Shown here: positions 1 through 64,000 of the stretch, one piece after another | Position numbering within the stretch: the first letter of the stretch is position 1 | Layout of the letters: every line of letters starts with the position of its first letter | DNA from: an uncultured Gammaproteobacteria bacterium | GTDB taxonomy: Bacteria; Patescibacteriota; Microgenomatia; UBA10105; UBA927 | NCBI GenBank assembly: GCA_964639945.1 | Contig: CAZXHY010000002.1 | Coordinates: forward strand, 183 to 64,182 | Direction of reading: 5' to 3' | DNA length: 64,000 nt | Made by a program: the position numbers and the translations under genes | The notes under the pieces: generated by a model | The model's database searches: none | Told to the model about the DNA's origin: nothing | What the model saw: only the letters and a program-made list of their open reading frames with translations

Positions 1-2
1 CA

Positions 3-518
3 GAAGAGCTTGCGGATACTTGCACTCTTTCTGAAGCCAGCGCCAACACGGGTACAATTGCCCTCACAACGGCTGGAACCACGGTCATGACCGTATTATC
101 TGGGTCTGGTGGTACAGGAGTCACAGTGGTCGATGCAAAAACTATCACACTTGCAGCAAATACCTCCATAAGCACGAGCTGCACCAATTGCCAGATCACC
201 GTAACCGGAAAACAAATATGGATAGATGACAGCGAGGCAGATGGGTATTCTGGTATTGCACAATCATCGTGGCCTACATATTTAGCAGACAATACGGGCA
301 CATTTCGTAGTGCAACAGCCGCCGGATATCGTCGCCGTTGTCTTATGCGCGGTACTACTGTAGATTGTAACGACGCTGCATACTCAACAGCAAACTCATG
401 TTACGGGGCATTTTACCCAGCATTTTACCCAGCATTTTACCCAGCATTTTATCCAACCTTTAGTCCATATGGCGGATTTGGTCCATACGGGACATTTTAC
501 CCTGTGTTTAACCCGTAA
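3..518 (+). CDS. 5'-truncated CDS; Thr/Ala-rich hypothetical protein ending in an (AFYP)x4 tandem peptide repeat
   Basis: The frame of ORF 87..518 is open back to position 3 of the window, so the gene starts upstream. The C-terminus reads AFYPAFYPAFYPAFYPTFSPYGGFGPYGTFYPVFNP. Confidence 0.5.
   Translation, partial: EELADTCTLSEASANTGTIALTTAGTTVMTVLSGSGGTGVTVVDAKTITLAANTSISTSCTNCQITVTGKQIWIDDSEADGYSGIAQSSWPTYLADNTGTFRSATAAGYRRRCLMRGTTVDCNDAAYSTANSCYGAFYPAFYPAFYPAFYPTFSPYGGFGPYGTFYPVFNP
408..455 (+). repeat. Perfect tandem repeat, 4 copies of the 12-nt unit gcattttaccca (last copy has one substitution), encoding AFYP
   Basis: Read directly: gcattttaccca gcattttaccca gcattttaccca gcattttatcca. 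Confidence 0.9.
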
Positions 519-645
519 AGTCTATAGCTAAATCCACGTGATTTTACACATATTTTACAGAGCTTGTAAGGATCACCACAAAAAAATCCACACAGTAGCG
601 CGGTATATAAACACACAATAAACAAGAGCAAAACGCCACGTTGTC

Positions 646-1038
646 TTACGGAGTCACTGTAACTGCGCCGATTATATACGGAGCCAAATGATCATGGACA
701 CCCCATGTTCCAGACTTGGTGAGTGTTACTTCCCACGTAGTGCCGGGTTTTATAGGCTGTTTAGGATCTAACTCAGAATAAAATGTGTGAGAAGGGTGCG
801 GATCAGATGCCGGCCAGTGCCAATACGTATCGCTATTCACAAATTTTATGGTAGAACCTACTGCCACCGTTATAGACTCTGGAGTGAACCCATCTTCCGT
901 GATAACTATCGTTTTACCATCAAGCTTCACTTGAGGCATCTTTTGTGCTTTATTTCTCTGTGATAGGCCAAAAACTACGCCGCTTCCCACAAGGCACACA
1001 AGCACTACTCCCCCAATAGCTACTATAGATTTTTTCAT
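646..1038 (-). CDS. Small membrane-anchored His-rich protein, cupredoxin-like fold suspected; probable start at MKKSIV
   Basis: N-terminal TM segment (IVAIGGVVLVCLVGSGVVFGL). The pattern TIVITEDGFTPESITVAVGSTIKFVN...WHWPASDPHPSH...WGVHDHLAPYIIGAVTV resembles single-domain cupredoxin-like proteins. Its ATG overlaps the upstream stop (ATGA) with gene 1035..2327. Confidence 0.55.
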   Translation of the reverse strand: MKKSIVAIGGVVLVCLVGSGVVFGLSQRNKAQKMPQVKLDGKTIVITEDGFTPESITVAVGSTIKFVNSDTYWHWPASDPHPSHTFYSELDPKQPIKPGTTWEVTLTKSGTWGVHDHLAPYIIGAVTVTP

Positions 1039-2327
1039 TCTTCTCCTTTCTTGTCCCCGCTTGTCGCTGGATTTATATGAACACATGCATCGTAGTACCC
1101 AAATTCAGATTGCTCACAATACGATTTGAGAATGTCAAAAGATTTATAATTCTCATAATTTGCAAACCCAATCAGCGCATAACAGGCAGGCTTTGCTGAA
1201 ATCGGTGCAAGCTTGCACACCTCAAATGGAATGGGGTTATTTAGAAGAGGGTCACGTAAACCAGCATATCTAGCTGCCCCACCGAAACAGTATCCATAGT
1301 ATCGTGGAGTTGAGCTTTTTATACACTGATCTGCCACACCACGTGCCGTATACTGCCCATTGATAAGGAGGTTATTCCCTATAGATTCATAACATCCCCG
1401 TACATACATATCCTTCTTCGTAGGATCTGACTCTGGAATATTGTCACAATTATGCATCATAACGGCTACATCACCTGTGTGAGACCTCCCAACTACATGA
1501 CCAAAACAATGCCCGCGAAATCGTTCATCTATCTCTTCACAAGGAAAGTAAACATCCTCAGGATCATATAATCGACGCACATTTTCTAACATGGTCAAAT
1601 CTGTGGTTCCAGGCATAGCTCCTGCATGAAACACACCAGACAAACACAACTGTACCGGATCATCTCCGAAATTCGATGAAACACCCTCACACATAGCCAA
1701 GGTTTGCACGAGTGTTTGATCGGTAAATACAGCCATACCATGACCAAACCAGTGCATGCATTGGTTTACATAATACAATTTTGATGTAACAAGTGGGTTT
1801 TCTAAACATGCCTTTCGAACTACTCTGGCTCGATCTGCTGGTGCAATATGGGACATTCCAATCTCAATCACCCCATGATAACAACCAAACGATCCCCACC
1901 CATCGCAATCCACTATGGTCTTCCCTATTTGAGCAATCAATAACGCTTCGTCTTTTATCGCTCTCCCGCTCCGCATACCAGTTCCAGCGAAAAGTGCATT
2001 ATCACCTATGGTGTGAGACAGATCATGTCCCCAACCTTGTAACGTTGGATGCTTTTGACTAACAGGCTCAATGATATCTAACGCAATTCTTGCACCAAAC
2101 TTACTCGAAACTTCACGCATAACCTGATTGACACAATTAAACAACGCGATCCCATCTTGTTTGGTGAGGCATTGTTCTGTTTTATATGAATAATACTTCA
2201 CAAGCACAATGTCCTTGAGGCTTACCGTAGGTGATAGTGGATTATTCGCATTCGGAACGACTGCAGCCCGAAACATAAGACTAAGCACAAACCCTGTTAT
2301 AAATATTCCAATAATAGTTCGTTTCAT
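1035..2327 (-). CDS. Cys/His-rich paralog family member 1 (430 aa), N-terminal signal anchor
   Basis: N-terminal TM helix. Carries GHDLSHTIGD, GCYHGVIEIG, WFGHGMAV and CLSGVFHA, which are equivalents of the family signature. Confidence 0.8.
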   Translation of the reverse strand: MKRTIIGIFITGFVLSLMFRAAVVPNANNPLSPTVSLKDIVLVKYYSYKTEQCLTKQDGIALFNCVNQVMREVSSKFGARIALDIIEPVSQKHPTLQGWGHDLSHTIGDNALFAGTGMRSGRAIKDEALLIAQIGKTIVDCDGWGSFGCYHGVIEIGMSHIAPADRARVVRKACLENPLVTSKLYYVNQCMHWFGHGMAVFTDQTLVQTLAMCEGVSSNFGDDPVQLCLSGVFHAGAMPGTTDLTMLENVRRLYDPEDVYFPCEEIDERFRGHCFGHVVGRSHTGDVAVMMHNCDNIPESDPTKKDMYVRGCYESIGNNLLINGQYTARGVADQCIKSSTPRYYGYCFGGAARYAGLRDPLLNNPIPFEVCKLAPISAKPACYALIGFANYENYKSFDILKSYCEQSEFGYYDACVHINPATSGDKKGEE

Positions 2328-2387
2328 AAAATGATTATCGCGCTATGTATCTGATGAGTATACCACCGTTTATACACGGAATGGATC

Positions 2388-3302
2388 TCACCGCTGAAAT
2401 TCTTTGACACACAAATCTACATACTCGTTTGGCAACTGTCGACACTGCGACAAATCATGAGTATTTTGTTTTTTAGCGTCGTCAATAATTACATGCATCA
2501 AGGTTTTTATGCAGCTATTCCGAGTCTCATCATGCGTAAAATAAGAACAATATGTAGCTGATGATTTCGTATCATTATTATATTTACGCGCACGAATTGA
2601 AAGCATTTGCTCACGCACACAAGCTGGCTGATATAATAACGGAATCGAATCACAGGGATAATACACATTGTCGTTTGCCCAAGGAACCTCATGTAATCCA
2701 TGCAATATATCCCCCACTCTATTCACATTCTCGTGAGTCACCCCTATCCAACATTGATAGCGCTCATTTGTAGCACCAAATACCGCATCACAAAATTGTA
2801 GTGATTCTATATACCAATACTTGTTTAAAAGCATTATGGTATATCCAACTCCTTGTAAACATCGATCTTGAGAGCTGACCTGTGAGCTTTGCATACACTC
2901 ACTGGAGATCACGCGCATCGTGTCACTGGAGTATCCATGCACCTGCACAGCGCCCAACATGACTCCGTAATAACACGGAAGCGGATGGGTCAATGTATCG
3001 CAAAAACTATACGCCGCAGATCCAACGTGCTTGTAAGCACTCTCCCCTATGACAGGGATCAAATCGTGCAGAACTCCAATATCCTCTGAGCCCACGAGCC
3101 TACCCAATACTTCGTACGCGACACGTGGCGACATCTTCATCGAAATAAAATGAATTATTTGCCCTTTCACGGGTAAACGCATATCTAAAAAAACAGATGG
3201 TAATCGAAGCACATACAACGCTCCTATAAATCCTGCGGCAAATACACAAATCAACAGAATGACAATATATGGATATCGAGTTTTGTGTATATTTTTTTTC
3301 AT
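2388..3302 (-). CDS. Cys/His-rich paralog family member 2 (304 aa, short form)
   Basis: TM anchor. Carries IGESAYKHVG, CYYGVMLGAV, CLQGVGYTIM, CWIGVTHENV. Closest paralog is 5385..6431 (NVYYPCDSIPLLYQPACVREQ vs NVYAPCDTLPLAYQPACVREH). Confidence 0.8.
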   Translation of the reverse strand: MKKNIHKTRYPYIVILLICVFAAGFIGALYVLRLPSVFLDMRLPVKGQIIHFISMKMSPRVAYEVLGRLVGSEDIGVLHDLIPVIGESAYKHVGSAAYSFCDTLTHPLPCYYGVMLGAVQVHGYSSDTMRVISSECMQSSQVSSQDRCLQGVGYTIMLLNKYWYIESLQFCDAVFGATNERYQCWIGVTHENVNRVGDILHGLHEVPWANDNVYYPCDSIPLLYQPACVREQMLSIRARKYNNDTKSSATYCSYFTHDETRNSCIKTLMHVIIDDAKKQNTHDLSQCRQLPNEYVDLCVKEFQR

Positions 3303-3323
3303 AAAATAGTACGAACTATATGC

Positions 3324-4376
3324 TCATTTGGCATTAAAATCTGCTTTCATATTCTGCACTTCTTGCTCACATTGCACACGAAATTTCTCTTCTGTGACAC
3401 CGCATATGGCTAACGCTAATTTCCCACTTGGATCAATCACCAATGGCTGCACTATAGACCCAAGTAGACATGGCAGCTCTTGCTCGGTCACCATATGACA
3501 CACTGCAACGACTTGTTGTGGATCTGCTTGTACCTCTGCATACACCGCTCCACCCACCGCTTTTTCGCACTGTAGCTTCTCAAAATCAGGTAATGCCTGA
3601 CACACACGCATTCCTTTCTGAATAGATTTATGAAATGTATATGTCACCATCGCGCCATCATATATACATTTAAATCTAAACTGACTTGGGATCTTATTGC
3701 AGTAATCTATCACATCGTCTGGCAAAGAATTGGGTGTATGGGACATAGTCGGAGGACGAAATATCTCCATAAATACCCCACTTGCACAGTCACTCCGTGC
3801 GTCGTTTCCCGACAATTTTGTACAACGCAACAACGCATCCTCAACTCGATACCCAGCAAGTTCTGCAAATACATGTCCCAAGCCATGATGACATGCTATT
3901 TGCTGTATATGTGTTAATGTTTGGCCACCCGTTACCTCACACAACTCTGATACGTTATCCAATAATGATGGTTTTACCCTCACCCTACCAGCGATAACTC
4001 CATGTACGCATCCAAACTCACAACTTCGACCACACGCATTTACAAGGGTTGCCATCGAAGCATCTGTACGACTGGCAACTTCTCCGATTATATGTCCCAT
4101 ATCATGACACCCTAGAGAAAGTGGCATCGCAGAATCCTGATGATTTATATTTGTTGTTTCTATAACTCGCATGAGTCCCTGTACTACCATAGGCGATCGA
4201 ACATACGGGGAAAAAGAAAACTCTAAGCAAATTATACGTCGGCGCCCACTATGCTGGGCACACTGCGCGTACAAGGTTTCAATTCGCAAAACCGTCAGCG
4301 TTCTAGTATGTACCCCCCAAAATAAACCACAAAAAAATACAGCGCTGACAAAAAATGTCCCATATAATTGCCTCAT
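3324..4376 (-). CDS. Cys/His-rich paralog family member 3 (350 aa)
   Basis: TM anchor. Carries CHDMGHIIGE, FGCVHGVIAG, CHHGLGHVFAE, CASGVFMEIF. Overlaps the stop of 4373..5383 (ATGA). Confidence 0.85.
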   Translation of the reverse strand: MRQLYGTFFVSAVFFCGLFWGVHTRTLTVLRIETLYAQCAQHSGRRRIICLEFSFSPYVRSPMVVQGLMRVIETTNINHQDSAMPLSLGCHDMGHIIGEVASRTDASMATLVNACGRSCEFGCVHGVIAGRVRVKPSLLDNVSELCEVTGGQTLTHIQQIACHHGLGHVFAELAGYRVEDALLRCTKLSGNDARSDCASGVFMEIFRPPTMSHTPNSLPDDVIDYCNKIPSQFRFKCIYDGAMVTYTFHKSIQKGMRVCQALPDFEKLQCEKAVGGAVYAEVQADPQQVVAVCHMVTEQELPCLLGSIVQPLVIDPSGKLALAICGVTEEKFRVQCEQEVQNMKADFNAK

Positions 4377-5383
4377 AGATTCCGTGATGACTCGTCTAAA
4401 ATAATTTCACACGTCTTTTTAGAATCTTTTTCTTTTAACATAGAACACAGCGGTGCAACGCGCCAAGACTGATCAACGCTTTGATACGTTCTAAGTATTC
4501 CGATCATACATGAATCAGAGTAGTCTACGATTCCCGTGCACACAGGCACGGGATCTACACCATTGGATAGATACTGCTTTGCAGCAATTGCCCCAACTCC
4601 ATACAAACATCTCTCTAGCACAGTTGACTCGTTAAAATTTCTACAATACGCAACAAGCTCTGACATGGAAAAGGCATACTCATCTGTTATATATGTGAGA
4701 ACAAGCTCCACACACCCTGTTTTATAAATCGTAGGATACGAATCACACATTCGAATCAATGCACTATCATTACGCTCCGCGGGAAACAGAGAGGATCGAT
4801 AGGTATTGAAATATTCCATAAACACCCCAAGGCCACAATGCATTTGCTCGTTTGGTATGGGAAAAAATTTATCACACAACTTGAGAGCCTTTGGTATATC
4901 AAAATCTGCTAATGTTGCGCTGGCGTGCCCCAGTGGATCACTACAATTTGCACTACTTCGTGTCTGATGTATGCACGCATCGTATAATTTTTCTAAAAAT
5001 ACTGGATCTGGCCCATGAAGACGGGCCACATACTGAACAACTCCATGATAACAACCAAAATTATACTTCGTATCGCACATACCAATCGCCGAAAGTCCAT
5101 GTCTACGATAGGTTTCCTCGCCAATGTAGTGACCTATGATGTGCATCCATGGTAACTCCTGAGGAAACGCCTGTTTAAGTTCGATATTAACCAAAAACAT
5201 CGGCTGAGAGCGTACCATGGTATAAATAACTTCTTGCAATTCCTTTCCCTGCAACGAGCTCAAGACACTTGGAGTGATATGCGTTCGATAGAATGATACC
5301 CACCTATACATACCCACACCAACCCCTATGATCAGCACTATACAAAGGATGCGAATTGCCAGTGGTAATCGAATATGTTTCAT
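4373..5383 (-). CDS. Cys/His-rich paralog family member 4 (336 aa)
   Basis: TM anchor. Carries IGHYIGEETYRRHG, FGCYHGVVQY, GHASAT, CGLGVFMEYF. Closest paralog is 6507..7502. Confidence 0.85.
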   Translation of the reverse strand: MKHIRLPLAIRILCIVLIIGVGVGMYRWVSFYRTHITPSVLSSLQGKELQEVIYTMVRSQPMFLVNIELKQAFPQELPWMHIIGHYIGEETYRRHGLSAIGMCDTKYNFGCYHGVVQYVARLHGPDPVFLEKLYDACIHQTRSSANCSDPLGHASATLADFDIPKALKLCDKFFPIPNEQMHCGLGVFMEYFNTYRSSLFPAERNDSALIRMCDSYPTIYKTGCVELVLTYITDEYAFSMSELVAYCRNFNESTVLERCLYGVGAIAAKQYLSNGVDPVPVCTGIVDYSDSCMIGILRTYQSVDQSWRVAPLCSMLKEKDSKKTCEIILDESSRNL

Positions 5384-5384
5384 A

Positions 5385-6431
5385 TTATGGAACTCGCTGA
5401 TCCCCTATTGTATATAAACTATCCTTCGCTTCTTTAGCTCCTTTTTCACATGCACTCTGGTGTGCAGACGGGAGTACAGAACACAACTTATTGGCCATAT
5501 CAACACGACCAGAAAAAGCGTATTGGCGAGACGCCACTCCTATGCAATACGTGAAATACTGAGCAGGTACTTTCCCGCATTCTATAATTATTCTGTCGGG
5601 AGTCTGTGGATCATCTTGATACAGAGCCCCTCCAATAGCACCAAAACACTGCATTCGAATATCCTGATCATTGAAGTGCATACAATGCCCACTTGTTCGC
5701 ACGGTATCCCGATCATACAAAACGAGCCGTGCAAGAAACACATGTTCCCGCACGCAGGCCGGTTGATACGCGAGTGGCAGCGTGTCACAGGGAGCATACA
5801 CGTTTTTAGGATCTATAGGATTGGTTGCCAAGCCTGCTGGCAAATCCCCGCGACGAACGACGTTCTCCATAGAAACACCATCCCAACAAAAAAAACGCAA
5901 TTCGCGATCTTTCTCAAACACGCCGTCACATGCTTGATATGACTCAAGCAAATTATAATTTCGAACCCACATCAGGCCATGCCCAATTCCATGAGCACAA
6001 GAAATATCTGCTGTCCTATTTTTCCCTGCGTTCTCACACCCTTGTGCCAACTCTAGCAACACAGACTGTTGATATCCACGAGCACGTATTGCAGCAAGTA
6101 TCACTCCGTGATAACACGCAAACGTAAAAACAGAGTCACAATCACGAAAACCAGCAGTTCCGTAACGGGCGTATGCGGTCTCTCCAATCAAATGTGCAAG
6201 CTCATGCTCTTCGGCGGGTTGATCTGGATACGCTGCCAACAAAACATTTCGCAGACGCACAGGAGACACCTGCATTCCAATAGTGCGAAACATAGCCAAA
6301 CGTTTTTCTTTCGGCATCTCGCGGATTTGTCTCCCAAACAGACCGCTCATGTACCAATGCTGAGAGAAACCCACGCCTACCCCTAAGAAAAAAAATAATA
6401 CAATCAAAATAAATCGTTGCATATATCGCAC
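5385..6431 (-). CDS. Cys/His-rich paralog family member 5 (348 aa)
   Basis: TM anchor. Carries AHLIGETAYARYG, FACYHGVILAA, CAHGIGHGLMW, CWDGVSMENV. Confidence 0.85.
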   Translation of the reverse strand: MRYMQRFILIVLFFFLGVGVGFSQHWYMSGLFGRQIREMPKEKRLAMFRTIGMQVSPVRLRNVLLAAYPDQPAEEHELAHLIGETAYARYGTAGFRDCDSVFTFACYHGVILAAIRARGYQQSVLLELAQGCENAGKNRTADISCAHGIGHGLMWVRNYNLLESYQACDGVFEKDRELRFFCWDGVSMENVVRRGDLPAGLATNPIDPKNVYAPCDTLPLAYQPACVREHVFLARLVLYDRDTVRTSGHCMHFNDQDIRMQCFGAIGGALYQDDPQTPDRIIIECGKVPAQYFTYCIGVASRQYAFSGRVDMANKLCSVLPSAHQSACEKGAKEAKDSLYTIGDQRVP

Positions 6432-6506
6432 CTCTAGCCTATTCTACCTTCTTTGATCAATCCGTACGAAGTCCCACATCCCCTAGCCGCCCACTCGGAT
6501 CAATTA

Positions 6507-7502
6507 TTAATTCAGCTGGTCTGAAACCCGCGCTATCTTGATCTGGCACAACTCTTTATCTGCAAGAAGGGTTAATGCATCACAAACTATACGCGCATCG
6601 TGCAATTTATGTGCGGCAAGATATGGAACATTCACGCCAAAAGCACACCATGCAAAATCATTCCCTGCACCTTTACACACGGCAACTGCTTGCGCTGGAT
6701 CAGTAAAATACTTTTGCCCTATGATAGAGCCAGTCGCATCTACACAGTGTGTTCTGGTATCAAAACGATCGAACGTTTGACAATACCGTAAAACGCGGCC
6801 AAAATCTTCATTCCATATCGCCTTTAAATAAGAAATGTGCATACTCACGCATGAGCTTTCGTATTTACTAGGAAACGTATTACATGGAAAATACGGATTT
6901 TGAGTATTTCCATAATCAGTCCTTGGCGCGTTGGGGGCAGAACGATTTATATACTCCATCATGGCACCATTCCAACAAGAAAACGCTACCTTTGTGTCTG
7001 GATACATTTGGTCGCATAATTCAAACGCTTTGACGACATCATAAGAGGTGACGATCGCACTCGCGTGCCCTAATGGATGAATACAGGGGCTTGCATCAGC
7101 AAGGGTATCATCACAAGATTTTTTTAAATCAAACACCAATGTTTCATTCGGTCCAGCTATGCGTATTGCCATGTCCACCACGCCATGGTAACACCCATAA
7201 TTAAATAGTGGATCGCATAGACCAAATGCCTTGCTTCCATACCGCCTGTATACTTCTTCACCATATAAGTGTCCCACCCCATGCGAAATAGGCTCCTGCG
7301 CAGGATATACAACATCCAAAAAAGACCGCACTTCTGCAAGTGGCCTATTTGTGATTAACCATCCAAGGGTTGTGCGCATTTTGGCCCCATCCAACGCGCG
7401 AAATACATCAGGATTTGTATACTGTTGAAAACGTACGACAAAACTAGCAAAACCAACCAACAAGCCAAAACAGTAGGCTATCAAAATAACGTACCGATGC
7501 AT
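6507..7502 (-). CDS. Cys/His-rich paralog family member 6 (331 aa)
   Basis: TM anchor. Carries VGHLYGEEVYRRYG, YGCYHGVVDM, GHASAI, CWNGAMMEYI. Confidence 0.85.
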   Translation of the reverse strand: MHRYVILIAYCFGLLVGFASFVVRFQQYTNPDVFRALDGAKMRTTLGWLITNRPLAEVRSFLDVVYPAQEPISHGVGHLYGEEVYRRYGSKAFGLCDPLFNYGCYHGVVDMAIRIAGPNETLVFDLKKSCDDTLADASPCIHPLGHASAIVTSYDVVKAFELCDQMYPDTKVAFSCWNGAMMEYINRSAPNAPRTDYGNTQNPYFPCNTFPSKYESSCVSMHISYLKAIWNEDFGRVLRYCQTFDRFDTRTHCVDATGSIIGQKYFTDPAQAVAVCKGAGNDFAWCAFGVNVPYLAAHKLHDARIVCDALTLLADKELCQIKIARVSDQLN

Positions 7503-7505
7503 AAT

Positions 7506-8582
7506 CTACTTTACTCCTTTAATCTCACGAAGCCTTGCGAGAGCATACTTCATGCATGAGGGCTCTATATCTTGCCCTGTTTTTTTACATAATTGGACGG
7601 CCTGTACACCATCCCCATGGATAGATAACGATGACAAAACTGCTCCCTCAATGCATTTTTTTACGAACGGCCCAGCTAACAAACACTCATGTATGATGGC
7701 AGTGATATTCTCATGCTCCACAAAATACACATCTGACCCGATAGTTGAGATGCATTTGTCTTGGTCATCAGATAAATATGTACGACACAGGTCAAAGGCT
7801 GCCATTATATTATGTGTCCATCTATACTGTGTCGTGATCATCATTCGCATACAAAATGCGCGAGGTATATCTTCTAGCCCACCACAGTGTATAAAAAGAT
7901 CCTCTGGAATTGGCATTGGGTCATGCCCAAAATCAACCGGTGAATACACTTCCATAAATACACCCGTCCAACATTCTTGTTGCGCATCTACGGTACCCAG
8001 CCTATTACAATAGTCCATAGCATCACGAACTGAGTATCTTGCGTATTCTGCAAGACCGTGCCCAAGGCCATGGTAACAGGCAATTTTATCTGTTAAGTTT
8101 CTAGAATTCTTATTTGTTTCTTTACAAAAATTTTCAAGATTGTTTAACCCGTCATAATTCCGTTTTAATGCTCCCATTAGCACTCCATGTGTACATCCAT
8201 ATCCACACCTTGCACCACACGAGGAAATCAACTGGGAGGGATTTGCCTTTTCTGACGAACCAATCACCTCACCCACAAGATGAGAAAGCGCATGACAGTC
8301 ATATCCACTTTGTGTATCCGATGAACGGATAAGGGTATAATTTTTCTCCTCAAGCTCTTGCATTATGAGATTGAGATTTGACGAACCTACAATATGCCGA
8401 TACTCATCACGAAAACACGCTGAAGCTTCAACGCCAGAAACAGTTGCACATTTTTGTTGAACATGTTTCATTCGAAGCGATAACCCAAACTCAGTTCTAA
8501 ACACATATCCGTATATAAACCCCAGCAAAAAGCTAAAGAAAATAATCACTTCGAATATCCTTTTTGTGCTGATATACTTCAT
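7506..8582 (-). CDS. Cys/His-rich paralog family member 7 (358 aa), the clearest example of the fourfold signature
   Basis: TM anchor. Carries CHALSHLVGE, GCTHGVLMGA, CYHGLGHGLAE, CWTGVFMEVY. Confidence 0.85.
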   Translation of the reverse strand: MKYISTKRIFEVIIFFSFLLGFIYGYVFRTEFGLSLRMKHVQQKCATVSGVEASACFRDEYRHIVGSSNLNLIMQELEEKNYTLIRSSDTQSGYDCHALSHLVGEVIGSSEKANPSQLISSCGARCGYGCTHGVLMGALKRNYDGLNNLENFCKETNKNSRNLTDKIACYHGLGHGLAEYARYSVRDAMDYCNRLGTVDAQQECWTGVFMEVYSPVDFGHDPMPIPEDLFIHCGGLEDIPRAFCMRMMITTQYRWTHNIMAAFDLCRTYLSDDQDKCISTIGSDVYFVEHENITAIIHECLLAGPFVKKCIEGAVLSSLSIHGDGVQAVQLCKKTGQDIEPSCMKYALARLREIKGVK

Positions 8583-8585
8583 AAA

Positions 8586-9785
8586 CTACTGTGCAATACT
8601 CGTCATACAAGCATGCTTACTGGCAACACCAGAAACAGTTTGACACGCTTGTTTTCTGACAAAATCACCAAATCGCAAAAACAAAAACTCACCTGTCACC
8701 CTATAACAATGTTCTTGAAGAGACGAGGTGAGCATGGAGCATGCTGCTAAAGCGCGTTTTCCATACGTATCGTTTACGTTATCGATAATTGTACGTATAA
8801 AACCAGTGGTGCATTCTGGTGCATGAATATCCGGCAATTGATCACACTGCGAAATATCTTCAATCTTGTGGTGCCTGTTGTATATCGCCTCACCGACTCG
8901 ACTACGACACTTAGTACGTGCATCGAGCGGTGATGCATCGCAAATATCAAAAGCATGTATCGCTTGATTCGTAAGTCCGTACTGAGTAAATCCTATAAAC
9001 TCAAAACAAGAAAGCTCCACCTTCCCAGAAAGTGACGCGCAATACGCTAATAATTTTTCAGGCGTGATAGATATCTCACTGTTTTGCATGGGTTCCATAA
9101 AGATTGCGTGTGCACACTGATACCGAGCCTCATCATTTGGCATAACCAAACACTCTGATACAGCACGCTGAAAATCATTTCCATTCTTCTCACGCAAGCC
9201 ATGACCAATGCCATGATAGCAGCCCATACGCGCAGGTTCTGGTATAGAAGGAGTAGAACATTTAGCTGACGCCTCAGTAACATTTTGTGACATAAGCACC
9301 CATGTGTGACCCGCACCATTCATGCATCCCAAATCTATACCATCGATTGGTTCTCTCCCGTCTCCAAAGTCACACAATCCAATACACTGAGTCATAAGAA
9401 CATCTGAGGGTGTACCAAACCTTGCTGCTGCATTTCCTATTTCATGTGCGAGCGCATGACATCGCATACCCTGTAAGTAAGAACCATTTGATGTTCTCAT
9501 GTAGGAACGGAGCGCTGAAATCGTAGAGGCAATCCCATAAGATCTCACCATACCCACAACTTCCTTAAAATAACATCGCTGTCTTGGTGTTCCCTCAAAA
9601 AAATCGGCGCCTGCATACCTTTCACACGAAACAAACCGCGATCGAAGCACTGAAGCAAGCGAAGCGTGTCGCAGCACTGGAACGGAAATAAACCATCCAA
9701 GTCCCGACATCAATCCAAAAGAAAACATTACGGCCATAGCTAGCCTTCGCAACCGATGTATTTGTTGTGTTCTATTTTTTTGCAT
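8586..9785 (-). CDS. Cys/His-rich paralog family member 8 (399 aa)
   Basis: TM anchor. Carries CHALAHEIGN, GCMNGAGHTW, CYHGIGHGLRE, CAHAIFMEPM. Confidence 0.85.
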   Translation of the reverse strand: MQKNRTQQIHRLRRLAMAVMFSFGLMSGLGWFISVPVLRHASLASVLRSRFVSCERYAGADFFEGTPRQRCYFKEVVGMVRSYGIASTISALRSYMRTSNGSYLQGMRCHALAHEIGNAAARFGTPSDVLMTQCIGLCDFGDGREPIDGIDLGCMNGAGHTWVLMSQNVTEASAKCSTPSIPEPARMGCYHGIGHGLREKNGNDFQRAVSECLVMPNDEARYQCAHAIFMEPMQNSEISITPEKLLAYCASLSGKVELSCFEFIGFTQYGLTNQAIHAFDICDASPLDARTKCRSRVGEAIYNRHHKIEDISQCDQLPDIHAPECTTGFIRTIIDNVNDTYGKRALAACSMLTSSLQEHCYRVTGEFLFLRFGDFVRKQACQTVSGVASKHACMTSIAQ

Positions 9786-11424
9786 ATATCATTTGGTAAA
9801 CATTGTATCGCACGGTACTATCTACCAACTTGGCTTCTTTAGGCAAATCTCGCGACCCAACATACCTCTTGTCTACTACAAACATCTTTTGGCTCGCCTT
9901 TCTGCCCATGAGCGACTCGCCAGTACTTCCCCAAGTAGTGACGCCATTAAATGTTTCAGGCATCCTCGCAGGATATAATTCTATAAAATAAAGCATTTCA
10001 TACGTGTACGGGCTTTCATACGTTCCTTCGTGGTATTTATATACAACGAGATCATATGGGTCTTCCTTGGCATGGTGAGCGATCATCCACGACACCGTTT
10101 TTAAGTCTTTATACGCCCAGTCAACTTCGCTATGTTTCCATAAATAATCTCGTATCACCACCATGTTGAGAAAGGTAAATATATATATACACACGACCAC
10201 AACTACTCTCCATACAAATGTTCGCTGCTGCAGCGCTCGCACACAAAAATACGCAAAACAAAGCAAAAACATGGGCAACGCAAATACCATATTATTCATT
10301 CGTGAAAAATCATTAATCACCTGATCCACGTACAAGTACTCCACAAACATAGCTACCGGTAAACACATAAGCCACCATGAAATCACAAGCGGCCAGTATT
10401 TCCCATTCGCGACATGCTCAAGCTCCATCTTCTTTCTATTTAGAAAACGAGTGTTGAGCACATAGACTCCAGTGCCTACCCACGTAGTAAAAAGTGCTAA
10501 CGGCCATATGCGAGACCCCACATATTCCAATATCGCTTTTATATACAGTTCAGAAAGGATCGAAACACCTAGGGCAGATTTTACAAATCCCCACATACCA
10601 TCACCAATCGAGGATATAGTCGGGAGTGACGTGTATGCCACATGAGACAACGCCTTCACCATGCGAAAATTCTCAAACACTTCAGTAAGCACAGTTGGCG
10701 CGATTGGAACGAAAGCAAATATAGCAAGCAGCGCTAGCTGAAACCACCCACGTGGCAAACTAGGCTTATAAAAAAACAGTGCAGCTCCAAAAAATACTAA
10801 GGGCACAAATCCAGAGTCATGCACCTGTGAACCGAGAGACATCGATAAAATAAGCGGATACCACCAAATCACTTTTCCGCCAATAACTCGTAAAAAACTT
10901 ACGAGCGACAATAAAGAAAAAAATGGCACCATACTCGGCGTCCATATCCACCTACTGTACGCTGACAACCAAAACGATATTGCCCCAAAAAAAGCAGCGA
11001 CCACACCTACCGCCCTACTTCCAAACAGCAAAACTCCTGCATCATAGAGCATGTAGACAACACACAGACCCAAAAGTATCAAAAATAACACCACGCCATA
11101 CGGCTCAAACTGTGCAATCACAGCAGCTGGTAACAGTAAGTAATAGTACGCGATTCCGTGATAGATGGGATTAGACTCTTCAGGGGCTAAATATGAAGAT
11201 CTATACGTCCCCATTTGTCCTTTTATGGGTAAATTTTGTAGATTTCCTGACGACATATCTCTCCAGATTGTACGAACGGAAAGCATATCGTCGACCTGCT
11301 CTTTCCAAAACGGTATGTACACATTGGATTGATATAGTCGTATGAACGCAGATAGCAATAAAACACCTATCAATATCCACTGATATATCTGTATACCCCT
11401 CATTCGCCACATGTATTTGCGCAT
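9772..11424 (-). CDS. Polytopic membrane glycosyltransferase, GT-C fold (ArnT/PMT-like, lipid-carrier dependent), embedded in the Cys/His-rich array
   Basis: 550 aa with more than 10 predicted TM helices. The acidic DD motif (KEQVDDML) sits in the first extracytoplasmic loop after TM1, as in GT-C enzymes. The soluble C-terminal domain overlaps the downstream gene by 14 nt. Confidence 0.65.
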   Translation of the reverse strand: MRKYMWRMRGIQIYQWILIGVLLLSAFIRLYQSNVYIPFWKEQVDDMLSVRTIWRDMSSGNLQNLPIKGQMGTYRSSYLAPEESNPIYHGIAYYYLLLPAAVIAQFEPYGVVLFLILLGLCVVYMLYDAGVLLFGSRAVGVVAAFFGAISFWLSAYSRWIWTPSMVPFFSLLSLVSFLRVIGGKVIWWYPLILSMSLGSQVHDSGFVPLVFFGAALFFYKPSLPRGWFQLALLAIFAFVPIAPTVLTEVFENFRMVKALSHVAYTSLPTISSIGDGMWGFVKSALGVSILSELYIKAILEYVGSRIWPLALFTTWVGTGVYVLNTRFLNRKKMELEHVANGKYWPLVISWWLMCLPVAMFVEYLYVDQVINDFSRMNNMVFALPMFLLCFAYFCVRALQQRTFVWRVVVVVCIYIFTFLNMVVIRDYLWKHSEVDWAYKDLKTVSWMIAHHAKEDPYDLVVYKYHEGTYESPYTYEMLYFIELYPARMPETFNGVTTWGSTGESLMGRKASQKMFVVDKRYVGSRDLPKEAKLVDSTVRYNVYQMIYAKK

Positions 11425-11428
11425 AATG

Positions 11429-12697
11429 TTAGTATTTCAACGTTTTCCCATCCAAACAAGCATTTCTATATAGTACCGATACCTGCTCACAAATTTGATT
11501 CTTTTCATTTTTTGTTTTTCGCTCTTCCAAAACGCCTCCTATAATCGAAAAGCATCGAAGCTGCTCAGATACATCAAGGCTTTGACATAACTGTATACCT
11601 GTTTTTACGTTTGGCTCGACAAACACTGATGATCGTATAAGTCCAGCGATACAAGCGAAATACATATCTGGCTCTGCCAGCTTACAAAATGCTTGAATTT
11701 CTTGTAAATATTCTTCTTTATGTTGATACACATAAAATATATTCTGCCCTATACCACTTACACATGTCTCTCTATACAACTCGGGGACTTGTCTACAGAC
11801 GCTAAACGATTTTTGGTTATCTTGTGCCCTACTGTACTCATACGAACCCGCACGATCATAACAATATGCATCGTATGGAGACCATAACGCGCCACACCAC
11901 ATTGGATTGTTATTAGGAATTTGTTGCGGAGCTTGCGCAAACGTCGCCGCTTCATACATTTCCATAAAAACCCCAGCTGCACATCCAATACGCCCTTCTG
12001 GAATGATCTGATCACAAAGCTTAAGTGATTCAACCAAATTGTATGCTGACACGTCCGCAACTGCATGCCCCACCTCATGGAAACACCCTCCTTGTGCTTC
12101 ACGATTTCCTGCCCAATCGACACCATCTATGCATAGCGTTGTTATTGTGCTTTTTAAATCATTTCCCATTCCATACCATGCAGAAACCGCTCCGTGCTGA
12201 CAACCGGACACGCACGCATTGGTACACTGAGGTAAAGTTATTTGCACACGACGACTTGTCATAGTACCCGCCCAGCCAATCGCATGAGCAAGATCATGAC
12301 ATTGCGTAAAATTTCTACCTGTTGTTTGTGCGTCTAACCGACGCGTAAGCGCTTGCATAAACGTCCTCGTCCCCCACTTAGGCATATCTGCCAGAAGTTT
12401 TTTTTGTGCACAAATCATAAATTTTGTTCGGTCCGCATCATTACCCCTAAAGCACTGCTCTATCGCGTGTTGCAATGCTAGATCTGCTCCGATTACTCGC
12501 CACTCAATAGGGCGTGGTCCAAATCGATATGAGAAGTTATTAAATGCTACAAACCCACTCACAATTGAAAAAAGGCATACTACACCTATTAAAAATTTCG
12601 ATGGAAAAAAATTCATTCGTTTCATTATACTCGAGTGCCACGAGGGAATATGTATGCTACTGAATAAAATCCGTCTGCACTTCATACACACAAGCAT
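11429..12697 (-). CDS. Cys/His-rich paralog family member 9 (422 aa; true start possibly at internal MKRMNFF, nt 12625)
   Basis: Carries CHDLAHAIGW, SGCQHGAVSA, CFHEVGHAVAD, CAAGVFMEMY. The TM anchor FLIGVVCLFSIVSGFVAF follows the internal Met. Confidence 0.8.
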   Translation of the reverse strand: MLVCMKCRRILFSSIHIPSWHSSIMKRMNFFPSKFLIGVVCLFSIVSGFVAFNNFSYRFGPRPIEWRVIGADLALQHAIEQCFRGNDADRTKFMICAQKKLLADMPKWGTRTFMQALTRRLDAQTTGRNFTQCHDLAHAIGWAGTMTSRRVQITLPQCTNACVSGCQHGAVSAWYGMGNDLKSTITTLCIDGVDWAGNREAQGGCFHEVGHAVADVSAYNLVESLKLCDQIIPEGRIGCAAGVFMEMYEAATFAQAPQQIPNNNPMWCGALWSPYDAYCYDRAGSYEYSRAQDNQKSFSVCRQVPELYRETCVSGIGQNIFYVYQHKEEYLQEIQAFCKLAEPDMYFACIAGLIRSSVFVEPNVKTGIQLCQSLDVSEQLRCFSIIGGVLEERKTKNEKNQICEQVSVLYRNACLDGKTLKY

Positions 12698-13667
12698 CGT
12701 AACGCTCTGGAAGCACCTGACGACAATAATCTTGAATATTCACTCTTTGTGCTTGAGTGAGCGGGTACACAAAATATAGTCCGCGACCGATAAATGTTAA
12801 ACAATCAAATTGATATTCTTGTGGTTCCTTTCTGCATATAGCGATAGCAGCATCGAGATTTTGTGTTCGGGTATATTCAAAAAATCCTGACGCAGCATAA
12901 CAAACCTCATCATACGGCGCCTCAAACCGTGCGCACCAATTTGGTCTATCCTGTGGTAGCTCTCGAAGCACGCCGTTACTATACTCTGTCCCATCGTATA
13001 CCTCCATAAATACACCAGAACCGCAATTAGACCTATCCTTCATATCATATATATTGCAATACTCAAGCGAGCGCAGTACGTCATATGATCCCATGGGGGT
13101 AATAGCGTGCCCAATTCCATGAATGCAAGAATATTTCTTCTCTCCGGAAATACCAGGGGTCAAACAAATCGAAGTAAAATTCTTGCCTAATGATTCACCC
13201 TTGGTGACCCACCCTACCGAAGCACCATGGAAGCATCCTGACTGACAAAGATCAGTGCACGCCGTAAGTATCTCTTTCATACCGACACCCAACAACACCG
13301 CATTCTTTCCAAGTTGATGTGTGACATCATGACACCGAGTTACCGCTAGATCAGTCTTGGGCTGTGTAGCTCGCCTTTCCGTAGTAGCAATAACAAGGGG
13401 CTCCAATCCCCAACGAGGAATTTCCTTTGATATCTCATTGCTGAGGCATCGAACGATGGCAGATCTATGCTTAGGCAAATCACACACCGTAACGATTCGA
13501 GCCATTGCAGCGTTTGCTCCTGCTTGGCGTACGCGTGCGCTATGTGGTCCGATTCGAATAGAAAATGACCAAAATATCAGAAATCCTAACGAAAAAACAA
13601 TAATAGTAGCCACCACAAAAAATCCTACGCGCCGAACGTGCATTCGGCTATCCATGAAGTTGTGCAT
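12657..13667 (-). CDS. Cys/His-rich paralog family member 10 (336 aa)
   Basis: TM anchor. Carries CHDVTHQLGK, SGCFHGASVG, CIHGIGHAIT, CGSGVFMEVY. Sister of 11429..12697. Confidence 0.85.
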   Translation of the reverse strand: MHNFMDSRMHVRRVGFFVVATIIVFSLGFLIFWSFSIRIGPHSARVRQAGANAAMARIVTVCDLPKHRSAIVRCLSNEISKEIPRWGLEPLVIATTERRATQPKTDLAVTRCHDVTHQLGKNAVLLGVGMKEILTACTDLCQSGCFHGASVGWVTKGESLGKNFTSICLTPGISGEKKYSCIHGIGHAITPMGSYDVLRSLEYCNIYDMKDRSNCGSGVFMEVYDGTEYSNGVLRELPQDRPNWCARFEAPYDEVCYAASGFFEYTRTQNLDAAIAICRKEPQEYQFDCLTFIGRGLYFVYPLTQAQRVNIQDYCRQVLPERYDACVYEVQTDFIQ

Positions 13668-13693
13668 ATGGGAAGAAAAAAACAGAAACTACT

Positions 13694-14407
13694 TCAATAA
13701 ACACGATAAAATCCAACAATCGTTCCATCACAGGATATCGCATATGCACCCTGATTTTGGGAAAGTAGCACAGAAACCATTTGCTTTGGCGTCAGCGTTT
13801 TGGATACCTGATCAAACATAACCGTGTGTTCTCCTGTTGCAGTGCTTACGACAGACAAATTCTGTCCCTGCTTTACTCGAATAAACGGAGGGTTTATTTC
13901 ACAGGTATCGGCTACTGTGATACTTTTTACATTTACTGCCAACGTGTTGATTGCTTCAACAAATACTTTTTTTTCTTCATCTGTGGCTCCCTGCAACGGC
14001 ATACTTATGAAACTTCCTCGCACAACAACAAGCTTCGTGTTTGCTGCTGGGGCAACTGTTGTGTTCTTTTCATTGGTAAATGTTGGCCATTTCCAAACCA
14101 TGGACACTTTTGGCAATGCAATTGTCGGCATCAGGCTTCTTATTTTATCAGTGTTAATGGATATACGAGGCAAGGATGGTAAAATTGGCATATGGGCAGC
14201 GACATATTCACCGCTCAAATTCCCTAAATAAAATACAAATACATATACTATTCCCCATCCCAACCATTTTAAAATTCTGCGCCACATTGGAATACGGGTG
14301 GACACATCAGAAACATTTTTTGATAGAGCGCCTAACCGAGAAATATTATTCTTTCCTACAGCGAGATTAGAACGATTACGCATTTGTTTTTTTATCATAC
14401 ATTTCAC
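13694..14407 (-). CDS. Hypothetical membrane-anchored protein (237 aa)
   Basis: Long ORF with a single TM segment (WLGWGIVYVFVFYLGNL) and a C-terminal extracytoplasmic domain. No recognisable motifs. Confidence 0.6.
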   Translation of the reverse strand: MKCMIKKQMRNRSNLAVGKNNISRLGALSKNVSDVSTRIPMWRRILKWLGWGIVYVFVFYLGNLSGEYVAAHMPILPSLPRISINTDKIRSLMPTIALPKVSMVWKWPTFTNEKNTTVAPAANTKLVVVRGSFISMPLQGATDEEKKVFVEAINTLAVNVKSITVADTCEINPPFIRVKQGQNLSVVSTATGEHTVMFDQVSKTLTPKQMVSVLLSQNQGAYAISCDGTIVGFYRVY

Positions 14408-14442
14408 TCATTTACCACAACTTAATCCATAGTATATCACGA

Positions 14443-15057
14443 CTATTGTATAGTCAATTTTGTAATAATCGAGTGACCAAAATAATCACTTGCTAAAGCA
14501 TCTTTGGGACTATCGAGGCTAGTAATATTTAACTGCCCGTCTCCATTGTCATGGTACAGCGCCACATATAAAGAAGACCCACTGCGAAATGTTGACACAT
14601 CTTTGTATACCATGTGCGCATTGTCGGCTTTCAACTGAATATTGGTGTACACACCCGGAAGCAGCAAACCAGATGCTGCGACAGGGTCTCGCATACCAGA
14701 ATCATACTCTACACCCAAAAATAAAACGAGGTATCCTGACTTCTGTAACATAGCCTTCCCCACCACATACTGATTTCGGTCAAATTCCTTACTTGAGTAT
14801 GTGATATATTCTGACCGAAAAATATGTCTACTTATAAGCTGTCGCCAAGCAAACCATGTGTCGTTTGAGAGAAATAAGAAAAAAAGAAACACTGTTACGA
14901 GCGAAATGGTGCTAGAAATCAAAAAAATGACGAGCCATGACTTGGGCCCATCAGCCTTTAGCTGACTTACACGCTGCTTCTCAGGGGCGACTCCCCCACT
15001 CATGGCTGTTTGAGTGACGGGTGTTATCGGTGATACAACCGGTACAGGTTCAGGCAT
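14443..15057 (-). CDS. Membrane-anchored protein with a Pro/Val-rich N-terminal tail (204 aa); paralog of 15064..15675
   Basis: N-terminus MPEPVPVVSPITPVTQ, one TM helix, and a ~130-aa C-terminal domain. Architecture is shared with the adjacent gene. Confidence 0.6.
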   Translation of the reverse strand: MPEPVPVVSPITPVTQTAMSGGVAPEKQRVSQLKADGPKSWLVIFLISSTISLVTVFLFFLFLSNDTWFAWRQLISRHIFRSEYITYSSKEFDRNQYVVGKAMLQKSGYLVLFLGVEYDSGMRDPVAASGLLLPGVYTNIQLKADNAHMVYKDVSTFRSGSSLYVALYHDNGDGQLNITSLDSPKDALASDYFGHSIITKLTIQ

Positions 15058-15063
15058 ATAGCA

Positions 15064-15675
15064 TTATTTAGTAACTCCAATTACAGTTTTTGCAAAAATT
15101 CTATCTCCATTCTTATCGGTAACAAAAATTGGATTTTTAAATTCACCAGATCCATCAGTATCATATGCGATGGTAACTATGACCTGTGTTTTGGGAGGTA
15201 ACGCTGGTTGATCCGTCGTACCGTCAAGGTTAGTCATCGTAATGTTAGGTATCCGGATAGTTGCGTTTGACACAGTACCTTGGGGTAAATAATCAGAAAC
15301 ACCAAAAACCTCATTGCAGTTTTTATCATTGGGGAAATACACCGCAGAGACGACGATCCATCCAGGCTTTCGAAGTCGTGCTTTGTGCACGATAATATCA
15401 AAATAATCATCTCCCATCACCCCCGCATCAGCCACGATATATTCACGCCCCGTTATATATTGGGCCACAACGCCTTTCCACCAATACCACGGTTCCAAAG
15501 GCATAATGACCAAAATAGTCAAAAGCAAGATAATATTCACTAATCCAGAAACAATCCATGGCGTCAACCATCTCACAGTCACAGGGGGAGTATTTTTTGA
15601 AACAGCGCTAACTGCCGGTGAAGCATTTACCAAAGAAGAAGCAACTGGAACCACAGGAGTAGCGGGCGCGTCCAT
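15064..15675 (-). CDS. Membrane-anchored protein with a Pro/Ala/Val-rich N-terminal tail (203 aa); paralog of 14443..15057
   Basis: N-terminus MDAPATPVVPVASS...PPVTVRW, one TM helix, and a C-terminal beta-rich-looking domain. Confidence 0.6.
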   Translation of the reverse strand: MDAPATPVVPVASSLVNASPAVSAVSKNTPPVTVRWLTPWIVSGLVNIILLLTILVIMPLEPWYWWKGVVAQYITGREYIVADAGVMGDDYFDIIVHKARLRKPGWIVVSAVYFPNDKNCNEVFGVSDYLPQGTVSNATIRIPNITMTNLDGTTDQPALPPKTQVIVTIAYDTDGSGEFKNPIFVTDKNGDRIFAKTVIGVTK

Positions 15676-15758
15676 AGTGGATTCAATCGTACCTTGGTAA
15701 TCGTCGTATTGTCAATTTAGCCATCTACGATTTACACTCGAATTGGCTACGCTTTCCC
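15676..15758. promoter_or_regulatory. Divergent intergenic region. Likely holds promoters for the long minus-strand operon (15675 down to 646) and the plus-strand GT-C gene
   Basis: This is the only non-coding gap of more than 80 nt between divergently oriented gene starts in this part of the window. It contains ttgtca...tacact-like elements, and no hexamers were confidently assigned. Confidence 0.25.
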
Positions 15759-17354
15759 TTGCTCAACGACAACTCTATGAAACAACAAAAAAATACCACC
15801 CTTGTTCATTGGATTTTTTTTATACTTCTTATCTTTAGTATCGGATTTCACTTCTCATTTCTCTCTTCTCTGTACAGATTGGATGATGGAGACACCGCAC
15901 GAGATTATATGGTAGCCAGACATATAGCGCTGTATCAGCAATACCCCACAATAGGACCCAACAATGCTATATACGATTCTGCGCGAGCCAGCCCGCTCTA
16001 CTACTATCTCCTCTCAATCCCAATCCTTATAAATGACAGCATCTACAGTATAGGAGTGCTTAACATTTTATTACAGGCGCTCAGCATCCTCTTTCTTTAT
16101 GCATTAGCGTATATACTTTTTGGACCCACGACAGCGATCCTTACTGCCCTACTACTCTTGTTGAACCAAGAACTTTTCTCTCAATCATTCTATATGATAC
16201 AAGCCCATTTTGGTCATGTTTTTTTTAATGGAAGCTATGCATTTTTAGCATATAGTTACATACGAAAATCACGCATATCGCTCTATATATCTGCGATATT
16301 TTTTTCTTTAGGTTGCATTGTTTCCTTTCATGGTTTTCCGGCGCTGCTCGGATACCTCATTATCATTTATCTTATTTTACGATCACAAAAAGCATCATTA
16401 CAGCGCATCCTTTCTGTGTATGGAACCATGGCATTACTTGTATTATTCTTTTATACACCAACGCTCATAAATATAATCACCTCACGCAACGCATTGTTTC
16501 TAGTGAAAGAACCAGTATATATACAAACACTCAATGACTTCCCAATTCGCGTGATCAGTAATATACGTCTTGCCTTAAACGACTGGATGACATCACTCTG
16601 GCTTCTTCCTCAAATAAAAAATGCGTTGCTTGGGATACTCTGTGTCAGCCTCATACGATTCATGATCTGGGAAAAGACAAAATTAACCCGCATAATCACC
16701 ATTGTTATATTGGCGTATCTTTCCCAAGTTGGATTTTTTGCCGCGCTACTACGCACAGAAACCAACTCTTATCAATACGACGCAATAACGGGACTTGCCG
16801 TGATACTACTCGCATTCTCCGCAGGCTCTACTTGGCCAAAAAATCTTTTTGGTCGCATAGCAAGCATGCTATCAATCATCGGCCTCATGTTCTTGGTCAT
16901 ACCTACACATGGATATATACAATGGCAACAGTTACAAATGTCTCAACCTCAAAAATTAGAATCAAAGCTCGAACCATTGTTTCGCTATATAGATGAACAA
17001 AAAGTCATTCACCCAACCGACTGGAGCAAACGATTTCAAATTGCCATGTATAATGGTCGCGCGAACATGTATCACTGGAAAGAGTCGGTTATTTGGAATG
17101 CACTAGAACATCGATATACCACGCCGTTCGTTCGAGTAGTCAACACTGGCTACAATTACACGCCGCTTGCCACCAGTGAGACTCGGTATATTCTCATATG
17201 TGAAGAATATACATCTCTCCAAGACGCAACAAATCGATGTATCTCTTCATTCATGCAAAAGCGTGAGGATTCAACATACGTAATTCGCGTGATTTCTGAT
17301 AATAGCCCTCATGGATATATCATATATACAGCACAGCACGATCCCGCTAAATGA
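15759..17354 (+). CDS. Polytopic membrane glycosyltransferase, GT-C fold; paralog of 18597..20279
   Basis: 531 aa with about 12 TM helices. The DDGD motif (YRLDDGDTARDYMVARH) follows TM1. Confidence 0.65.
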   Translation: MLNDNSMKQQKNTTLVHWIFFILLIFSIGFHFSFLSSLYRLDDGDTARDYMVARHIALYQQYPTIGPNNAIYDSARASPLYYYLLSIPILINDSIYSIGVLNILLQALSILFLYALAYILFGPTTAILTALLLLLNQELFSQSFYMIQAHFGHVFFNGSYAFLAYSYIRKSRISLYISAIFFSLGCIVSFHGFPALLGYLIIIYLILRSQKASLQRILSVYGTMALLVLFFYTPTLINIITSRNALFLVKEPVYIQTLNDFPIRVISNIRLALNDWMTSLWLLPQIKNALLGILCVSLIRFMIWEKTKLTRIITIVILAYLSQVGFFAALLRTETNSYQYDAITGLAVILLAFSAGSTWPKNLFGRIASMLSIIGLMFLVIPTHGYIQWQQLQMSQPQKLESKLEPLFRYIDEQKVIHPTDWSKRFQIAMYNGRANMYHWKESVIWNALEHRYTTPFVRVVNTGYNYTPLATSETRYILICEEYTSLQDATNRCISSFMQKREDSTYVIRVISDNSPHGYIIYTAQHDPAK

Positions 17355-18588
17355 TTTCTTTTCTCAAAAAGAGAGACTTCCAAAGATATATAAGGCTTCC
17401 TAACGAAATAATCCCTGCCAACACTACTGTGCTATCTATCCCCTGTCTATGTTCTCCAAAAAACGGAATACCGGTAAATCCATAAAACACAACAAGATTT
17501 AAAATATTTATTGAATCTACAACACGAAGAATAAGATAATTTTTTCGCGTTGGATGGAAAAGGTATAGGAGCAACGCGACAATACTTCCAAGTATGAAGT
17601 GATTTTCATGAACACCAAAACTGAATAAGTAATACACGAGTGCCCCAAGCAGACAACTATGTAATAAATCCTCCTCTCGAGTTTTTTTGTGTGCATGTCT
17701 AAACACTTGCCAGCAGACCAACGCATAGCTCATCGAAAAAATGGTTAACTGCACCCAAGCCCAACTTTGTGTCGGTAACGCGTCGGTAGTGGCAACAACT
17801 CGAACAAAAGGTAAATTTTGTATTACCCACGAGATGTTTAACGCGTACGTTGCAGTATGCAACAGCACGTTTCTCAATGAGAGCAATAATCCCGCTCCCA
17901 CATCTTGGGTGAACGGATACAGCGACAAAACTGAGACCACTAATCCACTTATAAACTCAGCCACTCTCATAATTCGACCCTTTGGGTTTGGCCCAGAAAA
18001 CACATATGTCAACATGATCGGAAGCAATATGATAGGCTGCCACTTTACAAGACAGCTTAAGCCAAACAAATATCCGCTCCAAAAAAGTCTTTTTTTCACC
18101 AAAAACAAAACGCTTAATACCAAAAAAGGAAAAGCTAAAATATCAGTATATGCCAGCCCTTGCGTGCTCAAAACCAGAGAAAACATACTCAAATACAAAA
18201 CAGTATTCTGCCAAATTGTTCGCTTTGCATCCCCCACAGAACGACTAAACCATGAAACAGCAATCAACGTAATGATATAAAACAACAAAATCAAAAGCTT
18301 CATGGAAATGAGAGTTCCAATGACTTGTACAGGAAATACTAATGAAAAAAGATAAAAAATAAGCGCATGTCCAAGAGGAAACTTGGTAAGAATCATGTTG
18401 CTTGGACAAAGATAATTGAGGCAATCAGGAATAAACGAATTCCCACGAATCAAAATGTCTTGAAAAATTACTTCCCAATTTCTCGCATCTACGGTTCCAC
18501 GAGAGGAAAAGAGAGCTATATGTATAGCAATCACCACAAGCACAATCGCCCACATTCCAAATCTCTGTATTGTTGTGTGTAATCTCAT
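17347..18588 (-). CDS. Polytopic integral membrane protein (413 aa), GT-C/DUF2029-like mannosyltransferase suspected
   Basis: About 10 TM helices and an acidic motif after TM1 (VDARNWEV). Overlaps the 3' end of 15759..17354 by 8 nt in convergent orientation. Confidence 0.5.
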   Translation of the reverse strand: MRLHTTIQRFGMWAIVLVVIAIHIALFSSRGTVDARNWEVIFQDILIRGNSFIPDCLNYLCPSNMILTKFPLGHALIFYLFSLVFPVQVIGTLISMKLLILLFYIITLIAVSWFSRSVGDAKRTIWQNTVLYLSMFSLVLSTQGLAYTDILAFPFLVLSVLFLVKKRLFWSGYLFGLSCLVKWQPIILLPIMLTYVFSGPNPKGRIMRVAEFISGLVVSVLSLYPFTQDVGAGLLLSLRNVLLHTATYALNISWVIQNLPFVRVVATTDALPTQSWAWVQLTIFSMSYALVCWQVFRHAHKKTREEDLLHSCLLGALVYYLFSFGVHENHFILGSIVALLLYLFHPTRKNYLILRVVDSINILNLVVFYGFTGIPFFGEHRQGIDSTVVLAGIISLGSLIYLWKSLFLRKEII

Positions 18589-18596
18589 ATACCTGA

Positions 18597-20279
18597 TTGT
18601 TTCCTAGCATTAGAATACTTCCTATCTACCACAAAAAGAAGCTGATACAATACAATATTCATACCTTGATCTGTTGTATGCATTCTTCTCCCAAAAAAAC
18701 ACTTCAAATTTGGCACCACCCGTATTTTTTCCATGGAGTATTTATATTTTTTCTCTTCTTAGGATTTGTGATTCGATATGCTTTATTCTATCAAAACTTT
18801 AATATTGAAGACGGTGATATAACAAGCGTATACCATATTGCCAATCACATCATTACCTACCATGAACTTCCGATAATTGGTGAACCAAATAGTATATACA
18901 CACTTCTCCCACATAGTCCGCTCTACTTTTACCTCACTGCGCTAGGACTTTTGATTCACAATAGTATTTTTACACTTGGTGTTATGGGCATGCTACTTCA
19001 ATTTGTGTATATCGTATTACTATATGCATTGGCTTTCGTGCTGTTTAATAAATCTGTCGCGCTACTTACTGGTCTTATACTCGTAGGAAATCAGCAATTT
19101 ATTGCGCAAACACATGTCATGTATCAACGATGGTTTGAACAACCCTTTTTTGCTGCGAGCTATCTATTTCTCGCACTTGCATACACCAAAAAAAATTACG
19201 CATACACGCTCTATGCCGCGATATGCTTTACCATCGCATTGGGAATAGGCCTACATGGATATGCTGCGCTTCCGGTTTTTCTTTTTCTTATAGGTATTAC
19301 CCTACACAAAACACAAGCTTCACTGCGTAAATATATAACCGTTGGGATTATTATGATTGGAATTTGGTCATTATGCTATGCAACTGTGCTTGGATATTTA
19401 ACCAAAAACAATCATTTATTTTTTGCGTTTCAAGAATCTGTATACACCACCTCTATCACAGGCTATCTACGAGAGTTTATTTTAAACATTGGGCGCCTGT
19501 TTTACGGCACACTATATAGCGATCTGCTTCCTCCCATCATTCAAGGAGGGAGCATACTTCTTTTTTTGAGCATTGTTGGTATCGCTGCACTTAGAAAGAA
19601 ACTGCACTACTCACCATACCTTCTTAGTATCATTACCTACATTTTTTCGATCATTCTCATTGCATCATTTCTTCAAAAAGACACCAGAGACTATCACTTT
19701 GTCGCGGCCTTTGGTCCGTTTATCATTCTCCTCTCTGCACTCACACAATCATTTGTACAAAAAGCAAAATCAGATAAAATAAACACTATCATTTGCACAA
19801 TGCTTCTTTTGATCATTGGCGCACCTTCCACAAGATTTTTGCAACAAAATCAACAAAAACAAGATATATATATCGCGCAACTAAACGCAGCGAAATCAAC
19901 AACCCCATACATACAACAACTTCGACAAGAAAACGCGTCTTGGCCAAACCAAACAAGTATTGAGTTATATGGGAATACAATTATCGGTCCATACGACCCA
20001 ACAGATAACATATTTTGGCCCATTTTTGAGAAAATAGCGTACACCAAACTTTCACAAACAACCTCGGGAATAACCACCCCACTCACCCGTACTCCAGACA
20101 ATATTTTTGTCATATGTTCGGACTATAAATCAGTACAGCACGCTGAAGAACGCTGCAATAAAGCCTTTCTCACACGGCATCCAAACTTTGAATCAACTCT
20201 GATTTATACAGGAGACTCAGATGGGAAATATATCCTCTACATAGGGAAACGAAAAAAAGCTCCGACATCGACACAATAG
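18597..20279 (+). CDS. Polytopic membrane glycosyltransferase, GT-C fold (probable true start at MHSSPKK, nt 18678)
   Basis: The EDGD motif (FNIEDGDITSVYHIANH) aligns with the DDGD of 15759..17354. Both also share a C-terminal soluble domain ending in CxxxF..R. Confidence 0.65.
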   Translation: MFPSIRILPIYHKKKLIQYNIHTLICCMHSSPKKTLQIWHHPYFFHGVFIFFLFLGFVIRYALFYQNFNIEDGDITSVYHIANHIITYHELPIIGEPNSIYTLLPHSPLYFYLTALGLLIHNSIFTLGVMGMLLQFVYIVLLYALAFVLFNKSVALLTGLILVGNQQFIAQTHVMYQRWFEQPFFAASYLFLALAYTKKNYAYTLYAAICFTIALGIGLHGYAALPVFLFLIGITLHKTQASLRKYITVGIIMIGIWSLCYATVLGYLTKNNHLFFAFQESVYTTSITGYLREFILNIGRLFYGTLYSDLLPPIIQGGSILLFLSIVGIAALRKKLHYSPYLLSIITYIFSIILIASFLQKDTRDYHFVAAFGPFIILLSALTQSFVQKAKSDKINTIICTMLLLIIGAPSTRFLQQNQQKQDIYIAQLNAAKSTTPYIQQLRQENASWPNQTSIELYGNTIIGPYDPTDNIFWPIFEKIAYTKLSQTTSGITTPLTRTPDNIFVICSDYKSVQHAEERCNKAFLTRHPNFESTLIYTGDSDGKYILYIGKRKKAPTSTQ

Positions 20280-20303
20280 GTTTTACAAAAGGAAGGCGCC
20301 GAC

Positions 20304-21761
20304 CTAGCGAAGCTGAAACAAAACCATCTCCCCTTCTCTATCAAATTCTTGTAATTTTCCACGTACCCCCATGTTCATAATGGCACTTGCATATGCATCA
20401 AATGGGACTTGGTCATGAAACGATCGATTAGATGGCCACCGCACAAATAAAAATTGTGCATGTTCTCCAGTATCTAGCCACCAACAAGGAGTGTTGCACT
20501 GCGGAATATCAGTACGCGAAATCAATTCAGCGACATATATATATTTTCTATGAGAAATATGAGGTACCAAATTAGGCTGTGCGCTAAGTCGCATCTCGGA
20601 AGGTATTCGCTTGATAAAAATATCAGCATCTCTCATCCACTGCTCTTGTATCCAATATCGCTGAGTAAAAACTTCGTACAGAGGAAATCTATATCCAATA
20701 ATTATTCCAACATTAAGGAGTATCAACAGCCCAATAATCACGTCAATTCGTATCTGTATTTTTTTAAACCATTCAAGAGTTTGGAATAATCCAAGCAATA
20801 ATAATGGCGCAAGTACAATACGATGATGAGTAAACGGCTTATCTTTAAAATACGCAGCTGGCCCAGTATTGAAATACTGGGCCATATCCACAACCACCGC
20901 CATAACTGATCCCAAAGAAAATAATGGCAAAAATCCAAATGATATATAGCTATACCACCACGATGACAGTTTATCGTGATTATCAAACAACAATCGAATA
21001 TTTTCCACAGGACTCAATGAGATAACTGGAGTGTATTCATATCCAATAGGCGAAAATCTACCGACGATATACATGGATATGCCGGTAGCAAACACCCCAA
21101 ACGGAATAAACCACCATGCTCTTGCTCGGAATCGATTATCAAAAACATACACGAGTCCCAAACAGGAAAGAGCGATACCCATGTTTTCTTGTGTACCCAA
21201 CAACAAAATCAGGGAAATAACGAAGAAGACTGTCCTTTTAGCCTCAAAAAAATATGCAGTCCACAATAAAAATACCACGCCAATCACTACAGGATGAAAA
21301 TCAGAAAATATCGATTGTTGTATACCAAAAAATACACTGTATATCATCGCAACGCCTAAGGATTGCCAAGAAGAAAGCATTCGTAACCTTGCAAGCTTAT
21401 ACACTGGAATAATCGAAACGCAAATAACCACCGCCTGAAATATAAGTAATGCCCGAACATCATTCCAAATCCAATACAGGGGTGATAAAAGCGGCAATGT
21501 AAGGGTCAAGTGATCACCGAATATATGCCTGCGATACACGGTATTATACATGCCATAAAATCGAGAGTATAACCAAATTGCCTGATCGTATTGGCCCAGA
21601 TCCATTCCTCTTGGAGCGAATCGTCTATATTCACCTAGCGAAATACATGTATAAACCACAGAGAGAATTACTCCCCAAATACCCAATATTTTTAAAGCGA
21701 TATTCTCAGATATATTCGCTCTTGTTTTTTTCACCGACGAGTCGTATTTTTTACTAAACAT
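20304..21761 (-). CDS. Polytopic membrane protein (485 aa), GT-C-like (DUF2079-type) glycosyltransferase suspected
   Basis: About 12 TM helices. First-loop motif MDLGQYDQAIWLYSRF. Lies immediately downstream of a DegT-GT2 pair. Confidence 0.5.
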   Translation of the reverse strand: MFSKKYDSSVKKTRANISENIALKILGIWGVILSVVYTCISLGEYRRFAPRGMDLGQYDQAIWLYSRFYGMYNTVYRRHIFGDHLTLTLPLLSPLYWIWNDVRALLIFQAVVICVSIIPVYKLARLRMLSSWQSLGVAMIYSVFFGIQQSIFSDFHPVVIGVVFLLWTAYFFEAKRTVFFVISLILLLGTQENMGIALSCLGLVYVFDNRFRARAWWFIPFGVFATGISMYIVGRFSPIGYEYTPVISLSPVENIRLLFDNHDKLSSWWYSYISFGFLPLFSLGSVMAVVVDMAQYFNTGPAAYFKDKPFTHHRIVLAPLLLLGLFQTLEWFKKIQIRIDVIIGLLILLNVGIIIGYRFPLYEVFTQRYWIQEQWMRDADIFIKRIPSEMRLSAQPNLVPHISHRKYIYVAELISRTDIPQCNTPCWWLDTGEHAQFLFVRWPSNRSFHDQVPFDAYASAIMNMGVRGKLQEFDREGEMVLFQLR

Positions 21762-21766
21762 ATTTG

Positions 21767-22948
21767 CTAATCACGCTTTGACAGTATGCGTACTATTTTC
21801 ATAATTTCACCGTGCGTTAATATACCTGAAGAAGGTAAATACAATCCCTCACGCATCAACATATCCGATACGGGATACGATTCATTCGTCGTATACATCG
21901 CATACGCGGGCTGAAGATGTATGGGGATAAAAAATCCTCGTGTTTCTATACCATGCTTTGCCAAACGCAATCGCACCTGATCCCTCGTCATTCCATATGT
22001 GGACGCATCAACACGAAATCCAAACACCCAATGAGCATGCATGCTCTCAGGCGGAGTAATTGAAAATATAAACCCTCGTACTTCTTTAAGATATGTCTTA
22101 TACATAGCTGCTAATTTTTTGCGTTTCATAAAAAGCTCTCGAAATCGCTCTGTCTGACCCAGCCCTACAGCGGCCTGCAAGTTTGTCATGTTGTAACTAA
22201 ACCCAACATCGTTATGCCAAAAATGCGTTCTTTTACTAAATGCGTGGTCACGCAAATACGCTACTTTTTCAGCTAACGCCCGATCATTTGTCGTTACCAT
22301 GCCTCCCTCACCTGTCGTGATAATTTTATTGGCATACAAAGAAAATCCCGCAATATCACCAATTGAACCCACTCGTTTTCCTTTATATAAAGCACCATGT
22401 GCCTCAGCAGCATCCTCAATAACTCGAAGTCCGTGCTTCTTTGCTAACAAAAGCACAGGATCCATATCCACAGGGAGTCCATACACATGTACTACCATAA
22501 TAGCTTTTGTTTTCTTGGTTATTTTAGACTCGATCTTGGTCACATCCATATTCCATGTAAATGGATCTGCATCAATAAAGATTGGCTTGGCGCCACAATA
22601 CGTCACTGCATTTGCCGTAGCAATCATCGTGAATGTCGGGACAATAACCTCGTCGCCCTCCCCTATGTCACATGATAAAAGTGCCAAGTGAAGCGCTGAT
22701 GTGCCACTATTCACCGCTACTGCGTATCGGGTCTTTGACACAAGTTTTGCAAACGCCTTTTCAAACCGAGAAATATATGGCCCAGCCGACGATACCCATG
22801 TTGAACGGTATGCATCCAAAAGATAGACTTCTTCCAGTTTTGACAAGTCTGGCGCTGCTACTGAAATTTTATGGATACCTGCGAGTATAGGTTCTGGCAT
22901 CAGCGCAAATGAGTGCGCGTGAGCTACTGTATCAGTTCTATGTTTCAT
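21767..22948 (-). CDS. DegT/DnrJ/EryC1/StrS (ArnB-type) PLP-dependent sugar aminotransferase
   Basis: Has the Lys-containing motif FSLYANKIITTGEGGMVTTND, plus ...DAAEAHGA... and an N-terminal ...SGTSALHLAL... Confidence 0.85.
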   Translation of the reverse strand: MKHRTDTVAHAHSFALMPEPILAGIHKISVAAPDLSKLEEVYLLDAYRSTWVSSAGPYISRFEKAFAKLVSKTRYAVAVNSGTSALHLALLSCDIGEGDEVIVPTFTMIATANAVTYCGAKPIFIDADPFTWNMDVTKIESKITKKTKAIMVVHVYGLPVDMDPVLLLAKKHGLRVIEDAAEAHGALYKGKRVGSIGDIAGFSLYANKIITTGEGGMVTTNDRALAEKVAYLRDHAFSKRTHFWHNDVGFSYNMTNLQAAVGLGQTERFRELFMKRKKLAAMYKTYLKEVRGFIFSITPPESMHAHWVFGFRVDASTYGMTRDQVRLRLAKHGIETRGFFIPIHLQPAYAMYTTNESYPVSDMLMREGLYLPSSGILTHGEIMKIVRILSKRD

Positions 22949-23652
22949 ATCCGTTTCTTTGAAATACTATACGCTTCTTTTATATACGATATACACATCG
23001 ACAGTACACGCGACTTACTCTTTCCATACATTCGTCTTTTATAGTACACGGGCAACTCACATATATAAAATCCGCGTCGATGCGCATAATACACCAGACG
23101 AATATGGTAATCACCGTACCCAAAATATATCTGAGATAACCCAAAGTGAATAACTTCTTTTTTGAATATTGCGTAATATCCACTCGTACAATCTTTTACC
23201 GTAACACGAAGTATGTGGCGTAATACATAATTGATAAGCATGCTGAAATAGTACCTATATCTATCGTGCATACCACCACCCGCTACGAATCGTGAGGCTA
23301 TAACAAGAACGTGTGGTGCACTATACTCTATAAGACTTGGTAATAACAAAGGGTCATGATTTCCGTCGGCATCCATCCCAATGATCAATGTACCTCGCGC
23401 CCTTTCTATGCCAAATCCTATGGCTGTTCCCAGACCTTTTTTATCCACTCGCTCATATACATGAAGTTGTTCATATTTTTTTTGCAATGTAACAAATGTA
23501 TCACGAGAACCATCAGTGCTCATGTCATCGACCACGATGATTTCAAAACTACTATTTTTTAGGATAGTACATATTTGTGGGATCAGAATCTCCAAATTTC
23601 CTCGTTCATTAAACGTCGGCAAAATAATGGAGACGTATGGTTGCCGTTTCAT
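22945..23652 (-). CDS. GT2-family polyprenyl-phosphate sugar transferase (DPM1/GtrB/ArnC-like); start taken at MKRQPYV
   Basis: SIILPTFNERGNLE...VVDDMSTDGSRD...GMDADGNHDP. The ATG overlaps the stop of the upstream methyltransferase (ATGA at 23649-23652). Confidence 0.8.
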   Translation of the reverse strand: MKRQPYVSIILPTFNERGNLEILIPQICTILKNSSFEIIVVDDMSTDGSRDTFVTLQKKYEQLHVYERVDKKGLGTAIGFGIERARGTLIIGMDADGNHDPLLLPSLIEYSAPHVLVIASRFVAGGGMHDRYRYYFSMLINYVLRHILRVTVKDCTSGYYAIFKKEVIHFGLSQIYFGYGDYHIRLVYYAHRRGFYICELPVYYKRRMYGKSKSRVLSMCISYIKEAYSISKKRI

Positions 23653-24380
23653 TTTTTTGCAATCAAAAGAAGTGATGATCCCCAAGGAAATGACACGTAC
23701 GGTAAAAAGCGTGCTTCCAAACTGCACACAGCGTGCAGTATCGTATTTATCATCGGTGATATATGCTGTACGTCACTCACATGCTCCCTCTTATAAAAGA
23801 ATCGGTCATACAAACGTTTACCTATAAAAAATGGGAATGTAAAAAAGAACATATATCGTGAAAATAGCGGGGTCATATGTCCATTGTGTACTAGTGTTGC
23901 AAGTTTTGTAATAGTATATCGTTCACGTGCATGAAACAACCTGTCATGCGGTCCGTAAAGAAATGGCATAGCGCAATCCGTTATGACTAAAAATCCACCT
24001 TTTTTCAACACACGCCTCGCTTCTTTCAAAGCATTGGCGACATGTATATCTTTATGATAAAGCACATCGAAAAAACACACGATATCACATGATCCAGTGG
24101 CCAACCCGGTTCGCACCGCTGTGCCATATCGCAGAGTAATATGCCGCTTCTTAGCCAGCGTTCGACCAACAACATTTGGCTCTATTCCCGTGACCCTGCC
24201 GTATTGGCTCAAAAAATGCTCCATTCCACCCGTTCCAGCTCCAATATCAGCAATAATTGCACCATGCTTCTTCTTGATACCCATGATACAAAAGACAGCA
24301 CCTAAAAATTCTCTTCGCGCCAGAAACCACCAATGAGAAAATTCTACCGTAGACATAGTTACATATTCTTGCTTTTTCAT
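23649..24380 (-). CDS. Class I SAM-dependent methyltransferase (paralog of 25389..26120 and 40620..41387)
   Basis: Gly-rich SAM motif IADIGAGTGGM. Shared N-terminus HWWFLARREF and C-terminus FPWGSSLLLIAKK. Confidence 0.8.
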   Translation of the reverse strand: MKKQEYVTMSTVEFSHWWFLARREFLGAVFCIMGIKKKHGAIIADIGAGTGGMEHFLSQYGRVTGIEPNVVGRTLAKKRHITLRYGTAVRTGLATGSCDIVCFFDVLYHKDIHVANALKEARRVLKKGGFLVITDCAMPFLYGPHDRLFHARERYTITKLATLVHNGHMTPLFSRYMFFFTFPFFIGKRLYDRFFYKREHVSDVQHISPMINTILHAVCSLEARFLPYVSFPWGSSLLLIAKK

Positions 24381-24402
24381 ATAGGGAAAAACTATTCAAT
24401 CA

Positions 24403-25392
24403 CTAGTTATCATGTCTATTCTCTAAAATGATCTTCGCCTGATCATAGCAAATACCTTGATTTATTTGAGATAATGATTTGCATGCGACAGATGCTAGCC
24501 TTCCCACTCCATCTTCCGCAATTACCCCCTGTATAAACCCATACAAACAGCCTGTTGTCGCACGAACGTCTTCTCTCTGACAGGAAAGAATAGCATGTTG
24601 AAAGTCGACAGTACCAGCCAGATATATAGATTCTCCTATATGCGTATAACAACGAAACCGTAAGGACACGTCAGGAAGAGCAGAACACCCCATAAACTCT
24701 TGATCTAGTGTTCCGTATGACATATGCGAATCAAGTGTAGGAACAAAAAACTCCATAAAAACTCCGTCTAGACACTGAGCCTTATATTCCTCGGTGTAAA
24801 TTTTATCGCACAATTGCAGCGCATCAACCATAGATGGTGCTCCAACCTGCGCATACACATGTCCGAAAGCATGATAACAATTTATTGTTTCCATAGTGGA
24901 AGCAGATACGTCTGAAATCCCACATATTTGCTCAATCATAGAAATGGCAGACGGATTTGCCTTAATCTTTTCTAGGATAACTCCATGGACACACCCATCC
25001 CCACACGTTCGCCCTGTGCCGCACGACCTAATCAACGTTGGAATCGATGTCTCACTGCGAGCTACTATTTCGCCGATAATGTGACCTATCGTGTGACAGG
25101 TCGAGATACTACCATTTCTTGAAAAGAACTCTGGTGATTTTGCATGAGTCTCAAGATATTGCATAACAAACGGTAGTGTATGTGGCGATACAATAGGCCA
25201 AAGTCTTTGTCGCAAACAGCCTATGTATGCTTGATTTTGTATATTTTTTGCACACACAGCGAGTGTTTGTTGCAACGATCGAACGAGCACTTTCTCGCTG
25301 AATACATTTCCAAAAAATCCGATCCCTAACCCGATACAGAACACGCAAAGCGTCGTTCCCAACTTCCGAATATTTATTATATTTCTCATCAT
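24403..25392 (-). CDS. Cys/His-rich paralog family member 11 (start taken at MMRNIINI)
   Basis: TM anchor. Carries CHTIGHIIGE, DGCVHGVILE, CYHAFGHVYAQ, CLDGVFMEFF. The ATGATGA overlap with the stop of the upstream methyltransferase was checked in sequence at 25387-25392. Confidence 0.85.
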   Translation of the reverse strand: MMRNIINIRKLGTTLCVFCIGLGIGFFGNVFSEKVLVRSLQQTLAVCAKNIQNQAYIGCLRQRLWPIVSPHTLPFVMQYLETHAKSPEFFSRNGSISTCHTIGHIIGEIVARSETSIPTLIRSCGTGRTCGDGCVHGVILEKIKANPSAISMIEQICGISDVSASTMETINCYHAFGHVYAQVGAPSMVDALQLCDKIYTEEYKAQCLDGVFMEFFVPTLDSHMSYGTLDQEFMGCSALPDVSLRFRCYTHIGESIYLAGTVDFQHAILSCQREDVRATTGCLYGFIQGVIAEDGVGRLASVACKSLSQINQGICYDQAKIILENRHDN

Positions 25393-26120
25393 TTTTGTCC
25401 AATCAAAATAAGTGATGATCCCCATGGGAACCGCACAAACCGGAGTATAAACGCTTCCACAATACACACATATATAAGGACAACGTTTATCAACGAGTGA
25501 ACCATGCGTACATCAGACCGTTCTCGGTTACGCACGACGAGCTTACCACTGAGTCTTTTTGCAACAAATATCGGAAACAATAGGAAAAACAAATAACTAC
25601 TAAAGCGTATCGAAAAACCAGCTTTTTTTACTCGCGCTTCAAGCATGGAAATAGTGTATCGCTCACGACCACCAACAGCGTGGTCATTTGGTCCATACAA
25701 AAACGGCATGGCGCAATCAGTAATGACAACATGTCCTCCCTTTTTTACAACTCTATATGCTTCCCGAAGTGCCATATCATTATCAACCCCCTTATGGTAT
25801 AGCACATCAAATAGACAAACCACATCACACGATGCTGTGCGTAAACCCGTTTTTTCTGCGTTACCATTTCTCAACGTCACACCACGAGATTTTGCTAAAG
25901 AGCGCCCCACTATACTCGGCTCTACACCGATAACCGCTCCATATCGTTGCAAAAAAGCAATCATGCCACCGGTTCCCGCACCAATATCTGCGATTACTGA
26001 GGTACTTTTTGTGAATACACCCATCCTGTCAAAAGCTTGCGCAATAAAATTCCGTCTCGACACAAACCACCAATGAACATCCTCCACTTCAAACATAGCA
26101 ATATACTCATATTTTTTCAT
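25389..26120 (-). CDS. Class I SAM-dependent methyltransferase (tandem paralog of 23649..24380)
   Basis: IADIGAGTGGMIAF; HWWFVSRRNF; ends FPWGSSLILIGQK. About 60-65% identical to 23649..24380 by eye. Confidence 0.8.
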   Translation of the reverse strand: MKKYEYIAMFEVEDVHWWFVSRRNFIAQAFDRMGVFTKSTSVIADIGAGTGGMIAFLQRYGAVIGVEPSIVGRSLAKSRGVTLRNGNAEKTGLRTASCDVVCLFDVLYHKGVDNDMALREAYRVVKKGGHVVITDCAMPFLYGPNDHAVGGRERYTISMLEARVKKAGFSIRFSSYLFFLLFPIFVAKRLSGKLVVRNRERSDVRMVHSLINVVLIYVCIVEAFILRFVRFPWGSSLILIGQK

Positions 26121-26144
26121 ATCTAATTTATTAGCTGTGACTAA

Positions 26145-26870
26145 CTATCGATCTTTTGGCCCTGATTGAGCAATGTGAATCATAGCGAGCATATGTCGCC
26201 AAGCTATACTGGGTAAACGAGCCATAGCATACACTTTGGTGACACCATCACGACGGGCACGATGTCTAACCACGCATTCAGTTACCGTAAATCCATATTG
26301 TTTCACTCGAGCCATAAATTCCCACCAAAACCCTTCGTTGGTGAGTCCTAATATGGGTGTCAATTTCTCGGGTACGCGAGATCGCATAAGTATAAACGAA
26401 CAACTTGGATCATGGACACCCTTAGTAAATAGTGAATAAAAACTCAAATAAAATAGTCGAGAGAGAAATATACGAAGCGCTGAATCCACACGACGCTTCC
26501 TGTTCCCTATCACAACACTGCTTTGTGTACGCCTATTCCATAATTTCCAAAAATCTTTAGGATTGTATTGACCATCAGAATCTATACATAGCACATATGG
26601 AGCAGTAGTCTTTTTTAGAGCTTGTATCATCGCCTGAGAGTATCCCATGCGTCTAGCACCAGTAAGCAACTCTATCGGAAGTTTATGTCGTAAATCATAC
26701 AGTATGGCCTTCGTACGATCAGTGCTACCATCCTCACTTATGATAAATCGCATGGGTACTTTCGGTTGAATTTCGCGGTATAACTCCCATAGGACAATCT
26801 CCAGACATTTTTCTTCGTTATACACTGGAAGGACCACATCGAGCGCAACTACGTTATTCATAATTTTCAA
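26145..26870 (-). CDS. GT2-family glycosyltransferase (DPM1/ArnC-like)
   Basis: LDVVLPVYNEEKCLE...ISEDGSTDRT...IDSDGQYNP. Confidence 0.75.
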   Translation of the reverse strand: MKIMNNVVALDVVLPVYNEEKCLEIVLWELYREIQPKVPMRFIISEDGSTDRTKAILYDLRHKLPIELLTGARRMGYSQAMIQALKKTTAPYVLCIDSDGQYNPKDFWKLWNRRTQSSVVIGNRKRRVDSALRIFLSRLFYLSFYSLFTKGVHDPSCSFILMRSRVPEKLTPILGLTNEGFWWEFMARVKQYGFTVTECVVRHRARRDGVTKVYAMARLPSIAWRHMLAMIHIAQSGPKDR

Positions 26871-26942
26871 TATGGTACAAAACCAACAGCCCTGATTCCA
26901 TCACCCTCATGAGCGAGAACCACCAATGGGTATTTTCTATAT

Positions 26943-27989
26943 TTGCCATGGAGCTATATTCATCAACATTCATTGATTCTTGATATTGAAAAACAGTCAT
27001 ATCGATCTTACAATACGGTCATGATCAGTCTATCAAAATCATCGTTACCCCTACATCTTCTGGCGATACTTATGTTTCTGATAGGAATATACCACGGCAC
27101 CCGCGCAACAGAACAGACGCCATTGAATATATATAAAGCTGAAACAAAAATCATAACAAAATTAATAAAACAAAACGAAATAGAAAAAGCACTTTTCTAC
27201 ATCAATGAGGCAAGCAAAAAATACCCACTATCTATGACTTTGGCCTTGTCATCAAATGCCGGAAAACAAATATATCAAAAAGAAGGTGTACGGGGACTTT
27301 TGCATTGCATAAAAAATGACACACCATCAACGTTTGGTTGTGTGCGCAGTATACTTTTAACAGAAAACTCATCACATCTAGAAGCTCATAGAGAAATACA
27401 TGACATTTGCACCAACAGCATAATTGACCAAGAAAAATCTGGTATGTGTCTTCATATAAGTGGACACGCATTACTAGGATCAAAGGGGTACAAAAAAACC
27501 GATGTCATTCACGCAAGAAATGAGTGTCAAAAAATTATTCCCACTAGTCCAAAAGAAGAGTCTGCGTGCACATTTGGTGTCCTGATGGAATACTTTGTCG
27601 CACGACTTGGGCCCAACGGACTTGGATTACAAAATAACCTAACCAAAATTCCACCTCAGGGATATTCTGAAAATAATCCATACGATATATGTACAGGAGA
27701 ACTTGAAAACGAGGCTTGCTTTAGCATGATACCCTCATGGTGGATATTAACTATCAAGCTTACTCCTGAAAAAGCAATCCAACACTGTCTCCAAATCCCA
27801 TCAAATGATTTAATCCAAACATGCCTCTCCTCATTGACACGAAAATTATTCGAAATAACAAGGAAAGAACAAGGCGCCACACCCGCTACATTAGACGATT
27901 TTTTAAAAATTTGCCTTCTCTATCCGGCAGAACACCGACAACACACATGTACTGAATTTATGGCATCACTTTTACTCAATGAGTATTAG
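26943..27989 (+). CDS. Divergent, more distant member 12 of the Cys/His-rich family (start possibly at MISLSKSS, nt 27021)
   Basis: TM anchor LHLLAILMFLIGIY. Carries FGCVRSILL, CLHISGHALLG, CTFGVLMEYF. Lacks the first H..GE unit. Confidence 0.65.
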   Translation: MPWSYIHQHSLILDIEKQSYRSYNTVMISLSKSSLPLHLLAILMFLIGIYHGTRATEQTPLNIYKAETKIITKLIKQNEIEKALFYINEASKKYPLSMTLALSSNAGKQIYQKEGVRGLLHCIKNDTPSTFGCVRSILLTENSSHLEAHREIHDICTNSIIDQEKSGMCLHISGHALLGSKGYKKTDVIHARNECQKIIPTSPKEESACTFGVLMEYFVARLGPNGLGLQNNLTKIPPQGYSENNPYDICTGELENEACFSMIPSWWILTIKLTPEKAIQHCLQIPSNDLIQTCLSSLTRKLFEITRKEQGATPATLDDFLKICLLYPAEHRQHTCTEFMASLLLNEY

Positions 27990-28009
27990 TGATATATGCT
28001 TGTACACGA

Positions 28010-29059
28010 TTAATTCTTAAAACGAGAAAATACTCGCCCCCAAAGAGCACCAGTAAAGATAAAACAATATAACACTAATCCTACGCCAAACCCTTTTATA
28101 GCAAATAGAAGACCTTTTTCGTGATAAATAAATAGAAGAAATGTCCGCATGAGCACGCCATGAACAAATAATGTAATTGCTAATAATCCGAACACTCTCA
28201 ACACTGGTACAGTGAGCACGCCCATAGTAGCGATAACACTTACAAGGCTCATGGCCGCACTCACAACCACCGCTACTGCTGAAAGAGTCACAATCGCCTC
28301 CTGAAGTGTTGTAGCCACTGGATCGAATTTCTTACGCTTGGCATACAGCTTCGTCCAATAATACGCACGTAAAAAATATTTCCTAGCGATCGGCCAAAAA
28401 TGCTCAAACTCATGCCTCACGCGAACTTGTGGAGCAAAAATAATTGCGTATCGACGAGCTATTCTATACGTAAGCTCTATATCTTCAACCAGTGGTGCTG
28501 GGTACGTTTCGTCAAATCCACCAAGACGCAAGAATACACTTCGCTTTATAGACGCTATCCGCGTAGAAAAAAGGAAATAATATCCACTCTTATCTCGCTC
28601 ATTTATCCAATAACTCCAGTCTCGAAGCGCTTTAAAATTAGGAAAAAAATCTTTGCTTTTTTGTTCTTTCACCCATACTCCTGTAAGCGCTAATACATCA
28701 GGGTCATCACGAAATATTTTAGCAATCTGTGCAAAGGTATCGGGAAACACTTCCACATCACCATCCAAAAACACCACAAAGGTTCCTTTTGCCCTCTCTA
28801 CCCCTCGATTTCTAGCTATCGCTGGCCCCCTATTCGTCTGAAGACGAACAGTTCGTAGCTGAAAGTTTTTCGTTTGTAATTTATTTTTCTGATCCATAAA
28901 CCACAAACCATCAACCGCAAATTCTTTTTTGCTTCCATCATCTACAATCACCACCTCATACGATGGGGCGTTTACACTTTTTTTTATGGAACCCAACAGT
29001 CGCACCAAATGACTTGGACTATTGTAGTAAGGAATAATAATGGAAAGATATGGTTTCAT
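28010..29059 (-). CDS. GT2 polyprenyl-phosphate sugar transferase with a C-terminal double-TM tail (GtrB/ArnC-like)
   Basis: SIIIPYYNSPSHL...VIVDDGS...FLDGDV, then two C-terminal TM helices. There is a 4-nt overlap with the upstream DegT gene. Confidence 0.8.
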   Translation of the reverse strand: MKPYLSIIIPYYNSPSHLVRLLGSIKKSVNAPSYEVVIVDDGSKKEFAVDGLWFMDQKNKLQTKNFQLRTVRLQTNRGPAIARNRGVERAKGTFVVFLDGDVEVFPDTFAQIAKIFRDDPDVLALTGVWVKEQKSKDFFPNFKALRDWSYWINERDKSGYYFLFSTRIASIKRSVFLRLGGFDETYPAPLVEDIELTYRIARRYAIIFAPQVRVRHEFEHFWPIARKYFLRAYYWTKLYAKRKKFDPVATTLQEAIVTLSAVAVVVSAAMSLVSVIATMGVLTVPVLRVFGLLAITLFVHGVLMRTFLLFIYHEKGLLFAIKGFGVGLVLYCFIFTGALWGRVFSRFKN

Positions 29060-30213
29060 GGGTGTTTCAGTGATCGCAATATCTGCTCTGTTGTGCCTAC
29101 CACATAATGAATCTCGCGAGGCTTCATACCTGCGTATATAGGCATCCGCACAAGCGTATTTGCTACATCCTCAGTAACAGGAAGCGATTGACGTGTCGTA
29201 GAAATTTTTCTCCCCATCGGAGAGGTATGAAGCGGAACATAATGCGTAGACACCTCAATACCCTTGCTGCGCATTTTTGACACGAACGCTTTTCGCACTT
29301 CCATAGAATGAAACTTCAGGGCATATATATGCCAATTTGGTTTAGTCATACCTTTTGGCACCACAGGCAACTGAACAATATCTGAAAATTGTTTAAACTT
29401 TTTTGTATACGTCGACGCAATACCTTGCCTTGCTTTTGTAATCTTGTCTATTTGGGCCAATTGCACATTGGTCAGAGATGCAAGTAGGTCTGACAAAAAA
29501 TAACTACTTCCCTCGCCTACCCATTGATATATAGAGACTTTTCCAGCCAGATATGCTGCACGATCCGTACCGATCGCACGAAAAATTTCCATCTTCGCTG
29601 CAAGCCCAGCGAGATTAGTAACAACCGCTCCACCCTCTCCACATGCCACATTTTTCGTACCGTGAAACGAAAAGGCGCCGGCATGACCGTAGGTACCCAG
29701 ACTCTTACCCTTATACTCACTTCCAATACAATGTGCTGCATCCTCGACAAGCCAGAGCTTGTGTTTTTTGGCTATACGCATCAACGCATCAAACCCATCG
29801 CCTGCCATACCAGCGAAATGCACAGTCATAATACCGACTGTTTTTTTTGTTATTCTTCGCTCGACATCTACAGGATCTAAACAGTACGTCTGGCTATCTA
29901 TATCTGCAAACACAGGTATGCCACCACTTCGCAATACGGCAGTTGCAGTAGATGCAAGCGTAAAACTTGGGACTATTACTTCATCCCCTGCGCTTACCTC
30001 AAGGCATGCCACGGCTATTTCCATCGCATGTGTACAATTTGTGACAGGTAACGCATATCGAGCTCCTGTTATTTTCTGTAGCCTTTTTCTCATTTGTGCA
30101 CTCTGTGGTCCATCGGCCGTTCCGCTACCCTGCCGCATGGCAGTAATCACCGCGCGCTCAGCTTTTGGTCCCCACAATGGCTTGTGCAATGGAATTTTCA
30201 TTTTGCCTATCAT
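29056..30213 (-). CDS. DegT/DnrJ/EryC1/StrS (ArnB-type) sugar aminotransferase
   Basis: FSFHGTKNVACGEGGAVVTN; EDAAHCIGS; N-terminal TAMEIAVACL. Confidence 0.85.
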   Translation of the reverse strand: MIGKMKIPLHKPLWGPKAERAVITAMRQGSGTADGPQSAQMRKRLQKITGARYALPVTNCTHAMEIAVACLEVSAGDEVIVPSFTLASTATAVLRSGGIPVFADIDSQTYCLDPVDVERRITKKTVGIMTVHFAGMAGDGFDALMRIAKKHKLWLVEDAAHCIGSEYKGKSLGTYGHAGAFSFHGTKNVACGEGGAVVTNLAGLAAKMEIFRAIGTDRAAYLAGKVSIYQWVGEGSSYFLSDLLASLTNVQLAQIDKITKARQGIASTYTKKFKQFSDIVQLPVVPKGMTKPNWHIYALKFHSMEVRKAFVSKMRSKGIEVSTHYVPLHTSPMGRKISTTRQSLPVTEDVANTLVRMPIYAGMKPREIHYVVGTTEQILRSLKHP

Positions 30214-30362
30214 ACTCGAAGCATAAATGTATTTACAAGATAACTTCTATGGCCATACATAGGCACTCTCTATATCGTTGTATTTTCGTCCAGCGAGATG
30301 CACAACATTTGTGGATACAAACAGAACAAAAAAACTCATCATGTGAAAAACGATATGCCGTA

Positions 30363-30896
30363 TCAAATAGACTTCACGACTTTTGCAGGAACCCCCACAG
30401 ACACTACTCTCTCAGGAATATTTTTTGTGACGACAGCACCTGCGCCGATCACACTTTCACGACCTATCGTCACCCCAGCAAGGATTATTGCGGCAGTTCC
30501 AACGTATACTCCTTTTTGAATCACCACCTTGGATTCTTTCGTAGGAAAATATCGTTGCAATGGATGTTCGGGGTACCCAACATTGATATGCGAAACGACA
30601 CATACTCGATTTGAAAGCGTTACATCATCTTCAAGAAACACACCACCTCGAACATCAATCATGACACCATCCCCTATGTAGCATCGTTTACCAATGCGTA
30701 CTTTACTAAATCCATAGTGATATGCATTTATAAAAACAACATCAAGGATGATTGTGTCATAACCAATCTTCGCTCCAGCTAACCGCAAAAAAAATACTCG
30801 CAGTGGTGGAAGTGACACATGTAAAACCCATGAAAATAATGAGTACCAAAGAAATCGAAACGCGCGACCCAAACCAATAGTTTCAATTATTTTCAT
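30363..30896 (-). CDS. Left-handed beta-helix (hexapeptide-repeat) sugar N-acetyltransferase (PglD/WbpD/NeuD-like)
   Basis: Tandem [LIV]GxxxxI hexapeptides, ending ...IGAGAVVTKNIPERVVSVGVPAKVVKSI. Confidence 0.75.
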   Translation of the reverse strand: MKIIETIGLGRAFRFLWYSLFSWVLHVSLPPLRVFFLRLAGAKIGYDTIILDVVFINAYHYGFSKVRIGKRCYIGDGVMIDVRGGVFLEDDVTLSNRVCVVSHINVGYPEHPLQRYFPTKESKVVIQKGVYVGTAAIILAGVTIGRESVIGAGAVVTKNIPERVVSVGVPAKVVKSI

Positions 30897-30899
30897 ATA

Positions 30900-31622
30900 C
30901 TACCTCTCTTTCGCAAGCAGTGCACGAAAGCTCCATAAGTTTAGCAGATAGTCAGCAGTATCACGAATAATATTCACCGATGACTGTTTGTCAAAACGTC
31001 GCAAAAATAACACCGGCACTTCGCAAATCGTCAACCCTGCTCGTTTGGCGCGGATCATAATCTCCGTATCCCAAAACCATCCAGTATGTACGGTTTTTGC
31101 AAGCAGCGGCAGGATGCTACTGCGTCGGAAAAACTTATACCCCGTCTCAGTGTCCAACCCTCCCGTCCCGACAAGAATGTCGGATAACCATTGATATCCA
31201 CGACTTAATATTTCCCGAATCAATGATCCTGTACTGGAGCGATATATACGCTTCCCTATTGCTACATCTGCCTTTCGCTCAAGTATGAGAGAAACCAACT
31301 GCGGAATATATTCGGGACCAACTTCACAATCTATGTCGATAAACCCTATCACCTCTCCCTTGGCTCTCATAAACCCATCGGCTACCGTCTTCCCTCGACC
31401 ACAATTCGTACGATGAAATACTGCAGAAGTGTGAGGGTATTTTTTACATGCCTTTGCAATTAAATCACGAGTTGCATCGCGACTTTTATCGTCTACAAAT
31501 ATGATCTCATACGAACGCTTACTGTGACGCAAAGTTTCTACAATTCTTTCCACGCTAGAAGCAAAAACATCAACTTCATTAAAACATGCAAGTATGAGAG
31601 AAAAATCAAGACGCTTTGTCAT
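30900..31622 (-). CDS. GT2-family glycosyltransferase (DPM1/ArnC-like)
   Basis: SLILACFNEVD...FVDDKSRDATRD...IDIDCE. Confidence 0.75.
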   Translation of the reverse strand: MTKRLDFSLILACFNEVDVFASSVERIVETLRHSKRSYEIIFVDDKSRDATRDLIAKACKKYPHTSAVFHRTNCGRGKTVADGFMRAKGEVIGFIDIDCEVGPEYIPQLVSLILERKADVAIGKRIYRSSTGSLIREILSRGYQWLSDILVGTGGLDTETGYKFFRRSSILPLLAKTVHTGWFWDTEIMIRAKRAGLTICEVPVLFLRRFDKQSSVNIIRDTADYLLNLWSFRALLAKER

Positions 31623-31693
31623 TTGGAGTATAGTACGATGTTTACATCTTTTTCACAATTGTGGTTTCGCTTAGTGCGAAATAGAATACAACA

Positions 31694-32947
31694 ATGCAAG
31701 ATCATGTCACATCGCATACACAATGCATTCTTTGTGGAAGTACACATACAACTCCATACCTGTCACTTGGTAGAATGGCCCCTGCCAATAATTTTGTGAA
31801 ATTCAGTCGAGTCATAAAACCGCAAAAACGGTATCCATTAGGCCTCATGTATTGTCACGTATGCCACAGCTCCCAACTCACTCACACAATCTCACCCAAA
31901 ATTCTATTCGCACACTATGCGTATTTTTCTTCTACGTCACCCATGTTGGTTTCTCACTTTGCAAAATACGCAAAAACAATTAAAAAACGATTCCCCACCC
32001 TTTCCCAACACCTTGTTGTGGATATAGGAAGCAATGATGGTGTGCTTCTCAAACCATTACAACGTCTTGGTGCGCATGTGCTTGGTGTCGATCCTGCAAA
32101 AGAATGTAGCAACCTTGCAATACAATCTGGTATTCCTACTCTACAAACATACTTCACCCCAAAGGTAGCCAAACAAATACAAAAGCGATACGGCAACGCC
32201 TCAATCATCACAGCAAACAATGTATTAGCCCATACTCCCTATATTCACGAATTTATTCGAGGCGTGCACATGTTATTACAGCAGGATGGGATATTTGTAT
32301 TTGAAGTGAAGTATATGGGCGACATACTAGAAAAAAACGAGTTTGACATCATTTATCATGAGCATGTATTTTCCTATCTCCTACATCCATTAGTCAGTCT
32401 GCTTCTCACTCATAAACTCAAAGTTTTTGATGTACAACACGTAGACATTCATGGAGGATCTCTCAGAGTGTATGCTGCGCACAGTCATGCTTCCATGCCT
32501 ATACAGCAGTCTGTGAAGAAACTGCTCAAAGAAGAAAAGGTCAAAGGGTACACACAGATTTCGACATATAAAGCGTTTGCCAAAAAACCTGCACATGTTA
32601 AAAAAGCACTTCAAACATTGCTTCGCACACTTGTGAAAAAAGGAAAACGCATAGCAGGCTATGGAGCATCAGCAAAAGGAACAACCATGCTACAGTACTG
32701 CAACCTCAACACTCATACTATCGACTACATCGTGGATAGTGCTACATCAAAAATAGGAACATATACCCCCGCCACCCACATCCCAATCTTGGATCCCAAA
32801 GAATTAACAACGCGCACACCCGACTACATACTTCTACTTGCGTGGGATCACAAAGATTCAATCCTAAAAAAGGAACGGTGGTTTGCTGCCCGTGGTGGCA
32901 CATACATACTCCCTATCCCCACTCCCACACTCATCAAGCCATCCTAG
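31694..32947 (+). CDS. NDP-hexose C-methyltransferase-like enzyme (TylC3/NovU-type: Zn-ribbon, SAM MTase, C-methyltransferase C-terminal domain)
   Basis: N-terminal CxxC...CxxC (CILCGS...CHVCHS); SAM motif VVDIGSNDGVLL; C-terminal GYGASAKGTTMLQY...DYIVD...PDYILLLAWDHKDSI, typical of sugar C-methyltransferases. Confidence 0.7.
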   Translation: MQDHVTSHTQCILCGSTHTTPYLSLGRMAPANNFVKFSRVIKPQKRYPLGLMYCHVCHSSQLTHTISPKILFAHYAYFSSTSPMLVSHFAKYAKTIKKRFPTLSQHLVVDIGSNDGVLLKPLQRLGAHVLGVDPAKECSNLAIQSGIPTLQTYFTPKVAKQIQKRYGNASIITANNVLAHTPYIHEFIRGVHMLLQQDGIFVFEVKYMGDILEKNEFDIIYHEHVFSYLLHPLVSLLLTHKLKVFDVQHVDIHGGSLRVYAAHSHASMPIQQSVKKLLKEEKVKGYTQISTYKAFAKKPAHVKKALQTLLRTLVKKGKRIAGYGASAKGTTMLQYCNLNTHTIDYIVDSATSKIGTYTPATHIPILDPKELTTRTPDYILLLAWDHKDSILKKERWFAARGGTYILPIPTPTLIKPS

Positions 32948-33716
32948 GGATAAAACGCGCAAACGTTCGAACTCCCCATCTACTCAACACATATTCATAT
33001 AAAACAACAAATGTTTCTAACGCAAACACAGTCGAATGTCGCAAGCTTATAGATGTATGTTCTTTTCTATAATCGCACCGAACGGGAATTTGACCTATGC
33101 GTAAATTAAAATACTTTGCCTGAGCAATACTCTCAAAACTAAACAAGTGACTTTTTGAAGCAGTTGAAAGATTGACTATCTCTATAAACTGACGACTATA
33201 TATACGAAACCCAGAATGAAACTCAGAGACGGGAATACCCAGCACGATACGCTCGATAAAACTTAGCGCTATGTTTGCGACATACCTCACCCTAGGCATC
33301 CCAAGACGTAGCGGTTCAAAAATCGTATTAAATCGAGTACCCAATAGTAAATCATACGATCCAGCGACACTTTTTTTATAGGCTTCAGGAATTATCGTGG
33401 GATCATATTGCCCATCTCCGTGAATTTCAACAACGTATGATGCTCCCATAGCATGCGCCTGAGACAGTCCAAACGTCATATTTCCCCCGTACCCTAGATG
33501 AGCATGAGTAAAAAAAGGGACTCCCAGCTGCTTTGCCACATCTTTTATGTTATCGCGTGAACCATCATCAACTATGATAAGGACGTCGAGTGCGCCTTTA
33601 GGGATTCGAGATACGATATCTGCTACTAGTCGTGCACAATTATAGGTGAGAATAACGCCAATAACTTTACCCTTCTTCTTTTGGTTCATGATTTGTATTT
33701 TTTTGACTCGCTTCAT
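32934..33716 (-). CDS. GT2-family glycosyltransferase (start taken at MKRVKK)
   Basis: GVILTYNCARLV...IVDDGSRDNIKD...EIHGDGQYDP. Confidence 0.75.
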   Translation of the reverse strand: MKRVKKIQIMNQKKKGKVIGVILTYNCARLVADIVSRIPKGALDVLIIVDDGSRDNIKDVAKQLGVPFFTHAHLGYGGNMTFGLSQAHAMGASYVVEIHGDGQYDPTIIPEAYKKSVAGSYDLLLGTRFNTIFEPLRLGMPRVRYVANIALSFIERIVLGIPVSEFHSGFRIYSRQFIEIVNLSTASKSHLFSFESIAQAKYFNLRIGQIPVRCDYRKEHTSISLRHSTVFALETFVVLYEYVLSRWGVRTFARFIPRMA

Positions 33717-33735
33717 GATTGACTCATCTACATAT

Positions 33736-35349
33736 CTACTTTCGTATAAACCACGTCTTATCATTCGTAAGCGGCTGATAATACTCGTCTATGTATTGAC
33801 GATCAAGCGAAGATATATCATTGAGCCGATATAGCCTTCCCTGATAGATATATACCGGATGTTTGCGTCTCAATCCATCAGACAATGTATTCACTGGTCT
33901 TGAAAGAAACGGAGAATATTGCCCCAGCGGCAGACAGCACCCATATGCTGGATCTCGAAAATATATAGTTGCCCCAACTAGGTCTAACACATACGAATCT
34001 TTCGGTATGGTTTGCAGTGCAAACGCAAGCGTGCGCACATCTTCTGCATTCGTCCATAGTCGTTTGGGATTATTTACCCCTTCTGAAATCTGCCACAAGA
34101 AAACAATGCATACTGCATAGACTAAAACAAAAACACTTCTCCATATTCGAGTGCCTATCACAGTCCAAATCGACCAAATCACGTCTCCAACATACAGCGC
34201 GACAAATACCGCGATAGGAATCAAATATTGCGCATGTCGCAACGGATATCCATACATAAATGTCACAATATAGGCAAGAAACGATCCTCCCACAAGAAGC
34301 TCTACCCATGCACCTGTTTTATTCTTCCCACCAATCAACGGAGTTACTAATCTCCATACTCCAACCAACAATCCAACCATCCACACGGCATGATTAGCCA
34401 TCAATTCTCTACTCCACCCGCCGACTCCATAATAATTATTATTTGGATAAAAAAATAAATCTGGTTGCATAGGAAAAAGTTGCCCAATTTTATTTACCTC
34501 CAATGGAAGCTTCGTCAACGAATACATCACCAACTCCACATCACCGATACTCCGACTTGTGGCAAGGATCCATGCGCCAAATATACATAATGGCAATCCA
34601 ATTCCTAACATAAATACGACCAATCTAGAATATTTTTTGGACATGCCAAATGTAGCAAACACCCCGACAATTACCGCTATCGCTATTTGTGGCAAAGATT
34701 TCGGTAACAATAACAATGACGCCCCATACGCCAAACCAGACCACCATGCAAACGCCATTCGTTGGCTTTCGAGCCATCGAATCTGCAAATACAATCCAAC
34801 AAATGCGATAAGAGTTGCTATATTATCAGGACGTATCTCAAGCATTTTATCTGCAGGTAATGGCAAAAATGTGAGCACAGAAGCAGGAAGGAATAATATC
34901 CACCACGATTCCATCACGCCTGTTGGTTTACGGATTTGCTTCAAAACCAAGCCTGTCACTGCTCCAAGAAAAACAAACACCACAAAGGCAATTACTCGGC
35001 TGATCGATAAAATGGTCGTATCGTTGGTAAACAAAAACACTGGCGCCAAAAACCACAAAAATCCGGGAGGCACATAGAAGAAAAAATCAATATATGGTAA
35101 TTTTCCCGTAAACACATTATGTGCCCAATGCAGATACGCTAGTTCATCTGCATCAAAATATCGCACAAGACCCAATTCAAGACGTGTTGATAGTAACAGA
35201 AAGAGAAAAATTACTGTTACAATAATGAGTATGAATATGGGCGCTTTATAGAAAGAATGTTTCATTATTGTACTTATTATGCCAGTAACGGTTGCGATTA
35301 TCATAGCCCTGATTACCATCTCAAACTCATGGCACGTACTCACCGGCAT
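33736..35349 (-). CDS. Polytopic membrane glycosyltransferase, GT-C fold (ArnT/PMT-like); true start possibly at MKHSFYK (nt 35265)
   Basis: More than 12 TM helices. First-loop DADE motif (RYFDADELAYLHWAHN). Confidence 0.65.
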   Translation of the reverse strand: MPVSTCHEFEMVIRAMIIATVTGIISTIMKHSFYKAPIFILIIVTVIFLFLLLSTRLELGLVRYFDADELAYLHWAHNVFTGKLPYIDFFFYVPPGFLWFLAPVFLFTNDTTILSISRVIAFVVFVFLGAVTGLVLKQIRKPTGVMESWWILFLPASVLTFLPLPADKMLEIRPDNIATLIAFVGLYLQIRWLESQRMAFAWWSGLAYGASLLLLPKSLPQIAIAVIVGVFATFGMSKKYSRLVVFMLGIGLPLCIFGAWILATSRSIGDVELVMYSLTKLPLEVNKIGQLFPMQPDLFFYPNNNYYGVGGWSRELMANHAVWMVGLLVGVWRLVTPLIGGKNKTGAWVELLVGGSFLAYIVTFMYGYPLRHAQYLIPIAVFVALYVGDVIWSIWTVIGTRIWRSVFVLVYAVCIVFLWQISEGVNNPKRLWTNAEDVRTLAFALQTIPKDSYVLDLVGATIYFRDPAYGCCLPLGQYSPFLSRPVNTLSDGLRRKHPVYIYQGRLYRLNDISSLDRQYIDEYYQPLTNDKTWFIRK

Positions 35350-36871
35350 GATACAAAATCCACCTGAACACCTATTTACAGGAATAGCTCATTATTTCGC
35401 TGACTATTTCCTCTACGTATCAGCGATAGCACAAGCACAGAACTCTCCAAGCCTTTTTGTGGAACATCTATTCACCAATGAACCACTTATTCCTACATGG
35501 ATATACTGGTTTAATGCACTACTAGGAAAAATTCCTATTAGTCCATTTTTGTCATACAACATATCGCTTATATTGCTTGTTGCAGGTCTCCTCCTCCTTC
35601 TTTGGCACATCACCAAACGATCACTCAGCGATTCTACAACAATGTATGTAACATTCATCATAGCCGTTACCGCTTCAAATTTTTTTGATTTCACCACATT
35701 TTTTCGCTTCGGAACATTTAAACTGCTTGGAGATTTTTGGTTCTCTCCCACTCCAGCGCTCAATCGTTTAGGCGGAGTGCCACATCAAGTGCTCCAGACC
35801 ATATTGAGCTTATTGGTCATACTTTTATACACAAAGCTATCTGAATCTTCCAAAAAAAACCCATCACAATACGTGCTCCTCGGTGTAGTCTCGTTTCTTG
35901 CGGCCACGGCAAACCCCATACAAATGCTTCTGGTAGCACTTTCTATTCTTGCAATATTTATGTGGAAAAACTACAAACAAATCCCAAAATCCGCAGACAT
36001 TATCGTGGCTAGCATAGCACTCCTGCCCGCGCTACTGGGTGCTATGGTTACTAATTTTGAATTCTCCCATCAGCCTATACTCACTGCGGCAAAAACTTGG
36101 GAAAATAATCAACAATTTTCGCTATCTATTTTCCAATTTATTTGGGCGCTAGGGCCCATCGGGTTCTTTATCCCATTTGGGATCTTTGCGTTCATAAAAA
36201 AGCATACTCATCTCTACGCTTCCCTCGTGGTGTATACACTCCTTAGTCTTATATTCTTTTTTTCACCTCTACCGACATATCTAGGAACCTCTGCTGTTCG
36301 ATGGCTTTCTCCAGCATCCTACATAGGGCTAGCACTTCTTGCTGGATCTGGATATATGTGGTGTATTGCGATCATTGGCAAAAAACTAAAACACCCCCAA
36401 CTCACCATAGGTGTCGCACTTTCGCTCTACCTATTACTCACGATCCCCTCAATACTTACACAAATACAAACACGCACCACACCACTTACCACAGACGCAA
36501 AACTCATATCGCTAAACCATATTCCATTCGACGTGGTAGACGGACTTATACATATCCAAAACGCGAGAGAGGAAGGCGTGGTGCTGACCGACCCCACACT
36601 ATTTTATGATGTGGTAATCCCTGTAATGACGGGGAAAAAAAGCTTCACAGGCCACCCCATCCACACTCTATATCCAGAGACAAAAAAAGCGCTCCGCCAA
36701 GAAATATTTTCAGGAACTATGAACGATCAAGTAGCGGAAGTATTTATGAAAAATCATGCAATAACCTATATCATTTCTTCTCCACGTCATTCAAGAATCT
36801 TTAATGGTTATCCATTTTTGACCGTTCTTTTCTCAAACACATCAGTCGTCATTTACCAAAGGACACCATGA
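35279..36871 (+). CDS. Polytopic membrane protein (530 aa), GT-C-like; paralog of 47786..49408
   Basis: The shared N-terminal region HYFADYFLYVSAIAQAQ matches HHPSDYFYYVSQFAQGA in the paralog. Has more than 12 TM helices. Overlaps the downstream gene by 4 nt. Confidence 0.6.
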   Translation: MPVTVAIIIALITISNSWHVLTGMIQNPPEHLFTGIAHYFADYFLYVSAIAQAQNSPSLFVEHLFTNEPLIPTWIYWFNALLGKIPISPFLSYNISLILLVAGLLLLLWHITKRSLSDSTTMYVTFIIAVTASNFFDFTTFFRFGTFKLLGDFWFSPTPALNRLGGVPHQVLQTILSLLVILLYTKLSESSKKNPSQYVLLGVVSFLAATANPIQMLLVALSILAIFMWKNYKQIPKSADIIVASIALLPALLGAMVTNFEFSHQPILTAAKTWENNQQFSLSIFQFIWALGPIGFFIPFGIFAFIKKHTHLYASLVVYTLLSLIFFFSPLPTYLGTSAVRWLSPASYIGLALLAGSGYMWCIAIIGKKLKHPQLTIGVALSLYLLLTIPSILTQIQTRTTPLTTDAKLISLNHIPFDVVDGLIHIQNAREEGVVLTDPTLFYDVVIPVMTGKKSFTGHPIHTLYPETKKALRQEIFSGTMNDQVAEVFMKNHAITYIISSPRHSRIFNGYPFLTVLFSNTSVVIYQRTP

Positions 36872-38493
36872 AGTTTATAAAAAAACATGTCGCAACATTG
36901 CTCATTTCTGGATTCCTTGTACTTCATCTGGTCATCATGCCTTCCTATGGCTTTACGTGGGATTTTCACTTTCACTTCTTCGGAGGCGGACATCTTTTGG
37001 GGTATAGTTGGCAGCAACTAGAATCTCGCGACTTACCCTATACCGAACCAGACCCGAGGCTTGCGTGGAGCTTGCCGTATGGGCCTATTATGTCTATCCC
37101 ACCCATTGCATCATTTCTCGCCCTCCACAAATTATGGAACATTCTTCCTGCAGATAACGCGTATCACCTTCCAATCGTGCTATGGGGAGTACTCGGAATT
37201 GTTATCGTTTACTTGTTCCTTAAGGAGGCAGTAGGTCGCAATGTAGCAATCATCGCAGCAATATCTCTCGCGCTTACCCCTCGATACTTTGGCGACATGC
37301 ACAATAATATGAAAGATATCCCCTCTGCGGTAATATTTGCGCTGAACATGTGGCTCGTGTGGCGACTTGCGACCAAAAAACGCCCCATCGACCTTATACT
37401 GGCTGCGAGTGCCTTTGCTATGGCTTTCAGTGTCAAAATTAATAGCATTTTTGTACCAATTGTCTTTGCTACATGGTTTCTCCTCACTCAATTACCAATT
37501 CAGGCAATCACTAAGTTTTTCACTCGAAATACACTCATACTCTTGTATTGGTTGGTTGCGCCTATTTTTGCACTCTTGTTGTGGTGGGCGTTCTGGCCAA
37601 ACCCTCTCCTACAACTAGATCACGCATACCGAACATTCGGCATAGGAACAAATAATATAGAAGTTTTGCTCAATGGAACATGGTATTGCTCTGGAAGTAC
37701 TGTGCCGCGGTATTATCCTTACTGGTATTTGGCTATAACAACCCCACTTCCTATCTTGTTCTTTTGCATCATAAGCCTTATTCGCATTCTAAAATCCATA
37801 GTACAAAAAAGAGTAAAACACTTCGAACTACTCCTTGTTTGCTGGTTGTTTATACCACTCGCTCGTTATCTCCTTCCCCAAATTGGCGTCATAGATGGCG
37901 TTAGACATTTCGAGGAGACACTAATCCCTATAGCGATACTTGCAGCGCTTTCATTTTCCGACCTTGTGAGGGTGCTGGCGCAACAACAGAAATCTATGAG
38001 CGTAGCACTTATCGTAGCAATCACCTGCTGGCTCTCGTGGAACATTGTATCGTATCACCCTTACCAAATAACGTATTTCAATGAGCTTGTAGGCGGCATA
38101 CGAGGTGCGTACGGAAAATACGACCTCGATTATTGGGGCACATCACAAAAAGCAGCAGTCGAGTGGGTAAACAAAAACGCCCCACAAAACGCTAAAGTCC
38201 ACATTGTCATGGCTGCAAACGTAGCAGGCACGTATTTACGATCGGATCTACTTACCAATTTGAACAAGTTTGGATATGATGAATCTGATTTTGTTATATT
38301 TTTAAATCGTCAGTCATTCTTCTACCGATTCTTCTACGCATATGAATACCTACTTGCCCATACGCCTACTTACACGATAACCTCTCAAGGTGTTCCTCTC
38401 ACATGGATTTTTGATAACCGAACCAACAATCAAATCCCCCGTCAATCACCTTGGTGGCAAAAAGAAGATCCATGTATCCTCAAGTACTGGTAA
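36868..38493 (+). CDS. Polytopic membrane glycosyltransferase, GT-C fold (PMT/ArnT-like); paralog of 41359..42924
   Basis: About 12 TM helices. Shares a C-terminal YDLDYWGTSQKAAVEWVNKN motif with the paralog (FDFDYWGFSVGELVTKVNN). Confidence 0.65.
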   Translation: MKFIKKHVATLLISGFLVLHLVIMPSYGFTWDFHFHFFGGGHLLGYSWQQLESRDLPYTEPDPRLAWSLPYGPIMSIPPIASFLALHKLWNILPADNAYHLPIVLWGVLGIVIVYLFLKEAVGRNVAIIAAISLALTPRYFGDMHNNMKDIPSAVIFALNMWLVWRLATKKRPIDLILAASAFAMAFSVKINSIFVPIVFATWFLLTQLPIQAITKFFTRNTLILLYWLVAPIFALLLWWAFWPNPLLQLDHAYRTFGIGTNNIEVLLNGTWYCSGSTVPRYYPYWYLAITTPLPILFFCIISLIRILKSIVQKRVKHFELLLVCWLFIPLARYLLPQIGVIDGVRHFEETLIPIAILAALSFSDLVRVLAQQQKSMSVALIVAITCWLSWNIVSYHPYQITYFNELVGGIRGAYGKYDLDYWGTSQKAAVEWVNKNAPQNAKVHIVMAANVAGTYLRSDLLTNLNKFGYDESDFVIFLNRQSFFYRFFYAYEYLLAHTPTYTITSQGVPLTWIFDNRTNNQIPRQSPWWQKEDPCILKYW

Positions 38494-38505
38494 GTTACCA
38501 AAAAA

Positions 38506-40623
38506 TCAAAATTTCTTTGTTATCCAAAACAAAATTCCACAACTTAACAGTGAAATGATCCCTCCTATAAGGAATATAGTCGGTCGATACTCATAGACAA
38601 TCTCATGTTTTCCGCTAGGTACAAAAATTGTTCGAAATGCTATGTTTGATTCATATATATCGGTCTCTTTTCCGTCGATAGTTGCGCTCCATGAAGGGTA
38701 ATAAACCTCAGAACTAGACAAATACGCGTCACACGGTGTATCGACTAAAAGTGTCACTTTATTTGGGGTATACGATATCACCCTAACTGCACCAACCCCC
38801 TTCTCACATGGCAATTGCACTAATCCTTCGGGATGATTTAGATCGCGCAATAATACGATAGTAGAAAGGTCTACATCTTGTCGTAATCTTTCAAGTATTT
38901 GCTCTCTTGTTTTATAAAAGTACGCGTTAGAGACAAAGAAAAAACGCTCCGCAACCTTTGTATTTGTATATAATTCATATCCAGCCTCATTATCAGTGCG
39001 AGCCAAATCCCACATGCCACTTCCCCGCCCCGTATTTGGATTGTAAGCTCCATACGGAAGCATAAGATGCTTTATCCCTAAGAAAGAAATATACGGCGAG
39101 GTCACGTCCATATACGGAACCTGTACGTCATGATCTACTAAACTCGACCTCGTACTTTTATTTAATGCTTCCACAAAATCATAATAACTTTTTAAAATAG
39201 AAGGATCATACCCAGTCGCAGACTGTAGGTCATAGGCCATGACACCATCAAAATCCAACACATCTCGCTGTGGGAGCCAAACGCCAAAATTTTGAAGCAA
39301 ACGGTATGGAGCGACATCTTGTTTTAAATACGATACGAGCGTCGCATCATGCCTACGTTCTGGAATCTTCTGTAACGAGACAAATCCACGTCCAAACAAA
39401 AGCAATTCTATGGTCACAGCAACACCTGTGATATACAACAAGCGAGAATTTTTTATCATTCGAAGCCCAATCCCAGCTAGTCCAGACAGCCCAAATATCA
39501 CGAGAACCAAATGGCGGGGGGGTATACGTAGGTGGTGATACATAGGGACAAATTGCCAAAGTATTTTTTGCAAATCTATCGGAGCATTTGGACCCAACGA
39601 AACCCACAACCCAAAAAACACAAGCGCCACAAACACTATTCCCAAAACTCGCGCTTTCGCCTCAATATTTTTTCGAAATAACATGATTATTCCGATAAAA
39701 CTGAGTACTAATCCGAATAGTCCGATAAATGCACTATGCTCAACAAAATTTGGTGGCGGTCCACTGTAGGTGTATTGATTACCAAACTGAAAAGGGTTAA
39801 GAAACTGCAACAAGCTTCGAATTTCATATGACCCATACGCATGCCACGTATAGGGAAAAGAAAACAATCGTATACTACGACTGAAAAATTCCTGCTCGGG
39901 CAATATTTGAATTGCAGCAAGACAAAGGCCAGCAACTCCCGAAAGCACTGCATATATAATCGGTGTATATTTTCGTACGCTCAACGCATACACCACACTA
40001 AGCAACCCAATCACCAACACAGTAAAAAATGCCATTGTTTGATAGCCTGCAAACAATTGCATAGCAAAACAAAAACTCGCAAGTACCACATATCTACCTG
40101 TACCTTGGCGTTTTTCGGAGACGACGCGCATCAACTTCCAAAATGCGCCGACAACCCAAGGTATCCAACTTGCTGCTGCAATCACATCTACGTGACCCGC
40201 AAACGTGCGCGCCATAAAAAACCCAGACATCCCAAATATTACCCCACTAATCCAAGCGGCTATATCAAATTGCTGTTTGGTCCGCATGAGTAAATACATA
40301 CCTACCATGGCCCAAAGTATGTGAAGCGCTATATGCCAACTGTACATGAGGTTTAGGGGCAATATAAAAAATAACCAATTTGGCGGATACCAAATATTCA
40401 CGACAGGGTCTGCGATGAACGGCTGTCCACCAAATATACTGGGATTCCACCATGGAAACACACCTCGACTCATCCACTGATTAAAAAATTCACGAAAAAA
40501 GTAATATGCCCGATGAATGTCATCACCATACAACAACATCCCACTATCTGGCCACAGTGCCCATCCAAACAGCAAAACTATAAGAATGCTATACAGTAAA
40601 ATCGGCAAAACCAATCGTTTCAT
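38506..40623 (-). CDS. YfhO-family polytopic membrane protein (705 aa)
   Basis: The N-terminus HRAYYFFREFFNQWMSRGVFPWWNPSIFGGQPFIADP is typical of YfhO. It has a large extracytoplasmic C-terminal domain and a final TM helix. The C-terminal motif YYPSWSATIDGKETDIY is shared with 52092..54440. Confidence 0.7.
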   Translation of the reverse strand: MKRLVLPILLYSILIVLLFGWALWPDSGMLLYGDDIHRAYYFFREFFNQWMSRGVFPWWNPSIFGGQPFIADPVVNIWYPPNWLFFILPLNLMYSWHIALHILWAMVGMYLLMRTKQQFDIAAWISGVIFGMSGFFMARTFAGHVDVIAAASWIPWVVGAFWKLMRVVSEKRQGTGRYVVLASFCFAMQLFAGYQTMAFFTVLVIGLLSVVYALSVRKYTPIIYAVLSGVAGLCLAAIQILPEQEFFSRSIRLFSFPYTWHAYGSYEIRSLLQFLNPFQFGNQYTYSGPPPNFVEHSAFIGLFGLVLSFIGIIMLFRKNIEAKARVLGIVFVALVFFGLWVSLGPNAPIDLQKILWQFVPMYHHLRIPPRHLVLVIFGLSGLAGIGLRMIKNSRLLYITGVAVTIELLLFGRGFVSLQKIPERRHDATLVSYLKQDVAPYRLLQNFGVWLPQRDVLDFDGVMAYDLQSATGYDPSILKSYYDFVEALNKSTRSSLVDHDVQVPYMDVTSPYISFLGIKHLMLPYGAYNPNTGRGSGMWDLARTDNEAGYELYTNTKVAERFFFVSNAYFYKTREQILERLRQDVDLSTIVLLRDLNHPEGLVQLPCEKGVGAVRVISYTPNKVTLLVDTPCDAYLSSSEVYYPSWSATIDGKETDIYESNIAFRTIFVPSGKHEIVYEYRPTIFLIGGIISLLSCGILFWITKKF

Positions 40624-41387
40624 ATTTTTTTTGCGACTACTACGAGTGTGGCACCAAACGGAAGTCTATACCCCATAACATGCTCTAGCCTTAGTATAAA
40701 AAGAAGCATGGTATTTATCCAAGGCTTAGGCATAACCAGATATCTCTGCACAACATCTTCACCACCCCTCCCCACCAACACTCTCCACAACGAATACATA
40801 GGAAGTAATAAAGAATTCCAATATCCCATATGAACTATACGAAATCCTGAGTCTTTTAAGAGTTTCGTCATGCTCTGCTTGGTGTATCGGCGCTTATGAC
40901 CAGATGCAGTATCGACAGAGGACCAAAGATGAGTACCTGCCGGTACAGTCAAAAATACATATCCCCCGCGATGCACAAGTGCATAGCATTTTTTTATAAA
41001 CCGCATGTCATCATGTATGTGTTCCATCACATCAAACGCTCCCACTGCATCAAATATTTTCTTGGGACTAAATTGAAATATTGATGATCGCACAAGCATA
41101 CTTGTCGTTTGACGTTTCGCATACATGAGTGCGCGAGCGTTGACATCTAGCCCCGTCGTACTAAATCCTAGGCGCTGTAGCTCTGACAACATAACACCCG
41201 TACCACACCCTATATCTAGAAAAGTGCGACCTTTACTATTTGGGACAAAACGAGCGATCATCGTCCGAATCAGCTCACGTCTCCCCAGAAACCAAAAATG
41301 CTTTCTTTCTACCAAATGGACATGAGAGTAATGCTCCGCGTTATATGTTTTGCTCATATTATTTTTTTGTGGCAAAAAGGTACCCAA
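40620..41387 (-). CDS. Class I SAM-dependent methyltransferase (third paralog)
   Basis: FLDIGCGTGVMLSEL; HFWFLGRREL; ends TLVVVAKKI. Overlaps the downstream YfhO gene by 4 nt. Confidence 0.8.
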   Translation of the reverse strand: MGTFLPQKNNMSKTYNAEHYSHVHLVERKHFWFLGRRELIRTMIARFVPNSKGRTFLDIGCGTGVMLSELQRLGFSTTGLDVNARALMYAKRQTTSMLVRSSIFQFSPKKIFDAVGAFDVMEHIHDDMRFIKKCYALVHRGGYVFLTVPAGTHLWSSVDTASGHKRRYTKQSMTKLLKDSGFRIVHMGYWNSLLLPMYSLWRVLVGRGGEDVVQRYLVMPKPWINTMLLFILRLEHVMGYRLPFGATLVVVAKKI

Positions 41388-42924
41388 TTACCACATCATT
41401 TCGTGCCACCGTGGAGACCACTTTACCATGTGTGTTCCAATAGGCAATAGCCCCCTCAAAAAAATTCTGAGAGTTAGGTATGATGATGAAATCAGCACCT
41501 TCTGTTTCTGACTGCACAAATGCAAGTGTATTATCTGGAAAATACGCACTCGGAAAATTAAGCCACGCCACATATACAGTGGCATCAGTGCCTCTTGCTA
41601 CATTGTTTACTTTGGTCACCAACTCCCCAACGGAGAATCCCCAATAATCAAAATCAAACGTCTCAGATACTTTCTTGCTCTCTCCTGCAAATATATTGAA
41701 ATACATAGATTCATATGGGTGCATTCGCATAGCCACATACCCTAGTGCTACCACAAGAACTACCAGACATAGTGTTTTGACTGTCTGTATTGACACCCAG
41801 CGTGCACCAGTCTTTACCAACCATTCAACCCCAAACATAGCAAGCAGCGCAAGTGCTGGCAACACTTCCATCACGTGCCTTGCGCCGTTATATATGATCA
41901 TGTGAGGAACCATATACCGACCAAATACGACGCCAATCCAAATAAAAACTATAATTCGCTTGCGCGCAACACCAGCCTGCATTCCTAAAGCGCTAGCTAT
42001 AATACCCACAAATATAAACAAGAGAACGACTGGTGGAGTCTGTAATGCGATTACACTCGGTGCATACCACCATGGCACATCCACGCCAGCAATATAGAGA
42101 ATGCCATCAAACAACACGGGTAATCCACGCCCTACTTCACCGACGTACTGTACAATCATTCGAATGTTCCGAACTGGATCTGTCACAATCCATGGCCAAA
42201 AAACACACAACACCACCATCCCCACTATTCCATAGTGGGTAAAATATCCTATTTGTCTTACCGAAAGCCGATTCTTCTTTTGTACGATAAACCAAATACC
42301 TAAAATTATAGGAACAAACACTGCATTGAATTTGGTCGCCATTGCAAGTCCCCACACCACACCCGCAACTAAATATAAATGAAGTGTATTTGCTCGTATT
42401 GCACGCATACCTAACCATACAGAAAGCGTAAATAACGCGGCTTGTGGCACGTCTTTTATGTTTACCTGACTGTGCCCCAAAAATATGGGTGATAGTGCCA
42501 AAATAAGCGCGGCAATACCTCCCAAAAACACTGAACCAGTAAGCTCTAGTCCCATCGCGTATGTGGCATACACCGCTAGCGCCGAAAACAACACTACAAC
42601 CATGTGATGAGCAGAAACAGGATCAGTGAGATGAAGCCACTCAGACCAAACCAGAGATGAAAAGGAGGCAAGTGTGATAGCAAGCGGCGGATATCGTTCC
42701 CAATGTGTATCAGCCCGAAATGGCAACGCTTGAGGTATACGGAGGCTGGTTGGATTACGAAGTGGACCTAGTGACTGTGTCCAAAGGATATTCAAATATA
42801 TGCGCCCCACAAAATAATTTTCTGGTTCATCCCACGTTATAATGCCACGTGACATGGTAAACAAACCAAACAAAAACACAACAAAAAATATAATAATCCC
42901 TACTCGTCTTTGATGCATGCGCAA
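41359..42924 (-). CDS. Polytopic membrane glycosyltransferase, GT-C fold; paralog of 36868..38493
   Basis: First-loop acidic motif ITWDEPENYF. Carries the shared DYWG C-terminal motif. Confidence 0.65.
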   Translation of the reverse strand: MRMHQRRVGIIIFFVVFLFGLFTMSRGIITWDEPENYFVGRIYLNILWTQSLGPLRNPTSLRIPQALPFRADTHWERYPPLAITLASFSSLVWSEWLHLTDPVSAHHMVVVLFSALAVYATYAMGLELTGSVFLGGIAALILALSPIFLGHSQVNIKDVPQAALFTLSVWLGMRAIRANTLHLYLVAGVVWGLAMATKFNAVFVPIILGIWFIVQKKNRLSVRQIGYFTHYGIVGMVVLCVFWPWIVTDPVRNIRMIVQYVGEVGRGLPVLFDGILYIAGVDVPWWYAPSVIALQTPPVVLLFIFVGIIASALGMQAGVARKRIIVFIWIGVVFGRYMVPHMIIYNGARHVMEVLPALALLAMFGVEWLVKTGARWVSIQTVKTLCLVVLVVALGYVAMRMHPYESMYFNIFAGESKKVSETFDFDYWGFSVGELVTKVNNVARGTDATVYVAWLNFPSAYFPDNTLAFVQSETEGADFIIIPNSQNFFEGAIAYWNTHGKVVSTVARNDVVIGYLFATKK

Positions 42925-42940
42925 AAAAATGTTGTGGATC

Positions 42941-44617
42941 TTACAATATGCTATATATGGTCACATATGCATTGTGATATATAGACCGCAAAAATGGGTA
43001 TATGTGCGAAAGATCTGCGACCGCCCCATCTTCCCTCTCTTGAGGACCAAAAAATACATACGATGCTCCTGTCCCACGAACAAATTCACGTGCCACATTT
43101 GGTGGCATTTCTCCTGAAAAAAATTGTGATACATCAACTCGTTTTTGCTCGGCATTTACTGTATTGTCATGCCCCACAAATACACGATTACCGCTATACA
43201 CTGGGATATAATTTCCTGCGGTAGTCTCAGAAAGAACTATTTCATTCCTACCTGCGTTATTTTGTATGTATGATATTGCTGCGATAAAGTCACGCAACGG
43301 ATACATCACATAACTCCCCGTAGGCACCAATGGCACAGAAGCTCTAATTTTGTGATCCACGAAATCCTTTTGCCACATATAGGAAGAAAACATGTGAAAT
43401 AATCCCAGTAAAATCAGGCTCATGGCGACAAACAACGATAAAAACTGACCTATCCCTCGCAAATAACGGGTCTTGATAGATAAGGCAAACATGCTAAAAA
43501 AGACATATGCGGCGAGTATTCCAAGGCCAACATGGGGCACCATTTCTGAAAATCGCAGTGGACTCTGCGATGGGATAAATCGAAAAACACCGAGGAGTAT
43601 CATCCATGCTCCAACCCAAGAAACAACGGGAATAAAATAACGATCCCGCCTCCACAACACGATCCCTGCCCCCAGAAGCCCCAACGGAAGCATTGGGCCC
43701 AATGCTTGGATATACTCTATGTAGTCAAATGGTAATGGATGCAAAATATCAAGCTCGGCCAATCGTTTCCATGGATAAAACGAGGTCATGAGAAAGAGAT
43801 ACACGAGCGAAGGTGCGCTCACGCATATAAATCCAAACACGGGAATAAACCACTCCTTCATCCCCTGCAACATGCTCTTTTTCTCAAACCAAGTCTCCAA
43901 AAACACCATCACAACCAATGTTGTATAGACAAAAATAAGCCCCGGAGGAAACACCATCCCAAGCACAAATCCCAAAATCCCCAAAAATATATTGTTTACT
44001 TTACGCTTCATTCCAACTGATGCCGCGAAAATCAACACGATACTCAACATAAGCGCTTGACCTGCCAGAAGATGAGGGATAAACGTAATCCTTTGCAAAC
44101 TATCCATGACAGACCACCACGCCATATACCCACCCAATCTTGGAGCATCGGCAACTGTCACAAATTTGGGCCAAGAAGAAGCGGTCACAATCAGCAAAAA
44201 ACCCAGAATCGCCCATGTGGTTCTATTTGCTACATGTGCAAAGCTTCGCCTACACCACGAAGCTATAGCAAAAAGCAGCGCAAAAGCGAGCACGATACGA
44301 GCCACATGGTAGACATCTGCTGGTCTGTAGTCTGGCACTCTCGCCCAAGCTCCAACTTTTCCAAGAAGCAAATAAAATTCATGGATAAACGATCCTGCAT
44401 GCGTCTCAGTCGTATAAACCTCACGAACAGTCCATTTACCCTCCAGCCCCATGCGAATTCGCGAAAGATAAAAATTATAATCAGTTGGGAAATTGTGCAC
44501 GAGTTCAAATTGTCGATTAGACTGCAAATCTCCCGCACGAGACAACTCATACATAGAAGGTGCAAGAGAAAATAGAACAAATCCCAAAATAATATATGTC
44601 AGTATCCACTTTTTCAT
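42941..44617 (-). CDS. Polytopic integral membrane protein (558 aa), GT-C-like
   Basis: Has more than 12 TM helices and a C-terminal soluble domain. No diagnostic motif beyond topology. Confidence 0.5.
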   Translation of the reverse strand: MKKWILTYIILGFVLFSLAPSMYELSRAGDLQSNRQFELVHNFPTDYNFYLSRIRMGLEGKWTVREVYTTETHAGSFIHEFYLLLGKVGAWARVPDYRPADVYHVARIVLAFALLFAIASWCRRSFAHVANRTTWAILGFLLIVTASSWPKFVTVADAPRLGGYMAWWSVMDSLQRITFIPHLLAGQALMLSIVLIFAASVGMKRKVNNIFLGILGFVLGMVFPPGLIFVYTTLVVMVFLETWFEKKSMLQGMKEWFIPVFGFICVSAPSLVYLFLMTSFYPWKRLAELDILHPLPFDYIEYIQALGPMLPLGLLGAGIVLWRRDRYFIPVVSWVGAWMILLGVFRFIPSQSPLRFSEMVPHVGLGILAAYVFFSMFALSIKTRYLRGIGQFLSLFVAMSLILLGLFHMFSSYMWQKDFVDHKIRASVPLVPTGSYVMYPLRDFIAAISYIQNNAGRNEIVLSETTAGNYIPVYSGNRVFVGHDNTVNAEQKRVDVSQFFSGEMPPNVAREFVRGTGASYVFFGPQEREDGAVADLSHIYPFLRSIYHNAYVTIYSIL

Positions 44618-44670
44618 AGTCTTTCAAGAGTATAGCATCGCTTGACTTCGCCAGTATATTCCACAATAAT

Positions 44671-45231
44671 GTGCCTATGGCTACACCACTCTCCCTGACG
44701 GATATAGACGAAAAAACAAGTGCAAAAATCTATGTTCAAGACTACAAGTCTAAACCTACTATCGATGGCGTTACGATAATAACGCTCAAAAATATGTCTG
44801 GTGAAGACAGTGATTTTTCTGAACTTCTTCGCATCAATCCACAGGGTGAAGTAGAACAATTCCCAGGATTTCATATAGCACAAATAAACCGCAGCACCCA
44901 AATTCCGGGGTCTGTCAAAGCATGGCATATACATTTTGCACAGGATGAATTATGGTATGTCGCCGATGAGTCTCGACTCATGACGGGACTTTGGGATGTA
45001 CGAAAAAATTCTCCTACGTATGGCGCAACCATGCGTATACCCATGGGCGGAAGTACGCATCGCATGGTGTATATTCCTCGAGGCGTAGCTCACGGAGCAG
45101 TAAATTTTTCCACAAATATTGCCACCATAACGTACTTTATGAACGGTCAATTCAACATAAACGACCCTGACGAACGCAGAATCCCATGGGACACTCTCGG
45201 GAAAGAATTTTGGCAACCCCAACGCGACTAA
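44671..45231 (+). CDS. Cupin-fold NDP-sugar epimerase/isomerase (RmlC/FdtA-like). The annotated GTG start may really be the ATG at 44677
   Basis: 186 aa. KAWHIHFAQDELWYV and the beta-rich composition fit RmlC-like cupins. Immediately precedes a DegT aminotransferase. Confidence 0.55.
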   Translation: MPMATPLSLTDIDEKTSAKIYVQDYKSKPTIDGVTIITLKNMSGEDSDFSELLRINPQGEVEQFPGFHIAQINRSTQIPGSVKAWHIHFAQDELWYVADESRLMTGLWDVRKNSPTYGATMRIPMGGSTHRMVYIPRGVAHGAVNFSTNIATITYFMNGQFNINDPDERRIPWDTLGKEFWQPQRD

Positions 45232-45262
45232 GACATATTCCCTGCCTACACAAGTTTTTTCT

Positions 45263-46381
45263 ATGAGTCGGCCTACCTTTAACGCTCTGGCTATCACGAG
45301 CCCAAAACTCCAAAAGCAATATATCCAAGCATTTACCCATGTATTAAAACGTGGAATATTCCTCCATGGTCCCCAAAACAAAAAACTTACCAAACTACTA
45401 TCCCAAAAAATCGGCACACACGTTACTCTTGTGGCTTCTGGTCATGATGCGCTTCTTTTATCGATACAGTCGCTTCATCTAAAAAATACCGATGAAATCA
45501 TAGTTCCAGCAAACGCGTACCCCACTGCGTTTGCTGCAGCGCTTAGTGGGACCAAACTAGTACTGGCAGATGTAGATCAAAACGGACAATTATCCGTGCA
45601 TACTGTCGCTGCTGCCATAACCAAAAATACAAAAGCTGTCATCATGGTGCATTTATATGGCGCGACAGGAGACATAGATGCCGTGCGCCACTTCTGCAAG
45701 AAAAAACACATCACACTTATAGAAGATTGTGCGCAAGCATTTGGTACCACATACAAACATAAAAACGTCGGTACATTTGGAGCACTGGGATGTTTTTCGT
45801 TTTATCCGACCAAAAACATAGGAAGTTTTGGTGATGGAGGCGCTATTTGCTCACCATACGCATCTAAAATTACAGAACTGCGCATACGATCGTTTTATGG
45901 AGAAAAAACTCGATATAAAAGCACGTTTATAGCAGGTCACAGCAATTTACCCGAACTGCAGGCTGCAGGAGTACAAGTTGCACTAAAAAACTCCCAAAAA
46001 AACTTTGCAAACAGAAAACAAATTGCCATATGGTACAAAAATTCACTCAAACACCTCTTGGAATTTTTACAACCACTAGCATCAGATCCGTCGAGCGATG
46101 CTGTCCCACACCTTTTTGTAATTCTCGCCAAACACCGTCGGCAACTGCAACAATTCCTCACAAAACGAGGTATTCCTACGCATGTCCACTACCCTACCCC
46201 CATCCACCGTGTTCGTGCATTTTCATATCTTGGGTATACATCTGGATCATTCCCTATTGCAGAGTCGTTAGCCAAAAAAATTCTCAGTTTGCCATTTCAT
46301 CCATCTATGACAAAATCTGATGTTCAGAGCGTGGCACGCGCCATAACGAACTTCTATACTCAGTCTGATACCATGAGGTAA
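45263..46381 (+). CDS. DegT/DnrJ/EryC1/StrS (ArnB-type) sugar aminotransferase
   Basis: FSFYPTKNIGSFGDGGAICS; EDCAQAFGT. Confidence 0.85.
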   Translation: MSRPTFNALAITSPKLQKQYIQAFTHVLKRGIFLHGPQNKKLTKLLSQKIGTHVTLVASGHDALLLSIQSLHLKNTDEIIVPANAYPTAFAAALSGTKLVLADVDQNGQLSVHTVAAAITKNTKAVIMVHLYGATGDIDAVRHFCKKKHITLIEDCAQAFGTTYKHKNVGTFGALGCFSFYPTKNIGSFGDGGAICSPYASKITELRIRSFYGEKTRYKSTFIAGHSNLPELQAAGVQVALKNSQKNFANRKQIAIWYKNSLKHLLEFLQPLASDPSSDAVPHLFVILAKHRRQLQQFLTKRGIPTHVHYPTPIHRVRAFSYLGYTSGSFPIAESLAKKILSLPFHPSMTKSDVQSVARAITNFYTQSDTMR

Positions 46382-46385
46382 TCGC

Positions 46386-47075
46386 ATGAAAAAACTGCCG
46401 GAACTTTCTTTATTTTTCCCTTGCCTCAATGACGCGCAATCATTAGCACGCCTTATCTCAAGGGCAGATCAAATTGCAAAACAGGTTGCCATACGGTATG
46501 AAATATTGGTCATAAATGATGGCTCGACGGACAACACAAGTCGCGTACTTGCACGACTCCAAAAACGATACATCCACCTGCACACAATCACTCACCCCAA
46601 AAATATGGGGTACGGTGCAGCATTACAATCAGGATTTTCTAACGCTAGATATGACTGGGTTTTTTATACAGACGGAGACGGACAATATGACCCTTCTGAG
46701 CTAAAGAAACTAGTGGAACGTGTTACGCCATCTGTTGATGTGGTAAATGGGTACAAAATACACCGCGCAGATCATTGGACTCGCACAGTGCTAGGCGTGC
46801 TTTATAATCGTGTAGCTCATGTCATAACTCGGCTACCCATTCGTGATATAGATTGTGATTTTCGCCTTATTCGGCGTTTGGCACTACGCGATATCACCTT
46901 GCACAACGACTCTGGAGCCATCTGTATAGAACTTATTTCCAAACTACACACACATGGCGCAAAATTTGCAGAGGTCCCAGTTCATCATTATCCACGCCGT
47001 TTTGGTCGATCTGAATTTTTTCGCATCTCGCATCTTTCTACTATGCTACACTCACTAACGCGCCGTAGATTCTGA
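46386..47075 (+). CDS. GT2-family polyprenyl-phosphate sugar transferase (ArnC/DPM1-like)
   Basis: LSLFFPCLNDAQSL...VINDGSTDNTSRV...TDGDGQYDP. There is a GAGGT Shine-Dalgarno-like motif 7 nt upstream. Confidence 0.8.
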   Translation: MKKLPELSLFFPCLNDAQSLARLISRADQIAKQVAIRYEILVINDGSTDNTSRVLARLQKRYIHLHTITHPKNMGYGAALQSGFSNARYDWVFYTDGDGQYDPSELKKLVERVTPSVDVVNGYKIHRADHWTRTVLGVLYNRVAHVITRLPIRDIDCDFRLIRRLALRDITLHNDSGAICIELISKLHTHGAKFAEVPVHHYPRRFGRSEFFRISHLSTMLHSLTRRRF

Positions 47076-47100
47076 CACGCATATTCTTTATACTTTACCT

Positions 47101-47778
47101 ATGGAATCTGACAGTCAATCTGATATCAAAACACTACTTCCAGCCGTTGGTATCAGTATTTTTTTGATACTCATCATAGGGCTTGCTGTAACACGTGCCA
47201 AATCACAAAAAGGCACAATTGTCCTTCCGGGGGGTGTTACCTATTTAGGCCCCACGCCTACTCCAACACCTGCAAATGGTGCAAAATTTGACTCAGTCAT
47301 GGGTGGCCAAATCCCCATACCAGACAGTGCCCAATGGGTAGAACAAAAAGGGAAACTATTCCCATACAGTTTCGCATATCCCAACACCATCTCGCTCGGA
47401 GTATTCCCGAATGATCCATATGACTCCGTAACGGTTTTTTATAATGGCACTGATGCGCAAGGAAATCTTTTCTTTCGCATAGAAGATCTCACGCAATTAC
47501 AAAAAGTGTCGTTCATTACAAAGCCAAAAATCGAATATGTCAACCAATGGTGGAAAGACTATTCATGGAGTGGAGTCTCTAGTGTGACACCGTTTACCAA
47601 TAGCAAAGGGCTCAAAGGATACCGTGCAAAATACATAGACAGCAAAGGTCAAACTCCATATGACCATGTATTTTTTGAAGTACCAAATAATAAAAATCTG
47701 CTCATATGGATCAGTGGTAAATTATTTTCTCAAACCGTTTTCGACAAACTCGTTGACTCAGTGAGCTGGAGCAAATAA
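47101..47778 (+). CDS. Hypothetical membrane-anchored extracytoplasmic protein (225 aa)
   Basis: One TM segment (LLPAVGISIFLILIIGLAV), a TPTPTP linker and a beta-rich C-terminus. Confidence 0.55.
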   Translation: MESDSQSDIKTLLPAVGISIFLILIIGLAVTRAKSQKGTIVLPGGVTYLGPTPTPTPANGAKFDSVMGGQIPIPDSAQWVEQKGKLFPYSFAYPNTISLGVFPNDPYDSVTVFYNGTDAQGNLFFRIEDLTQLQKVSFITKPKIEYVNQWWKDYSWSGVSSVTPFTNSKGLKGYRAKYIDSKGQTPYDHVFFEVPNNKNLLIWISGKLFSQTVFDKLVDSVSWSK

Positions 47779-47785
47779 ACCGTCT

Positions 47786-49408
47786 ATGCCATTTATCGCA
47801 TGGATCATTACAATGGTTTTCACTGCAGAAAACCTTTACCCCTATTTCGTAGGTCTCTGGCAAACACCAAGCGGTGCAGTATTTTTGGGAACCGTGCATC
47901 ACCCAAGTGATTACTTTTACTATGTATCACAATTTGCCCAAGGCGCTACGAGATGGATTACTACACTTGATCTGTATACAGCAGAATCTATAGGACCAAC
48001 GTTTGTGGGCTGGAGCAATGTGTTTCTGGGGCACATTCTAGCACTTTTTGGCACAAATCCATTCCAAAGCTACCACATCTCAATAGCACTATTATGCATC
48101 GCGTTATTTTTTGCGGCATTTCACCTTTCCAAAGAAGTGCTTGGTAGCAACAGACTAGCGGTAATCAGCCTATTCCTATTCGGCATATATCATGCGTTCC
48201 CTATACTGCGCGATGGACTACCCTCATATGGTGACTATTTCAACAACTTCGCCGTCCCTCGTGTCCGATTTGGAGCTGTTCCACATCAGCTACTTCTTGC
48301 CGTAGCGTCTATCTCTCTATCTTTTATCATGCTTCGGTGGCACAGGCAGAAAAATCGCTCGATACGACTCCTTATGGGGATCGTCATATCCAGCATAATT
48401 CTTGCAAGCTTACAACCCGCTCTATGGATAGTAATCATAGGAATTTTTGGTGTTACATCAACTATGTATGCATTGTCAAAAAAGGATAAAAGCGAAATAT
48501 TGAACACATTTATTTTCCCTATATTTATCGCGGGATTAGCTGGTATTTTACCTATTCTTTATCTCTCAAATCTCTTTGACTCACTTCCGTTTATACAACT
48601 CAGAACTTGGGAGGCCTCTCAGCAAACACGTTTCACTATCGGACATTTTATAAGCGCGACGGGACCAATATTTATTGGCGCCATAGCATCAATACCGTGG
48701 TTTCTGGTACAACGCTCGTACACTCAAGTATATGTGGTGTTATTTACGATGATTTCGTATGTATTATTTCTCTCCCCTATCCCAGCTATGCTCAATCTTT
48801 CTCACGTACGATTTATGTCTACACTGGCGATTTTATATCTATGCATCATCACAACCGTTGGGATAGAAAAATTATCGGAAATATTGGCATACTACCTACA
48901 TAAAGCATTCCCTCAAACGCGCCGTTTTCAGGCTCGTCATGTGACGCTATTTACGGTAATTTTACTTACGATATACCTTATCCCAAATCACCTACTCACG
49001 ATAAAATTAGCTAGTGAATTTAGTCCAACCAACGCGTATCACTACCTCGCACGAAACGAATATGAATTTCTTCTCAAAACCTCTAACACAAGCGATCCTG
49101 CCGATATATTTCTTGTCATTTGGCCATACAACTCGGTATTCCCAGCTATCACCGGTAGAAAAAGTTTTCATGGACACTCACTTCTGACCATAAACACAAT
49201 TCAAAAAGATGCGCAGGCAATACAATTTTTTGATAACAAAATGAACGACGAACAAGCACGGGCTTTCTTGCGGGACAATCGTATAACACAAGTCATAGCC
49301 TACTCATGGACCACTCTACCAAAAGGCCTTATGATACATACGGCGACAGGTGGCTCACTTTCGCTTTTTGCCGTAAATCAAGAGCACTTGAAACCCTATA
49401 GTAAATAG
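47786..49408 (+). CDS. Polytopic membrane protein (540 aa), GT-C-like; paralog of 35279..36871
   Basis: See 35279..36871. More than 12 TM helices. Confidence 0.6.
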   Translation: MPFIAWIITMVFTAENLYPYFVGLWQTPSGAVFLGTVHHPSDYFYYVSQFAQGATRWITTLDLYTAESIGPTFVGWSNVFLGHILALFGTNPFQSYHISIALLCIALFFAAFHLSKEVLGSNRLAVISLFLFGIYHAFPILRDGLPSYGDYFNNFAVPRVRFGAVPHQLLLAVASISLSFIMLRWHRQKNRSIRLLMGIVISSIILASLQPALWIVIIGIFGVTSTMYALSKKDKSEILNTFIFPIFIAGLAGILPILYLSNLFDSLPFIQLRTWEASQQTRFTIGHFISATGPIFIGAIASIPWFLVQRSYTQVYVVLFTMISYVLFLSPIPAMLNLSHVRFMSTLAILYLCIITTVGIEKLSEILAYYLHKAFPQTRRFQARHVTLFTVILLTIYLIPNHLLTIKLASEFSPTNAYHYLARNEYEFLLKTSNTSDPADIFLVIWPYNSVFPAITGRKSFHGHSLLTINTIQKDAQAIQFFDNKMNDEQARAFLRDNRITQVIAYSWTTLPKGLMIHTATGGSLSLFAVNQEHLKPYSK

Positions 49409-49428
49409 TATATACTCATTTTATACGT

Positions 49429-50205
49429 ATGGCATCCGAACAAAGGCCACAAATTCCAAATCCATACAAAGAAGTCAATTACAATGTTCGTATTGGCGCG
49501 CTCACCACTTCGGAAAAAATGGATCTTCTGGCCAATCTCTTTCTCAAACTTGAACATAAGCATCTTCGCGAGCCTCACCGAGTACCACAGGCCAAACCTG
49601 AAGCGAAAATCATGTTTTTGATCGGTGGACCAAAAAACGATGTAACCGAGGCTCGAGACTTTGACGGCAACTTGATTCACACCCGACATTTAAATCACCC
49701 ACGACCAATGTTTGCAGAAATTCCTGAAGCGCTCAACTCTATCTCTCACTGGTTTGATATGTTGGCAATAAGCAAAGAACCAGAAGGTAAACTCCCCTCA
49801 CCCGTCGCACCCATTAGCGAAGTGTCGGATGTTGTCTACAATATATCTCATTTACTCACACTTGACCCTAATTTTTATGACAACTACACGGTGTATCTCG
49901 ATCGCATCGCAGACTCATTAGGATTTAGCCTCGACCAACTCCTAACCGTCGCACTCTACAAATACAACTTTAGACTGGGACAGGGCAAGTCACAAAAAAA
50001 TATCATTGTCGAAAACTCTATGATAGAAAACCTCATGAGACAAACTCAACCAGATGGAAAACCATTTGTCCCAACCCCAAATGAGACACAATTTCAACAG
50101 ACATTTCACACGCTGTCTGAGGTGCAATCCATGTTAAAGACTAGGCTAGATCAACTCAGGCAAGCTGATGAATGGCGAAAAAACGCCCTCAAATCCACAG
50201 ACTAA
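49429..50205 (+). CDS. Hypothetical soluble protein (258 aa)
   Basis: Long ORF with no TM segment and no recognisable motifs. Confidence 0.5.
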   Translation: MASEQRPQIPNPYKEVNYNVRIGALTTSEKMDLLANLFLKLEHKHLREPHRVPQAKPEAKIMFLIGGPKNDVTEARDFDGNLIHTRHLNHPRPMFAEIPEALNSISHWFDMLAISKEPEGKLPSPVAPISEVSDVVYNISHLLTLDPNFYDNYTVYLDRIADSLGFSLDQLLTVALYKYNFRLGQGKSQKNIIVENSMIENLMRQTQPDGKPFVPTPNETQFQQTFHTLSEVQSMLKTRLDQLRQADEWRKNALKSTD

Positions 50206-50253
50206 CTCGAAGATCCCCTCGCATCAAAATCAAAATTTCCGTATGATACACGC

Positions 50254-52119
50254 ATGCGGAAAAATTCACTGCTTTACTGGTGTTTTGGCATAGCGATAGT
50301 ACTTCGCTTACTGCTTATTCTAAATCCGGGATTTGAGGCAGATATATCATTTTGGAAATCATGGGGACTGGCTACATACGACAAAGGGATAGTCGAGGGA
50401 ATGAAGGTGACAAACAACAATTACCCCACCCCATTTGCTTACATTTTAGGCTTCATGGTCACGGTATATAGCAAATTTGCCGATCCTCATAATTTTAATG
50501 AGTTTTGGAACAACACCAACTTACTATTTCTCACCATCAGCAAACTCGTGCCTATACTTGCTGACTTCGGTATAGCAACTTTACTACTTTTTATAGGAAA
50601 AAATACGAAAAAATTAGGCTTTCCTGACATTTCTTTCAAAATTTTTACGCTAACATTCTATGAGTTGGCTGCGATAGTGTATCTACTCTCGCCTCTCGCA
50701 CTGATCGATGGCGCATGGTGGGGACAAGTGGATGCGCTAGGGGTATGTATTTTCCTTACTGCGCTAATCCTCGCTCTCAAGCGTCAACCATTTTGGGCAG
50801 GAGCCATATTCATGCTGGCCATGATGACGAAGCTACAAAACATGATTTATGGACCAGTGTTTTTTCTATTTATATGGCAAAGTCTAGGCTTTTCTGGACT
50901 TGTACGTGCCATTGGCGGTGCATTAGTCAGTTTTTTGGGATTAAATATAGAGTTTCTCTTGGCACGAAATGCAGACCGTGTATTTGCTAGCCTCACCGAA
51001 AATTATGACTATTTCCCATGGATGAGTCTAAACGCATACAACCTCTGGTGGATCACAACTGCCGGACGCGGCATGATAACTTCCGACAAATTGTCGATAA
51101 TTGGCATAGTCAATGCGAAAACAGTCGGACTACTTGTCTTCTCGTCTCTTTATCTCTTTGCGGCACTTCGACAGTTCATCGTAGGCCTCCAAAACCCCCC
51201 TTCGCAAAACACTTCGGCCGGACGAGTCAGTACGATAAACCTTCGCAACCTCATCGAGTCACTCATCATCGTAAACGCTGCTTTCTTTCTCTTCCAAACA
51301 CAATCTCACGATCGCTATGCATTCCCATTATCGGTATTTCTGCTTCTATGGGCACCATTTTATATAGCAAAACACAATAATCACATCCAACACAGGCTGA
51401 GAATTTTCTCTTGGATGTATGCGATATTTACCTTTTTTTATTTCTATAACTTACATACGGCACTCGTAGCCAACTACCCAAACAATGGTATACCTATCCT
51501 TTCTGGACTCGCTCAGCCCATGTTTACCATCCCAACGTCATTTGTGCTATTGGGGTTATTTGGAGTATTCGTCTTGCATCTCGTACGCGACTCGCATATA
51601 TCAAAATATGTAGCTGCACTTTCCTGTATATTTGTCATATCGGCTCTGAGTATGCTCAATCGTCCACTGATTAGCCGTCAACCCGTAAGCCTTACCAAGA
51701 TAGCACCATTTGTGTATGAGCAAGGATACGGACGCCGACAAGTAAACAAATCAGTAAATAGCTACCTCGGTGGGCCAAACAAATGGAACAGGTTATCTGT
51801 GCAATACGTATTTTATCCCACTGGAATAGGTACTCATGCCAATTCACGCGACGTCTATGACATAAATAAAAAATTTACAAAATTTACCACAGACTTTGGC
51901 ATAGACACGGAAGCAGGCGCCAAAGCATCGGCTATATTTGAAATTTATGGTGACGACAAACTCCTCTTTCGTTCAGAAAAAATGGGCAGATATACTATGC
52001 CCGCTCACGCTGAGGTAACAGTAAAAGGAGTGCGACATCTGAAATTAGTTACAACCGATGCGGGTGACGGTATTTTCGACGACCACACTGATTGGCTAAA
52101 TCCAACACTGTGGCCATAA
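50254..52119 (+). CDS. Polytopic GT-C-like membrane protein with a C-terminal NPCBM-like putative carbohydrate-binding domain
   Basis: N-terminus: about 12 TM helices with the acidic motif PGFEADISFW. C-terminus: GIDTEAGAKASAIFEIYGDDKLLFRS...VTTDAGDGIFDDHTDWLNPTL, matching the D-H-x-D-W ending of NPCBM/NEW2 domains. Confidence 0.6.
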   Translation: MRKNSLLYWCFGIAIVLRLLLILNPGFEADISFWKSWGLATYDKGIVEGMKVTNNNYPTPFAYILGFMVTVYSKFADPHNFNEFWNNTNLLFLTISKLVPILADFGIATLLLFIGKNTKKLGFPDISFKIFTLTFYELAAIVYLLSPLALIDGAWWGQVDALGVCIFLTALILALKRQPFWAGAIFMLAMMTKLQNMIYGPVFFLFIWQSLGFSGLVRAIGGALVSFLGLNIEFLLARNADRVFASLTENYDYFPWMSLNAYNLWWITTAGRGMITSDKLSIIGIVNAKTVGLLVFSSLYLFAALRQFIVGLQNPPSQNTSAGRVSTINLRNLIESLIIVNAAFFLFQTQSHDRYAFPLSVFLLLWAPFYIAKHNNHIQHRLRIFSWMYAIFTFFYFYNLHTALVANYPNNGIPILSGLAQPMFTIPTSFVLLGLFGVFVLHLVRDSHISKYVAALSCIFVISALSMLNRPLISRQPVSLTKIAPFVYEQGYGRRQVNKSVNSYLGGPNKWNRLSVQYVFYPTGIGTHANSRDVYDINKKFTKFTTDFGIDTEAGAKASAIFEIYGDDKLLFRSEKMGRYTMPAHAEVTVKGVRHLKLVTTDAGDGIFDDHTDWLNPTLWP

Positions 52120-54440
52120 TGCATATGAAACATATAGAAAAATATCTTGGTATTGCGCTCCTTATATTTGCGTTAGGGTTTAACTTCTGGACGTATCGAT
52201 CCGAGCCTTCTGCGAGGTTAGATCCCAACGACAACACCTTCCAATTTGCCCTCGTCGACCGAACCAACCAAATTTGGGACTATGCAAACACGCATTGCAA
52301 AAGCATTTTTCCAACAAACCTCTTCTGCAAAATTTCTCTGCTAACCGATCATTGGGTACCCAACTGGGCAGAGGGATATAACCTTCCCTATTACTACTCT
52401 CATATTCCACAAATTGCCATCGTCGCCTCATACAGACTTTTCCAAACTATTTTTCAAACACAACTATTACTATTTAGTTTCTATCACCTCAGCATATTTA
52501 CGCTGCTGTGCATATTTCCATTATCGCTATTTCTAGCATTACGAATTATTGGATTATCTTGGATAGCAAGTGGCATAGGGGCCACAATCGCCTCTCATCT
52601 TTCTACCGATGGTTTGTATGGACTAGATCCTGCGTCATTTTTATGGCGAGGATTCGGCCTCTCCAGCCAGCTTTTTGCCATGATATGGTTTCCACTGGCT
52701 ATCGCTACAGCTTGGAGATGCTTAAAAACACCTTCTGGTGATGTAAATGCCAAAGCTGTACTCGTGCCAATTTTGTTTCTAGCCGCAACAACAGCGGGTC
52801 ATTTGGGTATAGGCATCATCGCATTTATAACGATTGGCATGCTTTATCTGAGTCCACTACTGTTATCTTTCCTCACCCACTCCATCGACAAGACTATTCT
52901 AGATACCCTAAAAACCAACATGGTAAAACTGATCATAATGTTTACCGGAGTCGGATTACTTCTGGGGTACTGGATTGTTCCCATACTCAAGGACAGCAAC
53001 TATCACAACATATCTGTATGGGATCCAATATGGAAATTCGATTCATATGGATACCGCGAGGTGTTAAAAAACCTCTTTAATGGTGACATATTTGATTTTG
53101 GGCGCTTCCCAACGCTCTCCATACTCGTAGTAGTTGGAATATTTGTCGCCCTCCATAGTCCGCTATCAGGATTCTATCCATTCGCCTTTCTTTTGATCTT
53201 CTGGGTATTACTCTACTTTGGACGAACTACATGGGGTGGACTCATAGATATCATCCCAGGCATGAAAGAATTTCATATCTCTCGTTTCATCGTAGGAGTA
53301 CATATGAGTGGATTATTCCTCATTCCCCTTGTAGCAGAGTGGATAATCACAAAAACGCACAAAACAACCCGAGTCGCTGTCGGAATACTATGTAGCGTGA
53401 TCATCGTATTGGCGGTATACCCACAAACCCTCCGATACGCCAAACATAATGATTTTCTCATCGACCGAGCCAACACCAACTACAAACCCATAGCGTCAGA
53501 CAGTGACAATTTGATCCAGACACTCAAAAATAAACTCGTCACAAACTCTGGGCGTGTCTATTTTGGACGGGGTGGAAACTGGGGCAAGAACTTCCGAGTC
53601 GCAGAAACCCCCTACTATCTCTACGCATCGACTTTTGGCATCCCTACTGTACTTTGGCTACCTCAAACATGGTCACCAAACTCTGATACAGAACAATTTT
53701 TTAGCGATAACCGTGAGAGCGACTACACCCTCTACAACGTGCGATATGTCGTAACACCACCAGATCTAGGCAAAGCCGAAATCCAACCCTTCTGGAAGCC
53801 TCTGGCGGCAGGACATACATGGAAATTATATGAGGTGGAGACAGATGGATATATCACTAGTGGCATTCGTCCGGTAATCGTCAGCGTTGACAAAGAAACA
53901 TATATAAATCTAGTCCATCTTTGGATAACCTCTGACGCTCCTAAAATAGGATTATACCCTGAGCTTACTTTTGACAAAAACTATCCTAAAAAAACTGGTT
54001 TTCCTAATTTTCGAATGATCGACAACGTAACCTATACAACTCCTTCTGGAGGAACACAAAATCTTTTTGCAGATCAACCAATCTACGGAGCTTCACAAAA
54101 GTGCAACAAGATAGATAATGTAATCATACTTTCTCAAAAATCTACATCTGACATGATATTTGAGGCAAAAGTAAAGGCGGAACGAGATTGTCCAGATTCG
54201 CTTGTTGTATTACGTCAGACGTATCACCCATCATGGCATGCGACTATTGATGGAAAACCTGCAAAAACAATAAGTGTATTCCCTTTTTACACAGCTGTTG
54301 TTGTAGAAACTGCAGGAAATCACACCATTCAATTCGCCTATAAACCTTCAGTGATCAAACAGACACTGCTCATTCTCGCTTTTATATCTATAGGACTTCT
54401 TTTTGGATACCTCTTTTATAAAAAAGACTCGTCACAATAG
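52092..54440 (+). CDS. YfhO-family polytopic membrane protein (782 aa; start possibly at nt 52119, overlapping the upstream stop as TAATG)
   Basis: The C-terminal motif YHPSWHATIDGKPAKTISVF...FAYKP, followed by a final TM helix, matches the YfhO C-terminus. The same motif occurs in 38506..40623. Confidence 0.65.
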   Translation: MAKSNTVAIMHMKHIEKYLGIALLIFALGFNFWTYRSEPSARLDPNDNTFQFALVDRTNQIWDYANTHCKSIFPTNLFCKISLLTDHWVPNWAEGYNLPYYYSHIPQIAIVASYRLFQTIFQTQLLLFSFYHLSIFTLLCIFPLSLFLALRIIGLSWIASGIGATIASHLSTDGLYGLDPASFLWRGFGLSSQLFAMIWFPLAIATAWRCLKTPSGDVNAKAVLVPILFLAATTAGHLGIGIIAFITIGMLYLSPLLLSFLTHSIDKTILDTLKTNMVKLIIMFTGVGLLLGYWIVPILKDSNYHNISVWDPIWKFDSYGYREVLKNLFNGDIFDFGRFPTLSILVVVGIFVALHSPLSGFYPFAFLLIFWVLLYFGRTTWGGLIDIIPGMKEFHISRFIVGVHMSGLFLIPLVAEWIITKTHKTTRVAVGILCSVIIVLAVYPQTLRYAKHNDFLIDRANTNYKPIASDSDNLIQTLKNKLVTNSGRVYFGRGGNWGKNFRVAETPYYLYASTFGIPTVLWLPQTWSPNSDTEQFFSDNRESDYTLYNVRYVVTPPDLGKAEIQPFWKPLAAGHTWKLYEVETDGYITSGIRPVIVSVDKETYINLVHLWITSDAPKIGLYPELTFDKNYPKKTGFPNFRMIDNVTYTTPSGGTQNLFADQPIYGASQKCNKIDNVIILSQKSTSDMIFEAKVKAERDCPDSLVVLRQTYHPSWHATIDGKPAKTISVFPFYTAVVVETAGNHTIQFAYKPSVIKQTLLILAFISIGLLFGYLFYKKDSSQ

Positions 54441-54447
54441 CCCAAAA

Positions 54448-57400
54448 CTAATGAATCAAGACGAAATACTTCTCTTGATCTACGTATTTAAAAATACCTT
54501 CCCATGTCTCGTAATCAAGTGGCTGAGATGATGTTTGAAACGCATTTAACCCGTTTAGGTTCGCCATCCAATCATTTATTGGGTCTTTTATACCAATTTC
54601 AGAATCGATCCCTTGTGTAATCAATTGATCTTCTAATTGATCTTTCAAACTCACAGACCACAACATCTCAGGTGGAATGAGAATTTGCACCGCTTGACCA
54701 GTCTCGTTAGCACCCACAAGCCCCATATACATAAGCTTATTTGTTCCACCATATTGATTTGACCTCATAAAGTTTTTTGCCATAGACTCAGTGAGATTTG
54801 TATTTCCTTTATAGGAATACCCCACAAACGACGTGGTGTAATCGAACGGCCACAAGATACGCATAGCGTTCTCGTATTCACTTATTCCCTGATTTGGCGT
54901 TGTCATAAACCGCACCTCACCATTTTCTTCAACTAGCCACGGTGTTACCACTTGGCTATGTATCTGAGTTAGGAAATCAGGTTGCGCAACTCCATTTAGT
55001 TTGTTTAATTGGGCATCAGGAATATTGGTAGCGAGATATTGTATATACACAGGGTCATTTAATGATTTCCCCATTCGCGCGTAGGCAGCTAGTACTGCAT
55101 CCCAATCAGAAAAATCAACAATTGCGCCCTGTTCGATAGGATCTATAATTATCGCAGGAAGAATCTCTCCATCTTTCTCCAAATGAAGAAATGCAATTAA
55201 CTCTGGATCAGACGTAAAATACAGCAATCGTCCGTCCTCATCTTTACGAATTTCCCACTCAACATCACCTACTACAAACGAATAATGCATATTGTAATCC
55301 CATTTTCCTTGTAGCTGTTTACATGCTTCATCTCCTTGCATCAAGGCAGTGAGCGCTTCTTTGGCCATTTGTGGATTCACATCACCGCGATCTATATCAT
55401 GAAATGCAGCATATATTACTGGTTTACATGCCTCAGAGACATATTCATTCATAAGCTCTTTACCTAACACCGCAATCCATCGAGTATTCCAGTCACCCAA
55501 TACTAATTGAGATATCGCCACGTACAACAATGCCCTATCGACCCGAATACATTTTGGAAATTTACACCCTTCAGGACCCGCCCCCTTCTTCGACATCACA
55601 AACCGAACACCCGTGCGACGCGTTATTTCCTTTTGTATTCCTTCTCGAAAACTCACGTTATCTCGAATCTCCCTAGCAAGCGCATTGCGCGACATAAAAA
55701 TAGGTGCGCATGTAGGATCCCCACCCATTGCGTAGACCTTTTTAACAAATGGATTGAAAGAAAAACATCCATCATTTTTTATACTTTGAATTACAATCTG
55801 TATACCTGTGTGATTAGCCTCATTTTTTGTAGCTGAGGAAATAACTGGACGATTTCTTTGTAAGAGAATCTCAAATATATTCTCATCCGACGCATATCGA
55901 CTCGTCCACAAGTCTACCACCTCGTGGTATACGCTTTTCCAGATAAAAGAACTTAAGGTTTGTGCAAATTGACAGATACCACTCACACGATTTTGACCAC
56001 TAAGACTTTGGGCGTAAACTTTGGTAACAAAACCAACACTTCCTCCATCACACACTGCGCCTGTAACCCTATCTATAACCGATTTCGCCACTTCCTCTAA
56101 TTTATTTTCGGGTATTTCCTGCTCTCCTAGAGACTGTAGCAAGCTGTGTTCTTCTACATCCTGTGGTTTAAAAAACTCTGGATGACTCACGCGAATATCA
56201 GAAAGCTTACCCACAACGTGGACTCCCAATTGATCATTAGGAGTCAGATCCACAACGGTTGCATCAGAAAATCCATGCACACTCATGTAATACATAAGCA
56301 TCTGTATCCCCTGAGTTGTACCTCCGACGGTCCATATATTGTTTGTTCCATGAATAATTTTAGCGCTCGTCATAGGCTCAACGAGCCCAGATTTTTGCAG
56401 AAGCACGTTATGCGCATTGGTTTCTTTAGTCCAGAGCAACCTGCCGTCGTTCGTAATAATTCCAATAAATTGTTGACCTGAAACCCCTGCATACCGAACC
56501 TCAGTCACAGCAGCGTTCATGTAGGATAACTTTTGTTTTAGATCTAACGTCGTGTATGAAATTTCAGGTGTGGGTAAACCAAAACTATAGACCCCAGCTT
56601 TCAAATCGTCATTAAGGGTTTTACGATCAATAACAAACCGTGTTCCTTCATTTCTAACAAACACTAAACGACTTGCTGATACGGCACCTACTAACAAATC
56701 CTCGTCACCAATATCTAAATGTTGGATAAAAGTATCACCTACCAAATAGACAAAATCGTCCGAAGTTCCTGCTAGTTCGCCGAGCGTTGTGTTGGTTATC
56801 TTTTGGTTTGATCCTATACCCAATTCCAGCCGGACAATGGTTCCTGCTTCAAATTCCAAACGTATGAGCCGAGTAGCCAACTCTTGGGTATTCGTAAACG
56901 ATTCATCAGGAATGCTAACAGTGAGGCCTTCTCGAGAATTAAACAGATAAATATTCCCACGTATTTCATGCTGAGGTTGAGTAGATGTAAATTTTATTGG
57001 GTAGGAGAGGAATACCTGTGGAATTTGGGCGTACGGATTGACAATATCGTCTAACTTCCCCGCTGCTACATCAGCAAGTGTCAAATTTTCTTGTCGTTCA
57101 CGATCTCGGAAAGAGAATCTCCAATTAGGATAAGCTCCCTCTTGGAGAAGCACGCGAACAGCATAATCTGCCAGCGTGCGTCGCATTTTTGGTGTCATCC
57201 GCCCGTTATCCACTCTATCAATACCAAGCTCGCCCCTATCCACTATAACGGCTATATAATCACTCTCATTACCTCCTATAGAATTCACGATCGTTTGATG
57301 AGCCGTATTGAATGTCCTACCCAAAATAACGCCTTGGGTAGAATCATGCATATTGATTACTGCTCGAAATGTAGAAATAGGATCCTGCAGGAAATCTCGA

Positions 57401-60400
57401 GACGCAGCTCCCAGAATCACCCGCAGCAACTCACCCTGTGTCGTTCCATCTGCATTGATAAGATGATAGAGTGTCACAAATGCTTCCGCATTATCAGCAA
57501 AAATTCTATTTGACAGAGCTCTGGAGATTTCAGGTCTTTGTGCAACAAGATCAGTAATTTTTGGGTGATTTAACAAAGCAAATACATTTTCTGTTAAGTC
57601 TTCATGCTGAAGCATGAAGGATATAAGCGCCTGTTTATTATCATCATTCAACCACTCTGGTTTGTCTGTTTTTGCAATGTAGCTTTTTAAAATACTAACA
57701 ACTCTACCTCTGTTGATAAGTCCGGATTTAATAACTTGTGCAATTTGAGTACGGGCCATAACTGGTATATCAGAGTGGAAGATAACGGAAACAAGATCAG
57801 TTCCGAGATATGAGCCCAAAACCTCTTCAATAAGCGAAGGTTTTTGATGGTGTGTTCTGATAACCCTCTCTGCTACGGTTTGTCTTTTTTCCGATTCGAC
57901 CGTTTCGTCAAGTAAAAATGCGCGCACAGAACGAACAGGTTTAGACGAAATGGAAAAACTTTTAAAGTCGCTCTGGCTCATATCCTGCCAAAGGACAATA
58001 GCTGCACCCATACGGTTATCAGCATTATTGGTCGCATCAGACACAAAGGAACCTAAAATGTCATAAATGATAAGATAAAATTTTGGAATATATTTTCGGG
58101 ATAACACATTAATCATTTCATGCTCCAACTCCTCACTTTTTATACGTATGAAAATTTCATTAAGGAGCTCTCGCATGCCCTGCTGGCTAATATTATGAAC
58201 CCCAACAGATTCAAAATATTTCATCGTTTCAACAGGAAACTGACGAATATGTTGCTTCATTAGTTCAATAACTCGTACATCTGGATTCTTTATATTTGAC
58301 CAAAGTGATTGCACCAATGAACCATTTTCTACGTTAGTGATCCTAAGGGACGCAATTTTTTGAATAAATTGAAACGAAGCATCGTTTGGATTTTTGTAAA
58401 AATCTAAAAGCAAAATAAGCGCGTTGGTTCTAACTTCGACATCCACCTGATCATTAAACACAAGATCTGTATAGAGCTCTACAACATCATTATTAAGATG
58501 CTTTTCCCAAGAATTCATAAGTCGTAGTCGTATCGTTTCATTTACTTTTTTATTTTCTAAAATTTGTCGAGCGATAGTAACGGCTTGAGGATCACTCGGA
58601 TCCATAGACCAAACTTGTTCATAAAAAGCTGTCGTAGGACCCAAGGTTTCAAAAAAATCATCAGGTATAGTCTCTTCTCCTGCCAGTGGTTTTACTTCTG
58701 ATCTATTTTTAAGCAATAAGGGCCAAAGTGCTATCGGTTGATCTTTCAAAAAAGCATAAAATACACGGTCAATTTCTGGCCATTGTGCACTGTAGGCATC
58801 AAAGTATGAACGTGCATATTGCTTTGCATCGGGAAGATTATTTATTGCAAGGACAAAAGGTACAAACTCCGGCTGGAAATTTATATAATTCTCAAAATCT
58901 AATCGCAACACTGTGTCAGTAAAACGGCTCAGTGTGTGTATTGGCGGCAAAAAATCTGGCCTCAGAGACAGGAGGAATAGCTCTTGCTGATCGTCAGCTT
59001 GGTTCAGTATCATATTCCAAAACGCCTTTTCTCCTTCTGGAACGAGACCTGATGTAACAAACGCAGGGTCATGAAGCACTTCGTAATATATTGATTTTTT
59101 CCATTCATCCGGATGTTGCGCGTAATACACAAAAGTCGGATTCTTCTCATTAAACATTGGGAAAAATAACGTCGCAAAAAACGCAGAAGTGAAGTTCTGA
59201 CCGTTGTACGTGGGGTGAGCATTTATGTCTTTAAAAACTTGCGTTACGTTTAAAATAGTTTGTATACGAACCCCACCTACTAACGCGTCGCTTACGAATT
59301 GATTCAACCCTTTATCCTCTGACGATGCTGCCTTTAATAACTCATGAATCCTGTACAAATCAAATTTTGTTATACGTTCACCACCTCTAACTCGTTGAAG
59401 TATTTGTTCCCAAGGAAGAAGCTTGAAATGTTCTTCTTCTATACTGAATTGAAAATGCTCTAAGTTGACTTCCTCTTGCCTATACAAAAATCCCTCCTCA
59501 TGCGATTCGTCTGTGAGAAGCATATACACTTCTGCCTCAACTGGATAAATTTTGTAGAATTCCCAAAGCTTTTGTATATCCCCAACAGGAGAAGATGTGT
59601 CACGAATAAACCCTTGTCGTGCGGCCACTTTTTTAGCAAAAGGCCCCACTAATGCCATAAATGCATCAAGATCTTTTTTTAATTCGGGATTCTGGATAAA
59701 AATTTCATTATAAAATGAAGCGGTTATGCTAACTTGCGGTCGACCCTCACGAATATTTCTAAAAAATTGCTCAATCACATATTCTCGTTCGATCTGACTT
59801 CCGTTATATAATGCGCCGTAGTCAAATGCTTGATCGTAGACTTTATCTGGTACTCCATATCCTGGGGTTCCATCAGGTCGATCATAAAATTCTGGAGTTA
59901 TACTGAATGTCTTTGGAGCTAATGCGAAAACTTTCGCATTCTTCTCTAAAGGTTTCGTCGAACCATAGACAACATAGTGCTGGGCTTTATCTAGCAACCC
60001 TAAATACTCATAAAAATTATTGTATGCTCGCAACGATCCCCCAGTTATATATACCTCACTCAAAACCGAAATTGATTCACTATTTTCTAAATCAGCTAAA
60101 ACCTCGGGATAATAATATTGCATCAATGCCTTTCGGAGCGCCCCATCTACCACAGGTTCGGATGGTGCCAGAAGTCGCTGTAAATTCAACAGATCTTGAT
60201 TTGTAGGATCAGTTTCCAGCTTAAGCGCCACCTGATCTCTTGTTGTGTCTATCCATATTTCTGGTATCCCTTTGTATGCAATGGTGTTTGGTCCGATAAT
60301 ACCTTTTGGACCCTTTGTTGGCATAAGAACAAATTTTGGCATATTTGCCTCAGAAATACCAAGAATTTTACCAATGATTATTATCACTGCTTTCTGACGC

Positions 60401-63400
60401 ACACCACTATCCCCCGTCAAAATAATCGTCTGTGGACGCGACTGCAAAATGGCAGTAACTGCGCGTAAAAATGGCTCACCAGTCTCTGTTAATTGCGGCG
60501 TTATCGATACCTTGGTTTGATCTATAACTACACCACTCGACTCTTCTGAAGAATTCGCAGGATTCAATGAAAAATCAGTCGGCACTATCCCCAATCCCCC
60601 TTTATTCATCAAGAAATTCAAAATCCGATCTTGTAGAGATTTAGGCAACCAATCAAAGAATCTTCGCCATGCTACCTGCCACCAAGACGACCCGCCTATA
60701 GTTGATGGGGCTATAGTTGCATTTCTTGACGGCAACCATGCCCCAATTTGTGGCAAGATGTTAGGGTCGCTCATACCTCTATATAATAAAGACTGAATTG
60801 CTTGTAACTGAGCCACGGTCATTATCGTTTTCACATCTGGCAACACACCCAACGCCCAAGATTGTGCCTCAAGCTGAGAGAGAGCTCCAGTGGTATGCGT
60901 ATTTTCATCTAATATTTTTTGAATTTCTTCTACCATCCATGGATTTCGACGCAGTACCTCAGTAAGCCGAGATGAGTCTTGTATGTGTTCCGTGAATGAT
61001 TTGTTCGCTTGCTTTTGAGCATAGTAATCATTAAAAACTTGCGACCACGCATCAACTAACTGCTGTCTACGTGTGGATTGCTCCGCTGTCCGCTGCGCAA
61101 CCTCTGCTTGAAACCAATTATCGTTGGCACCTAAGGTGGTGCCAATTGTGTTTACAAAACGTTCAGTAAGTAGGGATAAATCCACTGCGTTCCCTTGCAC
61201 GCGGTTCATCAACAATGTAGCCAACAATCGCTCTACAAATTCCTCTGACTCCTTGCTCTCATATTCGTTTACAATCTCCTGCGCCATCTTTGTAACATCG
61301 GTATTTGGCTTGAGATAACTACGTAAAACTCCTGCAACATCAGTAACCGTCGGAGCACTTGCTTGATGAAGCGCCATAAGAATGTGTATAGCAATTATCT
61401 CTTCTATCCCAGTTTTGGTGCCCGTAGCATCGTTGGTGAGAGCACCATCCCCACCCAAGTCTGTTCGATATCGAAACTCAGCATCAACCGTCAAATCCTG
61501 TGATATTGCATAATTACCAAGTGACACAAGTGTTTTTGCTAACGCAAAATCCTCGTTTCGAGCAAAATGAGGTACGCCTCCTGCCAACCTCATACCAGCA
61601 ACTGTCGTAACAATTTGTGGCGACCCAATAGTAAGATTTCCCCCTGCGCGATTCGTAAAAATATTTTGTAGCATGTCATACACGGGATACAAATTTCGAT
61701 GAATAAGAAAATCATGAAAATTTGATGCAATAGCTTTAGAGCTTTCCGCAAAATGTTCGCTCATACCTAGGATAAGCGTCTGAAGTGAGGGTGAAGCATC
61801 ATATTGTGAAATAATGCCACTGATATACGATGTTGGAACCAACACGTCTGCATCCATCTGCGCAACTATACCTCTGTCCCCCCTTCCATTTTGAGCAAAT
61901 CTTCTCGCTGCCTCTCGAGATCCCACATCCCGCAACATTCCAAGATTTACACGCCTTTTACCATCTCTGCCATCCACATCATCAGGAACCCCTCGATAAT
62001 CTATCGTGTGTATGACTAATCCTTTGGCAAAAACCTTCTCGAGCACACTTCGTTGATATGACGTAAGACCTCTACCAGTTTGGGCAACTATACGTTTTTC
62101 AAAATCGTCAAACGCTATATGCCCCGCAAGATATTCAGCAAGTACCATGGTTTGTGCATTATCTTTTTCTATATCTGTACCTTTTGCCGACTCACCATGA
62201 TTGAGCAATAGCAACAATTCAAACCGAGAAGCATCAGCGCTTTGATTGGCAAAGCTTTCGAGGAACCGATAAATAGCATTGGTATCATATTCCTTCGCCA
62301 CAGGCACGACTACAGATATGCGAGCTTCTGGAGCCATAGGTTTTGAAATAATGCGCCTATTTGATAACGTATACGTCGTAATACGGTCTTTGATTCGCAT
62401 ACGAATTGATGGCCCTTTCTGAAGAGTTCCTGTGCTTTGATTCGAAGTGCCATTGTCAGAAAAGTTGAGTGGTACTATCCCCAACCCACCCCTATTCATC
62501 AAGAAGTTCAAAATCCTATCTTGCAAAGATTTAGGCAACCAATCAAAAAATCCTCGCCATACCCGCTGCCACCATGATGGCGCGGTATTAGTTTTTTGAT
62601 TGTCAGCAAGCAATTCAATTTTATGCCGTATCACCTCTGCTTTGTATCGATTCCCATCAGGAGTCACAAAATCCACAGTCCCGTCTGAAAGAAAATCTAA
62701 ACCTCCAGGAACTTTAAACTGATTCGGAACTTGATCTAGAAGCAATTCGTCTGCAGCAGAATCATCAACTTCGATAAGATCCTTAACTTCTTTTGGAAGT
62801 CGTATTTCTAACAATACTGGTGTTTTATCAAAGCCATTACTATCTGCGACACTTCTTACTGAATTTAACTCTACTGCATATCGCCCTGCAGATACTTCGG
62901 GCTCCTGCGAAAGATACATATACTCATCACCATCGGTTCGACCCCCAACAGTGTTTGCCTTTACAACACCTTCTACTGTTCCATGCCACAATGACAATGT
63001 CTTCGCCTGATCGAGCGCAATCTGCTCAGCCTCTTGAGAAATCTCTGCATTCTTTTTCCCTTTAATATCAACTTTACGTACTATATTTGGTTTACTCACG
63101 CCAACCACACGCCACCCATTTCCTTGTATACTTTGCACAGTTGTTTGAGGCTGAGAAATGGCAGGATCCAACACCCCAACAAGACTTTTGACCGTTTCTG
63201 TCCTATACGCAACACCTTCTATATCGATCAAATATATTTGATCTCCATCATCAGCCCAGTTGTCATATTTCATTCCGTCTTTTGTTATGAGACTTCCCCA
63301 TATCGCTTGGTCTGCAAAATCAGGATCTGCCTGTTTAGCATTTATATTAAACGTCGGAAAAAGCCTGCGCATCGGCTCATTTAATGCCTCAAGAGAAATA

Positions 63401-63924
63401 CGAGAATCAGGTTTTTTCAGTGATGCTGTTTGTTGTAAGAATGGCATTATTGCACCTATACTGTACTCCCCATTATCCATTTCGTAGTAAAACCATGTGG
63501 TATCGGGATGAAAAAATCCTTTTTGAGTGAGAAGCACCATAAGCCTCAACTGATTGATAGCTTCCTCCTCTAATTTAAAGTGGAAGGTGTTTGTTTTTTC
63601 TTGGTACACACGATCGCCTGACAATCTAAACACACGCCCTCGATCAGAATGTATTTCTATACCACTCTGCGCATACGCATCTCGCTCTGCCTTAGTTAGC
63701 TTTGGAATAGATACGCCGTATAATACCAGAGCATTTTCCTCTAAATTGCTCGACTGACCTCCATTATTGTTTAGATTCATCAATCTCGCCAAATTTGGGT
63801 CGACAATACGAGAAACCTGCTGATCTCCCCACCATTTTTTAGCTATACTCCAAGCTTTTTGTATAGGTGCAATCTGAATAAAACTCGTACTGGCTATCAT
63901 TCCAACAATAAACAAGGCTAGCAA
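54448..63924 (-). CDS. Giant (3158 aa) N-terminally membrane-anchored protein with an internal duplicated segment and an embedded GT-A-like motif pair
   Basis: A single 9.5-kb ORF with no stop and an N-terminal TM (MLALFIVGMIASTSFI). The duplicated block reads SWWQ(R/V)(V/A)WR(G/R)FFDWLPKSLQDRILNFLMN(R/K)GGLGIVP. It also carries RISVVVPVAKEYD ... QMDADVLVP. Confidence 0.8.
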   Translation of the reverse strand: MLALFIVGMIASTSFIQIAPIQKAWSIAKKWWGDQQVSRIVDPNLARLMNLNNNGGQSSNLEENALVLYGVSIPKLTKAERDAYAQSGIEIHSDRGRVFRLSGDRVYQEKTNTFHFKLEEEAINQLRLMVLLTQKGFFHPDTTWFYYEMDNGEYSIGAIMPFLQQTASLKKPDSRISLEALNEPMRRLFPTFNINAKQADPDFADQAIWGSLITKDGMKYDNWADDGDQIYLIDIEGVAYRTETVKSLVGVLDPAISQPQTTVQSIQGNGWRVVGVSKPNIVRKVDIKGKKNAEISQEAEQIALDQAKTLSLWHGTVEGVVKANTVGGRTDGDEYMYLSQEPEVSAGRYAVELNSVRSVADSNGFDKTPVLLEIRLPKEVKDLIEVDDSAADELLLDQVPNQFKVPGGLDFLSDGTVDFVTPDGNRYKAEVIRHKIELLADNQKTNTAPSWWQRVWRGFFDWLPKSLQDRILNFLMNRGGLGIVPLNFSDNGTSNQSTGTLQKGPSIRMRIKDRITTYTLSNRRIISKPMAPEARISVVVPVAKEYDTNAIYRFLESFANQSADASRFELLLLLNHGESAKGTDIEKDNAQTMVLAEYLAGHIAFDDFEKRIVAQTGRGLTSYQRSVLEKVFAKGLVIHTIDYRGVPDDVDGRDGKRRVNLGMLRDVGSREAARRFAQNGRGDRGIVAQMDADVLVPTSYISGIISQYDASPSLQTLILGMSEHFAESSKAIASNFHDFLIHRNLYPVYDMLQNIFTNRAGGNLTIGSPQIVTTVAGMRLAGGVPHFARNEDFALAKTLVSLGNYAISQDLTVDAEFRYRTDLGGDGALTNDATGTKTGIEEIIAIHILMALHQASAPTVTDVAGVLRSYLKPNTDVTKMAQEIVNEYESKESEEFVERLLATLLMNRVQGNAVDLSLLTERFVNTIGTTLGANDNWFQAEVAQRTAEQSTRRQQLVDAWSQVFNDYYAQKQANKSFTEHIQDSSRLTEVLRRNPWMVEEIQKILDENTHTTGALSQLEAQSWALGVLPDVKTIMTVAQLQAIQSLLYRGMSDPNILPQIGAWLPSRNATIAPSTIGGSSWWQVAWRRFFDWLPKSLQDRILNFLMNKGGLGIVPTDFSLNPANSSEESSGVVIDQTKVSITPQLTETGEPFLRAVTAILQSRPQTIILTGDSGVRQKAVIIIIGKILGISEANMPKFVLMPTKGPKGIIGPNTIAYKGIPEIWIDTTRDQVALKLETDPTNQDLLNLQRLLAPSEPVVDGALRKALMQYYYPEVLADLENSESISVLSEVYITGGSLRAYNNFYEYLGLLDKAQHYVVYGSTKPLEKNAKVFALAPKTFSITPEFYDRPDGTPGYGVPDKVYDQAFDYGALYNGSQIEREYVIEQFFRNIREGRPQVSITASFYNEIFIQNPELKKDLDAFMALVGPFAKKVAARQGFIRDTSSPVGDIQKLWEFYKIYPVEAEVYMLLTDESHEEGFLYRQEEVNLEHFQFSIEEEHFKLLPWEQILQRVRGGERITKFDLYRIHELLKAASSEDKGLNQFVSDALVGGVRIQTILNVTQVFKDINAHPTYNGQNFTSAFFATLFFPMFNEKNPTFVYYAQHPDEWKKSIYYEVLHDPAFVTSGLVPEGEKAFWNMILNQADDQQELFLLSLRPDFLPPIHTLSRFTDTVLRLDFENYINFQPEFVPFVLAINNLPDAKQYARSYFDAYSAQWPEIDRVFYAFLKDQPIALWPLLLKNRSEVKPLAGEETIPDDFFETLGPTTAFYEQVWSMDPSDPQAVTIARQILENKKVNETIRLRLMNSWEKHLNNDVVELYTDLVFNDQVDVEVRTNALILLLDFYKNPNDASFQFIQKIASLRITNVENGSLVQSLWSNIKNPDVRVIELMKQHIRQFPVETMKYFESVGVHNISQQGMRELLNEIFIRIKSEELEHEMINVLSRKYIPKFYLIIYDILGSFVSDATNNADNRMGAAIVLWQDMSQSDFKSFSISSKPVRSVRAFLLDETVESEKRQTVAERVIRTHHQKPSLIEEVLGSYLGTDLVSVIFHSDIPVMARTQIAQVIKSGLINRGRVVSILKSYIAKTDKPEWLNDDNKQALISFMLQHEDLTENVFALLNHPKITDLVAQRPEISRALSNRIFADNAEAFVTLYHLINADGTTQGELLRVILGAASRDFLQDPISTFRAVINMHDSTQGVILGRTFNTAHQTIVNSIGGNESDYIAVIVDRGELGIDRVDNGRMTPKMRRTLADYAVRVLLQEGAYPNWRFSFRDRERQENLTLADVAAGKLDDIVNPYAQIPQVFLSYPIKFTSTQPQHEIRGNIYLFNSREGLTVSIPDESFTNTQELATRLIRLEFEAGTIVRLELGIGSNQKITNTTLGELAGTSDDFVYLVGDTFIQHLDIGDEDLLVGAVSASRLVFVRNEGTRFVIDRKTLNDDLKAGVYSFGLPTPEISYTTLDLKQKLSYMNAAVTEVRYAGVSGQQFIGIITNDGRLLWTKETNAHNVLLQKSGLVEPMTSAKIIHGTNNIWTVGGTTQGIQMLMYYMSVHGFSDATVVDLTPNDQLGVHVVGKLSDIRVSHPEFFKPQDVEEHSLLQSLGEQEIPENKLEEVAKSVIDRVTGAVCDGGSVGFVTKVYAQSLSGQNRVSGICQFAQTLSSFIWKSVYHEVVDLWTSRYASDENIFEILLQRNRPVISSATKNEANHTGIQIVIQSIKNDGCFSFNPFVKKVYAMGGDPTCAPIFMSRNALAREIRDNVSFREGIQKEITRRTGVRFVMSKKGAGPEGCKFPKCIRVDRALLYVAISQLVLGDWNTRWIAVLGKELMNEYVSEACKPVIYAAFHDIDRGDVNPQMAKEALTALMQGDEACKQLQGKWDYNMHYSFVVGDVEWEIRKDEDGRLLYFTSDPELIAFLHLEKDGEILPAIIIDPIEQGAIVDFSDWDAVLAAYARMGKSLNDPVYIQYLATNIPDAQLNKLNGVAQPDFLTQIHSQVVTPWLVEENGEVRFMTTPNQGISEYENAMRILWPFDYTTSFVGYSYKGNTNLTESMAKNFMRSNQYGGTNKLMYMGLVGANETGQAVQILIPPEMLWSVSLKDQLEDQLITQGIDSEIGIKDPINDWMANLNGLNAFQTSSQPLDYETWEGIFKYVDQEKYFVLIH
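60581..60690. repeat. Copy A of a ~110-nt intragenic direct repeat (about 85% identical to copy B)
   Basis: ggcactatccccaatccccc...ttcatcaagaaattcaaaatccgatcttgtagagatttaggcaaccaatcaaagaatcttcgccat, compared with 62471..62580. Confidence 0.85.
62471..62580. repeat. Copy B of the intragenic direct repeat
   Basis: ggtactatccccaacccacc...ttcatcaagaagttcaaaatcctatcttgcaaagatttaggcaaccaatcaaaaaatcctcgccat. Confidence 0.85.
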
Positions 63925-64000
63925 TCCTGTTTTTAAACCCTTTCCTAATTGCGTTAACCATCGCCATAGCGCTTCAAATGACCAACCACGAGATTTTAAT

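Follow-up and report, generated by a model that had tools for sequence, protein, structure and literature searches.

What are the Cys/His-rich, membrane-anchored proteins encoded side by side near the start of this DNA, and do they form a variable surface adhesin system or something else? We analysed a stretch of 64,000 nt from an uncultured Gammaproteobacteria bacterium (the window), in which a sequence-only reading had described a tandem array of ten paralogs and two more distal members of an unplaced family.

Organisation and conservation of the array

All twelve ORFs, named here by their lower coordinate, were found: ten in the minus-strand array (1035-9785 and 11429-13667) and two at 24403-25392 and 26943-27989. 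They align as a single family (16-32% identity) with invariant Cys columns and four signature blocks, and a family HMM matched them at E values of 1e-54 to 1e-116, establishing family membership; a scan of the whole window with this HMM revealed no member beyond the twelve. The ordered signature first proposed was recovered in its four blocks and Cys columns, with the first block corrected from C-x-H to C-H-x3-H-x2-G-[E/R]; its histidines are mostly lost in 2388 and 26943. Cysteines number 12-23 per whole ORF and 12-20 per ectodomain, in place of the 10-16 originally counted. As predicted, each protein has a single N-terminal hydrophobic segment, and the paralogs are membrane-anchored and probably extracytoplasmic. 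The suggested closest pairs were also borne out, at identities of 32% (2388 and 5385), 28% (4373 and 6507), 27% (3324 and 7506) and 30% (11429 and 12657). Gene 11429 probably starts at 12625, 24403 at 25392 and 5385 at about 6422. In the features listed below, paralogs were assigned with the family HMM, full sites by site comparison, residues are numbered as in paralog 7506-8582, and L001, L090 and L092 denote three other genomes.

588..603 (-), terminator-like hairpin then T-run, just past the 3' end of the cupredoxin-like gene; the operon probably ends here, a consensus match only, in a scan whose overall yield did not exceed chance
646..1038 (-), membrane-anchored cupredoxin-like protein, ~130 aa; ATG at 1038, ORF extending to 1086
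1035..2327 (-), paralog, 430 aa; E 3e-74; site string HHDHHHHA (M210 to His, E211 to Ala, six His)
2388..3302 (-), paralog, 304 aa; E 2e-66; site string HPEYQYHE, His signature degenerate, Cys pairs kept
3324..4376 (-), paralog, 350 aa, full site
4373..5383 (-), paralog, 336 aa; H171 to Asp
5385..6431 (-), paralog, 345-348 aa, full site; orthologs 53% (L001) and 52% (L092) identical
6507..7502 (-), paralog, 331 aa, full site; orthologs 46-52%
7506..8582 (-), paralog, 358 aa, full site; E 1e-116; modelled with AlphaFold2
8586..9785 (-), paralog, 399 aa; H132 to Asn, a change common to its orthologs
9772..11424 (-), 550-aa polytopic membrane protein with about 8 hydrophobic segments, inside the array
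11429..12625 (-), paralog, 398 aa, full site; ATG at 12625; orthologs 42-51%
12657..13667 (-), paralog, 336 aa, full site, without the last repeat; orthologs 37-44%
13694..14407 (-), conserved membrane-anchored protein, 237 aa, upstream in the same operon; no Pfam match; L090 and L092 have orthologs (37-41%) in the corresponding place
14443-15057 and 15064-15675 (-), two small DUF7282-like proteins at the operon head; Pfam DUF7282 E 6e-4 (below cut-off) and 9e-7
24403..25392 (-), distal paralog, 329 aa, full site; E 1e-82; flanked by two methyltransferase genes
26943..27989 (+), distal paralog, 348 aa, the most divergent; E 2e-54; site string LSKRHHME, first three site positions lost

The ten genes had been described as consecutive; the run is broken at 9772-11424 by the polytopic membrane protein. 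Their packing is operon-like, as claimed, with junctions of -14 to +75 nt and two ATGA overlaps, and the claimed 60-nt limit on gaps fails once, between 6431 and 6507. The start of gene 646-1038 and the stop of the last paralog (1035) form an ATGA overlap, with GGAG upstream, and orthologs of 646-1038 occupy the matching operon end in L001 and L092 (60% identity in L092). This cupredoxin-like gene is part of the array's unit. At the other end, a promoter-like site was found at 15715-15686 in a motif scan that overall was not above chance. The block 646-15675 forms one conserved operon, which encodes the ten paralogs and the cupredoxin-like protein together with a membrane protein of GT-C-like type and three conserved small proteins. 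None of nine operon proteins matched a PADLOC model of a known anti-phage defence system.

All 15 genes of this block are collinear in L001, L090 and L092, and the array paralogs have 1:1 orthologs there, 37-59% identical and in the same order. It follows that the array is an old, conserved one and is not hypervariable. The paralogs had already arisen before at least four genomes diverged, and the ten are probably non-redundant modules; the repeated duplication and diversification that had been envisaged, yielding an adhesin or effector system, is not supported. Contigs from other samples were 99.9-100% identical over 3.6-5 kb, which is likewise at odds with diversifying, variable proteins. 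In both L001 and L092 the ortholog of 1035 is 59% identical, and the L001 one has an identical site string; the distal paralog 24403 has an ortholog-like gene in L001 (gene 2080, 32% identity), and in L090 and L092 too the array is preceded upstream by the DUF7282-like genes. The protein encoded at 9772-11424 had no Pfam match of its own. It is 47% and 44% identical to two L001 genes, the 44% relative having a weak PMT_2 match on record, and 48-53% identical to same-position genes in L090 and L092, so that it is probably a PMT_2/GT-C-type glycosyltransferase by homology. A glycosylation island adjoins the array, as had been noted.

A large family with a disulfide-paired helical fold

The family comprises 7,910 clusters at 50% identity, chiefly from Patescibacteria/CPR and also from Actinomycetota and one DPANN archaeon. 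This size, the link to cupredoxin and cytochrome b5 and the place of 646-1038 in the unit had escaped the sequence-only reading. Members are called "hypothetical protein" in all naming sources, and the family is without a curated name, Pfam model or solved relative. No Pfam family was matched at E <= 1 by any of 10 paralogs tested, PDB sequence searches gave no match, and sequence, profile and structure searches did not place the family among curated families or solved structures, nor did HMM comparison yield a confident match to a well-characterised one. The three classes initially set aside are indeed excluded. The HExxH zincin motif is not conserved, the paralogs having HxxxH with a variable second residue and HExxH by chance in 2 of 12; the CxxCH haem-attachment motif of c-type cytochromes is absent from all 12; and a cupredoxin Greek-key beta-sandwich is ruled out for the paralogs by an all-alpha model.

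This AlphaFold2 model, of 7506-8582, is confident (pLDDT 90.8, pTM 0.86) and contains 18 helices. Internal repeats were detected with an HHalign probability of 97%, and structure searches matched only generic or designed helical repeats. Across 322 domain instances the Cys columns co-occur strictly in pairs: C96 and C126 were both present in 238 and both missing in 84, C122 and C130 in 177 and 145, and C300 and C310 in 316 and 6, with a single partner never seen. This indicates structural disulfides, in keeping with the disulfide-rich character first proposed. Ectodomain Cys counts are even, and the pairs are spaced ~35 aa apart on average, each flanked by helices in the model. Each paralog is a type-II-like anchored protein, its ectodomain a solenoid of ~eight alpha/alpha hairpin repeats of ~35 aa apiece, with a disulfide closing the loop of every repeat. 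The Helicobacter cysteine-rich proteins HcpB and HcpC, which have Sel1-like repeats (SLR), are secreted proteins of alpha/alpha hairpin repeats of ~35 residues with one disulfide each, stacked as a solenoid. The present family shares the repeat length and the one disulfide per repeat; in contrast, none of the 10 paralogs matched the Sel1 profile (PF08238) at a Pfam E <= 1, and no superposition on solved SLR/Hcp chains was obtained.

A candidate His/Met/Glu site and its proposed partners

Five histidines (H97, H101, H132, H171 and H175) and M210 are jointly intact in 302 of the 322 instances, a tally that includes the intrachain tandem copies inspected. Individually, the His are conserved in 98-100%, M210 in 97% and E211 in 89%. 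Site-bearing repeats are conserved about twofold more than the others (26% against 11-18%). The commonest replacements, M to H, E to Q and H to N or D, are metal-ligand-like themselves, and the L001 orthologs of 1035 and 8586 share the variants of these two paralogs; in the window the site is mostly lost in 2388 and 26943. Thus the strongest constraint on the family, judged by alignment, is this His5-Met(-Glu) cluster kept across phyla, and not the variable binding surface that had been put forward as its key feature. Four neighbouring helix N-terminal ends would bear H97 and H101, H132, H171 and H175, and M210 and E211, so placed that the seven residues may cluster in space, as suggested by helix register and the C96-C126 link. 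We infer metal binding from the conservation of the site, agreeing with the candidate metal site suggested earlier; the identity of the metal, a redox role and the substrate we likewise infer. The seven residues could form a metal centre, probably binuclear, of His3 plus His2-Met with Glu nearby, in which copper would be favoured and iron possible. By ligand arithmetic, and as an analogy only, the site recalls type-3 copper proteins (tyrosinase/hemocyanin), the di-iron centre of hemerythrin and the His3 + His2Met copper pair of PHM/DBM: four adjacent helices bear two HxxxH pairs, a single His and either Met or a sixth His, near a carboxylate. The M210H variant has six His like type-3 copper. 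However, profile and fold comparisons gave no relationship to these proteins, and the helices here run parallel within a solenoid and do not form an up-down bundle.

The protein encoded at 646-1038 passes the Pfam Cupredoxin_1 gathering score (29.2 bits, with the cut-off at 27) and carries the motifs HWPASDPHPSH and HDH. In the alignment with plastocyanin both His ligands are in register, but the blue-copper Cys84 falls in a gap beside HDH, Met92 is Ile and there are extra His (HPSH, HDH). The type-1 His-Cys-His-Met set is incomplete, so this is not a classical type-1 electron carrier and, by these residues, may be a metal binder rather than an electron shuttle. Cupredoxin-like domains with the same HWPASD..HP.H / HDH motifs are fused to the family domain in 19 of 169 representatives, and Cyt-b5 in one. 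The next same-strand downstream gene was b5-like in 14 of 80 named-genome loci and cupredoxin-like in two, with a fusion in one more. Representatives scanned against Pfam also showed fusions to GH3, GH114, FG-GAP and LRV/HEAT domains. Since fusions and gene neighbours tie the family to small copper- or haem-type proteins, its members seem to be cell-surface metalloproteins of an undescribed class and not variable adhesins.

What the family may do

Quite possibly, and this is the explanation that we tentatively favour, the disulfide-stapled solenoid of the family carries an extracytoplasmic Cu or Fe centre, probably a binuclear one, that works together with a small partner of redox or metal-handling type. 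The centre would pass electrons, or the metal itself, to or from a small membrane-anchored cupredoxin-like or cytochrome-b5-like protein encoded beside the domain or fused to it. Against this metal centre, a b5 or cupredoxin partner lies near only ~20% of loci, the cupredoxin-like partner lacks the type-1 Cys and Met, and the site is lost in two window paralogs. Single polypeptides elsewhere contain up to 14 matched family stretches, and these, with the GH3, GH114, FG-GAP and LRV/HEAT fusions, suit a binding or scaffold module over an enzyme. Many CPR bacteria are without respiratory chains, which counts against the assumption of an electron source.

In a rather unlikely alternative the proteins would capture, buffer or deliver metal without catalysis, trading Cu or Fe with the His-rich cupredoxin-like partner by analogy with EfeO or the CopC/YcnI-type copper handling of monoderm bacteria. 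EfeO, in which an N-terminal cupredoxin domain precedes a C-terminal helical M75/imelysin-like metal-binding domain, too couples a cupredoxin-like domain to an all-alpha domain with a conserved His/Glu site, a combination met here in many fusions and as an adjacent gene, and a partner site of His only suits binding over electron shuttling. Extracytoplasmic Cu(I)/Cu(II) carriers typically bind through His plus Met, chains in which many copies retain the site would lend themselves to storage or buffering, and an array in L005 has nitrile hydratase and CbtA, a subunit of a cobalt transporter, beside it. However, neither the paralogs nor the cupredoxin fusions matched the Peptidase_M75/imelysin profile or follow its HxxE motif logic, EfeO/imelysin chains were absent from the structure matches, and none of EfeU/FTR1, EfeB, CopD or a P-type ATPase recurs as a neighbour in the 80 loci. 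The alternative b5-like partner has an electron-carrier fold, and simple buffering does not readily account for ten paralogs that are each conserved.

Also rather unlikely is a surface adhesin or host-interaction family whose solenoids bind protein or glycan through variable surfaces, the His cluster being purely structural. Anchored, extracytoplasmic helical repeats are classic binding scaffolds, the paralogs are only ~10-12% identical outside the site and Cys columns, and the genome with this expansion is rich in glycosylation functions and probably of episymbiont type; FG-GAP and LRV/HEAT fusions and long multi-copy chains fit as well. This is opposed by the cross-phylum constraint on the His5-Met(-Glu) cluster, the ordered 1:1 orthologs, the near absence of variation among contigs of four samples, the single family copy in 79 of the 80 named-genome loci, and a recurrent fused partner that is cupredoxin-like and no adhesion domain. 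Very unlikely is an envelope-glycan module of metal-dependent hydrolases or lyases, or of non-catalytic partners or substrates of GT-C glycosyltransferases, acting on lipid-linked or cell-wall glycans: each of the four genomes has a GT-C-like gene within its array, a glycosylation island occupies the window and GH3 and GH114 are each fused once, but the GT-C link is limited to the expanded-array lineage and was seen in none of the 80 loci, these two glycoside-hydrolase fusions, among the representatives scanned against Pfam, compare with 19 to cupredoxin in 169 representatives, and carbohydrate-active enzymes were matched neither by fold nor by sequence.

Under the favoured metal-centre explanation, the paralogs possibly associate side by side, by analogy with the single chains of up to 14 stretches. 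An extension that we consider distinctly unlikely is that they represent a new class of extracytoplasmic binuclear Cu (or Fe) centres and assemble into a multi-centre surface redox array fed or drained by membrane-anchored cupredoxin-like or b5-like carriers. If true, this would reveal unrecognised surface redox chemistry in CPR/Patescibacteria and other monoderm ultrasmall cells, such as extracellular electron exchange or the oxidative modification of envelope glycans, whether the host's or the cell's own.

The window offers a natural experiment: among ten individually conserved paralogs, several differ by one ligand-type swap (M to H, H to N, H to D) and the site is lost from two, and the one operon also encodes a GT-C-like enzyme and a cupredoxin-like protein dedicated to it. 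With ~7,900 clusters concentrated in Patescibacteria/CPR, a seven-residue His/Met/Glu signature and recurrent cupredoxin-like and b5-like links, the family would, if the signature is a metal centre, provide a new bioinorganic scaffold and a rare handle on the surface chemistry of ultrasmall, respiration-poor bacteria. Even without a metal, the frequency of the family on cell surfaces throughout a major radiation of bacteria justifies a curated model.

A paralog family in a conserved operon

In the ORF list, minus-strand genes run without a break from 646 to 15675. Twelve ORFs were translated, of 304-430 aa with 12-23 Cys and 9-14 His each, and aligned with MAFFT. All twelve belong to one family, with 16-28% pairwise identity to the reference, paralog 7506-8582 (paralogs are named here by start coordinate). 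The Cys columns are invariant across the twelve, which share the blocks C-H-x3-H-x2-G-E, G-C-x-H-G, C-x-H-G-x-G-H and C-x2-G-V-F-M-E. Family HMM scores ranged from E 2e-54 to 1e-116, and the HMM found no thirteenth member among the six-frame ORFs of the window. Each paralog has one N-terminal hydrophobic segment (n=12). The alignment and HMM bear out the proposal of the sequence-only reading that the tandem array is a single paralog family, and pairwise identities confirmed its subfamily pairs. Its Cys counts (10-16) were too low, and its first block, C-x-H, is C-H. The genes are closely spaced as it described, but one gap reaches 75 nt, above the claimed 60 nt; the ten array genes lie on one strand but are not strictly consecutive, as a 550-aa membrane protein at 9772-11424 interrupts the run.

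The window shares its gene order with contigs of three other genomes (L001, L090 and L092).

Gene order common to the window and the L001, L090 and L092 contigs
Positions 1-2: two DUF7282-like genes, then a gene of about 220 aa
Positions 3-4: two to four family genes, then a membrane protein of about 550 aa (a tandem pair in L001)
Positions 5-6: six to seven family genes, then a cupredoxin-like gene

The window paralogs have 1:1 best matches on these contigs at 37-59% identity, compared to only 22-32% between paralogs inside the window, a divergence well past synonymous saturation. The paralogs are therefore older than these lineages, and each has been individually maintained. The 9772-11424 membrane protein shares 47-53% identity with its counterparts in other arrays, and an L001 relative at 44% identity has a weak PMT_2 match. 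Four other samples yielded contigs that match the window at 99.9-100% identity over 3.6-5 kb. With 1:1 orthologs in conserved order and near-identical contigs from other samples, we rejected a hypervariable locus, and the earlier suggestion of a diversifying surface or adhesin system was not borne out. A role as a binding scaffold is unlikely. The age and individual maintenance of the paralogs in a conserved operon argue against a rapidly diversifying adhesin repertoire.

The operon head (13694-15675, minus strand) encodes three small membrane-anchored proteins, two DUF7282-like and one of 237 aa, all conserved in L090 and L092. By eye, the 237-aa protein (13694-14407) has a cupredoxin-like C-terminus, yet it does not match the cupredoxin profile.

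Predicted fold, disulfides and the His/Met/Glu site

The AlphaFold2 model of 7506-8582, built from a 24-sequence alignment, had a pLDDT of 90.8 and a pTM of 0.86. It contains 18 helices, with a membrane helix at the N-terminus and helix pairs after it, and predicts that the domain is an alpha/alpha-hairpin solenoid of about eight repeats of about 35 aa, without a close solved relative. A PDB sequence search with 12- and 65-sequence profiles returned zero chains even at E <= 10, and the likeness of the family to Sel1/Hcp proteins is limited to architecture. Cys and site statistics were compiled over 322 domain instances, drawn from the window paralogs, 169 database proteins and the loci (residue numbers are those of 7506-8582).

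Cys pairs and site residues in 322 domain instances
C96/C126: both present 238, both absent 84, one alone 0
C122/C130: both present 177, both absent 145, one alone 0
C300/C310: both present 316, both absent 6, one alone 0
H97: 99% conserved
H101: 98% conserved
H132: 98% conserved
H171: 99% conserved
H175: 100% conserved
M210: 97% conserved
E211: 89% conserved

C153/C169 and C192/C204 are invariant pairs, every Cys pair ties a helix end to the beginning of the following helix, and the ectodomain Cys count is even in 12/12 window proteins. This strict pairing argues for structural disulfides and, together with the N-terminal anchor, favours an extracytoplasmic, oxidised domain and argues against Cys as metal ligands. 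The claim of an unrecognised, extracytoplasmic family rich in metal ligands or disulfides is upheld.

The five His and Met are complete in 302 of the 322 instances, inspected intrachain copies of multi-domain proteins included, and the small residues G104, G133, G174 and G207 adjoin the site residues. The most frequent substitutions are ligand-like: M210 is replaced by H (5 cases) or N (3), E211 by Q (27), H132 by N (3) and H171 by D (2).

Site residues in the window paralogs
3324, 5385, 6507, 7506, 11429, 12657, 24403: full set
1035: M210H and E211A, the same in the L001 ortholog
8586: H132N, the same in its orthologs, L001 included
4373: H171D
2388 and 26943: degenerate

Among the paralogs, conservation is 26% in the site repeats, compared to 11% in the preceding segment and 18% in the C-terminal repeats (12% once Cys columns are left out). 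By helix register, four successive "B" helices, parallel in the solenoid, carry two i/i+4 His pairs, a lone His and Met-Glu close to their N-terminal ends, and the C96-C126 disulfide joins the first two of these helices. This placement suggests that the site residues may form a metal centre, probably binuclear. Copper is favoured because Met is among the putative ligands, because M is swapped for H and because of the cupredoxin link described below; iron, zinc and a purely structural role are alternatives.

Distribution and proposed small redox/metal partners

When 1.84 billion representatives were scanned exhaustively with HMMER, 7,910 family proteins passed E <= 1e-3 and 3,054 passed E <= 1e-30, some with 2-14 matched family stretches per chain; 59 of 169 retrieved representatives had at least two. 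Source-named proteins among the 120 matches listed in a word-indexed search were all "hypothetical protein" bar one, a cupredoxin fusion with the JGI label "plastocyanin". In GTDB representative genomes, among which an exact-DNA search gave no match to the window itself, at least 472 family loci were confirmed. Among the 80 listed, 63 were labelled Patescibacteria/CPR (Saccharibacteria, Doudnabacteria, many Parcubacteria groups, Peregrinibacteria), seven were Actinomycetota (Thermoleophilia, Gaiellaceae, Rubrobacteraceae, others) and one a Woesearchaeota archaeon, the remainder carrying other or vague labels. All but one of these loci (79/80) have a single family gene. Together with its gene content, this spread of the family suggests that the window is probably of CPR origin.

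Four loci (L006, L013, L030 and L064) with standard family genes come from MAGs labelled 'uncultured Gammaproteobacteria', labels that may be wrong; L013 and L030, the latter a 914-kb contig, also have a downstream b5-like gene, found elsewhere mainly in Saccharibacteria-type and Actinomycetota loci. A 453-aa protein labelled as an MMETSP eukaryotic transcript (P0169) matches the family weakly (E 1.6e-10) and may be contamination or a eukaryotic homolog. Locus L005 has a four-gene array (3751-12186) that also contains an unmatched fifth ORF of 261 aa; nitrile hydratase alpha/beta genes and the gene for the cobalt-transporter subunit CbtA lie about 1.2 kb away, another metal-related neighbourhood.

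Pfam and NCBIfam scans of ten paralogs found no family; the sole curated-family entry, SsaH, was a 12-bit match and was dismissed as noise. PADLOC matched none of nine operon proteins, so a defence-system reading was rejected, and motif checks excluded HExxH zincins and CxxCH cytochromes. Literature searches on the motifs, and on CPR with cupredoxin or b5, found the family nowhere described; in one CPR paper cupredoxins appear solely as putative donors to NirK. Since none of the membership tests that we ran placed the family, we regard both the family and its site as new, the proposed chemistry being putative.

The window gene 646-1086 has an above-cut-off Cupredoxin_1 match. Aligned with plastocyanin, its product retains both His ligands and lacks the Cys and Met ligands. 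Its probable start is ATG 1038, preceded by GGAG and forming an ATGA overlap with the stop of paralog 1035-2327; a terminator-like hairpin (603-588) follows the gene. Pfam scans placed Cupredoxin_1 domains at N-terminal, C-terminal or interleaved positions in longer family members and found one canonical Cyt-b5 fusion. With a local profile, 19 of 169 representatives had a cupredoxin-like domain; the fused domains carry HWPASD-HP-H and HDH, motifs identical to those of 646-1086. The commonest neighbour at the 80 listed loci is a small membrane-anchored b5-like protein (Cyt-b5 match E 4e-4, below cut-off) in which two His and two Cys are conserved. Its gene follows the family gene on the same strand at 0-10 nt in 14/80, a cupredoxin-like gene takes that position in two and one has a fusion. 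That these two small redox/metal domains share one position, and that both also occur as fusions, is the main functional clue.

Rarer fusions join family domains to GH3 plus LRV/HEAT repeats (P0022, 3,580 aa), GH114 (P0271, 632 aa) and FG-GAP repeats (P0030, 1,677 aa).

Candidate function and the glycosylation island

In the best-supported mechanism, to which we give slightly less than an even chance, a putative metal centre would sit on an extracytoplasmic, disulfide-stapled solenoid and would work with a cupredoxin-like or b5-like partner. It is unlikely that the proteins handle metal without catalysis, in the manner of EfeO or CopC. The likeness of the family to EfeO is limited to domain logic.

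The remainder of the window is a glycosylation island.

Features of the glycosylation island
15759-54440: at least 13 polytopic GT-C-like proteins (PMT_2, GT87, DUF2079, YfhO-like, unassigned)
Interleaved with the GT-C-type genes: seven GT2 enzymes
Also interleaved: three DegT aminotransferases
Also interleaved: several methyltransferases; the island further has one sugar epimerase

Only the lineage with the expanded array shows the GT-C association, and no GT-C genes were seen near the family gene at the 80 listed loci from named genomes. A glycan-directed role is very unlikely.

The density of GT-C-type genes in 15759-54440 is exceptional and includes the paralog sets 15759/18597, 36868/41359 and 35279/47786/42941. 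A polytopic membrane protein (50254-52119, plus strand) with a weak, below-cut-off GT87 match ends in an NPCBM/NEW2 glycan-binding domain (E 6e-32); it is unusual for a transferase-like protein to carry a lectin-like module. A giant 3,158-aa ORF (54448-63924, minus strand) has no Pfam domain at E <= 0.01, and a 143-aa ORF (87-518, plus strand), without a Pfam match, has a C-terminal run of FYP(A/T) tetrapeptides (AFYPAFYPAFYPAFYPTFSPYGG...). No tRNA genes or Rfam elements were found in the window.

The age and individual maintenance of the paralogs favour their being non-redundant modules of one system. Since several family stretches share one chain elsewhere, it seems reasonable that the paralogs, each with its own anchor, may act side by side.

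Follow-up and report, generated by a model that had tools for sequence, protein, structure and literature searches.

A divergent GT-C-fold membrane glycosyltransferase gene embedded in an array of genes for predicted Cys/His-rich solenoid proteins of Patescibacteria

Results

Gene organization of the locus

The window, i.e., the entire stretch of 64,000 nucleotides analyzed here, carries on its minus strand a predicted operon with the following gene order: two DUF7282 genes, a gene for a cupredoxin-like protein, two genes for members of a Cys/His-rich protein family, the gene for a GT-C-fold membrane glycosyltransferase, eight further family genes, and a cupredoxin gene. The two proteins encoded at the head of the operon (14443..15057 and 15064..15675) are membrane-anchored and match DUF7282 (PF23951; E 6e-4 and 9e-7); this gene pair is syntenic in the related loci L002, L024, and L026. 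Ahead of the array lies a gene for a membrane-anchored protein of 237 amino acids (13694..14407) that is weakly cupredoxin- or Cu-oxidase-like, its Pfam Cu-oxidase match (E 0.022) falling below threshold, and a syntenic counterpart of about 220 amino acids is present in L001, L002, L023, and L024. The first family member of the array (12657..13667; family HMM E 2e-103) is followed by a second (11429..12697; E 1e-119) directly upstream of the glycosyltransferase gene, and membership of the latter is also supported by paralogue BLAST. Downstream of the glycosyltransferase gene (9772..11424) lies the member whose structure we modeled (8586..9785), the orthologues of which occupy the equivalent position in all loci. 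Seven further members span 1035..8582 (7506..8582, 6507..7502, 5385..6431, 4373..5383, 3324..4376, 2388..3302, and 1035..2327; E 1e-93 to 1e-113). The operon is closed by a gene for a membrane-anchored Cupredoxin_1 protein (646..1086; PF13473, E 1e-6) that is His-rich and lacks the Cys ligand. A cupredoxin is encoded at the equivalent terminal position in L002, L024, L027, L030, and L031, and L032 and L026 each possess one in a different arrangement.

According to the original prediction, the glycosyltransferase gene alone interrupts an array of ten family genes. Between positions 13667 and 1035 this is the case: it is the sole gene outside the Cys/His-rich family, and the family HMM matches all 10 flanking ORFs (E 1e-93 to 1e-120). 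The array, however, forms just the central part of a longer operon, whose ends are marked by the DUF7282 and cupredoxin genes, and the window contains 12 family members in total, as an eleventh (24403..25467, minus strand; E 1e-49) and a more divergent twelfth (26943..27989, plus strand; E 1e-17, no Pfam match) are located outside the array. A gap of 4 nt separates the glycosyltransferase gene from its upstream neighbor, and its stop is overlapped by the start of the downstream family gene by 14 nt. The remaining junctions of the operon are mostly gaps or short overlaps of 1-35 nt; the exceptions are gaps of 60 and 75 nt and an annotated overlap of 41 nt.

A divergent glycosyltransferase of the GT-C fold

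The ORF at 9772..11424 (minus strand, ATG start) encodes a protein of 550 amino acids whose orthologue is labeled 'hypothetical protein' at NCBI. Sequence comparisons identify it as a real gene, since it has 13 full-length homologues at 40-58% identity and one at 25%. Its AlphaFold2 (AF2) model (pLDDT 81, pTM 0.84) places about 13 membrane helices in the segment from residue 13 to residue 429, in keeping with the polytopic enzyme of about 10 or more helices that had been predicted; a conservative hydropathy screen yields eight strongly hydrophobic segments. An N-terminus rich in Lys and Arg (four within residues 1-12) precedes the first membrane helix (residues 13-30), which is followed by a 60-residue loop with an amphipathic helix at residues 41-58 and then by about 12 more membrane helices as far as residue 429. 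The soluble C-terminal domain that had likewise been anticipated is modeled as an α/β domain (residues 438-550, 9775..10113; pLDDT 82-93), with Y479, P489, and N493 conserved. Loop charges predict an N-in/C-out orientation, so that both this domain and the first large loop should lie outside.

When the model was compared with the PDB by Foldseek, the best 36 matches were all GT-C-fold proteins, and all were GT-C enzymes with the exception of three entries of PIG-U, a GT-C-like subunit of the GPI transamidase. The top matches were to ArnT (5f15/5ezm; E 3e-5, probability 1.0), and the set comprised ArnT, STT3/AglB/PglB, ALG12, PMT, DPY19, AftB, Emb, and PIG-U. The fold assignment made from the DNA alone is thereby upheld. 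In Pfam and NCBIfam the protein itself matched nothing above noise, PMT_2 remaining unmatched even at E<=1, and profile searches of PDB sequences with two alignments of the glycosyltransferase returned no relevant match. Pfam PMT_2 (PF13231) is matched by 37 of 40 wider relatives (best E 3e-18; PMT by four of them) and by 5 of the 14 close homologues. The enzyme thus appears to belong to PMT_2 transitively only, via its relatives, and in this form the ArnT/PMT-like assignment stands. The subfamily, with 41 representatives at E<=1e-30 in a search of 1.84 billion sequences, is small; the relatives of the enzyme come from Woesebacteria/Patescibacteria, and a scan of JGI metagenomes with the glycosyltransferase alignment gave no confirmed relative. 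On the strength of the model and these comparisons, the protein is a divergent PMT_2/ArnT-like GT-C enzyme that represents a new GT-C subfamily. It is not a recent duplicate of the two neighboring PMT_2 genes, because hhalign comparisons of its profile with both were not significant. An oligosaccharyltransferase was rejected since the sequence contains no WWD and hence no WWDYG motif, and a classical PMT since Pfam finds no MIR domain and the model no large β-trefoil loop.

The first extracytoplasmic loop carries the acidic motif E42-Q43-V44-D45-D46 (EQVDD; 11287..11301, minus strand), a putative catalytic or metal-binding site. A DD motif had been proposed for this loop; D45 and D46 are indeed invariant across the 14 close homologues, but D45 is retained in only 10 of the 40 wider relatives. 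Position 42 is D or E in 39 of these 40 and position 46 in 35. Because position 42 is kept and D45 largely is not, E42 probably corresponds to the aspartate of the canonical GT-C 'DE' motif. The conserved residues of the protein are E/D42, D46, R158, W161, Q200, H202, E248, and N420. That the loop motif is conserved along with R158, H202, and E248 is an argument for a functional active site of the GT-C type; catalysis and the type of glycosyl donor are what we infer.

A new family of Cys/His-rich solenoid proteins

AF2 modeled the family member encoded at 8586..9785 with high confidence (pLDDT 92.7) as an all-α solenoid of 24 helices. The repeat unit of the family is a helix hairpin of about 34 residues, each with a Cys pair, and the Cys spacing alternates between 11-12 and 22-25 residues. 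Among 90 family proteins we counted no CxxCH and four CxxC motifs, and a heme or Fe-S protein was rejected on this count. Together with the Cys spacing, it suggests an extracytoplasmic fold that contains disulfides. An N-terminal transmembrane anchor is present in 88 of the 90 members; the anchors have a conserved Gly, with GxxxG in 49 of the 88. The Cys/His proteins may be described, from model and alignment, as membrane-anchored, extracytoplasmic, disulfide-stapled α-solenoids. The family alignment also contains a His4/Met cluster (H110, H114, H191, H195, and M230) that is invariant or near-invariant, H110 and H195 being invariant along with the Cys pairs. This cluster suggests an independent function of the family, possibly metal binding.

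Searches for known counterparts were negative: Pfam TPR and Sel1 did not match, so that no known repeat family accounts for these proteins by sequence; the family profile found nothing relevant among PDB sequences; and Foldseek gave no significant fold match for the modeled member (best E 0.015), i.e., no solved fold beyond a generic solenoid. A word-indexed search with a 42-sequence family alignment added just two members. The Cys-pair, 34-residue repeat solenoid with its His4/Met cluster is hence a new family with no counterpart in Pfam, the PDB, or the literature.

The His/Met cluster raises the question of whether the operon serves, first of all, as a copper or redox system outside the cytoplasm, in which the solenoids would bind metal alongside the cupredoxins and the GT-C-fold protein would be non-catalytic or non-glycosyl, e.g., a membrane scaffold like the non-enzyme PIG-U, which is among its fold matches. 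In most loci the array is flanked by genes for cupredoxin-domain proteins, and in L026 there are additional genes for a multicopper oxidase and for a metallochaperone GTPase of the CobW type. We nevertheless regard this explanation as very improbable: the conserved acidic motif, R158, H202, and E248 speak for a functional GT-C enzyme, the Cys that serves as a ligand in blue-copper sites is missing from the terminal cupredoxin of the window, the solenoids are purely conjectural metal binders, and a metal-related role of these proteins would be compatible with a glycosyltransferase in their midst.

Linkage of the glycosyltransferase to the solenoid genes

Glycosyltransferases of the subfamily adjoin family members in 10 of the 10 loci that cover the position (the window, L001, L002, L003, L023, L024, L025, L026, L027, and L032); none of the arrays is devoid of the gene, whose absence from orthologous arrays would have spoken against the original prediction. 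L030 and L031 were left out of this count as they are distal array halves that end at contig ends. The linkage extends to L026, where the glycosyltransferase has 25% identity, and to L032 (168 bits), where the gene order is rearranged. Conversely, 19 loci with more distant GT-C genes contain no family member inside 10 kb. Taken together with the subfamily of only 41 representatives, these data indicate that the distribution of the glycosyltransferase tracks the array. Two divergent family members are encoded on their own (L028/L029 and L033), with no subfamily glycosyltransferase in flanks of about 6-10 kb. From this genomic pattern, the glycosyltransferase and the Cys/His-rich proteins of these Woesebacteria-like, ultra-small bacteria very probably work together. 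The linkage marks a functional tie, one that acceptors and partner or adaptor proteins would display alike. Literature searches on Patescibacteria/CPR and GT-C, cysteine-rich, or cupredoxin proteins returned no description of the protein family or of its linkage to the glycosyltransferase; both the subfamily and its partner family are new, and the glycosyltransferase was previously unannotated.

The surrounding glycosylation island

Besides the glycosyltransferase gene, the window holds 13 large polytopic membrane ORFs, eight of which have GT-C-type Pfam matches; across all 14, nine were counted with matches to PMT_2, GT87, DUF2079, or YfhO. The window also encodes three DegT and at least seven GT2 proteins. 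A GT-C gene is thus unremarkable in this window; what sets the subfamily apart is its fixed place inside the array. One GT2 gene (22945..23727, minus strand; Pfam Glycos_transf_2) encodes a protein resembling the polyprenyl-phosphate sugar synthases DPMS, ArnC, and GtrB (phmmer against the PDB: dolichol-P-mannose synthase 5mlz, E 3e-23; ArnC, E 7e-9; GtrB 5ekp, E 7e-8), and this sequence similarity makes it a candidate for the maker of a lipid-linked donor. A crude hydropathy screen for small multi-TM proteins detected no flippase candidate among the window ORFs of at least 90 amino acids.

In such a setting, the GT-C enzyme might decorate a non-protein acceptor, e.g., a wall or membrane glycopolymer or a glycolipid, its place in the array reflecting co-regulation only and no direct relationship with the solenoids. 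The characterized bacterial PMT_2/ArnT/YfhO-type enzymes mostly modify lipids or polymers (reviewed in PMC8035078 and PMC11127046), and the glycosylation island itself and the solo family members with no glycosyltransferase nearby fit this explanation. We consider it unlikely because the embedded position, with frames that overlap or nearly abut, survives both divergence of the glycosyltransferase to 25% identity and rearrangement (L026 and L032), because none of the other GT-C genes of the window shows such linkage, and because family members never lie near GT-C genes outside the subfamily.

Discussion

Acceptors or partners of the glycosyltransferase

As our best explanation, which we put forward tentatively, the GT-C enzyme glycosylates the membrane-anchored solenoid proteins encoded with it. 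The glycosyltransferase would be co-transcribed and translationally coupled with the solenoid genes. The DPMS/ArnC-like GT2 protein, encoded about 11 kb upstream, would place a sugar on polyprenyl phosphate; because of an adjacent DegT aminotransferase, this may be an amino sugar. The lipid-linked monosaccharide would then be flipped across the membrane, and the GT-C enzyme would pass the sugar to solenoid proteins emerging at the outer face, which their own transmembrane anchors would keep beside it. That the anchors and the disulfide-type Cys pattern put the solenoids into the same outer compartment as the glycosyltransferase is in favor of this proposal, and the GT2 gene indirectly supports the part that concerns a lipid-linked donor. 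A precedent is TfpW, a GT-C enzyme whose gene directly follows that of the pilin which it glycosylates.

Several observations count against the solenoids as acceptors, whose identity we infer. The search for Ser/Thr- or Pro-rich linkers that was recommended with the original prediction found neither these nor low-complexity stretches in the family (median maximum of six S/T/P per 15 residues). N-x-S/T sequons are not in excess in the 90 members (134 observed vs. 137 expected), and no alignment column reaches 50% Ser/Thr, so that there is no family-wide acceptor site. These sequence proxies do not favor the predicted role as glycosylation acceptors, and linkage alone cannot decide the matter. 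The solo members with no subfamily glycosyltransferase, the His4/Met cluster with its hint at an independent function, the lack of a flippase candidate in our screen, and the many other GT-C genes of the window, which offer envelope-glycan clustering as a background explanation, likewise weigh against glycosylation of the solenoids.

The lack of acceptor-like features would be expected if the solenoids were instead trans-acting, membrane-anchored, TPR-like subunits that present another acceptor, e.g., another surface protein or a wall glycopolymer, to the GT-C enzyme. They would do in trans what fused TPR domains do in TfpW, the TMTCs, and many bacterial PMT_2 proteins, and ten or more paralogues would provide at least as many specificities. 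The hairpins of about 34 residues have the TPR/SLR periodicity, the C-terminal domain of the glycosyltransferase is small (about 110 amino acids) and free of repeats, a PMT_2-TPR fusion is found in L033 just as a periplasmic TPR domain is found in TfpW, and the Gly/GxxxG-containing anchors are compatible with intramembrane packing. Yet none of the 41 subfamily representatives closest to the enzyme, all of <=546 amino acids, is a fusion of glycosyltransferase and solenoid in the sense of a 'Rosetta stone', the invariant His/Met cluster would be unusual for TPR adaptors, and neither Pfam TPR/Sel1 nor Foldseek connects the family significantly to repeat proteins. We view such a role as rather unlikely, although by linkage and sequence features alone it is as possible as that of acceptors.

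A broader reading, a possibility that we entertain with some doubt, is that Woesebacteria-like Patescibacteria possess a hitherto unrecognized, self-contained surface module in which a dedicated GT-C enzyme serves a cupredoxin-flanked set of 10-12 rapidly diversifying, membrane-anchored, disulfide-stapled, TPR-like solenoids with a possibly copper-binding His/Met cluster. In one variant, the enzyme would glycosylate folded helical repeats, and the sites would be non-canonical; alternatively, the solenoids would act as interchangeable, trans-acting acceptor-recognition subunits, by analogy a split form of the 'GT-C + TPR' design of TMTC and TfpW.

The tiny genomes of CPR/Patescibacteria are rich in GT-C enzymes and surface proteins of unknown role, and almost none of them has an assigned acceptor. 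Through strict gene linkage, the locus ties a GT-C subfamily to a concrete and testable set of partners. Were the solenoids acceptors, the locus would encode a protein glycosylation system specific to this lineage, with folded helical repeats as substrates; were they adaptors, it would encode the GT-C-TPR architecture in split form. A new and confidently modeled protein family, the Cys-pair 34-residue repeat solenoid, has been defined along the way.

Comparison with known systems

ArnT (CAZy GT83; 5ezm/5f15) is the best structural match of the glycosyltransferase, with a TM-score of only about 0.4. In both, a cytoplasmic N-terminus is followed by about 13 membrane helices, a juxtamembrane helix of the first periplasmic loop contains an acidic residue, and the C-terminus forms a periplasmic α/β domain of about 110 amino acids; ArnB/ArnC are echoed here by the nearby DegT aminotransferase and the ArnC-like GT2 protein. 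Sequence similarity to ArnT is undetectable (PDB-sequence profile searches, including 5ezm), and while ArnT acts on lipid A, the enzyme studied here is embedded in a protein-family array. To our knowledge, Woesebacteria/Patescibacteria are generally held to lack LPS. PMT enzymes use polyprenyl-P-monosaccharide donors and have secreted proteins as acceptors. PMT_2 (PF13231) and PMT (GT39) proteins share the acidic pair after the first membrane helix, but their canonical 'DE' corresponds to E42-Q43 here, with D45-D46 in addition, and the glycosyltransferase stays below every Pfam threshold and lacks MIR. The usual PMT targets are Ser/Thr-rich disordered regions, which are missing from the candidate solenoid acceptors. 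The WWDYG motif of STT3/PglB/AglB (GT66) is absent, and the sequon count of the 90 candidate acceptors is close to expectation.

In three-component systems (GtrA/GtrB/GtrV, CsbB/GtcA/YfhO, ArnC/ArnEF/ArnT, and GT136), a GT-C enzyme and a GT2 synthase are paired regionally, as they are here. Those known decorate polysaccharides or teichoic acids. In the window, by contrast, the screen recognized no flippase gene, and the synthase gene lies at a distance of about 11 kb, its product serving the many GT-C enzymes of an island. Helicobacter Hcp proteins are secreted and consist of Sel1-like helical-hairpin repeats with one disulfide (Cys pair) per repeat. One Cys pair per hairpin is also found in the solenoid family, which differs from Hcp in its Cys spacing of 11-12 residues, N-terminal anchor, His4/Met cluster, and lack of a Sel1/TPR Pfam match.

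The eukaryotic TMTC1-4 (GT105) are GT-C enzymes that carry TPR domains and O-mannosylate cadherins. Like the locus described here, they combine a GT-C enzyme, helical repeats of about 34 residues, and one membrane-anchored protein family; unlike it, their repeats are fused and lumenal, their acceptors are β-strand cadherin domains, and there is no sequence relationship. In Pseudomonas aeruginosa, the gene for the GT-C enzyme TfpW lies immediately downstream of pilA, and the enzyme glycosylates the pilin; TfpW has a 'DDX' motif, a cytoplasmic N-terminus, 11 membrane helices, a periplasmic C-terminal domain, and a periplasmic TPR domain of helical hairpin repeats of about 34 residues (bioRxiv 10.1101/2020.04.19.049825). 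Its repeats are fused to the enzyme and those studied here are separate proteins with no sequence relationship to it. Just as the membrane glycosyltransferase genes of the TfpW/TfpO systems lie beside their pilin target, the glycosyltransferase gene adjoins solenoid genes in every one of the ten loci, with a family of 10-12 members in place of a single pilin partner.

Organization of the Array and Its Flanking Genes

The membrane protein studied here is encoded on the minus strand (9772..11424; ATG start, 550 aa) and is flanked on both sides by same-strand ORFs of 300-430 aa. All-against-all BLASTP assigned the ten ORFs around it to a single paralogous family (pairwise identities of 20-32%, E-values down to 1e-60), and a family HMM matched every one of them (E-values of 1e-93 to 1e-120). 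Two of these genes lie 5' of the glycosyltransferase (GT) gene (12657..13667 and 11429..12697) and eight lie 3' of it (8586..9785, 7506..8582, 6507..7502, 5385..6431, 4373..5383, 3324..4376, 2388..3302, and 1035..2327), all on the minus strand; each encoded protein possesses 13-23 Cys and 9-14 His residues. Since both methods recovered all ten neighbors, the GT gene is the only foreign gene in the array, as the original prediction had stated. Its count of ten family genes holds for the array itself, but the HMM raised the total for the window to 12 through two members located elsewhere (24403..25467, minus strand, E = 1e-49; 26943..27989, plus strand, E = 1e-17). These two are interspersed among GT2 and methyltransferase genes.

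The minus-strand genes from position 15675 down to 646 are closely packed: some overlap, and a few are set apart by 26-75 nt. The GT gene is separated by 4 nt from its upstream neighbor and overlaps its downstream neighbor by 14 nt. In order, this operon comprises two DUF7282 genes (15064..15675 and 14443..15057, minus strand), the gene for an anchored protein of 237 aa that gives a weak Cu-oxidase/cupredoxin signal, two family members, the GT gene, eight family members, and the gene for a membrane-anchored Cupredoxin_1 protein (646..1086, minus strand). The latter carries the His-rich motifs HWPASDPHPSH and HDH; since its sequence is devoid of Cys, it has no type-1 copper site. Among the related loci used for comparison, L002, L024, L027, L030, and L031 also possess a cupredoxin at the array end, and L032 and L026 possess one in another arrangement. 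Both DUF7282 proteins have N-terminal tails of about 35 residues, rich in Pro, Ser, Thr, and Val, in front of their TM anchor. These are the sole O-glycosylation-like tracts in the operon and are predicted by the positive-inside rule to be cytoplasmic.

Co-occurrence of the Glycosyltransferase and the Family

The genomic contexts of GT homologs and of family members were scanned with both HMMs. A GT of the close group of the 550-aa protein (hereafter subfamily GT) was found next to family members in every locus having one: the window, L001, L002, L003 (Candidatus Woesebacteria), L023, L024, L025, L026, L027, and L032. The GT of L026 is only 25% identical to the 550-aa protein, that of L027 is a fragment at a contig edge, and that of L032, where the gene order is rearranged, scores 168 bits. 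The upstream side of the GT is covered in eight syntenic loci, a count that leaves out L027 (cut at this side) and L032 (rearranged); in all eight, the GT gene follows the second to fifth array member. No family members were present within 10 kb of more distant GT-Cs (22-58 bits) in 19 loci. Absence of the GT from related arrays had been named beforehand as an observation that would refute the original prediction; no array covering the GT position lacked the gene. Two single divergent family members (L028/L029 and L033) had no subfamily GT in the part of their flanks that was covered (about 6-10 kb). The conclusion that the GT is genetically dedicated to the solenoid family is firmly supported, and we know of no earlier report of such a fixed GT position within an array. 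Tandem GT duplicates occur in L002 (8347..11653) and L025 (8853..12102), with paralogs scoring 710-797 bits against the subfamily HMM.

Fold and Relatives of the Glycosyltransferase

Neither Pfam nor NCBIfam yielded a match for the 550-aa protein, and a profile of it and 13 homologs found no relevant match among PDB sequences. The whole collection of 5.8 billion sequences contained only 13 close homologs (40-58% identity), together with a single distant one (25%) and a marginal pair of PMT_2 proteins. When 1.84 billion representatives were searched exhaustively with HMMER, only 41 proteins reached E<=1e-30; the number rose to 571 at a cutoff of 1e-10 and to 1980 at 1e-3. No close match exceeded 546 aa. 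The subfamily is rare and lacks annotation, and its Woesebacteria ortholog is named 'hypothetical protein' by NCBI. Since 37 of 40 aligned relatives match Pfam PMT_2 (best E-value 3e-18), the protein can be placed in the PMT_2/ArnT-like GT-C group, of which it is, judged by its sequence relatives, a divergent offshoot.

The AlphaFold2 model built from the 14-sequence alignment is confident (mean pLDDT 81.4, pTM 0.84). It comprises TM1 (residues 13-30), a loop of 60 residues that includes an amphipathic helix (41-58), about 12 further membrane helices reaching residue 429, and an alpha/beta domain (438-550). In a Foldseek comparison with the PDB, ranks 1-36 were occupied by GT-C-fold proteins, the first 24 with a probability of 1.0. 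ArnT (5f15 and 5ezm) matched best (E = 3e-5), and yeast and human STT3, AglB, PglB, ALG12, ALG3, Pmt1/2/4, DPY19, AftB, EmbB/C, AftD, and the GT-C-like GPI-transamidase subunit PIG-U were also present; transporters appeared only at E>0.4. The TM-scores against GT-C structures are modest (0.35-0.49), as is expected between GT-C families. These data bear out the ArnT/PMT-like GT-C fold of the original prediction, and placement among the PMT_2/ArnT-type GT-C enzymes is firmly supported. Membership in the OST group was rejected for lack of a WWDYG motif, in the classical PMTs for lack of a MIR domain, and in the ArnT family proper for lack of a sequence link.

Loop charges (four K/R in residues 1-12; K/R clusters at 220-226 and 328-340) predict a cytoplasmic N-terminus, which would place loop 1 and the C-terminal domain outside. 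Among the 47 positions invariant in the 14 sequences are D45-D46, Y88-H89-G90, Y93-Y95, the block Y156-S-R-W-I-W-T-P-S164, Q200, E248, and N420. The DD motif noted earlier is real (EQVDD), but in the alignment of 40 wider relatives D45 is specific to close orthologs; position 42 is D or E in 39 and position 46 in 35 of them. More distant members carry 'GDEARD', the canonical GT-C 'DE' motif, and E42 is probably the homolog of the catalytic Asp.

The Cys/His-Rich Solenoid Family

The family member encoded just 3' of the GT gene was modeled by AlphaFold2 from a 42-sequence alignment (pLDDT 92.7) as an N-terminal TM helix followed by an all-alpha solenoid of 24 helices. Its Foldseek matches in the PDB were generic HEAT/ARM/TPR proteins (best E-value 0.015). 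Searches of Pfam, PDB sequences, and the literature gave no match, so that the family appears to be without prior description.

Across 90 members from all loci, the Cys-Cys spacing alternates between 11-12 and 22-25 residues, corresponding to one Cys pair per hairpin of about 34 residues. CxxC occurs four times and CxxCH not at all; conservation reaches at least 86% for H110, H114, H191, H195, and M230, for several Gly, and for six or seven Cys pairs. An N-terminal TM segment is present in 88 of the 90. These features suggest that the family consists of TPR-like repeat proteins that lie outside the cytoplasm, are stapled by disulfides, and may have a metal site. The predicted topologies firmly support a common compartment for the GT active-site loop and the solenoid ectodomains. 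The anchor helix (e.g., residues 15-37 of the protein of 8586..9785) contains an invariant Gly in all ten array paralogs, and 49 of the 88 anchors carry GxxxG, a possible intramembrane packing motif.

The Glycosylation Island and the Remaining Window

A large glycosylation island (15759..54440) lies upstream of the operon. It encodes 13 further large polytopic membrane proteins, eight of which match PMT_2 (genes at 15759, 18597, 36868, and 41359), GT87 (17347 and 50254), DUF2079 (20304), or YfhO (38506); the other five (33736, 35279, 42941, 47786, and 52092; 530-780 aa) have no Pfam match. In the protein of 50254..52119 (plus strand), a GT87-like membrane domain is joined to an NPCBM/NEW2 carbohydrate-binding domain at the C-terminus (E = 6e-32). 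The island also encodes three DegT aminotransferases, at least seven GT2 enzymes, several methyltransferases, and a dTDP-sugar epimerase. One GT2 (22945..23727) resembles dolichol-P-mannose synthase (5mlz, E = 3e-23), ArnC, and GtrB, which supply GT-Cs with polyprenyl-P-sugar donors. Among the ORFs of at least 90 aa in the window, no small flippase-like one was recognized.

Elsewhere, a 3158-aa ORF (54448..63924, minus strand) without a Pfam match at E<=1e-3 possibly encodes a giant surface protein, and a 143-aa ORF (87..518, plus strand), also without a Pfam match, ends in an aromatic-proline repeat (AFYPAFYPAFYPAFYPTFSP). GC skew is below zero in all 2-kb bins of positions 1..64000 (-0.08 to -0.24), and genes lie mostly on the minus strand; since the skew does not switch, the window contains no replication origin or terminus.

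Possible Roles of the Solenoids

Our best guess, tentatively held, is that the solenoids are acceptors of the GT. The Ser/Thr- or Pro-rich linkers that the original prediction proposed to look for were not seen in the family (median maximum of 6 S/T/P in any stretch of 15 residues). Sequons were not in excess (134 observed, 137 expected), and no alignment column reached 50% Ser/Thr among the 90 members. It is less likely that the solenoids instead serve the GT as trans-acting adaptors, a function for which their TPR-like architecture might be suited. That they are merely co-regulated envelope proteins seems slightly less likely still.

A separate metal-related role, compatible with an active GT, is suggested by the array-flanking cupredoxins, the conserved His/Met cluster, and the most divergent array, L026, where a three-domain multicopper oxidase, a CobW-type metallochaperone GTPase, and two cupredoxins adjoin the family (1..3000 and 14834..15220). 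Together with H110/H114/H191/H195/M230, these neighbors hint at copper or another metal.

For protein glycosylation in Patescibacteria, or for their GT-C/adaptor biology, the locus is a solid lead that is open to testing, though no surprise in principle. The fold and chemistry of the GT are of a known kind. By analogy with the ArnB/C/T and GtrA/B/V-type systems (PMC11127046), we infer that a GT2 would make the polyprenyl-P-sugar, that this donor would be flipped across the membrane, and that the GT-C would transfer the sugar outside. TfpW, a GT-C with a DDX motif and a periplasmic TPR domain whose gene lies directly 3' of that of the pilin it glycosylates (bioRxiv 10.1101/2020.04.19.049825), provides a precedent for solenoids as acceptors and as adaptors alike.

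Follow-up and report, generated by a model that had tools for sequence, protein, structure and literature searches.

A lineage-conserved cluster rich in GT-C-type glycosyltransferases and its possible role in envelope glycan assembly in a Gottesmanbacteria-like Patescibacterium

The described systems closest to the locus studied here are the ArnB/ArnC/ArnT, GtrA/GtrB/GtrX, CsbB/GtcA/YfhO and DPMS/PMT sets, the mycobacterial assembly of arabinogalactan and lipomannan (AftA-D, EmbA-C, PimE and further GT87/GT-C enzymes) and the STT3/AglB/PglB enzymes. In mycobacteria, many GT-C enzymes act stepwise with two lipid donors, and their genes are more dispersed. The window, the whole 64-kb stretch of DNA that was analysed, resembled the first group in that genes for a DegT aminotransferase, a GT2 of the DPMS/ArnC/GtrB type and a GT-C protein adjoined (45263, 46386 and 47786). 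Unlike these three-component systems, the cluster had no flippase gene in the window, its small GT2 enzymes carried no TM helices, 14 GT-C proteins stood against five donor synthases and no component reached an equivalog cut-off. Lipid A is, to our knowledge, not expected as an acceptor in the Patescibacteria lineage. Compared with the mycobacterial proteins, sequence identity was only 9-14%, the phylum is unrelated, the genome comprises ~1 Mb and the GT-C genes were tightly clustered; the donors would be amino, acetamido and methyl deoxyhexoses instead of decaprenyl-P-arabinose and polyprenyl-P-mannose. In contrast to STT3/AglB/PglB, a sequence-level PF02516 match was absent from the cluster, the WWDxG oligosaccharyltransferase motif had zero occurrences anywhere and the donor synthases would produce single sugars linked through a monophosphate instead of oligosaccharides linked through a diphosphate.

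The window stems from the metagenome-assembled genome of a tiny-genome Patescibacterium of the candidate phyla radiation. It encoded 14 polytopic proteins of 413-782 aa, 13 of them inside 15759-54440. Together with sugar-loading and sugar-tailoring enzymes they spanned ~45 kb. The ORF listing held a reading frame at each coordinate given in the first-pass annotation, and 6-11 TM segments were present in each of the 14 large proteins in a Kyte-Doolittle scan. Seven were at or above the Pfam gathering score (PMT_2, GT87, DUF2079, YfhO) and three (33736, 9772, 52092) were tied to GT-C via close homologs with PMT_2 or YfhO. The GT-C-like proteins of the annotation were thereby recovered through reading frames, TM segments and Pfam, homolog or hhalign links; its count of 13 GT-C and two YfhO proteins was corrected to a total of 14, namely 12 plus two YfhO-like. 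All 14 have some evidence of GT-C membership, and their identity as GT-C-type proteins, not transporters, is supported. By type, six were PMT_2-type (two via homologs only), three belonged to a family termed B, two were YfhO-like and one each was GT87, weakly GT87-like with an NPCBM domain, and DUF2079.

Among the PMT_2-type proteins, 15759..17354 (+, 531 aa) and its paralog 18597..20279 (+, 560 aa; 28% identity over 523 aa) scored 26.7 and 26.2 bits, both less than 1 bit above the PMT_2 threshold of 26.1. D43-G44-D45 of the former was invariant. The protein at 36868..38493 (+, 541 aa; PMT_2 47.4 bits) was a core gene product, found in 25 related loci and always 3' of family B. Its paralog at 41359..42924 (-, 521 aa; 26% identical) matched PMT in addition to PMT_2 (46.7 bits) and showed W-D-E after TM1. 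It was missing in the closest relative; its two flanking genes adjoin in locus L005. The distant PMT_2 protein at 33736..35349 (-, 537 aa) was encoded by a core gene found in 27 related loci. PMT_2 was matched in five of its 27 orthologs, and R63, F65, D66, D68 and E69 of the first loop were invariant. The PMT_2-related protein at 9772..11424 (-, 550 aa, 8 TM) had no match itself in the Pfam scan, its homologs P0127 (55% identical) and P0131 (44%) bore PF13231, and E42, D45 and D46 after TM1 were conserved. The gene lies outside 15759-54440, amid genes for Cys-rich paralogs.

PMT_2 is the family of protein O-mannosyltransferases, and the presence of 6/14 proteins of this type in a window rich in secreted or anchored proteins suggests that most GT-C proteins could be protein O- or N-glycosyltransferases of differing acceptor specificity, writing a varied glycan pattern on secreted or surface proteins. 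This reading, close to that of the first-pass annotation, is one to which we attach a rather low probability. PMT_2 also includes enzymes that modify lipids and glycans, ArnT among them, and the missing WWDxG motif speaks against it as well. In 34 related loci, the 10-kb flanks of the conserved core contained none of the Cys-rich paralogs, which are therefore not a conserved partner. Five donor synthases alone cannot explain 14 transferases unless acceptors differ.

Family B comprised 35279..36871 (+, 530 aa), a core gene product found in 29 related loci, and its paralogs 47786..49408 (+, 540 aa) and 42941..44617 (-, 558 aa), which matched the 35279 family in hhalign with 100% and 99.9%, respectively. 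None of the three matched a Pfam family in the Pfam scan. In hhalign, 47786 matched the PMT_2 family of 36868 with 87% (E 3.7e-6), linking family B to PMT_2, and AftA and ALG12 were among the closest structures. D46 of 42941 was conserved. The fold of family B is GT-C, and it is a GT-C family without recognition in current sequence libraries.

The GT87 (DUF2029-type) protein at 17347..18588 (-, 413 aa, 9 TM) scored 30.5 bits at a threshold of 25. The polytopic protein at 20304..21761 (-, 485 aa) matched PF09852 with 126 bits, and D54 and D59 followed TM1; DUF2079 is presumably a member of the GT-C clan in Pfam. The GT-C-like protein at 50254..52119 (+, 621 aa) carried a C-terminal NPCBM domain (111 bits). 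Its GT87 score of 20.1 bits was below the threshold of 25, F-E-A-D after TM1 was conserved and a homolog in locus L036 had an identical architecture with the NPCBM fusion kept. This fusion points to a glycan acceptor, which is a further argument against a pattern written on proteins. The YfhO match of 38506..40623 (-, 705 aa; 47.3 bits) was confined to the C-terminal 80 aa, corresponding to the last ~80 profile positions, likewise in four orthologs. Its catalytic domain matched nothing, and G33-D34-D35 after TM1 was conserved. The protein at 52092..54440 (+, 782 aa) was without a Pfam-level match of its own in the Pfam scan; many homologs, 46-60% identical, bore PF09586 (YfhO), and its C-terminus matched 38506 (hhalign 96%).

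These two YfhO-family proteins, weak matches of 38506 to PgfM1/PgfM2 and GT2 matches to PgfS, a CsbB-like enzyme of streptococci, would fit a cluster whose main task is to decorate peptidoglycan or a teichoic-acid-like polymer via CsbB/GtcA/YfhO-type three-component systems, with PMT_2 and family B proteins in the same role for other sugars. Patescibacteria have a Gram-positive-like envelope, which also fits. Such a function is nevertheless improbable, as YfhO-like proteins made up only 2/14, GtcA was absent from the window and Pfam scans of the window detected no TagB/TagF-type or LtaS backbone genes.

A lack of first-loop acidic motifs, named in the first-pass annotation as an argument against glycosyltransferases, was not observed: Asp or Glu residues followed directly after TM1 in 14/14 proteins, and conservation was shown for 12 (not 17347 and 20304). 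In families with enough homologs to align (11-61 sequences, 30-70% identity), the acidic positions of the first loop and additional Arg/His/Lys positions were invariant or nearly so, indicating purifying selection on a catalytic site. This argues against many polytopic paralogs being inactive as degenerate duplicates, Agl23-type flippase helpers or polymerase/ligase-like proteins, with real transfers far below 14. We judge this very unlikely, even though 36868 weakly matched TIGR03663 (36.6 bits; 'flippase activity-associated protein Agl23'), 41359 arose recently as an additional copy and the window has no flippase gene.

Six GT2 enzymes were found in the cluster. Five small ones best matched DPMS, ArnC and GtrB; the sixth, 28010..29059 (-, 349 aa), was generic and EpsD-like (PF00535 and Glyco_tranf_2_2; EpsD 111 bits), with three C-terminal TM segments, PDB matches in the N-terminal half only and conservation in 23 related loci. 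The polyprenyl-phosphate type annotated for all six thus held for the five small enzymes and was not clear for 28010. PF00535 was matched by 22945..23727 (-), which had no TM helices, by 26145..26870 (-), by 30900..31622 (-; ArnC 54 bits, AglJ 53.5 bits; conserved in 18 related loci) and by 32934..33764 (-), which was closest to the polyprenyl-phospho-GalNAc synthase PpgS (62.5 bits, full length). The fifth, 46386..47075 (+), had an ArnC-like catalytic domain (NCBIfam ArnC 95 bits) and matched ArnC 9hwj (9e-28), GtrB (4e-13) and DPMS (5.5e-11) in the PDB. A profile of 22945 with three paralogs matched DPMS 5mlz (1.5e-35), ArnC (3e-23) and GtrB (1e-20) in the PDB profile search. The PDB matches spanned the whole catalytic domain of the small GT2 enzymes. 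Their best NCBIfam matches were ArnC, PpgS, AglJ and PgfS, none at a curated cut-off, and the Kyte-Doolittle scan showed neither the TM helices of DPMS nor those at the C-terminus of GtrB, ArnC and CsbB. Based on the five small GT2 enzymes and their best matches, a GT2-to-GT-C relay via polyprenyl-phosphate sugars is the natural reading. Pfam scans of the 64-kb window, 98.8% of which was covered by the listed genes (largest gap 149 nt), detected neither a flippase of the GtrA/GtcA/ArnEF type nor a priming phosphoglycosyltransferase, an LCP ligase or an exporter of the Wzx or ABC type.

The annotated tailoring classes were also present: DegT proteins and SAM methyltransferases with three members each, and a single C-methyltransferase and hexapeptide transferase. 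The DegT aminotransferases resembled WecE, LegC and PseC more closely than ArnB, the type proposed before. The enzyme at 21767..22948 (-; PF01041 388 bits) was closest to the LegC/PseC type, with 325 bits for the LegC family under a cut-off of 420. The WecE-like enzyme at 29056..30213 (-; PF01041 314 bits) was closest to dTDP-4-amino-4,6-dideoxyhexose transaminase (PRK11706 358.9 bits, cut-off 375), and the third was located at 45263..46381 (+; PF01041 278 bits). SAM methyltransferases were encoded at 23649..24380 (-; Methyltransf_11, 54% identical to 25389), 25389..26120 (-; Methyltransf_11 56 bits) and 40620..41387 (-; Methyltransf_23 82.9 bits), and an NDP-hexose C-methyltransferase at 31694..32947 (+; Methyltransf_14 187 bits and Methyltransf_13). 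The presumed N-acetyltransferase was a hexapeptide-repeat acyltransferase at 30363..30896 (-; Hexapep, WcaF family 81.7 bits) that matched NeuD/PglB/VioB at the C-terminus only, N- and O-type being inseparable from family matches. The cupin epimerase was confirmed as an RmlC-like dTDP-sugar epimerase/isomerase of 186 aa (PF00908 50.9 bits) and relocated to 44671..45231 (+); the ORFs 44614-44934 (-) and 44950-45417 (-) were spurious. Cupin, DegT, GT2, GT-C, GT-C-NPCBM and YfhO genes formed an operon-like plus-strand module (44671-54440) in which no gap exceeded 53 nt. A soluble protein of 258 aa (49429..50205, +) and a protein with an N-terminal anchor and a PTPTPTP linker (47101..47778, +; 87% identical in the closest relative) had no family or PDB match. 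Secreted or anchored proteins of the window were the latter, 12 Cys-rich paralogs, two DUF7282 proteins and a 3158-aa protein.

GT-C-type proteins accounted for 14/49 genes of the window, or ~3.1 per 10 kb. Ordinary genomes are far below this density. The annotation had called the locus unusual even for glycosylation islands, which is true in comparison with bacteria in general. It is not unusual among its relatives, with 2.3-5.6 per 10 kb in 31 related loci, to which the window is equal. The core was syntenic in ~25 related Gottesmanbacteria-like species, each with 5-8 GT-C-type proteins per 21 kb. The order 33736(-), 35279(+), 36868(+), 38506(-), 42941(-) recurred in 15-29 species-level genomes, preceded upstream by GT2, DegT, acyltransferase and GT2. 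Such a density is thus characteristic of the lineage and represents a vertically conserved trait, rather than an island that is unique or was gained by horizontal transfer.

The ~3:1 ratio of 14 GT-C proteins to five donor synthases, the conserved tandems, the NPCBM fusion on a GT-C protein and the AftA/ALG12 structures favour stepwise glycopolymer building. The ratio, the fusion and the AftA/ALG12 likeness suit it at least as well as a protein glycan code, over which we infer that a wall glycopolymer is favoured. In the cytoplasm, the RmlC-like cupin, three DegT enzymes, hexapeptide acyltransferase, C-methyltransferase and three SAM methyltransferases would turn NDP-4-keto-6-deoxyhexoses into a number of unusual sugars with amino, acetamido and methyl groups. 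The five TM-less small GT2 enzymes would load these onto undecaprenyl phosphate at the inner membrane face, a flippase encoded elsewhere would move the lipid-linked sugars outward, and the 14 GT-C proteins would transfer them outside the cytoplasm via the conserved first-loop Asp/Glu. Most would act one after another, building or decorating a wall-associated glycopolymer, and a minority may have proteins or a teichoic-acid-like polymer as acceptors. Altogether, the locus is probably a conserved envelope-glycan cluster of this Gottesmanbacteria-like Patescibacterium, working via polyprenyl-monophosphate sugars and with GT-C enzymes acting mostly stepwise on a wall-associated glycopolymer.

The ORF listing held 49 real genes after correction of the cupin locus, which covered 98.8% of the window and left a largest gap of 149 nt. 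Genes and proteins are named here by their start coordinates. Polytopic proteins of 413-782 aa were encoded at 9772, 15759, 17347, 18597, 20304, 33736, 35279, 36868, 38506, 41359, 42941, 47786, 50254 and 52092, each with 6-11 hydrophobic segments in a Kyte-Doolittle scan. For GT-C proteins, 8-13 TM helices are expected, with an extended first loop on the extracytoplasmic side, and the segment counts were taken as consistent with this architecture. The first-pass annotation had announced 13 GT-C proteins plus two YfhO proteins and listed 12 plus two; its coordinates all matched ORFs, but the true total was 14. The transporter classification that it had named as a refutation did not arise, with no transporter family found in any scan.

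The cluster genes were arranged as tight same-strand modules. On the minus strand, 26145 to 20304 comprised genes for a GT2, a methyltransferase, a Cys-rich protein, a methyltransferase, a GT2, a DegT and a DUF2079 protein, and 33736 to 28010 those for a GT-C, two GT2, an acyltransferase, a DegT and a GT2, with a C-methyltransferase gene within this stretch on the opposite strand. Two GT-C genes, 35279 and 36868, formed a plus-strand module. The module 42941 to 38506 (-) held two GT-C genes, a methyltransferase and a YfhO-like gene, and 44671 to 54440 (+) ran through cupin, DegT, GT2, unknown, GT-C, unknown, GT-C-NPCBM and YfhO. The divergent genes 33736-35349 (-) and 35279-36871 (+) overlapped by 71 nt as listed. 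Because the 33736 ortholog in the closest related locus (L005) is shorter by 14 residues, the actual start of 33736 is probably a downstream ATG. Gene 47101-47778 (+), inside the cupin-DegT-GT2-GT-C operon, encoded an anchored protein of no known family with a PTPTPTP linker. It was the best-conserved gene of its module, being 87% identical in L005 versus 63-68% for the adjoining DegT and GT2; possible roles for its product are those of accessory factor or acceptor.

GT-C family or fold support was obtained for seven of the polytopic proteins directly by Pfam, for three by fold, for three through close homologs and for one below threshold. The Pfam gathering score was passed by 7/14. PMT_2 was matched by 15759 (26.7 bits) and 18597 (26.2 bits), which exceeded the threshold by less than 1 bit each, and by 36868 (47.4 bits) and 41359 (46.7 bits, plus PMT). 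Protein 17347 matched GT87 with 30.5 bits and 20304 matched DUF2079 with 126 bits. The YfhO match of 38506 (47.3 bits) was confined to the C-terminal ~80 residues, corresponding to profile positions ~756-835 of 835, and was likewise limited to the last ~80 profile positions in four orthologs. Protein 52092 had no direct PF09586 match; it is a candidate YfhO protein through many homologs at 46-60% identity that were annotated with PF09586. PMT_2 was matched by 5 of 27 orthologs of 33736, and PF13231 was carried by homologs of 9772 at 55% and 44% identity. GT87 was reached by 50254 only below threshold (20.1 versus 25 bits). At its C-terminus this protein matched NPCBM strongly (111 bits), and its architecture was repeated in a homolog from another related locus (L036). 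Most polytopic proteins were without a match in NCBIfam. Linkage of families by profile comparison needed deeper alignments built from related loci, since comparisons restricted to the window paralogs (2-3 sequences) found nothing. With hhalign, no link to other families was found for the membrane domain of 38506 or for 9772, 17347, 20304 and 50254.

The three paralogs 35279, 47786 and 42941, termed family B, had no sequence match in Pfam, NCBIfam or the PDB, and none of the 120 homologs listed carried a Pfam domain. Their AlphaFold model, based on a 58-sequence alignment, reached a pLDDT of 95.2 and a pTM of 0.94, and 35279 was predicted as a complete helical bundle. Foldseek returned 16 matches at E<=0.001, all of them GT-C proteins (STT3, AglB, AftA, DPY19, ArnT, PglB); AftA and ALG12 were among the closest structures. 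Profile comparison linked family B to the PMT_2 family of 36868 (87%, E 3.7e-6). The GT-C identity thus surfaced by fold search and not by PDB sequence searches, which found no GT-C protein with the profiles of family B and 33736. Unlike the oligosaccharyltransferases STT3, AglB and PglB, which have a C-terminal WWDxG motif, family B lacks it: a regex scan found WWDxG in no window protein, and the motif was absent from the conserved columns of the family B alignment (A4).

Acidic residues were present directly after the first TM helix in 14/14 polytopic proteins and were conserved wherever an alignment existed. They comprised D43-G-D45 in 15759/18597, D66-x-D68-E69 in 33736, D42 (35279, 47786) or D46 (42941) in family B, W-D32 and W-D-E in 36868/41359, G-D34-D35 in 38506, E42, D45 and D46 in 9772, D44 and D47 in 52092, and F-E-A-D in 50254. 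For 17347 (D34, E39) and 20304 (D54, D59), the residues were read from single sequences. Therefore, the lack of first-loop acidic motifs, which the first-pass annotation had named as evidence against its assignment, was not observed.

On the donor side, six GT2 proteins were confirmed. A search with 46386 matched ArnC structures (9e-28 over residues 5-217), followed by GtrB and DPMS, and the profile of 22945, 26145, 30900 and 32934 matched DPMS (1.5e-35 over 6-222), ArnC (3e-23) and GtrB (1e-20). These whole-domain matches identify the five small GT2 proteins, at the level of sequence similarity, as the polyprenyl-phosphate glycosyltransferase type. None of the five reached an NCBIfam cut-off. 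The sixth, 28010, had three C-terminal TM segments and was a generic EpsD-like GT2 without whole-length similarity to DPMS, ArnC or GtrB, so that six enzymes of the polyprenyl-phosphate type, as first proposed, became five. The Kyte-Doolittle scan found no hydrophobic segments in these five (229-276 aa), whereas GtrB, ArnC, CsbB and archaeal DPMS have C-terminal anchoring TM helices. In this they resemble TM-less members such as PpgS and eukaryotic DPM1. The Gtr, Arn and Csb three-component systems hold a small flippase (GtrA, GtcA or ArnE/F) beside the GT2 and GT-C. In contrast, no such gene was present in the window, and Pfam scans of genes covering 98.8% of it showed no GtrA-like flippase family.

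The tailoring genes were largely as proposed, with corrections to their specificity. The three aminotransferases belong to the DegT family but are not supported as ArnB: they scored 236, 225 and 159 bits against the ArnB model versus an equivalog cut-off of 631, and WecE-, LegC- and PseC-type models outscored it. The supposed N-acetyltransferase was a hexapeptide transferase closest to WcaF-type acetyltransferases, but the sequence matches do not distinguish N- from O-acylation. The C-methyltransferase and the three SAM methyltransferases were recovered in Pfam scans. The cupin is a real gene at 44671-45231 (+) (PF00908, 50.9 bits). The ORFs 44614-44934 (-) and 44950-45417 (-) were rejected as genes, having no matches and overlapping the plus-strand cupin gene.

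Several anchored proteins of other kinds were encoded nearby. Twelve Cys-rich paralogs of 300-430 aa, located at 1035-9785, 11429-13667, 24403-25467 and 26943-27989, were N-terminally anchored and shared 10 invariant Cys and repeated C-x-H-G-x-G-H and G-V-F-M-E motifs. They had no Pfam match. In a search of 1.84 billion proteins, their profile found 7324 cluster representatives, of which some contained as many as 13 copies in tandem. The AlphaFold model (pLDDT 86.6) was an all-alpha solenoid without significant PDB match. As obligatory acceptor partners they were rejected, because in the 34 related loci the profile detected no member in the 10 kb flanking the core genes described below on each side. 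Among these paralogs, at 14443-15675 (-) and 646-1086 (-), lay two adjacent anchored proteins with DUF7282 matches, one above (29.5 bits) and the other below (20.4 bits) the threshold, as well as a small cupredoxin-like secreted protein in the vicinity. A 3158-aa protein at 54448-63924 (-) had a single hydrophobic segment, at its N-terminus, and its sequence matched nothing in Pfam or the PDB. A segment of ~35 residues, SWWQ.VWR.FFDWLPKSLQDRILNFLMN.GGLGIVP, occurred twice in it, near residues 450 and 1080. No GT-A domain is claimed for residues ~535-800, whose by-eye likeness to one was not backed by any match in Pfam and PDB searches.

Homologs of the window proteins carried the names Gottesmanbacteria, Woesebacteria or Patescibacteria group, and the proteins were encoded on a 64.2-kb NCBI contig and on ENA metagenome contigs. 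A genome scan yielded 34 related loci from species-representative genomes. Between 26145 and 47778, L005 was collinear with the window, its proteins being 55-87% identical in amino-acid sequence, with 41359 missing. The core, found again in 15-29 of the 34 loci, starts with genes for GT2, DegT, acyltransferase and GT2, followed by 33736(-), the pair 35279(+) and 36868(+), and the pair 38506(-) and 42941(-). In these loci, large polytopic proteins numbered 5-8 in ~21 kb, a density of 2.3-5.6 per 10 kb, versus about 3.1 per 10 kb in the window. The high density first described as exceptional is genuine but typical of the lineage. Horizontal acquisition of the region as an island was rejected because Pfam scans showed no integrase family, no tRNA was present, relatives were syntenic, and the GC content (0.37-0.45, lowest at 18-22 kb) showed no discrete block. 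The plus-strand GC skew stayed below zero throughout the window (-0.08 to -0.24 in 2-kb bins) irrespective of gene strand, which suggests a strong replication-strand asymmetry with the minus strand leading.

Enzyme families, one fold, motifs, gene order and conservation are established for the cluster, and its logic matches known lipid-carrier glycosylation systems. A relay by way of polyprenyl-phosphate sugars is the best-supported reading, for which we infer substrates, lipid carrier, flipping and acceptors. NDP-sugars would be tailored in the cytoplasm and loaded by the five small GT2 proteins onto a polyprenyl-phosphate lipid. The lipid-linked sugars would be flipped outward, with no flippase gene in the window, and then transferred by the GT-C enzymes. 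The cluster combined 14 transferases with 5 donor synthases, and one transferase had a carbohydrate-binding module and one belonged to GT87. Because of this 14:5 ratio, the module, the GT87 member and the presence of AftA and ALG12 among the closest structures, the favoured reading by analogy is a glycopolymer assembled or decorated step by step outside the cytoplasm, as in mycobacterial arabinogalactan and lipomannan synthesis. The glycan code on proteins proposed by the first-pass annotation ranks second to this glycopolymer, and a teichoic-acid-type decoration is a minor alternative. A more far-reaching version of the glycopolymer reading is speculative and rather unlikely: Gottesmanbacteria-like Patescibacteria with ~1-Mb genomes might build a complex heteropolysaccharide of the wall extracytoplasmically, using an assembly line of >10 GT-C enzymes, including the wholly new family B, fed by a few polyprenyl-phosphate amino-/methyl-deoxyhexoses, in convergence with mycobacterial arabinogalactan. 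If so, family B, in which an ALG/AftA-like membrane domain would be joined to a C-terminal domain of the AglB type, would deserve a CAZy family to itself.

In the literature searched, no description of the cluster or of a GT-C expansion in Patescibacteria was found; multiple dolichol-phosphate mannosyltransferase copies were noted in Peregrinibacteria (PMC4736985). The variant features are the scale of 14 GT-C proteins, TM-less donor synthases, the absence of a flippase gene, a GT-C family that escapes sequence libraries and the ~1-Mb genome. Family B, missed by Pfam, NCBIfam and PDB sequence searches yet confidently modelled, is a concrete target; further ones are the TM-less donor synthases and the GT-C protein fused to NPCBM. 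Bacteria of the candidate phyla radiation have very small genomes and presumably live attached to other cells, and to our knowledge almost nothing is known of their envelope chemistry. The cluster spans ~45 kb and contigs of relatives reach 1.22 Mb (JAHFKK010000001.1), so it would take up roughly 4% of a genome of that size. The retention of the core order in about 25 species indicates a central biological role, in this lineage, for surface glycans built from lipid-linked rare sugars.

What the first reader, a model, noticed from the sequence alone, without database searches (positions are those of the whole stretch)
23649..26120. Duplicated methyltransferase cassette flanking a Cys/His-rich family gene, with conserved translational-coupling junctions
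MT(25389-26120), CH member(24403-25392), MT(23649-24380) and GT2(22945-23652) lie in series on the minus strand. The two MTs are clear paralogs with the same N- and C-termini. Both end in an ATGA-type stop/start overlap with the next gene, checked in sequence at 25387-25392 and 23649-23652. The DNA at the two MT 3' ends is near-identical (23655-23730 vs 25395-25470). As a result the annotated N-terminal extensions of the two downstream genes read alike in the alternative frame (MQFGSTLFTVRVISLGIITSFDCKKM vs MYCGSVYTPVCAVPMGIITYFDWTKMM). This points to a recent local duplication that placed a CH-family gene under the same translational coupling as a GT2 gene.
Basis: seen in the sequence. Interest (0 to 1): 0.6.

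Follow-up and report, generated by a model that had tools for sequence, protein, structure and literature searches.

The report
Old methyltransferase paralogs in glycosylation operon
Two methyltransferase genes that flank a cysteine-rich membrane-protein gene in a cell-surface glycosylation operon are real but ancient copies, not a recent duplication, and their four-base stop/start overlaps with the next gene are an ordinary feature inherited from this methyltransferase family.

Summary
The layout is as described: GT2b, MT1, CH1, MT2, GT2a, DegT and DUF2079 lie in series on the minus strand. ATGA stop/start overlaps sit at 25392-25389 and 23652-23649.

It is not an assembly artefact. Five independent assemblies match the window at 99.98-100% across 3.1-5.3 kb pieces of this stretch; two of them hold both MT genes whole.

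The "recent local duplication" reading fails:
- MT1 and MT2 are 54% identical in protein and 58% in DNA.
- Synonymous sites are saturated (dS about 3; four-fold sites match at the chance level).
- The flanks are unrelated.
- A related organism (L009) has one MT, 70% identical to MT2, lying directly between GT2b and GT2a orthologues. So MT1 and MT2 split before that speciation.

Only the last 39 nt are alike (35/39). They encode the family-wide C-terminal beta-strand motif PWGSS...K.

An MT followed by a GT2 with a 4-nt overlap occurs in 12 of 15 other loci that have a GT2 downstream, across several phyla. The MT2-GT2a junction is therefore ancestral, and MT1 keeps the same ending but feeds into CH1.

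The alike "N-terminal extensions" are a by-product of reading the conserved MT end in another frame.

Overall this is ordinary operon architecture in a Microgenomates-like glycosylation island. The unannotated CH family is the more interesting item.

The parts
26145..26870 (-). GT2b, a family-2 glycosyltransferase and the first gene of the minus-strand run. The likely true start is the ATG at 26861, giving 238 aa as in public gene calls.
   Evidence: Pfam PF00535, E = 5.5e-22. Called as 238 aa in L004 and L007. An orthologue (61% identity) lies directly upstream of the single MT in L009.
25389..26120 (-). MT1, a class I SAM-dependent methyltransferase of 243 aa. It is the extra, divergent paralog.
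   Evidence: Pfam Methyltransf_11, E = 6.6e-15. AF2 pLDDT 94.7 with a class I MTase fold. Foldseek top hits are RebM, AtmM and TM1293. The best foreign homologue is only 55% identical. The family consensus MxxxEYxxM supports the start at 26120 rather than the 235-aa public call.
25389..25392 (-). ATGA stop/start overlap between MT1 and CH1.
   Evidence: Read in sequence. The public gene call starts CH1 here.
25389..25427 (-). Last 39 nt of MT1, matching the last 39 nt of MT2 at 35 of 39 positions. It encodes PWGSSLILIGQK*.
   Evidence: This stretch is the final beta-strand (residues 236-242) in the AF2 model.
24403..25392 (-). CH1, 329 aa: an N-terminal membrane anchor followed by an all-alpha, cysteine-rich solenoid. 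It is one of 12 paralogs in the window.
   Evidence: No Pfam or NCBIfam hit. Paralogs found. AF2 pLDDT 84.5, 16 helices. No PDB match at E <= 1e-3. The family profile hits 7318 cluster representatives.
23649..24380 (-). MT2, a class I SAM-dependent methyltransferase of 243 aa. It is the copy orthologous to the single MT of relatives.
   Evidence: Pfam Methyltransf_11, E = 8.9e-13. 70% identical to the L009 MT (P0008).
23649..23652 (-). ATGA stop/start overlap between MT2 and GT2a, the ancestral junction.
   Evidence: Read in sequence. The same 4-nt overlap occurs in L009, L011, L014, L015, L021, L037, L039, L043, L055, L059, L080 and L085.
23649..23687 (-). Last 39 nt of MT2, encoding PWGSSLLLIAKK*.
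22945..23652 (-). GT2a, a short family-2 glycosyltransferase of 235 aa resembling polyprenyl-phosphate sugar transferases.
   Evidence: Pfam PF00535, E = 4.1e-25. Weak full-length NCBIfam matches to ArnC, AglJ and PpgS models, all far below their cut-offs.
21767..22948 (-). DegT/DnrJ/EryC1-type sugar aminotransferase. It overlaps GT2a by ATGA at 22945-22948.
   Evidence: Pfam PF01041, E = 4.8e-116. Junction.
20304..21761 (-). DUF2079 polytopic membrane protein, the last gene of the run.
   Evidence: Pfam PF09852, E = 2.6e-36.

Best explanation
The region is part of a large cell-surface glycosylation island of an uncultivated bacterium. Its closest named relatives, at about 52% MT identity, are Gottesmanbacteria (Microgenomates).

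Seven genes appear to form one minus-strand operon: GT2b, MT1, CH1, MT2, GT2a, DegT and DUF2079. MT1 and MT2 are old paralogs of a widespread class I SAM methyltransferase family. That family is habitually linked to a short GT2 and a DegT aminotransferase.

In this family the MT gene typically ends ...K-stop, and its TGA shares bases with the start codon of the GT2 gene (ATGA or GTGA). The GT2 is therefore most likely translated by ribosomes that terminate on the MT and restart at once (termination-reinitiation). MT2-GT2a is that ancestral pair.

MT1 is a second, long-diverged copy. It arose either by an ancient duplication lost in some relatives or by acquisition. It lies between GT2b and MT2 and has kept the family's C-terminal strand and ATGA ending, but what follows it is a CH-family gene. 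CH1 is therefore probably produced in step with MT1.

Shown: paralogy, age, the junction sequences, conservation of the junction across taxa, and independence from assembly.

Inferred:
- That the overlaps actually couple translation.
- That the pathway makes a methylated amino-sugar on a polyprenyl-phosphate carrier, which the neighbouring GT-C-like membrane enzymes then transfer.
- That the extra identity of the last ~39 nt reflects the conserved final beta-strand, shared codon usage and perhaps selection on the restart context.
For: Gene order and junctions.

Paralogy and age:
- 54% aa identity and 58% nt identity.
- dS about 3.0, dN 0.43, and four-fold sites matching in 13 of 44 cases against 28% by chance.
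- All nine columns that are invariant across the 87 family members are kept in both copies.
- MT1 and MT2 were never sisters in 200 bootstraps, and MT2's nearest neighbour is P0008.
- L009 has GT2b-MT-ATGA-GT2a with an MT that is MT2-like throughout.

Junction is ancestral: 12 of 15 non-window loci with a GT2 downstream of the MT have a 4-nt overlap. By record title they include Gottesmanbacteria, Levyibacteriota, Saccharibacteria, Rokubacteria, Methylomirabilota and Blastocatellia.

Module: GT2, DegT and MT are linked in dozens of loci in varying order.

C-terminal motif: it is conserved family-wide with varied codons and forms the last beta-strand in the model.

Not an artefact: five independent assemblies are 99.98-100% identical.

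Literature: -4 overlaps are the commonest spacing of unidirectional gene pairs and give strict coupling in 13 of 14 tested pairs. The last 15 nt of the upstream gene suffice (PMC6728339; PMC10666635).
Against: - Translation coupling was not measured.
- No Shine-Dalgarno-like motif lies in the 20 nt before either ATG. Restart efficiency is therefore unknown.
- The family tree is star-like at 50-55% identity. Ancient in-lineage duplication and horizontal acquisition of MT1 cannot be told apart.
- The 35/39 identity at the 3' end exceeds what protein conservation plus codon usage predict for that window. A short gene-conversion tract is not excluded.
- The substrate of the MTs is unknown. NCBIfam hits are all far below their cut-offs.
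Confidence: 0.8

Rival explanations
1. One reading: a recent local duplication of an MT cassette, including its coupling junction, placed a CH gene under GT2-type coupling.
For: Same length, same termini, same ATGA ending, and 35/39 identity over the last 39 nt.
Against: - 58% nt identity, saturated synonymous sites and flanks at chance level.
- The MT2 orthologue in L009 is much closer to MT2 than MT1 is.
- MT1 and MT2 are not sisters in the tree.
- No similarity after the ATGA.
Confidence: 0.03
2. A short gene-conversion or homogenisation tract has kept the last ~40 nt of MT1 and MT2 alike within this genome, while the rest of the genes diverged.
For: - In the last 12 codons, 7 of 8 synonymous choices at identical residues are the same, against 51 of 123 gene-wide.
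- The expected identity for the last window is 26 of 39 and the observed is 35. None of 5000 simulations reached it.
Against: - The MT2 orthologue in L009, a different genome, also differs from MT2 at only 4 of these 39 nt (hand count on the sequences shown). The tract is therefore conserved between species as well.
- Corrected for all windows, p = 0.055.
- A 39-nt tract with 4 mismatches is short for conversion.
Confidence: 0.12
3. MT1-CH1 is a horizontally acquired two-gene cassette inserted between GT2b and MT2, rather than an in-lineage duplication.
For: - L009 has GT2b directly next to the MT2 orthologue.
- MT1 has no close relative and is no closer to MT2 than to foreign homologues.
- The CH1 orthologue in L001/L002 lies elsewhere, downstream of DUF2079.
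Against: - No donor was found.
- GC content is uniform across the region, 0.39-0.43.
- L009 is a 1.4-kb contig, so MT1-CH1 could sit elsewhere in that genome.
- Loss in the L009 lineage explains the data equally well.
Confidence: 0.3
4. The downstream genes really begin at the upstream GTG codons (23727 and 25467). On this view the conserved alternative-frame peptide is a functional N-terminal extension encoded in overlap with the MT.
For: The alternative frame is open for 120 nt upstream of the ATG in MT1, MT2 and L009, and a GTG lies at -75 in both window copies.
Against: - At -75 L009 has TTG rather than GTG, a different start codon.
- L015 has a stop immediately upstream, and L011 and L044 have no upstream start.
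- The GT2 Pfam domain begins at residue 8 of the ATG-started protein.
- CH1 and its orthologue P0098 start with the usual basic stretch followed by a membrane helix.
- Public gene calls use the ATG.
Confidence: 0.03
5. Assembly artefact: a falsely duplicated or chimeric contig.
For: None beyond the general caution about repeats in metagenome assemblies.
Against: - Five separately assembled contigs from four ENA assemblies and one Logan run match the window at 99.98-100% over 3.1-5.3 kb. L004 and L005 hold both MT genes and CH1 whole, and the others are cut inside an MT gene.
- The copies are only 58% identical, far too diverged for assemblers to confuse them.
Confidence: 0.01

Closest known systems
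Translational coupling by termination-reinitiation at ATGA overlaps (Huber et al. 2019, PMC6728339; Huber et al. 2023, PMC10666635)
   Same: The gene pairs are co-directional and overlap by 4 nt in the ATGA form. The overlap is conserved across orthologous MT-GT2 pairs. The short conserved 3' end of the upstream gene fits the finding that the last 15 nt suffice.
   Different: Coupling was not tested here. No Shine-Dalgarno-like motif precedes the restart codon in this lineage. One of the two junctions leads into a non-enzymatic-looking membrane protein rather than the usual GT2 partner.
Arn-type lipid-carrier amino-sugar pathway (ArnB aminotransferase, ArnC GT2, ArnT GT-C)
   Same: A DegT/ArnB-like aminotransferase, a short GT2 with weak full-length similarity to the ArnC model, and several PMT_2/GT87/DUF2079 polytopic membrane proteins lie nearby.
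   Different: All NCBIfam scores are far below the equivalog cut-offs, for example 43 bits against 529 for ArnC. No ArnA or ArnD equivalents were identified. Methyltransferases are present instead. The organism is a Microgenomates-like bacterium and no lipid A pathway was examined.
Sugar O- and N-methyltransferases of the class I SAM family (RebM, AtmM, TylM1/DesVI-like N,N-dimethyltransferases)
   Same: Same fold. RebM and AtmM are the top Foldseek hits (E about 1e-12). The profile also matches dTDP-3-amino-3,6-dideoxyglucose N,N-dimethyltransferases at E about 2e-6.
   Different: Sequence identity is 15-22%. This family has its own N-terminal HWWF motif and a two-helix insertion (residues 182-225) before the last strand. 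The substrate is unknown.
Helical-repeat (HEAT/ARM/alphaRep-like) proteins, for the CH family
   Same: The predicted structure is an all-alpha solenoid of paired helices. Only generic alpha-solenoid hits were returned.
   Different: No significant sequence or fold match (best E = 4e-3, TM <= 0.36). The family has an N-terminal membrane anchor and 10 invariant cysteines, which suggests an extracytoplasmic, disulfide- or metal-stabilised domain.

Membership tests
Class I SAM-dependent methyltransferase (Pfam Methyltransf_11 / Methyltransf_25) | Pfam domain score above the gathering threshold | tested here: met
   MT1 scores 56 bits and MT2 49.1 bits against a cut-off of 21.2.
Class I SAM-dependent methyltransferase (Pfam Methyltransf_11 / Methyltransf_25) | Glycine-rich SAM-binding motif I after beta-strand 1 | tested here: met
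   DIGAGTGG is present in both copies. G47, G49 and T50 are invariant in 87 family members.
Class I SAM-dependent methyltransferase (Pfam Methyltransf_11 / Methyltransf_25) | Rossmann-like seven-stranded fold | tested here: met
   AF2 pLDDT 94.7. Foldseek probability 1.00 to RebM, AtmM, TM1293 and others.
Class I SAM-dependent methyltransferase (Pfam Methyltransf_11 / Methyltransf_25) | Methyl transfer to a defined substrate | not testable with these tools
   This needs an enzyme assay. No NCBIfam equivalog cut-off was reached.
Recent segmental (tandem) duplication | Extended nucleotide identity, including synonymous sites | tested here: not met
   58% nt identity, third positions 42%, dS about 3.0, four-fold sites 13/44.
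Recent segmental (tandem) duplication | Similarity extends into the non-coding or neighbouring flanks | tested here: not met
   20% identity upstream and 30% downstream over 100 nt.
Recent segmental (tandem) duplication | The copies are each other's closest relatives | tested here: not met
   P0008 (L009) is 70% identical to MT2, against 54% between MT1 and MT2. Sister grouping in 0 of 200 bootstraps.
Termination-reinitiation coupled gene pair | Co-directional genes with a -4 (ATGA) or -1 overlap | tested here: met
   Both junctions were read in sequence.
Termination-reinitiation coupled gene pair | The overlap is conserved among orthologous pairs | tested here: met
   For MT-GT2, 12 of 15 other loci with a GT2 downstream have a 4-nt overlap. 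For MT1-CH1 no orthologous pair exists outside this population, so only the MT-GT2 junction is shown to be conserved.
Termination-reinitiation coupled gene pair | Downstream translation depends on upstream translation | not testable with these tools
   This requires a two-reporter assay with a premature stop, as in PMC10666635.
Polyprenyl-phosphate sugar transferase GT2 (ArnC / DPM1 / PpgS type), for GT2a | GT2 catalytic domain | tested here: met
   PF00535, 89.1 bits.
Polyprenyl-phosphate sugar transferase GT2 (ArnC / DPM1 / PpgS type), for GT2a | Score above the equivalog cut-off of a characterised member | tested here: not met
   ArnC model 43 bits against 529. PpgS model 28.6 bits against 370. 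GT2a may work like these enzymes but is not filed as a member.

The most novel reading that the evidence does not exclude
MT1 and CH1 may form a functional pair, as MT2 and GT2a probably do. An old methyltransferase paralog would have kept its restart junction but swapped partner. On this reading a member of the large, unannotated, membrane-anchored cysteine-rich alpha-solenoid family (7318 cluster representatives, no Pfam model) is made in fixed proportion to a sugar methyltransferase. It might act as scaffold, acceptor or escort for a methylated surface glycan in Microgenomates-like bacteria. That would give the first functional handle on this family.
Probability: 0.15. Interest if true: 0.55.

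Novelty: new member of a known kind. Interest (0 to 1): 0.22.

Why it matters
As stated, the finding matters little. Diverged paralogs in a glycosylation operon and ATGA overlaps are both commonplace.

Two things have some value:
- The MT-GT2 pair with a 4-nt overlap is conserved across several phyla. Such overlaps are enriched among subunits of heteromeric complexes (PMC10666635), so this hints that the methyltransferase and the GT2 may act as a stoichiometric pair.
- The CH gene belongs to a very large family with no Pfam or NCBIfam model. It recurs next to this glycosylation module in three lineages (the window, L001/L002 and L021). That genomic link is a starting point for working out what the family does.

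Tried and rejected
- Biopython distance and tree building timed out. It was replaced by a numpy neighbour-joining routine with Kimura distances.
- Word-indexed homologue searches for CH1 and for the CH alignment found almost nothing, 2 and 4 proteins. The exhaustive profile search was needed to see the family.
- Cluster look-ups gave no organism names or accessions for the window's proteins or for CH relatives. The taxon is inferred only from the best MT homologues.
- A chimeric origin of the L009 MT, by unequal crossover between MT1 and MT2 deleting CH1, was tested and rejected. L009 is MT2-like in every 30-residue window.
- The promoter and terminator scan of 20000-31800 found nothing above shuffled expectation.
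- A literature search for DUF2079 plus glycosyltransferase found nothing.
- A search for cysteine-rich families of the Candidate Phyla Radiation found only general statements about non-cytoplasmic hypothetical families enriched in Microgenomates.
Full report
**1. What is in the sequence**

The minus strand carries the following genes in transcription order:

| Gene | Coordinates | Identity |
|---|---|---|
| GT2b | 26145-26870 | Glycos_transf_2 |
| MT1 | 25389-26120 | Methyltransf_11 |
| CH1 | 24403-25392 | no family |
| MT2 | 23649-24380 | Methyltransf_11 |
| GT2a | 22945-23652 | Glycos_transf_2 |
| DegT | 21767-22948 | DegT-type aminotransferase |
| DUF2079 | 20304-21761 | DUF2079 membrane protein |

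- Reading the sequence confirms both ATGA junctions. At MT1-CH1 the sequence is ...CAA AAA TGA, with the CH1 ATG at 25392-25390. At MT2-GT2a it is ...AAA AAA TGA, with the GT2a ATG at 23652-23650.
- GT2a-DegT also overlaps by ATGA.
- The other gaps are 5-24 nt. The promoter and terminator scan finds nothing above shuffled expectation. A single operon is therefore the simplest reading, though this is inferred.

**2. How alike the two MT genes are**

- The proteins are both 243 aa and align without gaps at 54% identity.
- In codon register the DNA is 58% identical, and third positions are 42% identical.
- Nei-Gojobori dS is about 3.0, which is saturated, and dN is 0.43. Four-fold degenerate sites at identical residues match in 13 of 44 cases, against 28% expected from base composition.
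- The 100 nt upstream and downstream are 20% and 30% identical, which is chance level.
- The repeat finder reports one 82-nt direct repeat at the two 3' ends, at 73% identity. Only the final 39 nt are strongly alike, at 35 of 39.

**3. Whether the 3'-end similarity is more than protein conservation**

- I kept both protein sequences and redrew every codon from the codon usage of this window. The last 39-nt window is then expected to share 26 identities.
- None of 5000 simulations reached 35 at that window. However, 5.5% reached 35 in some window of the gene.
- Across the family the C-terminal motif [FY]PWGSS..L.A.K is conserved with varied codons.
- In the AlphaFold model of MT1 (pLDDT 94.7) this stretch is the last beta-strand of the class I fold, residues 236-242.
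- The MT2 orthologue in another organism (L009) differs from MT2 at only 4 of these 39 nt, the same number as MT1. This is a hand count on the sequences shown.

I therefore attribute the similarity mainly to a conserved structural strand plus shared codon usage. There may be some added constraint from the restart site. A short gene-conversion tract is not excluded.

**4. Age and origin of the duplication**

- The MT family has many members at 50-55% identity to MT1, so MT2 is no closer to MT1 than foreign proteins are.
- In a neighbour-joining analysis of 87 sequences, MT1 and MT2 were never exclusive sisters in 200 bootstraps. MT2's nearest neighbour is P0008.
- P0008 lies on L009, whose order is GT2b orthologue (61%), MT (70% to MT2, 50% to MT1), ATGA, GT2a orthologue (69%).
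- The L009 MT is MT2-like in every 30-residue window. Informative sites split 60 to 11, so it is not an MT1/MT2 crossover product.
- MT1 and MT2 therefore diverged before the window organism and the L009 organism split.
- Relative to L009 the window carries an extra MT1-CH1 unit between GT2b and MT2.
- In L001/L002 the CH1 orthologue (46%) lies downstream of DUF2079, so the CH gene has moved within the cluster.
- None of the 80 loci from the genome scan has two MT copies.
- An ancient duplication with later loss and an acquisition of MT1 cannot be told apart with these data.

**5. The junction is ancestral for MT-GT2**

- Among the loci from the scan of 185,579 species representatives, and the small contig L009, 15 outside this population have a GT2 downstream of the MT.
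- Twelve of those 15 overlap by 4 nt (ATGA or GTGA). By record title they include Gottesmanbacteria, Levyibacteriota, Saccharibacteria, Rokubacteria, Methylomirabilota and Blastocatellia.
- In a Chloroflexota-type group the same three genes occur in the order GT2-DegT-MT.
- MT, GT2 and DegT therefore form a conserved module, and the MT-GT2 overlap is an old feature.
- The closest loci, L011-L013, share the backbone GT2c-MT-GT2a. In the window CH2 (plus strand), GT2b, MT1 and CH1 lie between GT2c and MT2.

**6. How common such overlaps are**

- In this window 8 of 35 same-strand adjacent gene pairs have a start codon in a 4-nt overlap with the upstream stop. One of them follows the third, distant MT paralog at 40620-41387.
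- Published work shows -4 overlaps are the commonest spacing of unidirectional gene pairs across 49 phyla. They gave strict coupling in 13 of 14 tested pairs, the last 15 nt of the upstream gene suffice, and they are enriched among subunits of heteromeric complexes (PMC6728339; PMC10666635).

Two ATGA junctions are therefore unremarkable in themselves.

**7. The 'N-terminal extensions'**

- The GTG-started ORFs (23727 and 25467) come from taking the first start codon after a stop.
- Public gene calls start at the ATG inside ATGA, giving 329 and 235 aa.
- The GT2 domain begins at residue 8 of the ATG-started GT2a.
- CH1 and its orthologue begin with a basic stretch followed by a membrane helix.
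- In other family members the alternative frame upstream of the restart codon is closed or lacks a start codon, as in L015, L011 and L044.

The similar peptides are the conserved MT end read in another frame.

**8. Assembly**

- Five contigs from four ENA assemblies and one Logan run match the window at 99.98-100% over 3.1-5.3 kb. L004 and L005 hold both MT genes and CH1 whole, and the others are cut inside an MT gene.
- At 58% identity the two copies could not be confused by an assembler in any case.

**9. What the genes probably do (inferred)**

- MT1's fold matches small-molecule and sugar methyltransferases, with RebM and AtmM as top hits. The family profile also matches amino-sugar N,N-dimethyltransferases weakly.
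- GT2a is a short GT2 with weak full-length similarity to the ArnC, AglJ and PpgS models, all far below their cut-offs.
- The window is a glycosylation island. It holds several PMT_2, GT87 and DUF2079 polytopic membrane proteins, further GT2 and DegT genes, and DUF7282 proteins.
- The most likely pathway has four steps. A nucleotide amino-sugar is made by DegT. It is methylated by the MT. The GT2 loads it onto a polyprenyl phosphate. The GT-C-like enzymes transfer it outside the membrane.
- None of these steps was tested.

**10. The CH family**

- CH1 has no Pfam or NCBIfam match, nor do its 12 aligned relatives even at E <= 1.
- The window holds 12 paralogs, ten of them in the run 1035-13667.
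- A profile of 13 members hits 7318 cluster representatives at E <= 1e-3 and 1985 at E <= 1e-30. Some proteins carry up to 14 copies.
- The model of CH1 (pLDDT 84.5) is a membrane-anchored all-alpha solenoid. It has no significant PDB match.
- Ten cysteines are invariant in the alignment.
- CH genes adjoin the MT-GT2-DegT module in the window, in L001/L002 and in L021, but not in the other 79 loci of the scan.

**11. Verdict**

- The structural observation is right.
- 'Near-identical DNA' holds only for about 40 nt.
- 'Recent duplication' is refuted.
- The junction is an inherited, ordinary form of gene coupling.
- The one mildly interesting point is that an old MT paralog with the family's restart junction now leads into a CH-family gene instead of a GT2.

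Noticed in passing
window 1035-13667 (-), plus 24403-25392 (-) and 26943-27989 (+): There are twelve paralogs of the cysteine/histidine-rich CH family, ten of them in one minus-strand run. No Pfam or NCBIfam model matches. A profile of the family hits 7318 cluster representatives, including proteins with up to 14 tandem copies (P0099, 3580 aa). The predicted structure is a membrane-anchored alpha-solenoid with 10 invariant cysteines.
   Followed up: partly
window 9772-11424 (-): A 550-aa polytopic membrane protein with no Pfam hit sits inside the CH array, overlapping its downstream CH neighbour by 14 nt. It resembles the GT-C-like genes elsewhere in the window in size and hydrophobicity.
   Followed up: no
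window 40620-41387 (-): This is a third, distant methyltransferase paralog (E = 7e-22 to MT1, Methyltransf_23). It also ends in an ATGA overlap, with a 705-aa downstream gene at 38506-40623.
   Followed up: partly
window 25389-26120 (-): The public gene call for MT1 is 235 aa and starts at Met9. The family consensus MxxxEYxxMxxVExxHWWF and the MT2 and L009 orthologues support the upstream ATG at 26120, giving 243 aa. The public start therefore looks too short.
   Followed up: partly
L001 3254-4246 and L002 1428-2420: The only close CH1 orthologue (46%) lies downstream of DUF2079 and upstream of an orthologue of window gene 17347-18588 (GT87-like, 70%). In the window a plus-strand PMT_2 gene (18597-20279) occupies that position instead. 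The cluster has been rearranged.
   Followed up: partly
L021 6769-8696 (-): Two CH-family genes lie on the opposite strand immediately after an MT-ATGA-GT2a-DegT module in a different MAG. This is an independent co-location of the CH family with this module.
   Followed up: no
window 54448-63924 (-): A single ORF of 3158 aa was not examined.
   Followed up: no
window 13694-15675 (-): Three small genes of 203-237 aa each have an N-terminal membrane helix. Two of them give DUF7282 hits, one of which is below Pfam's gathering cut-off. DUF7282 genes also flank DUF2079 in the related cluster L090.
   Followed up: no
window 1-64000: GC skew is negative in every 2-kb bin (-0.08 to -0.24) and no tRNA gene is present in 64 kb. 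Most of the window is taken up by glycosylation and membrane-protein genes.
   Followed up: no
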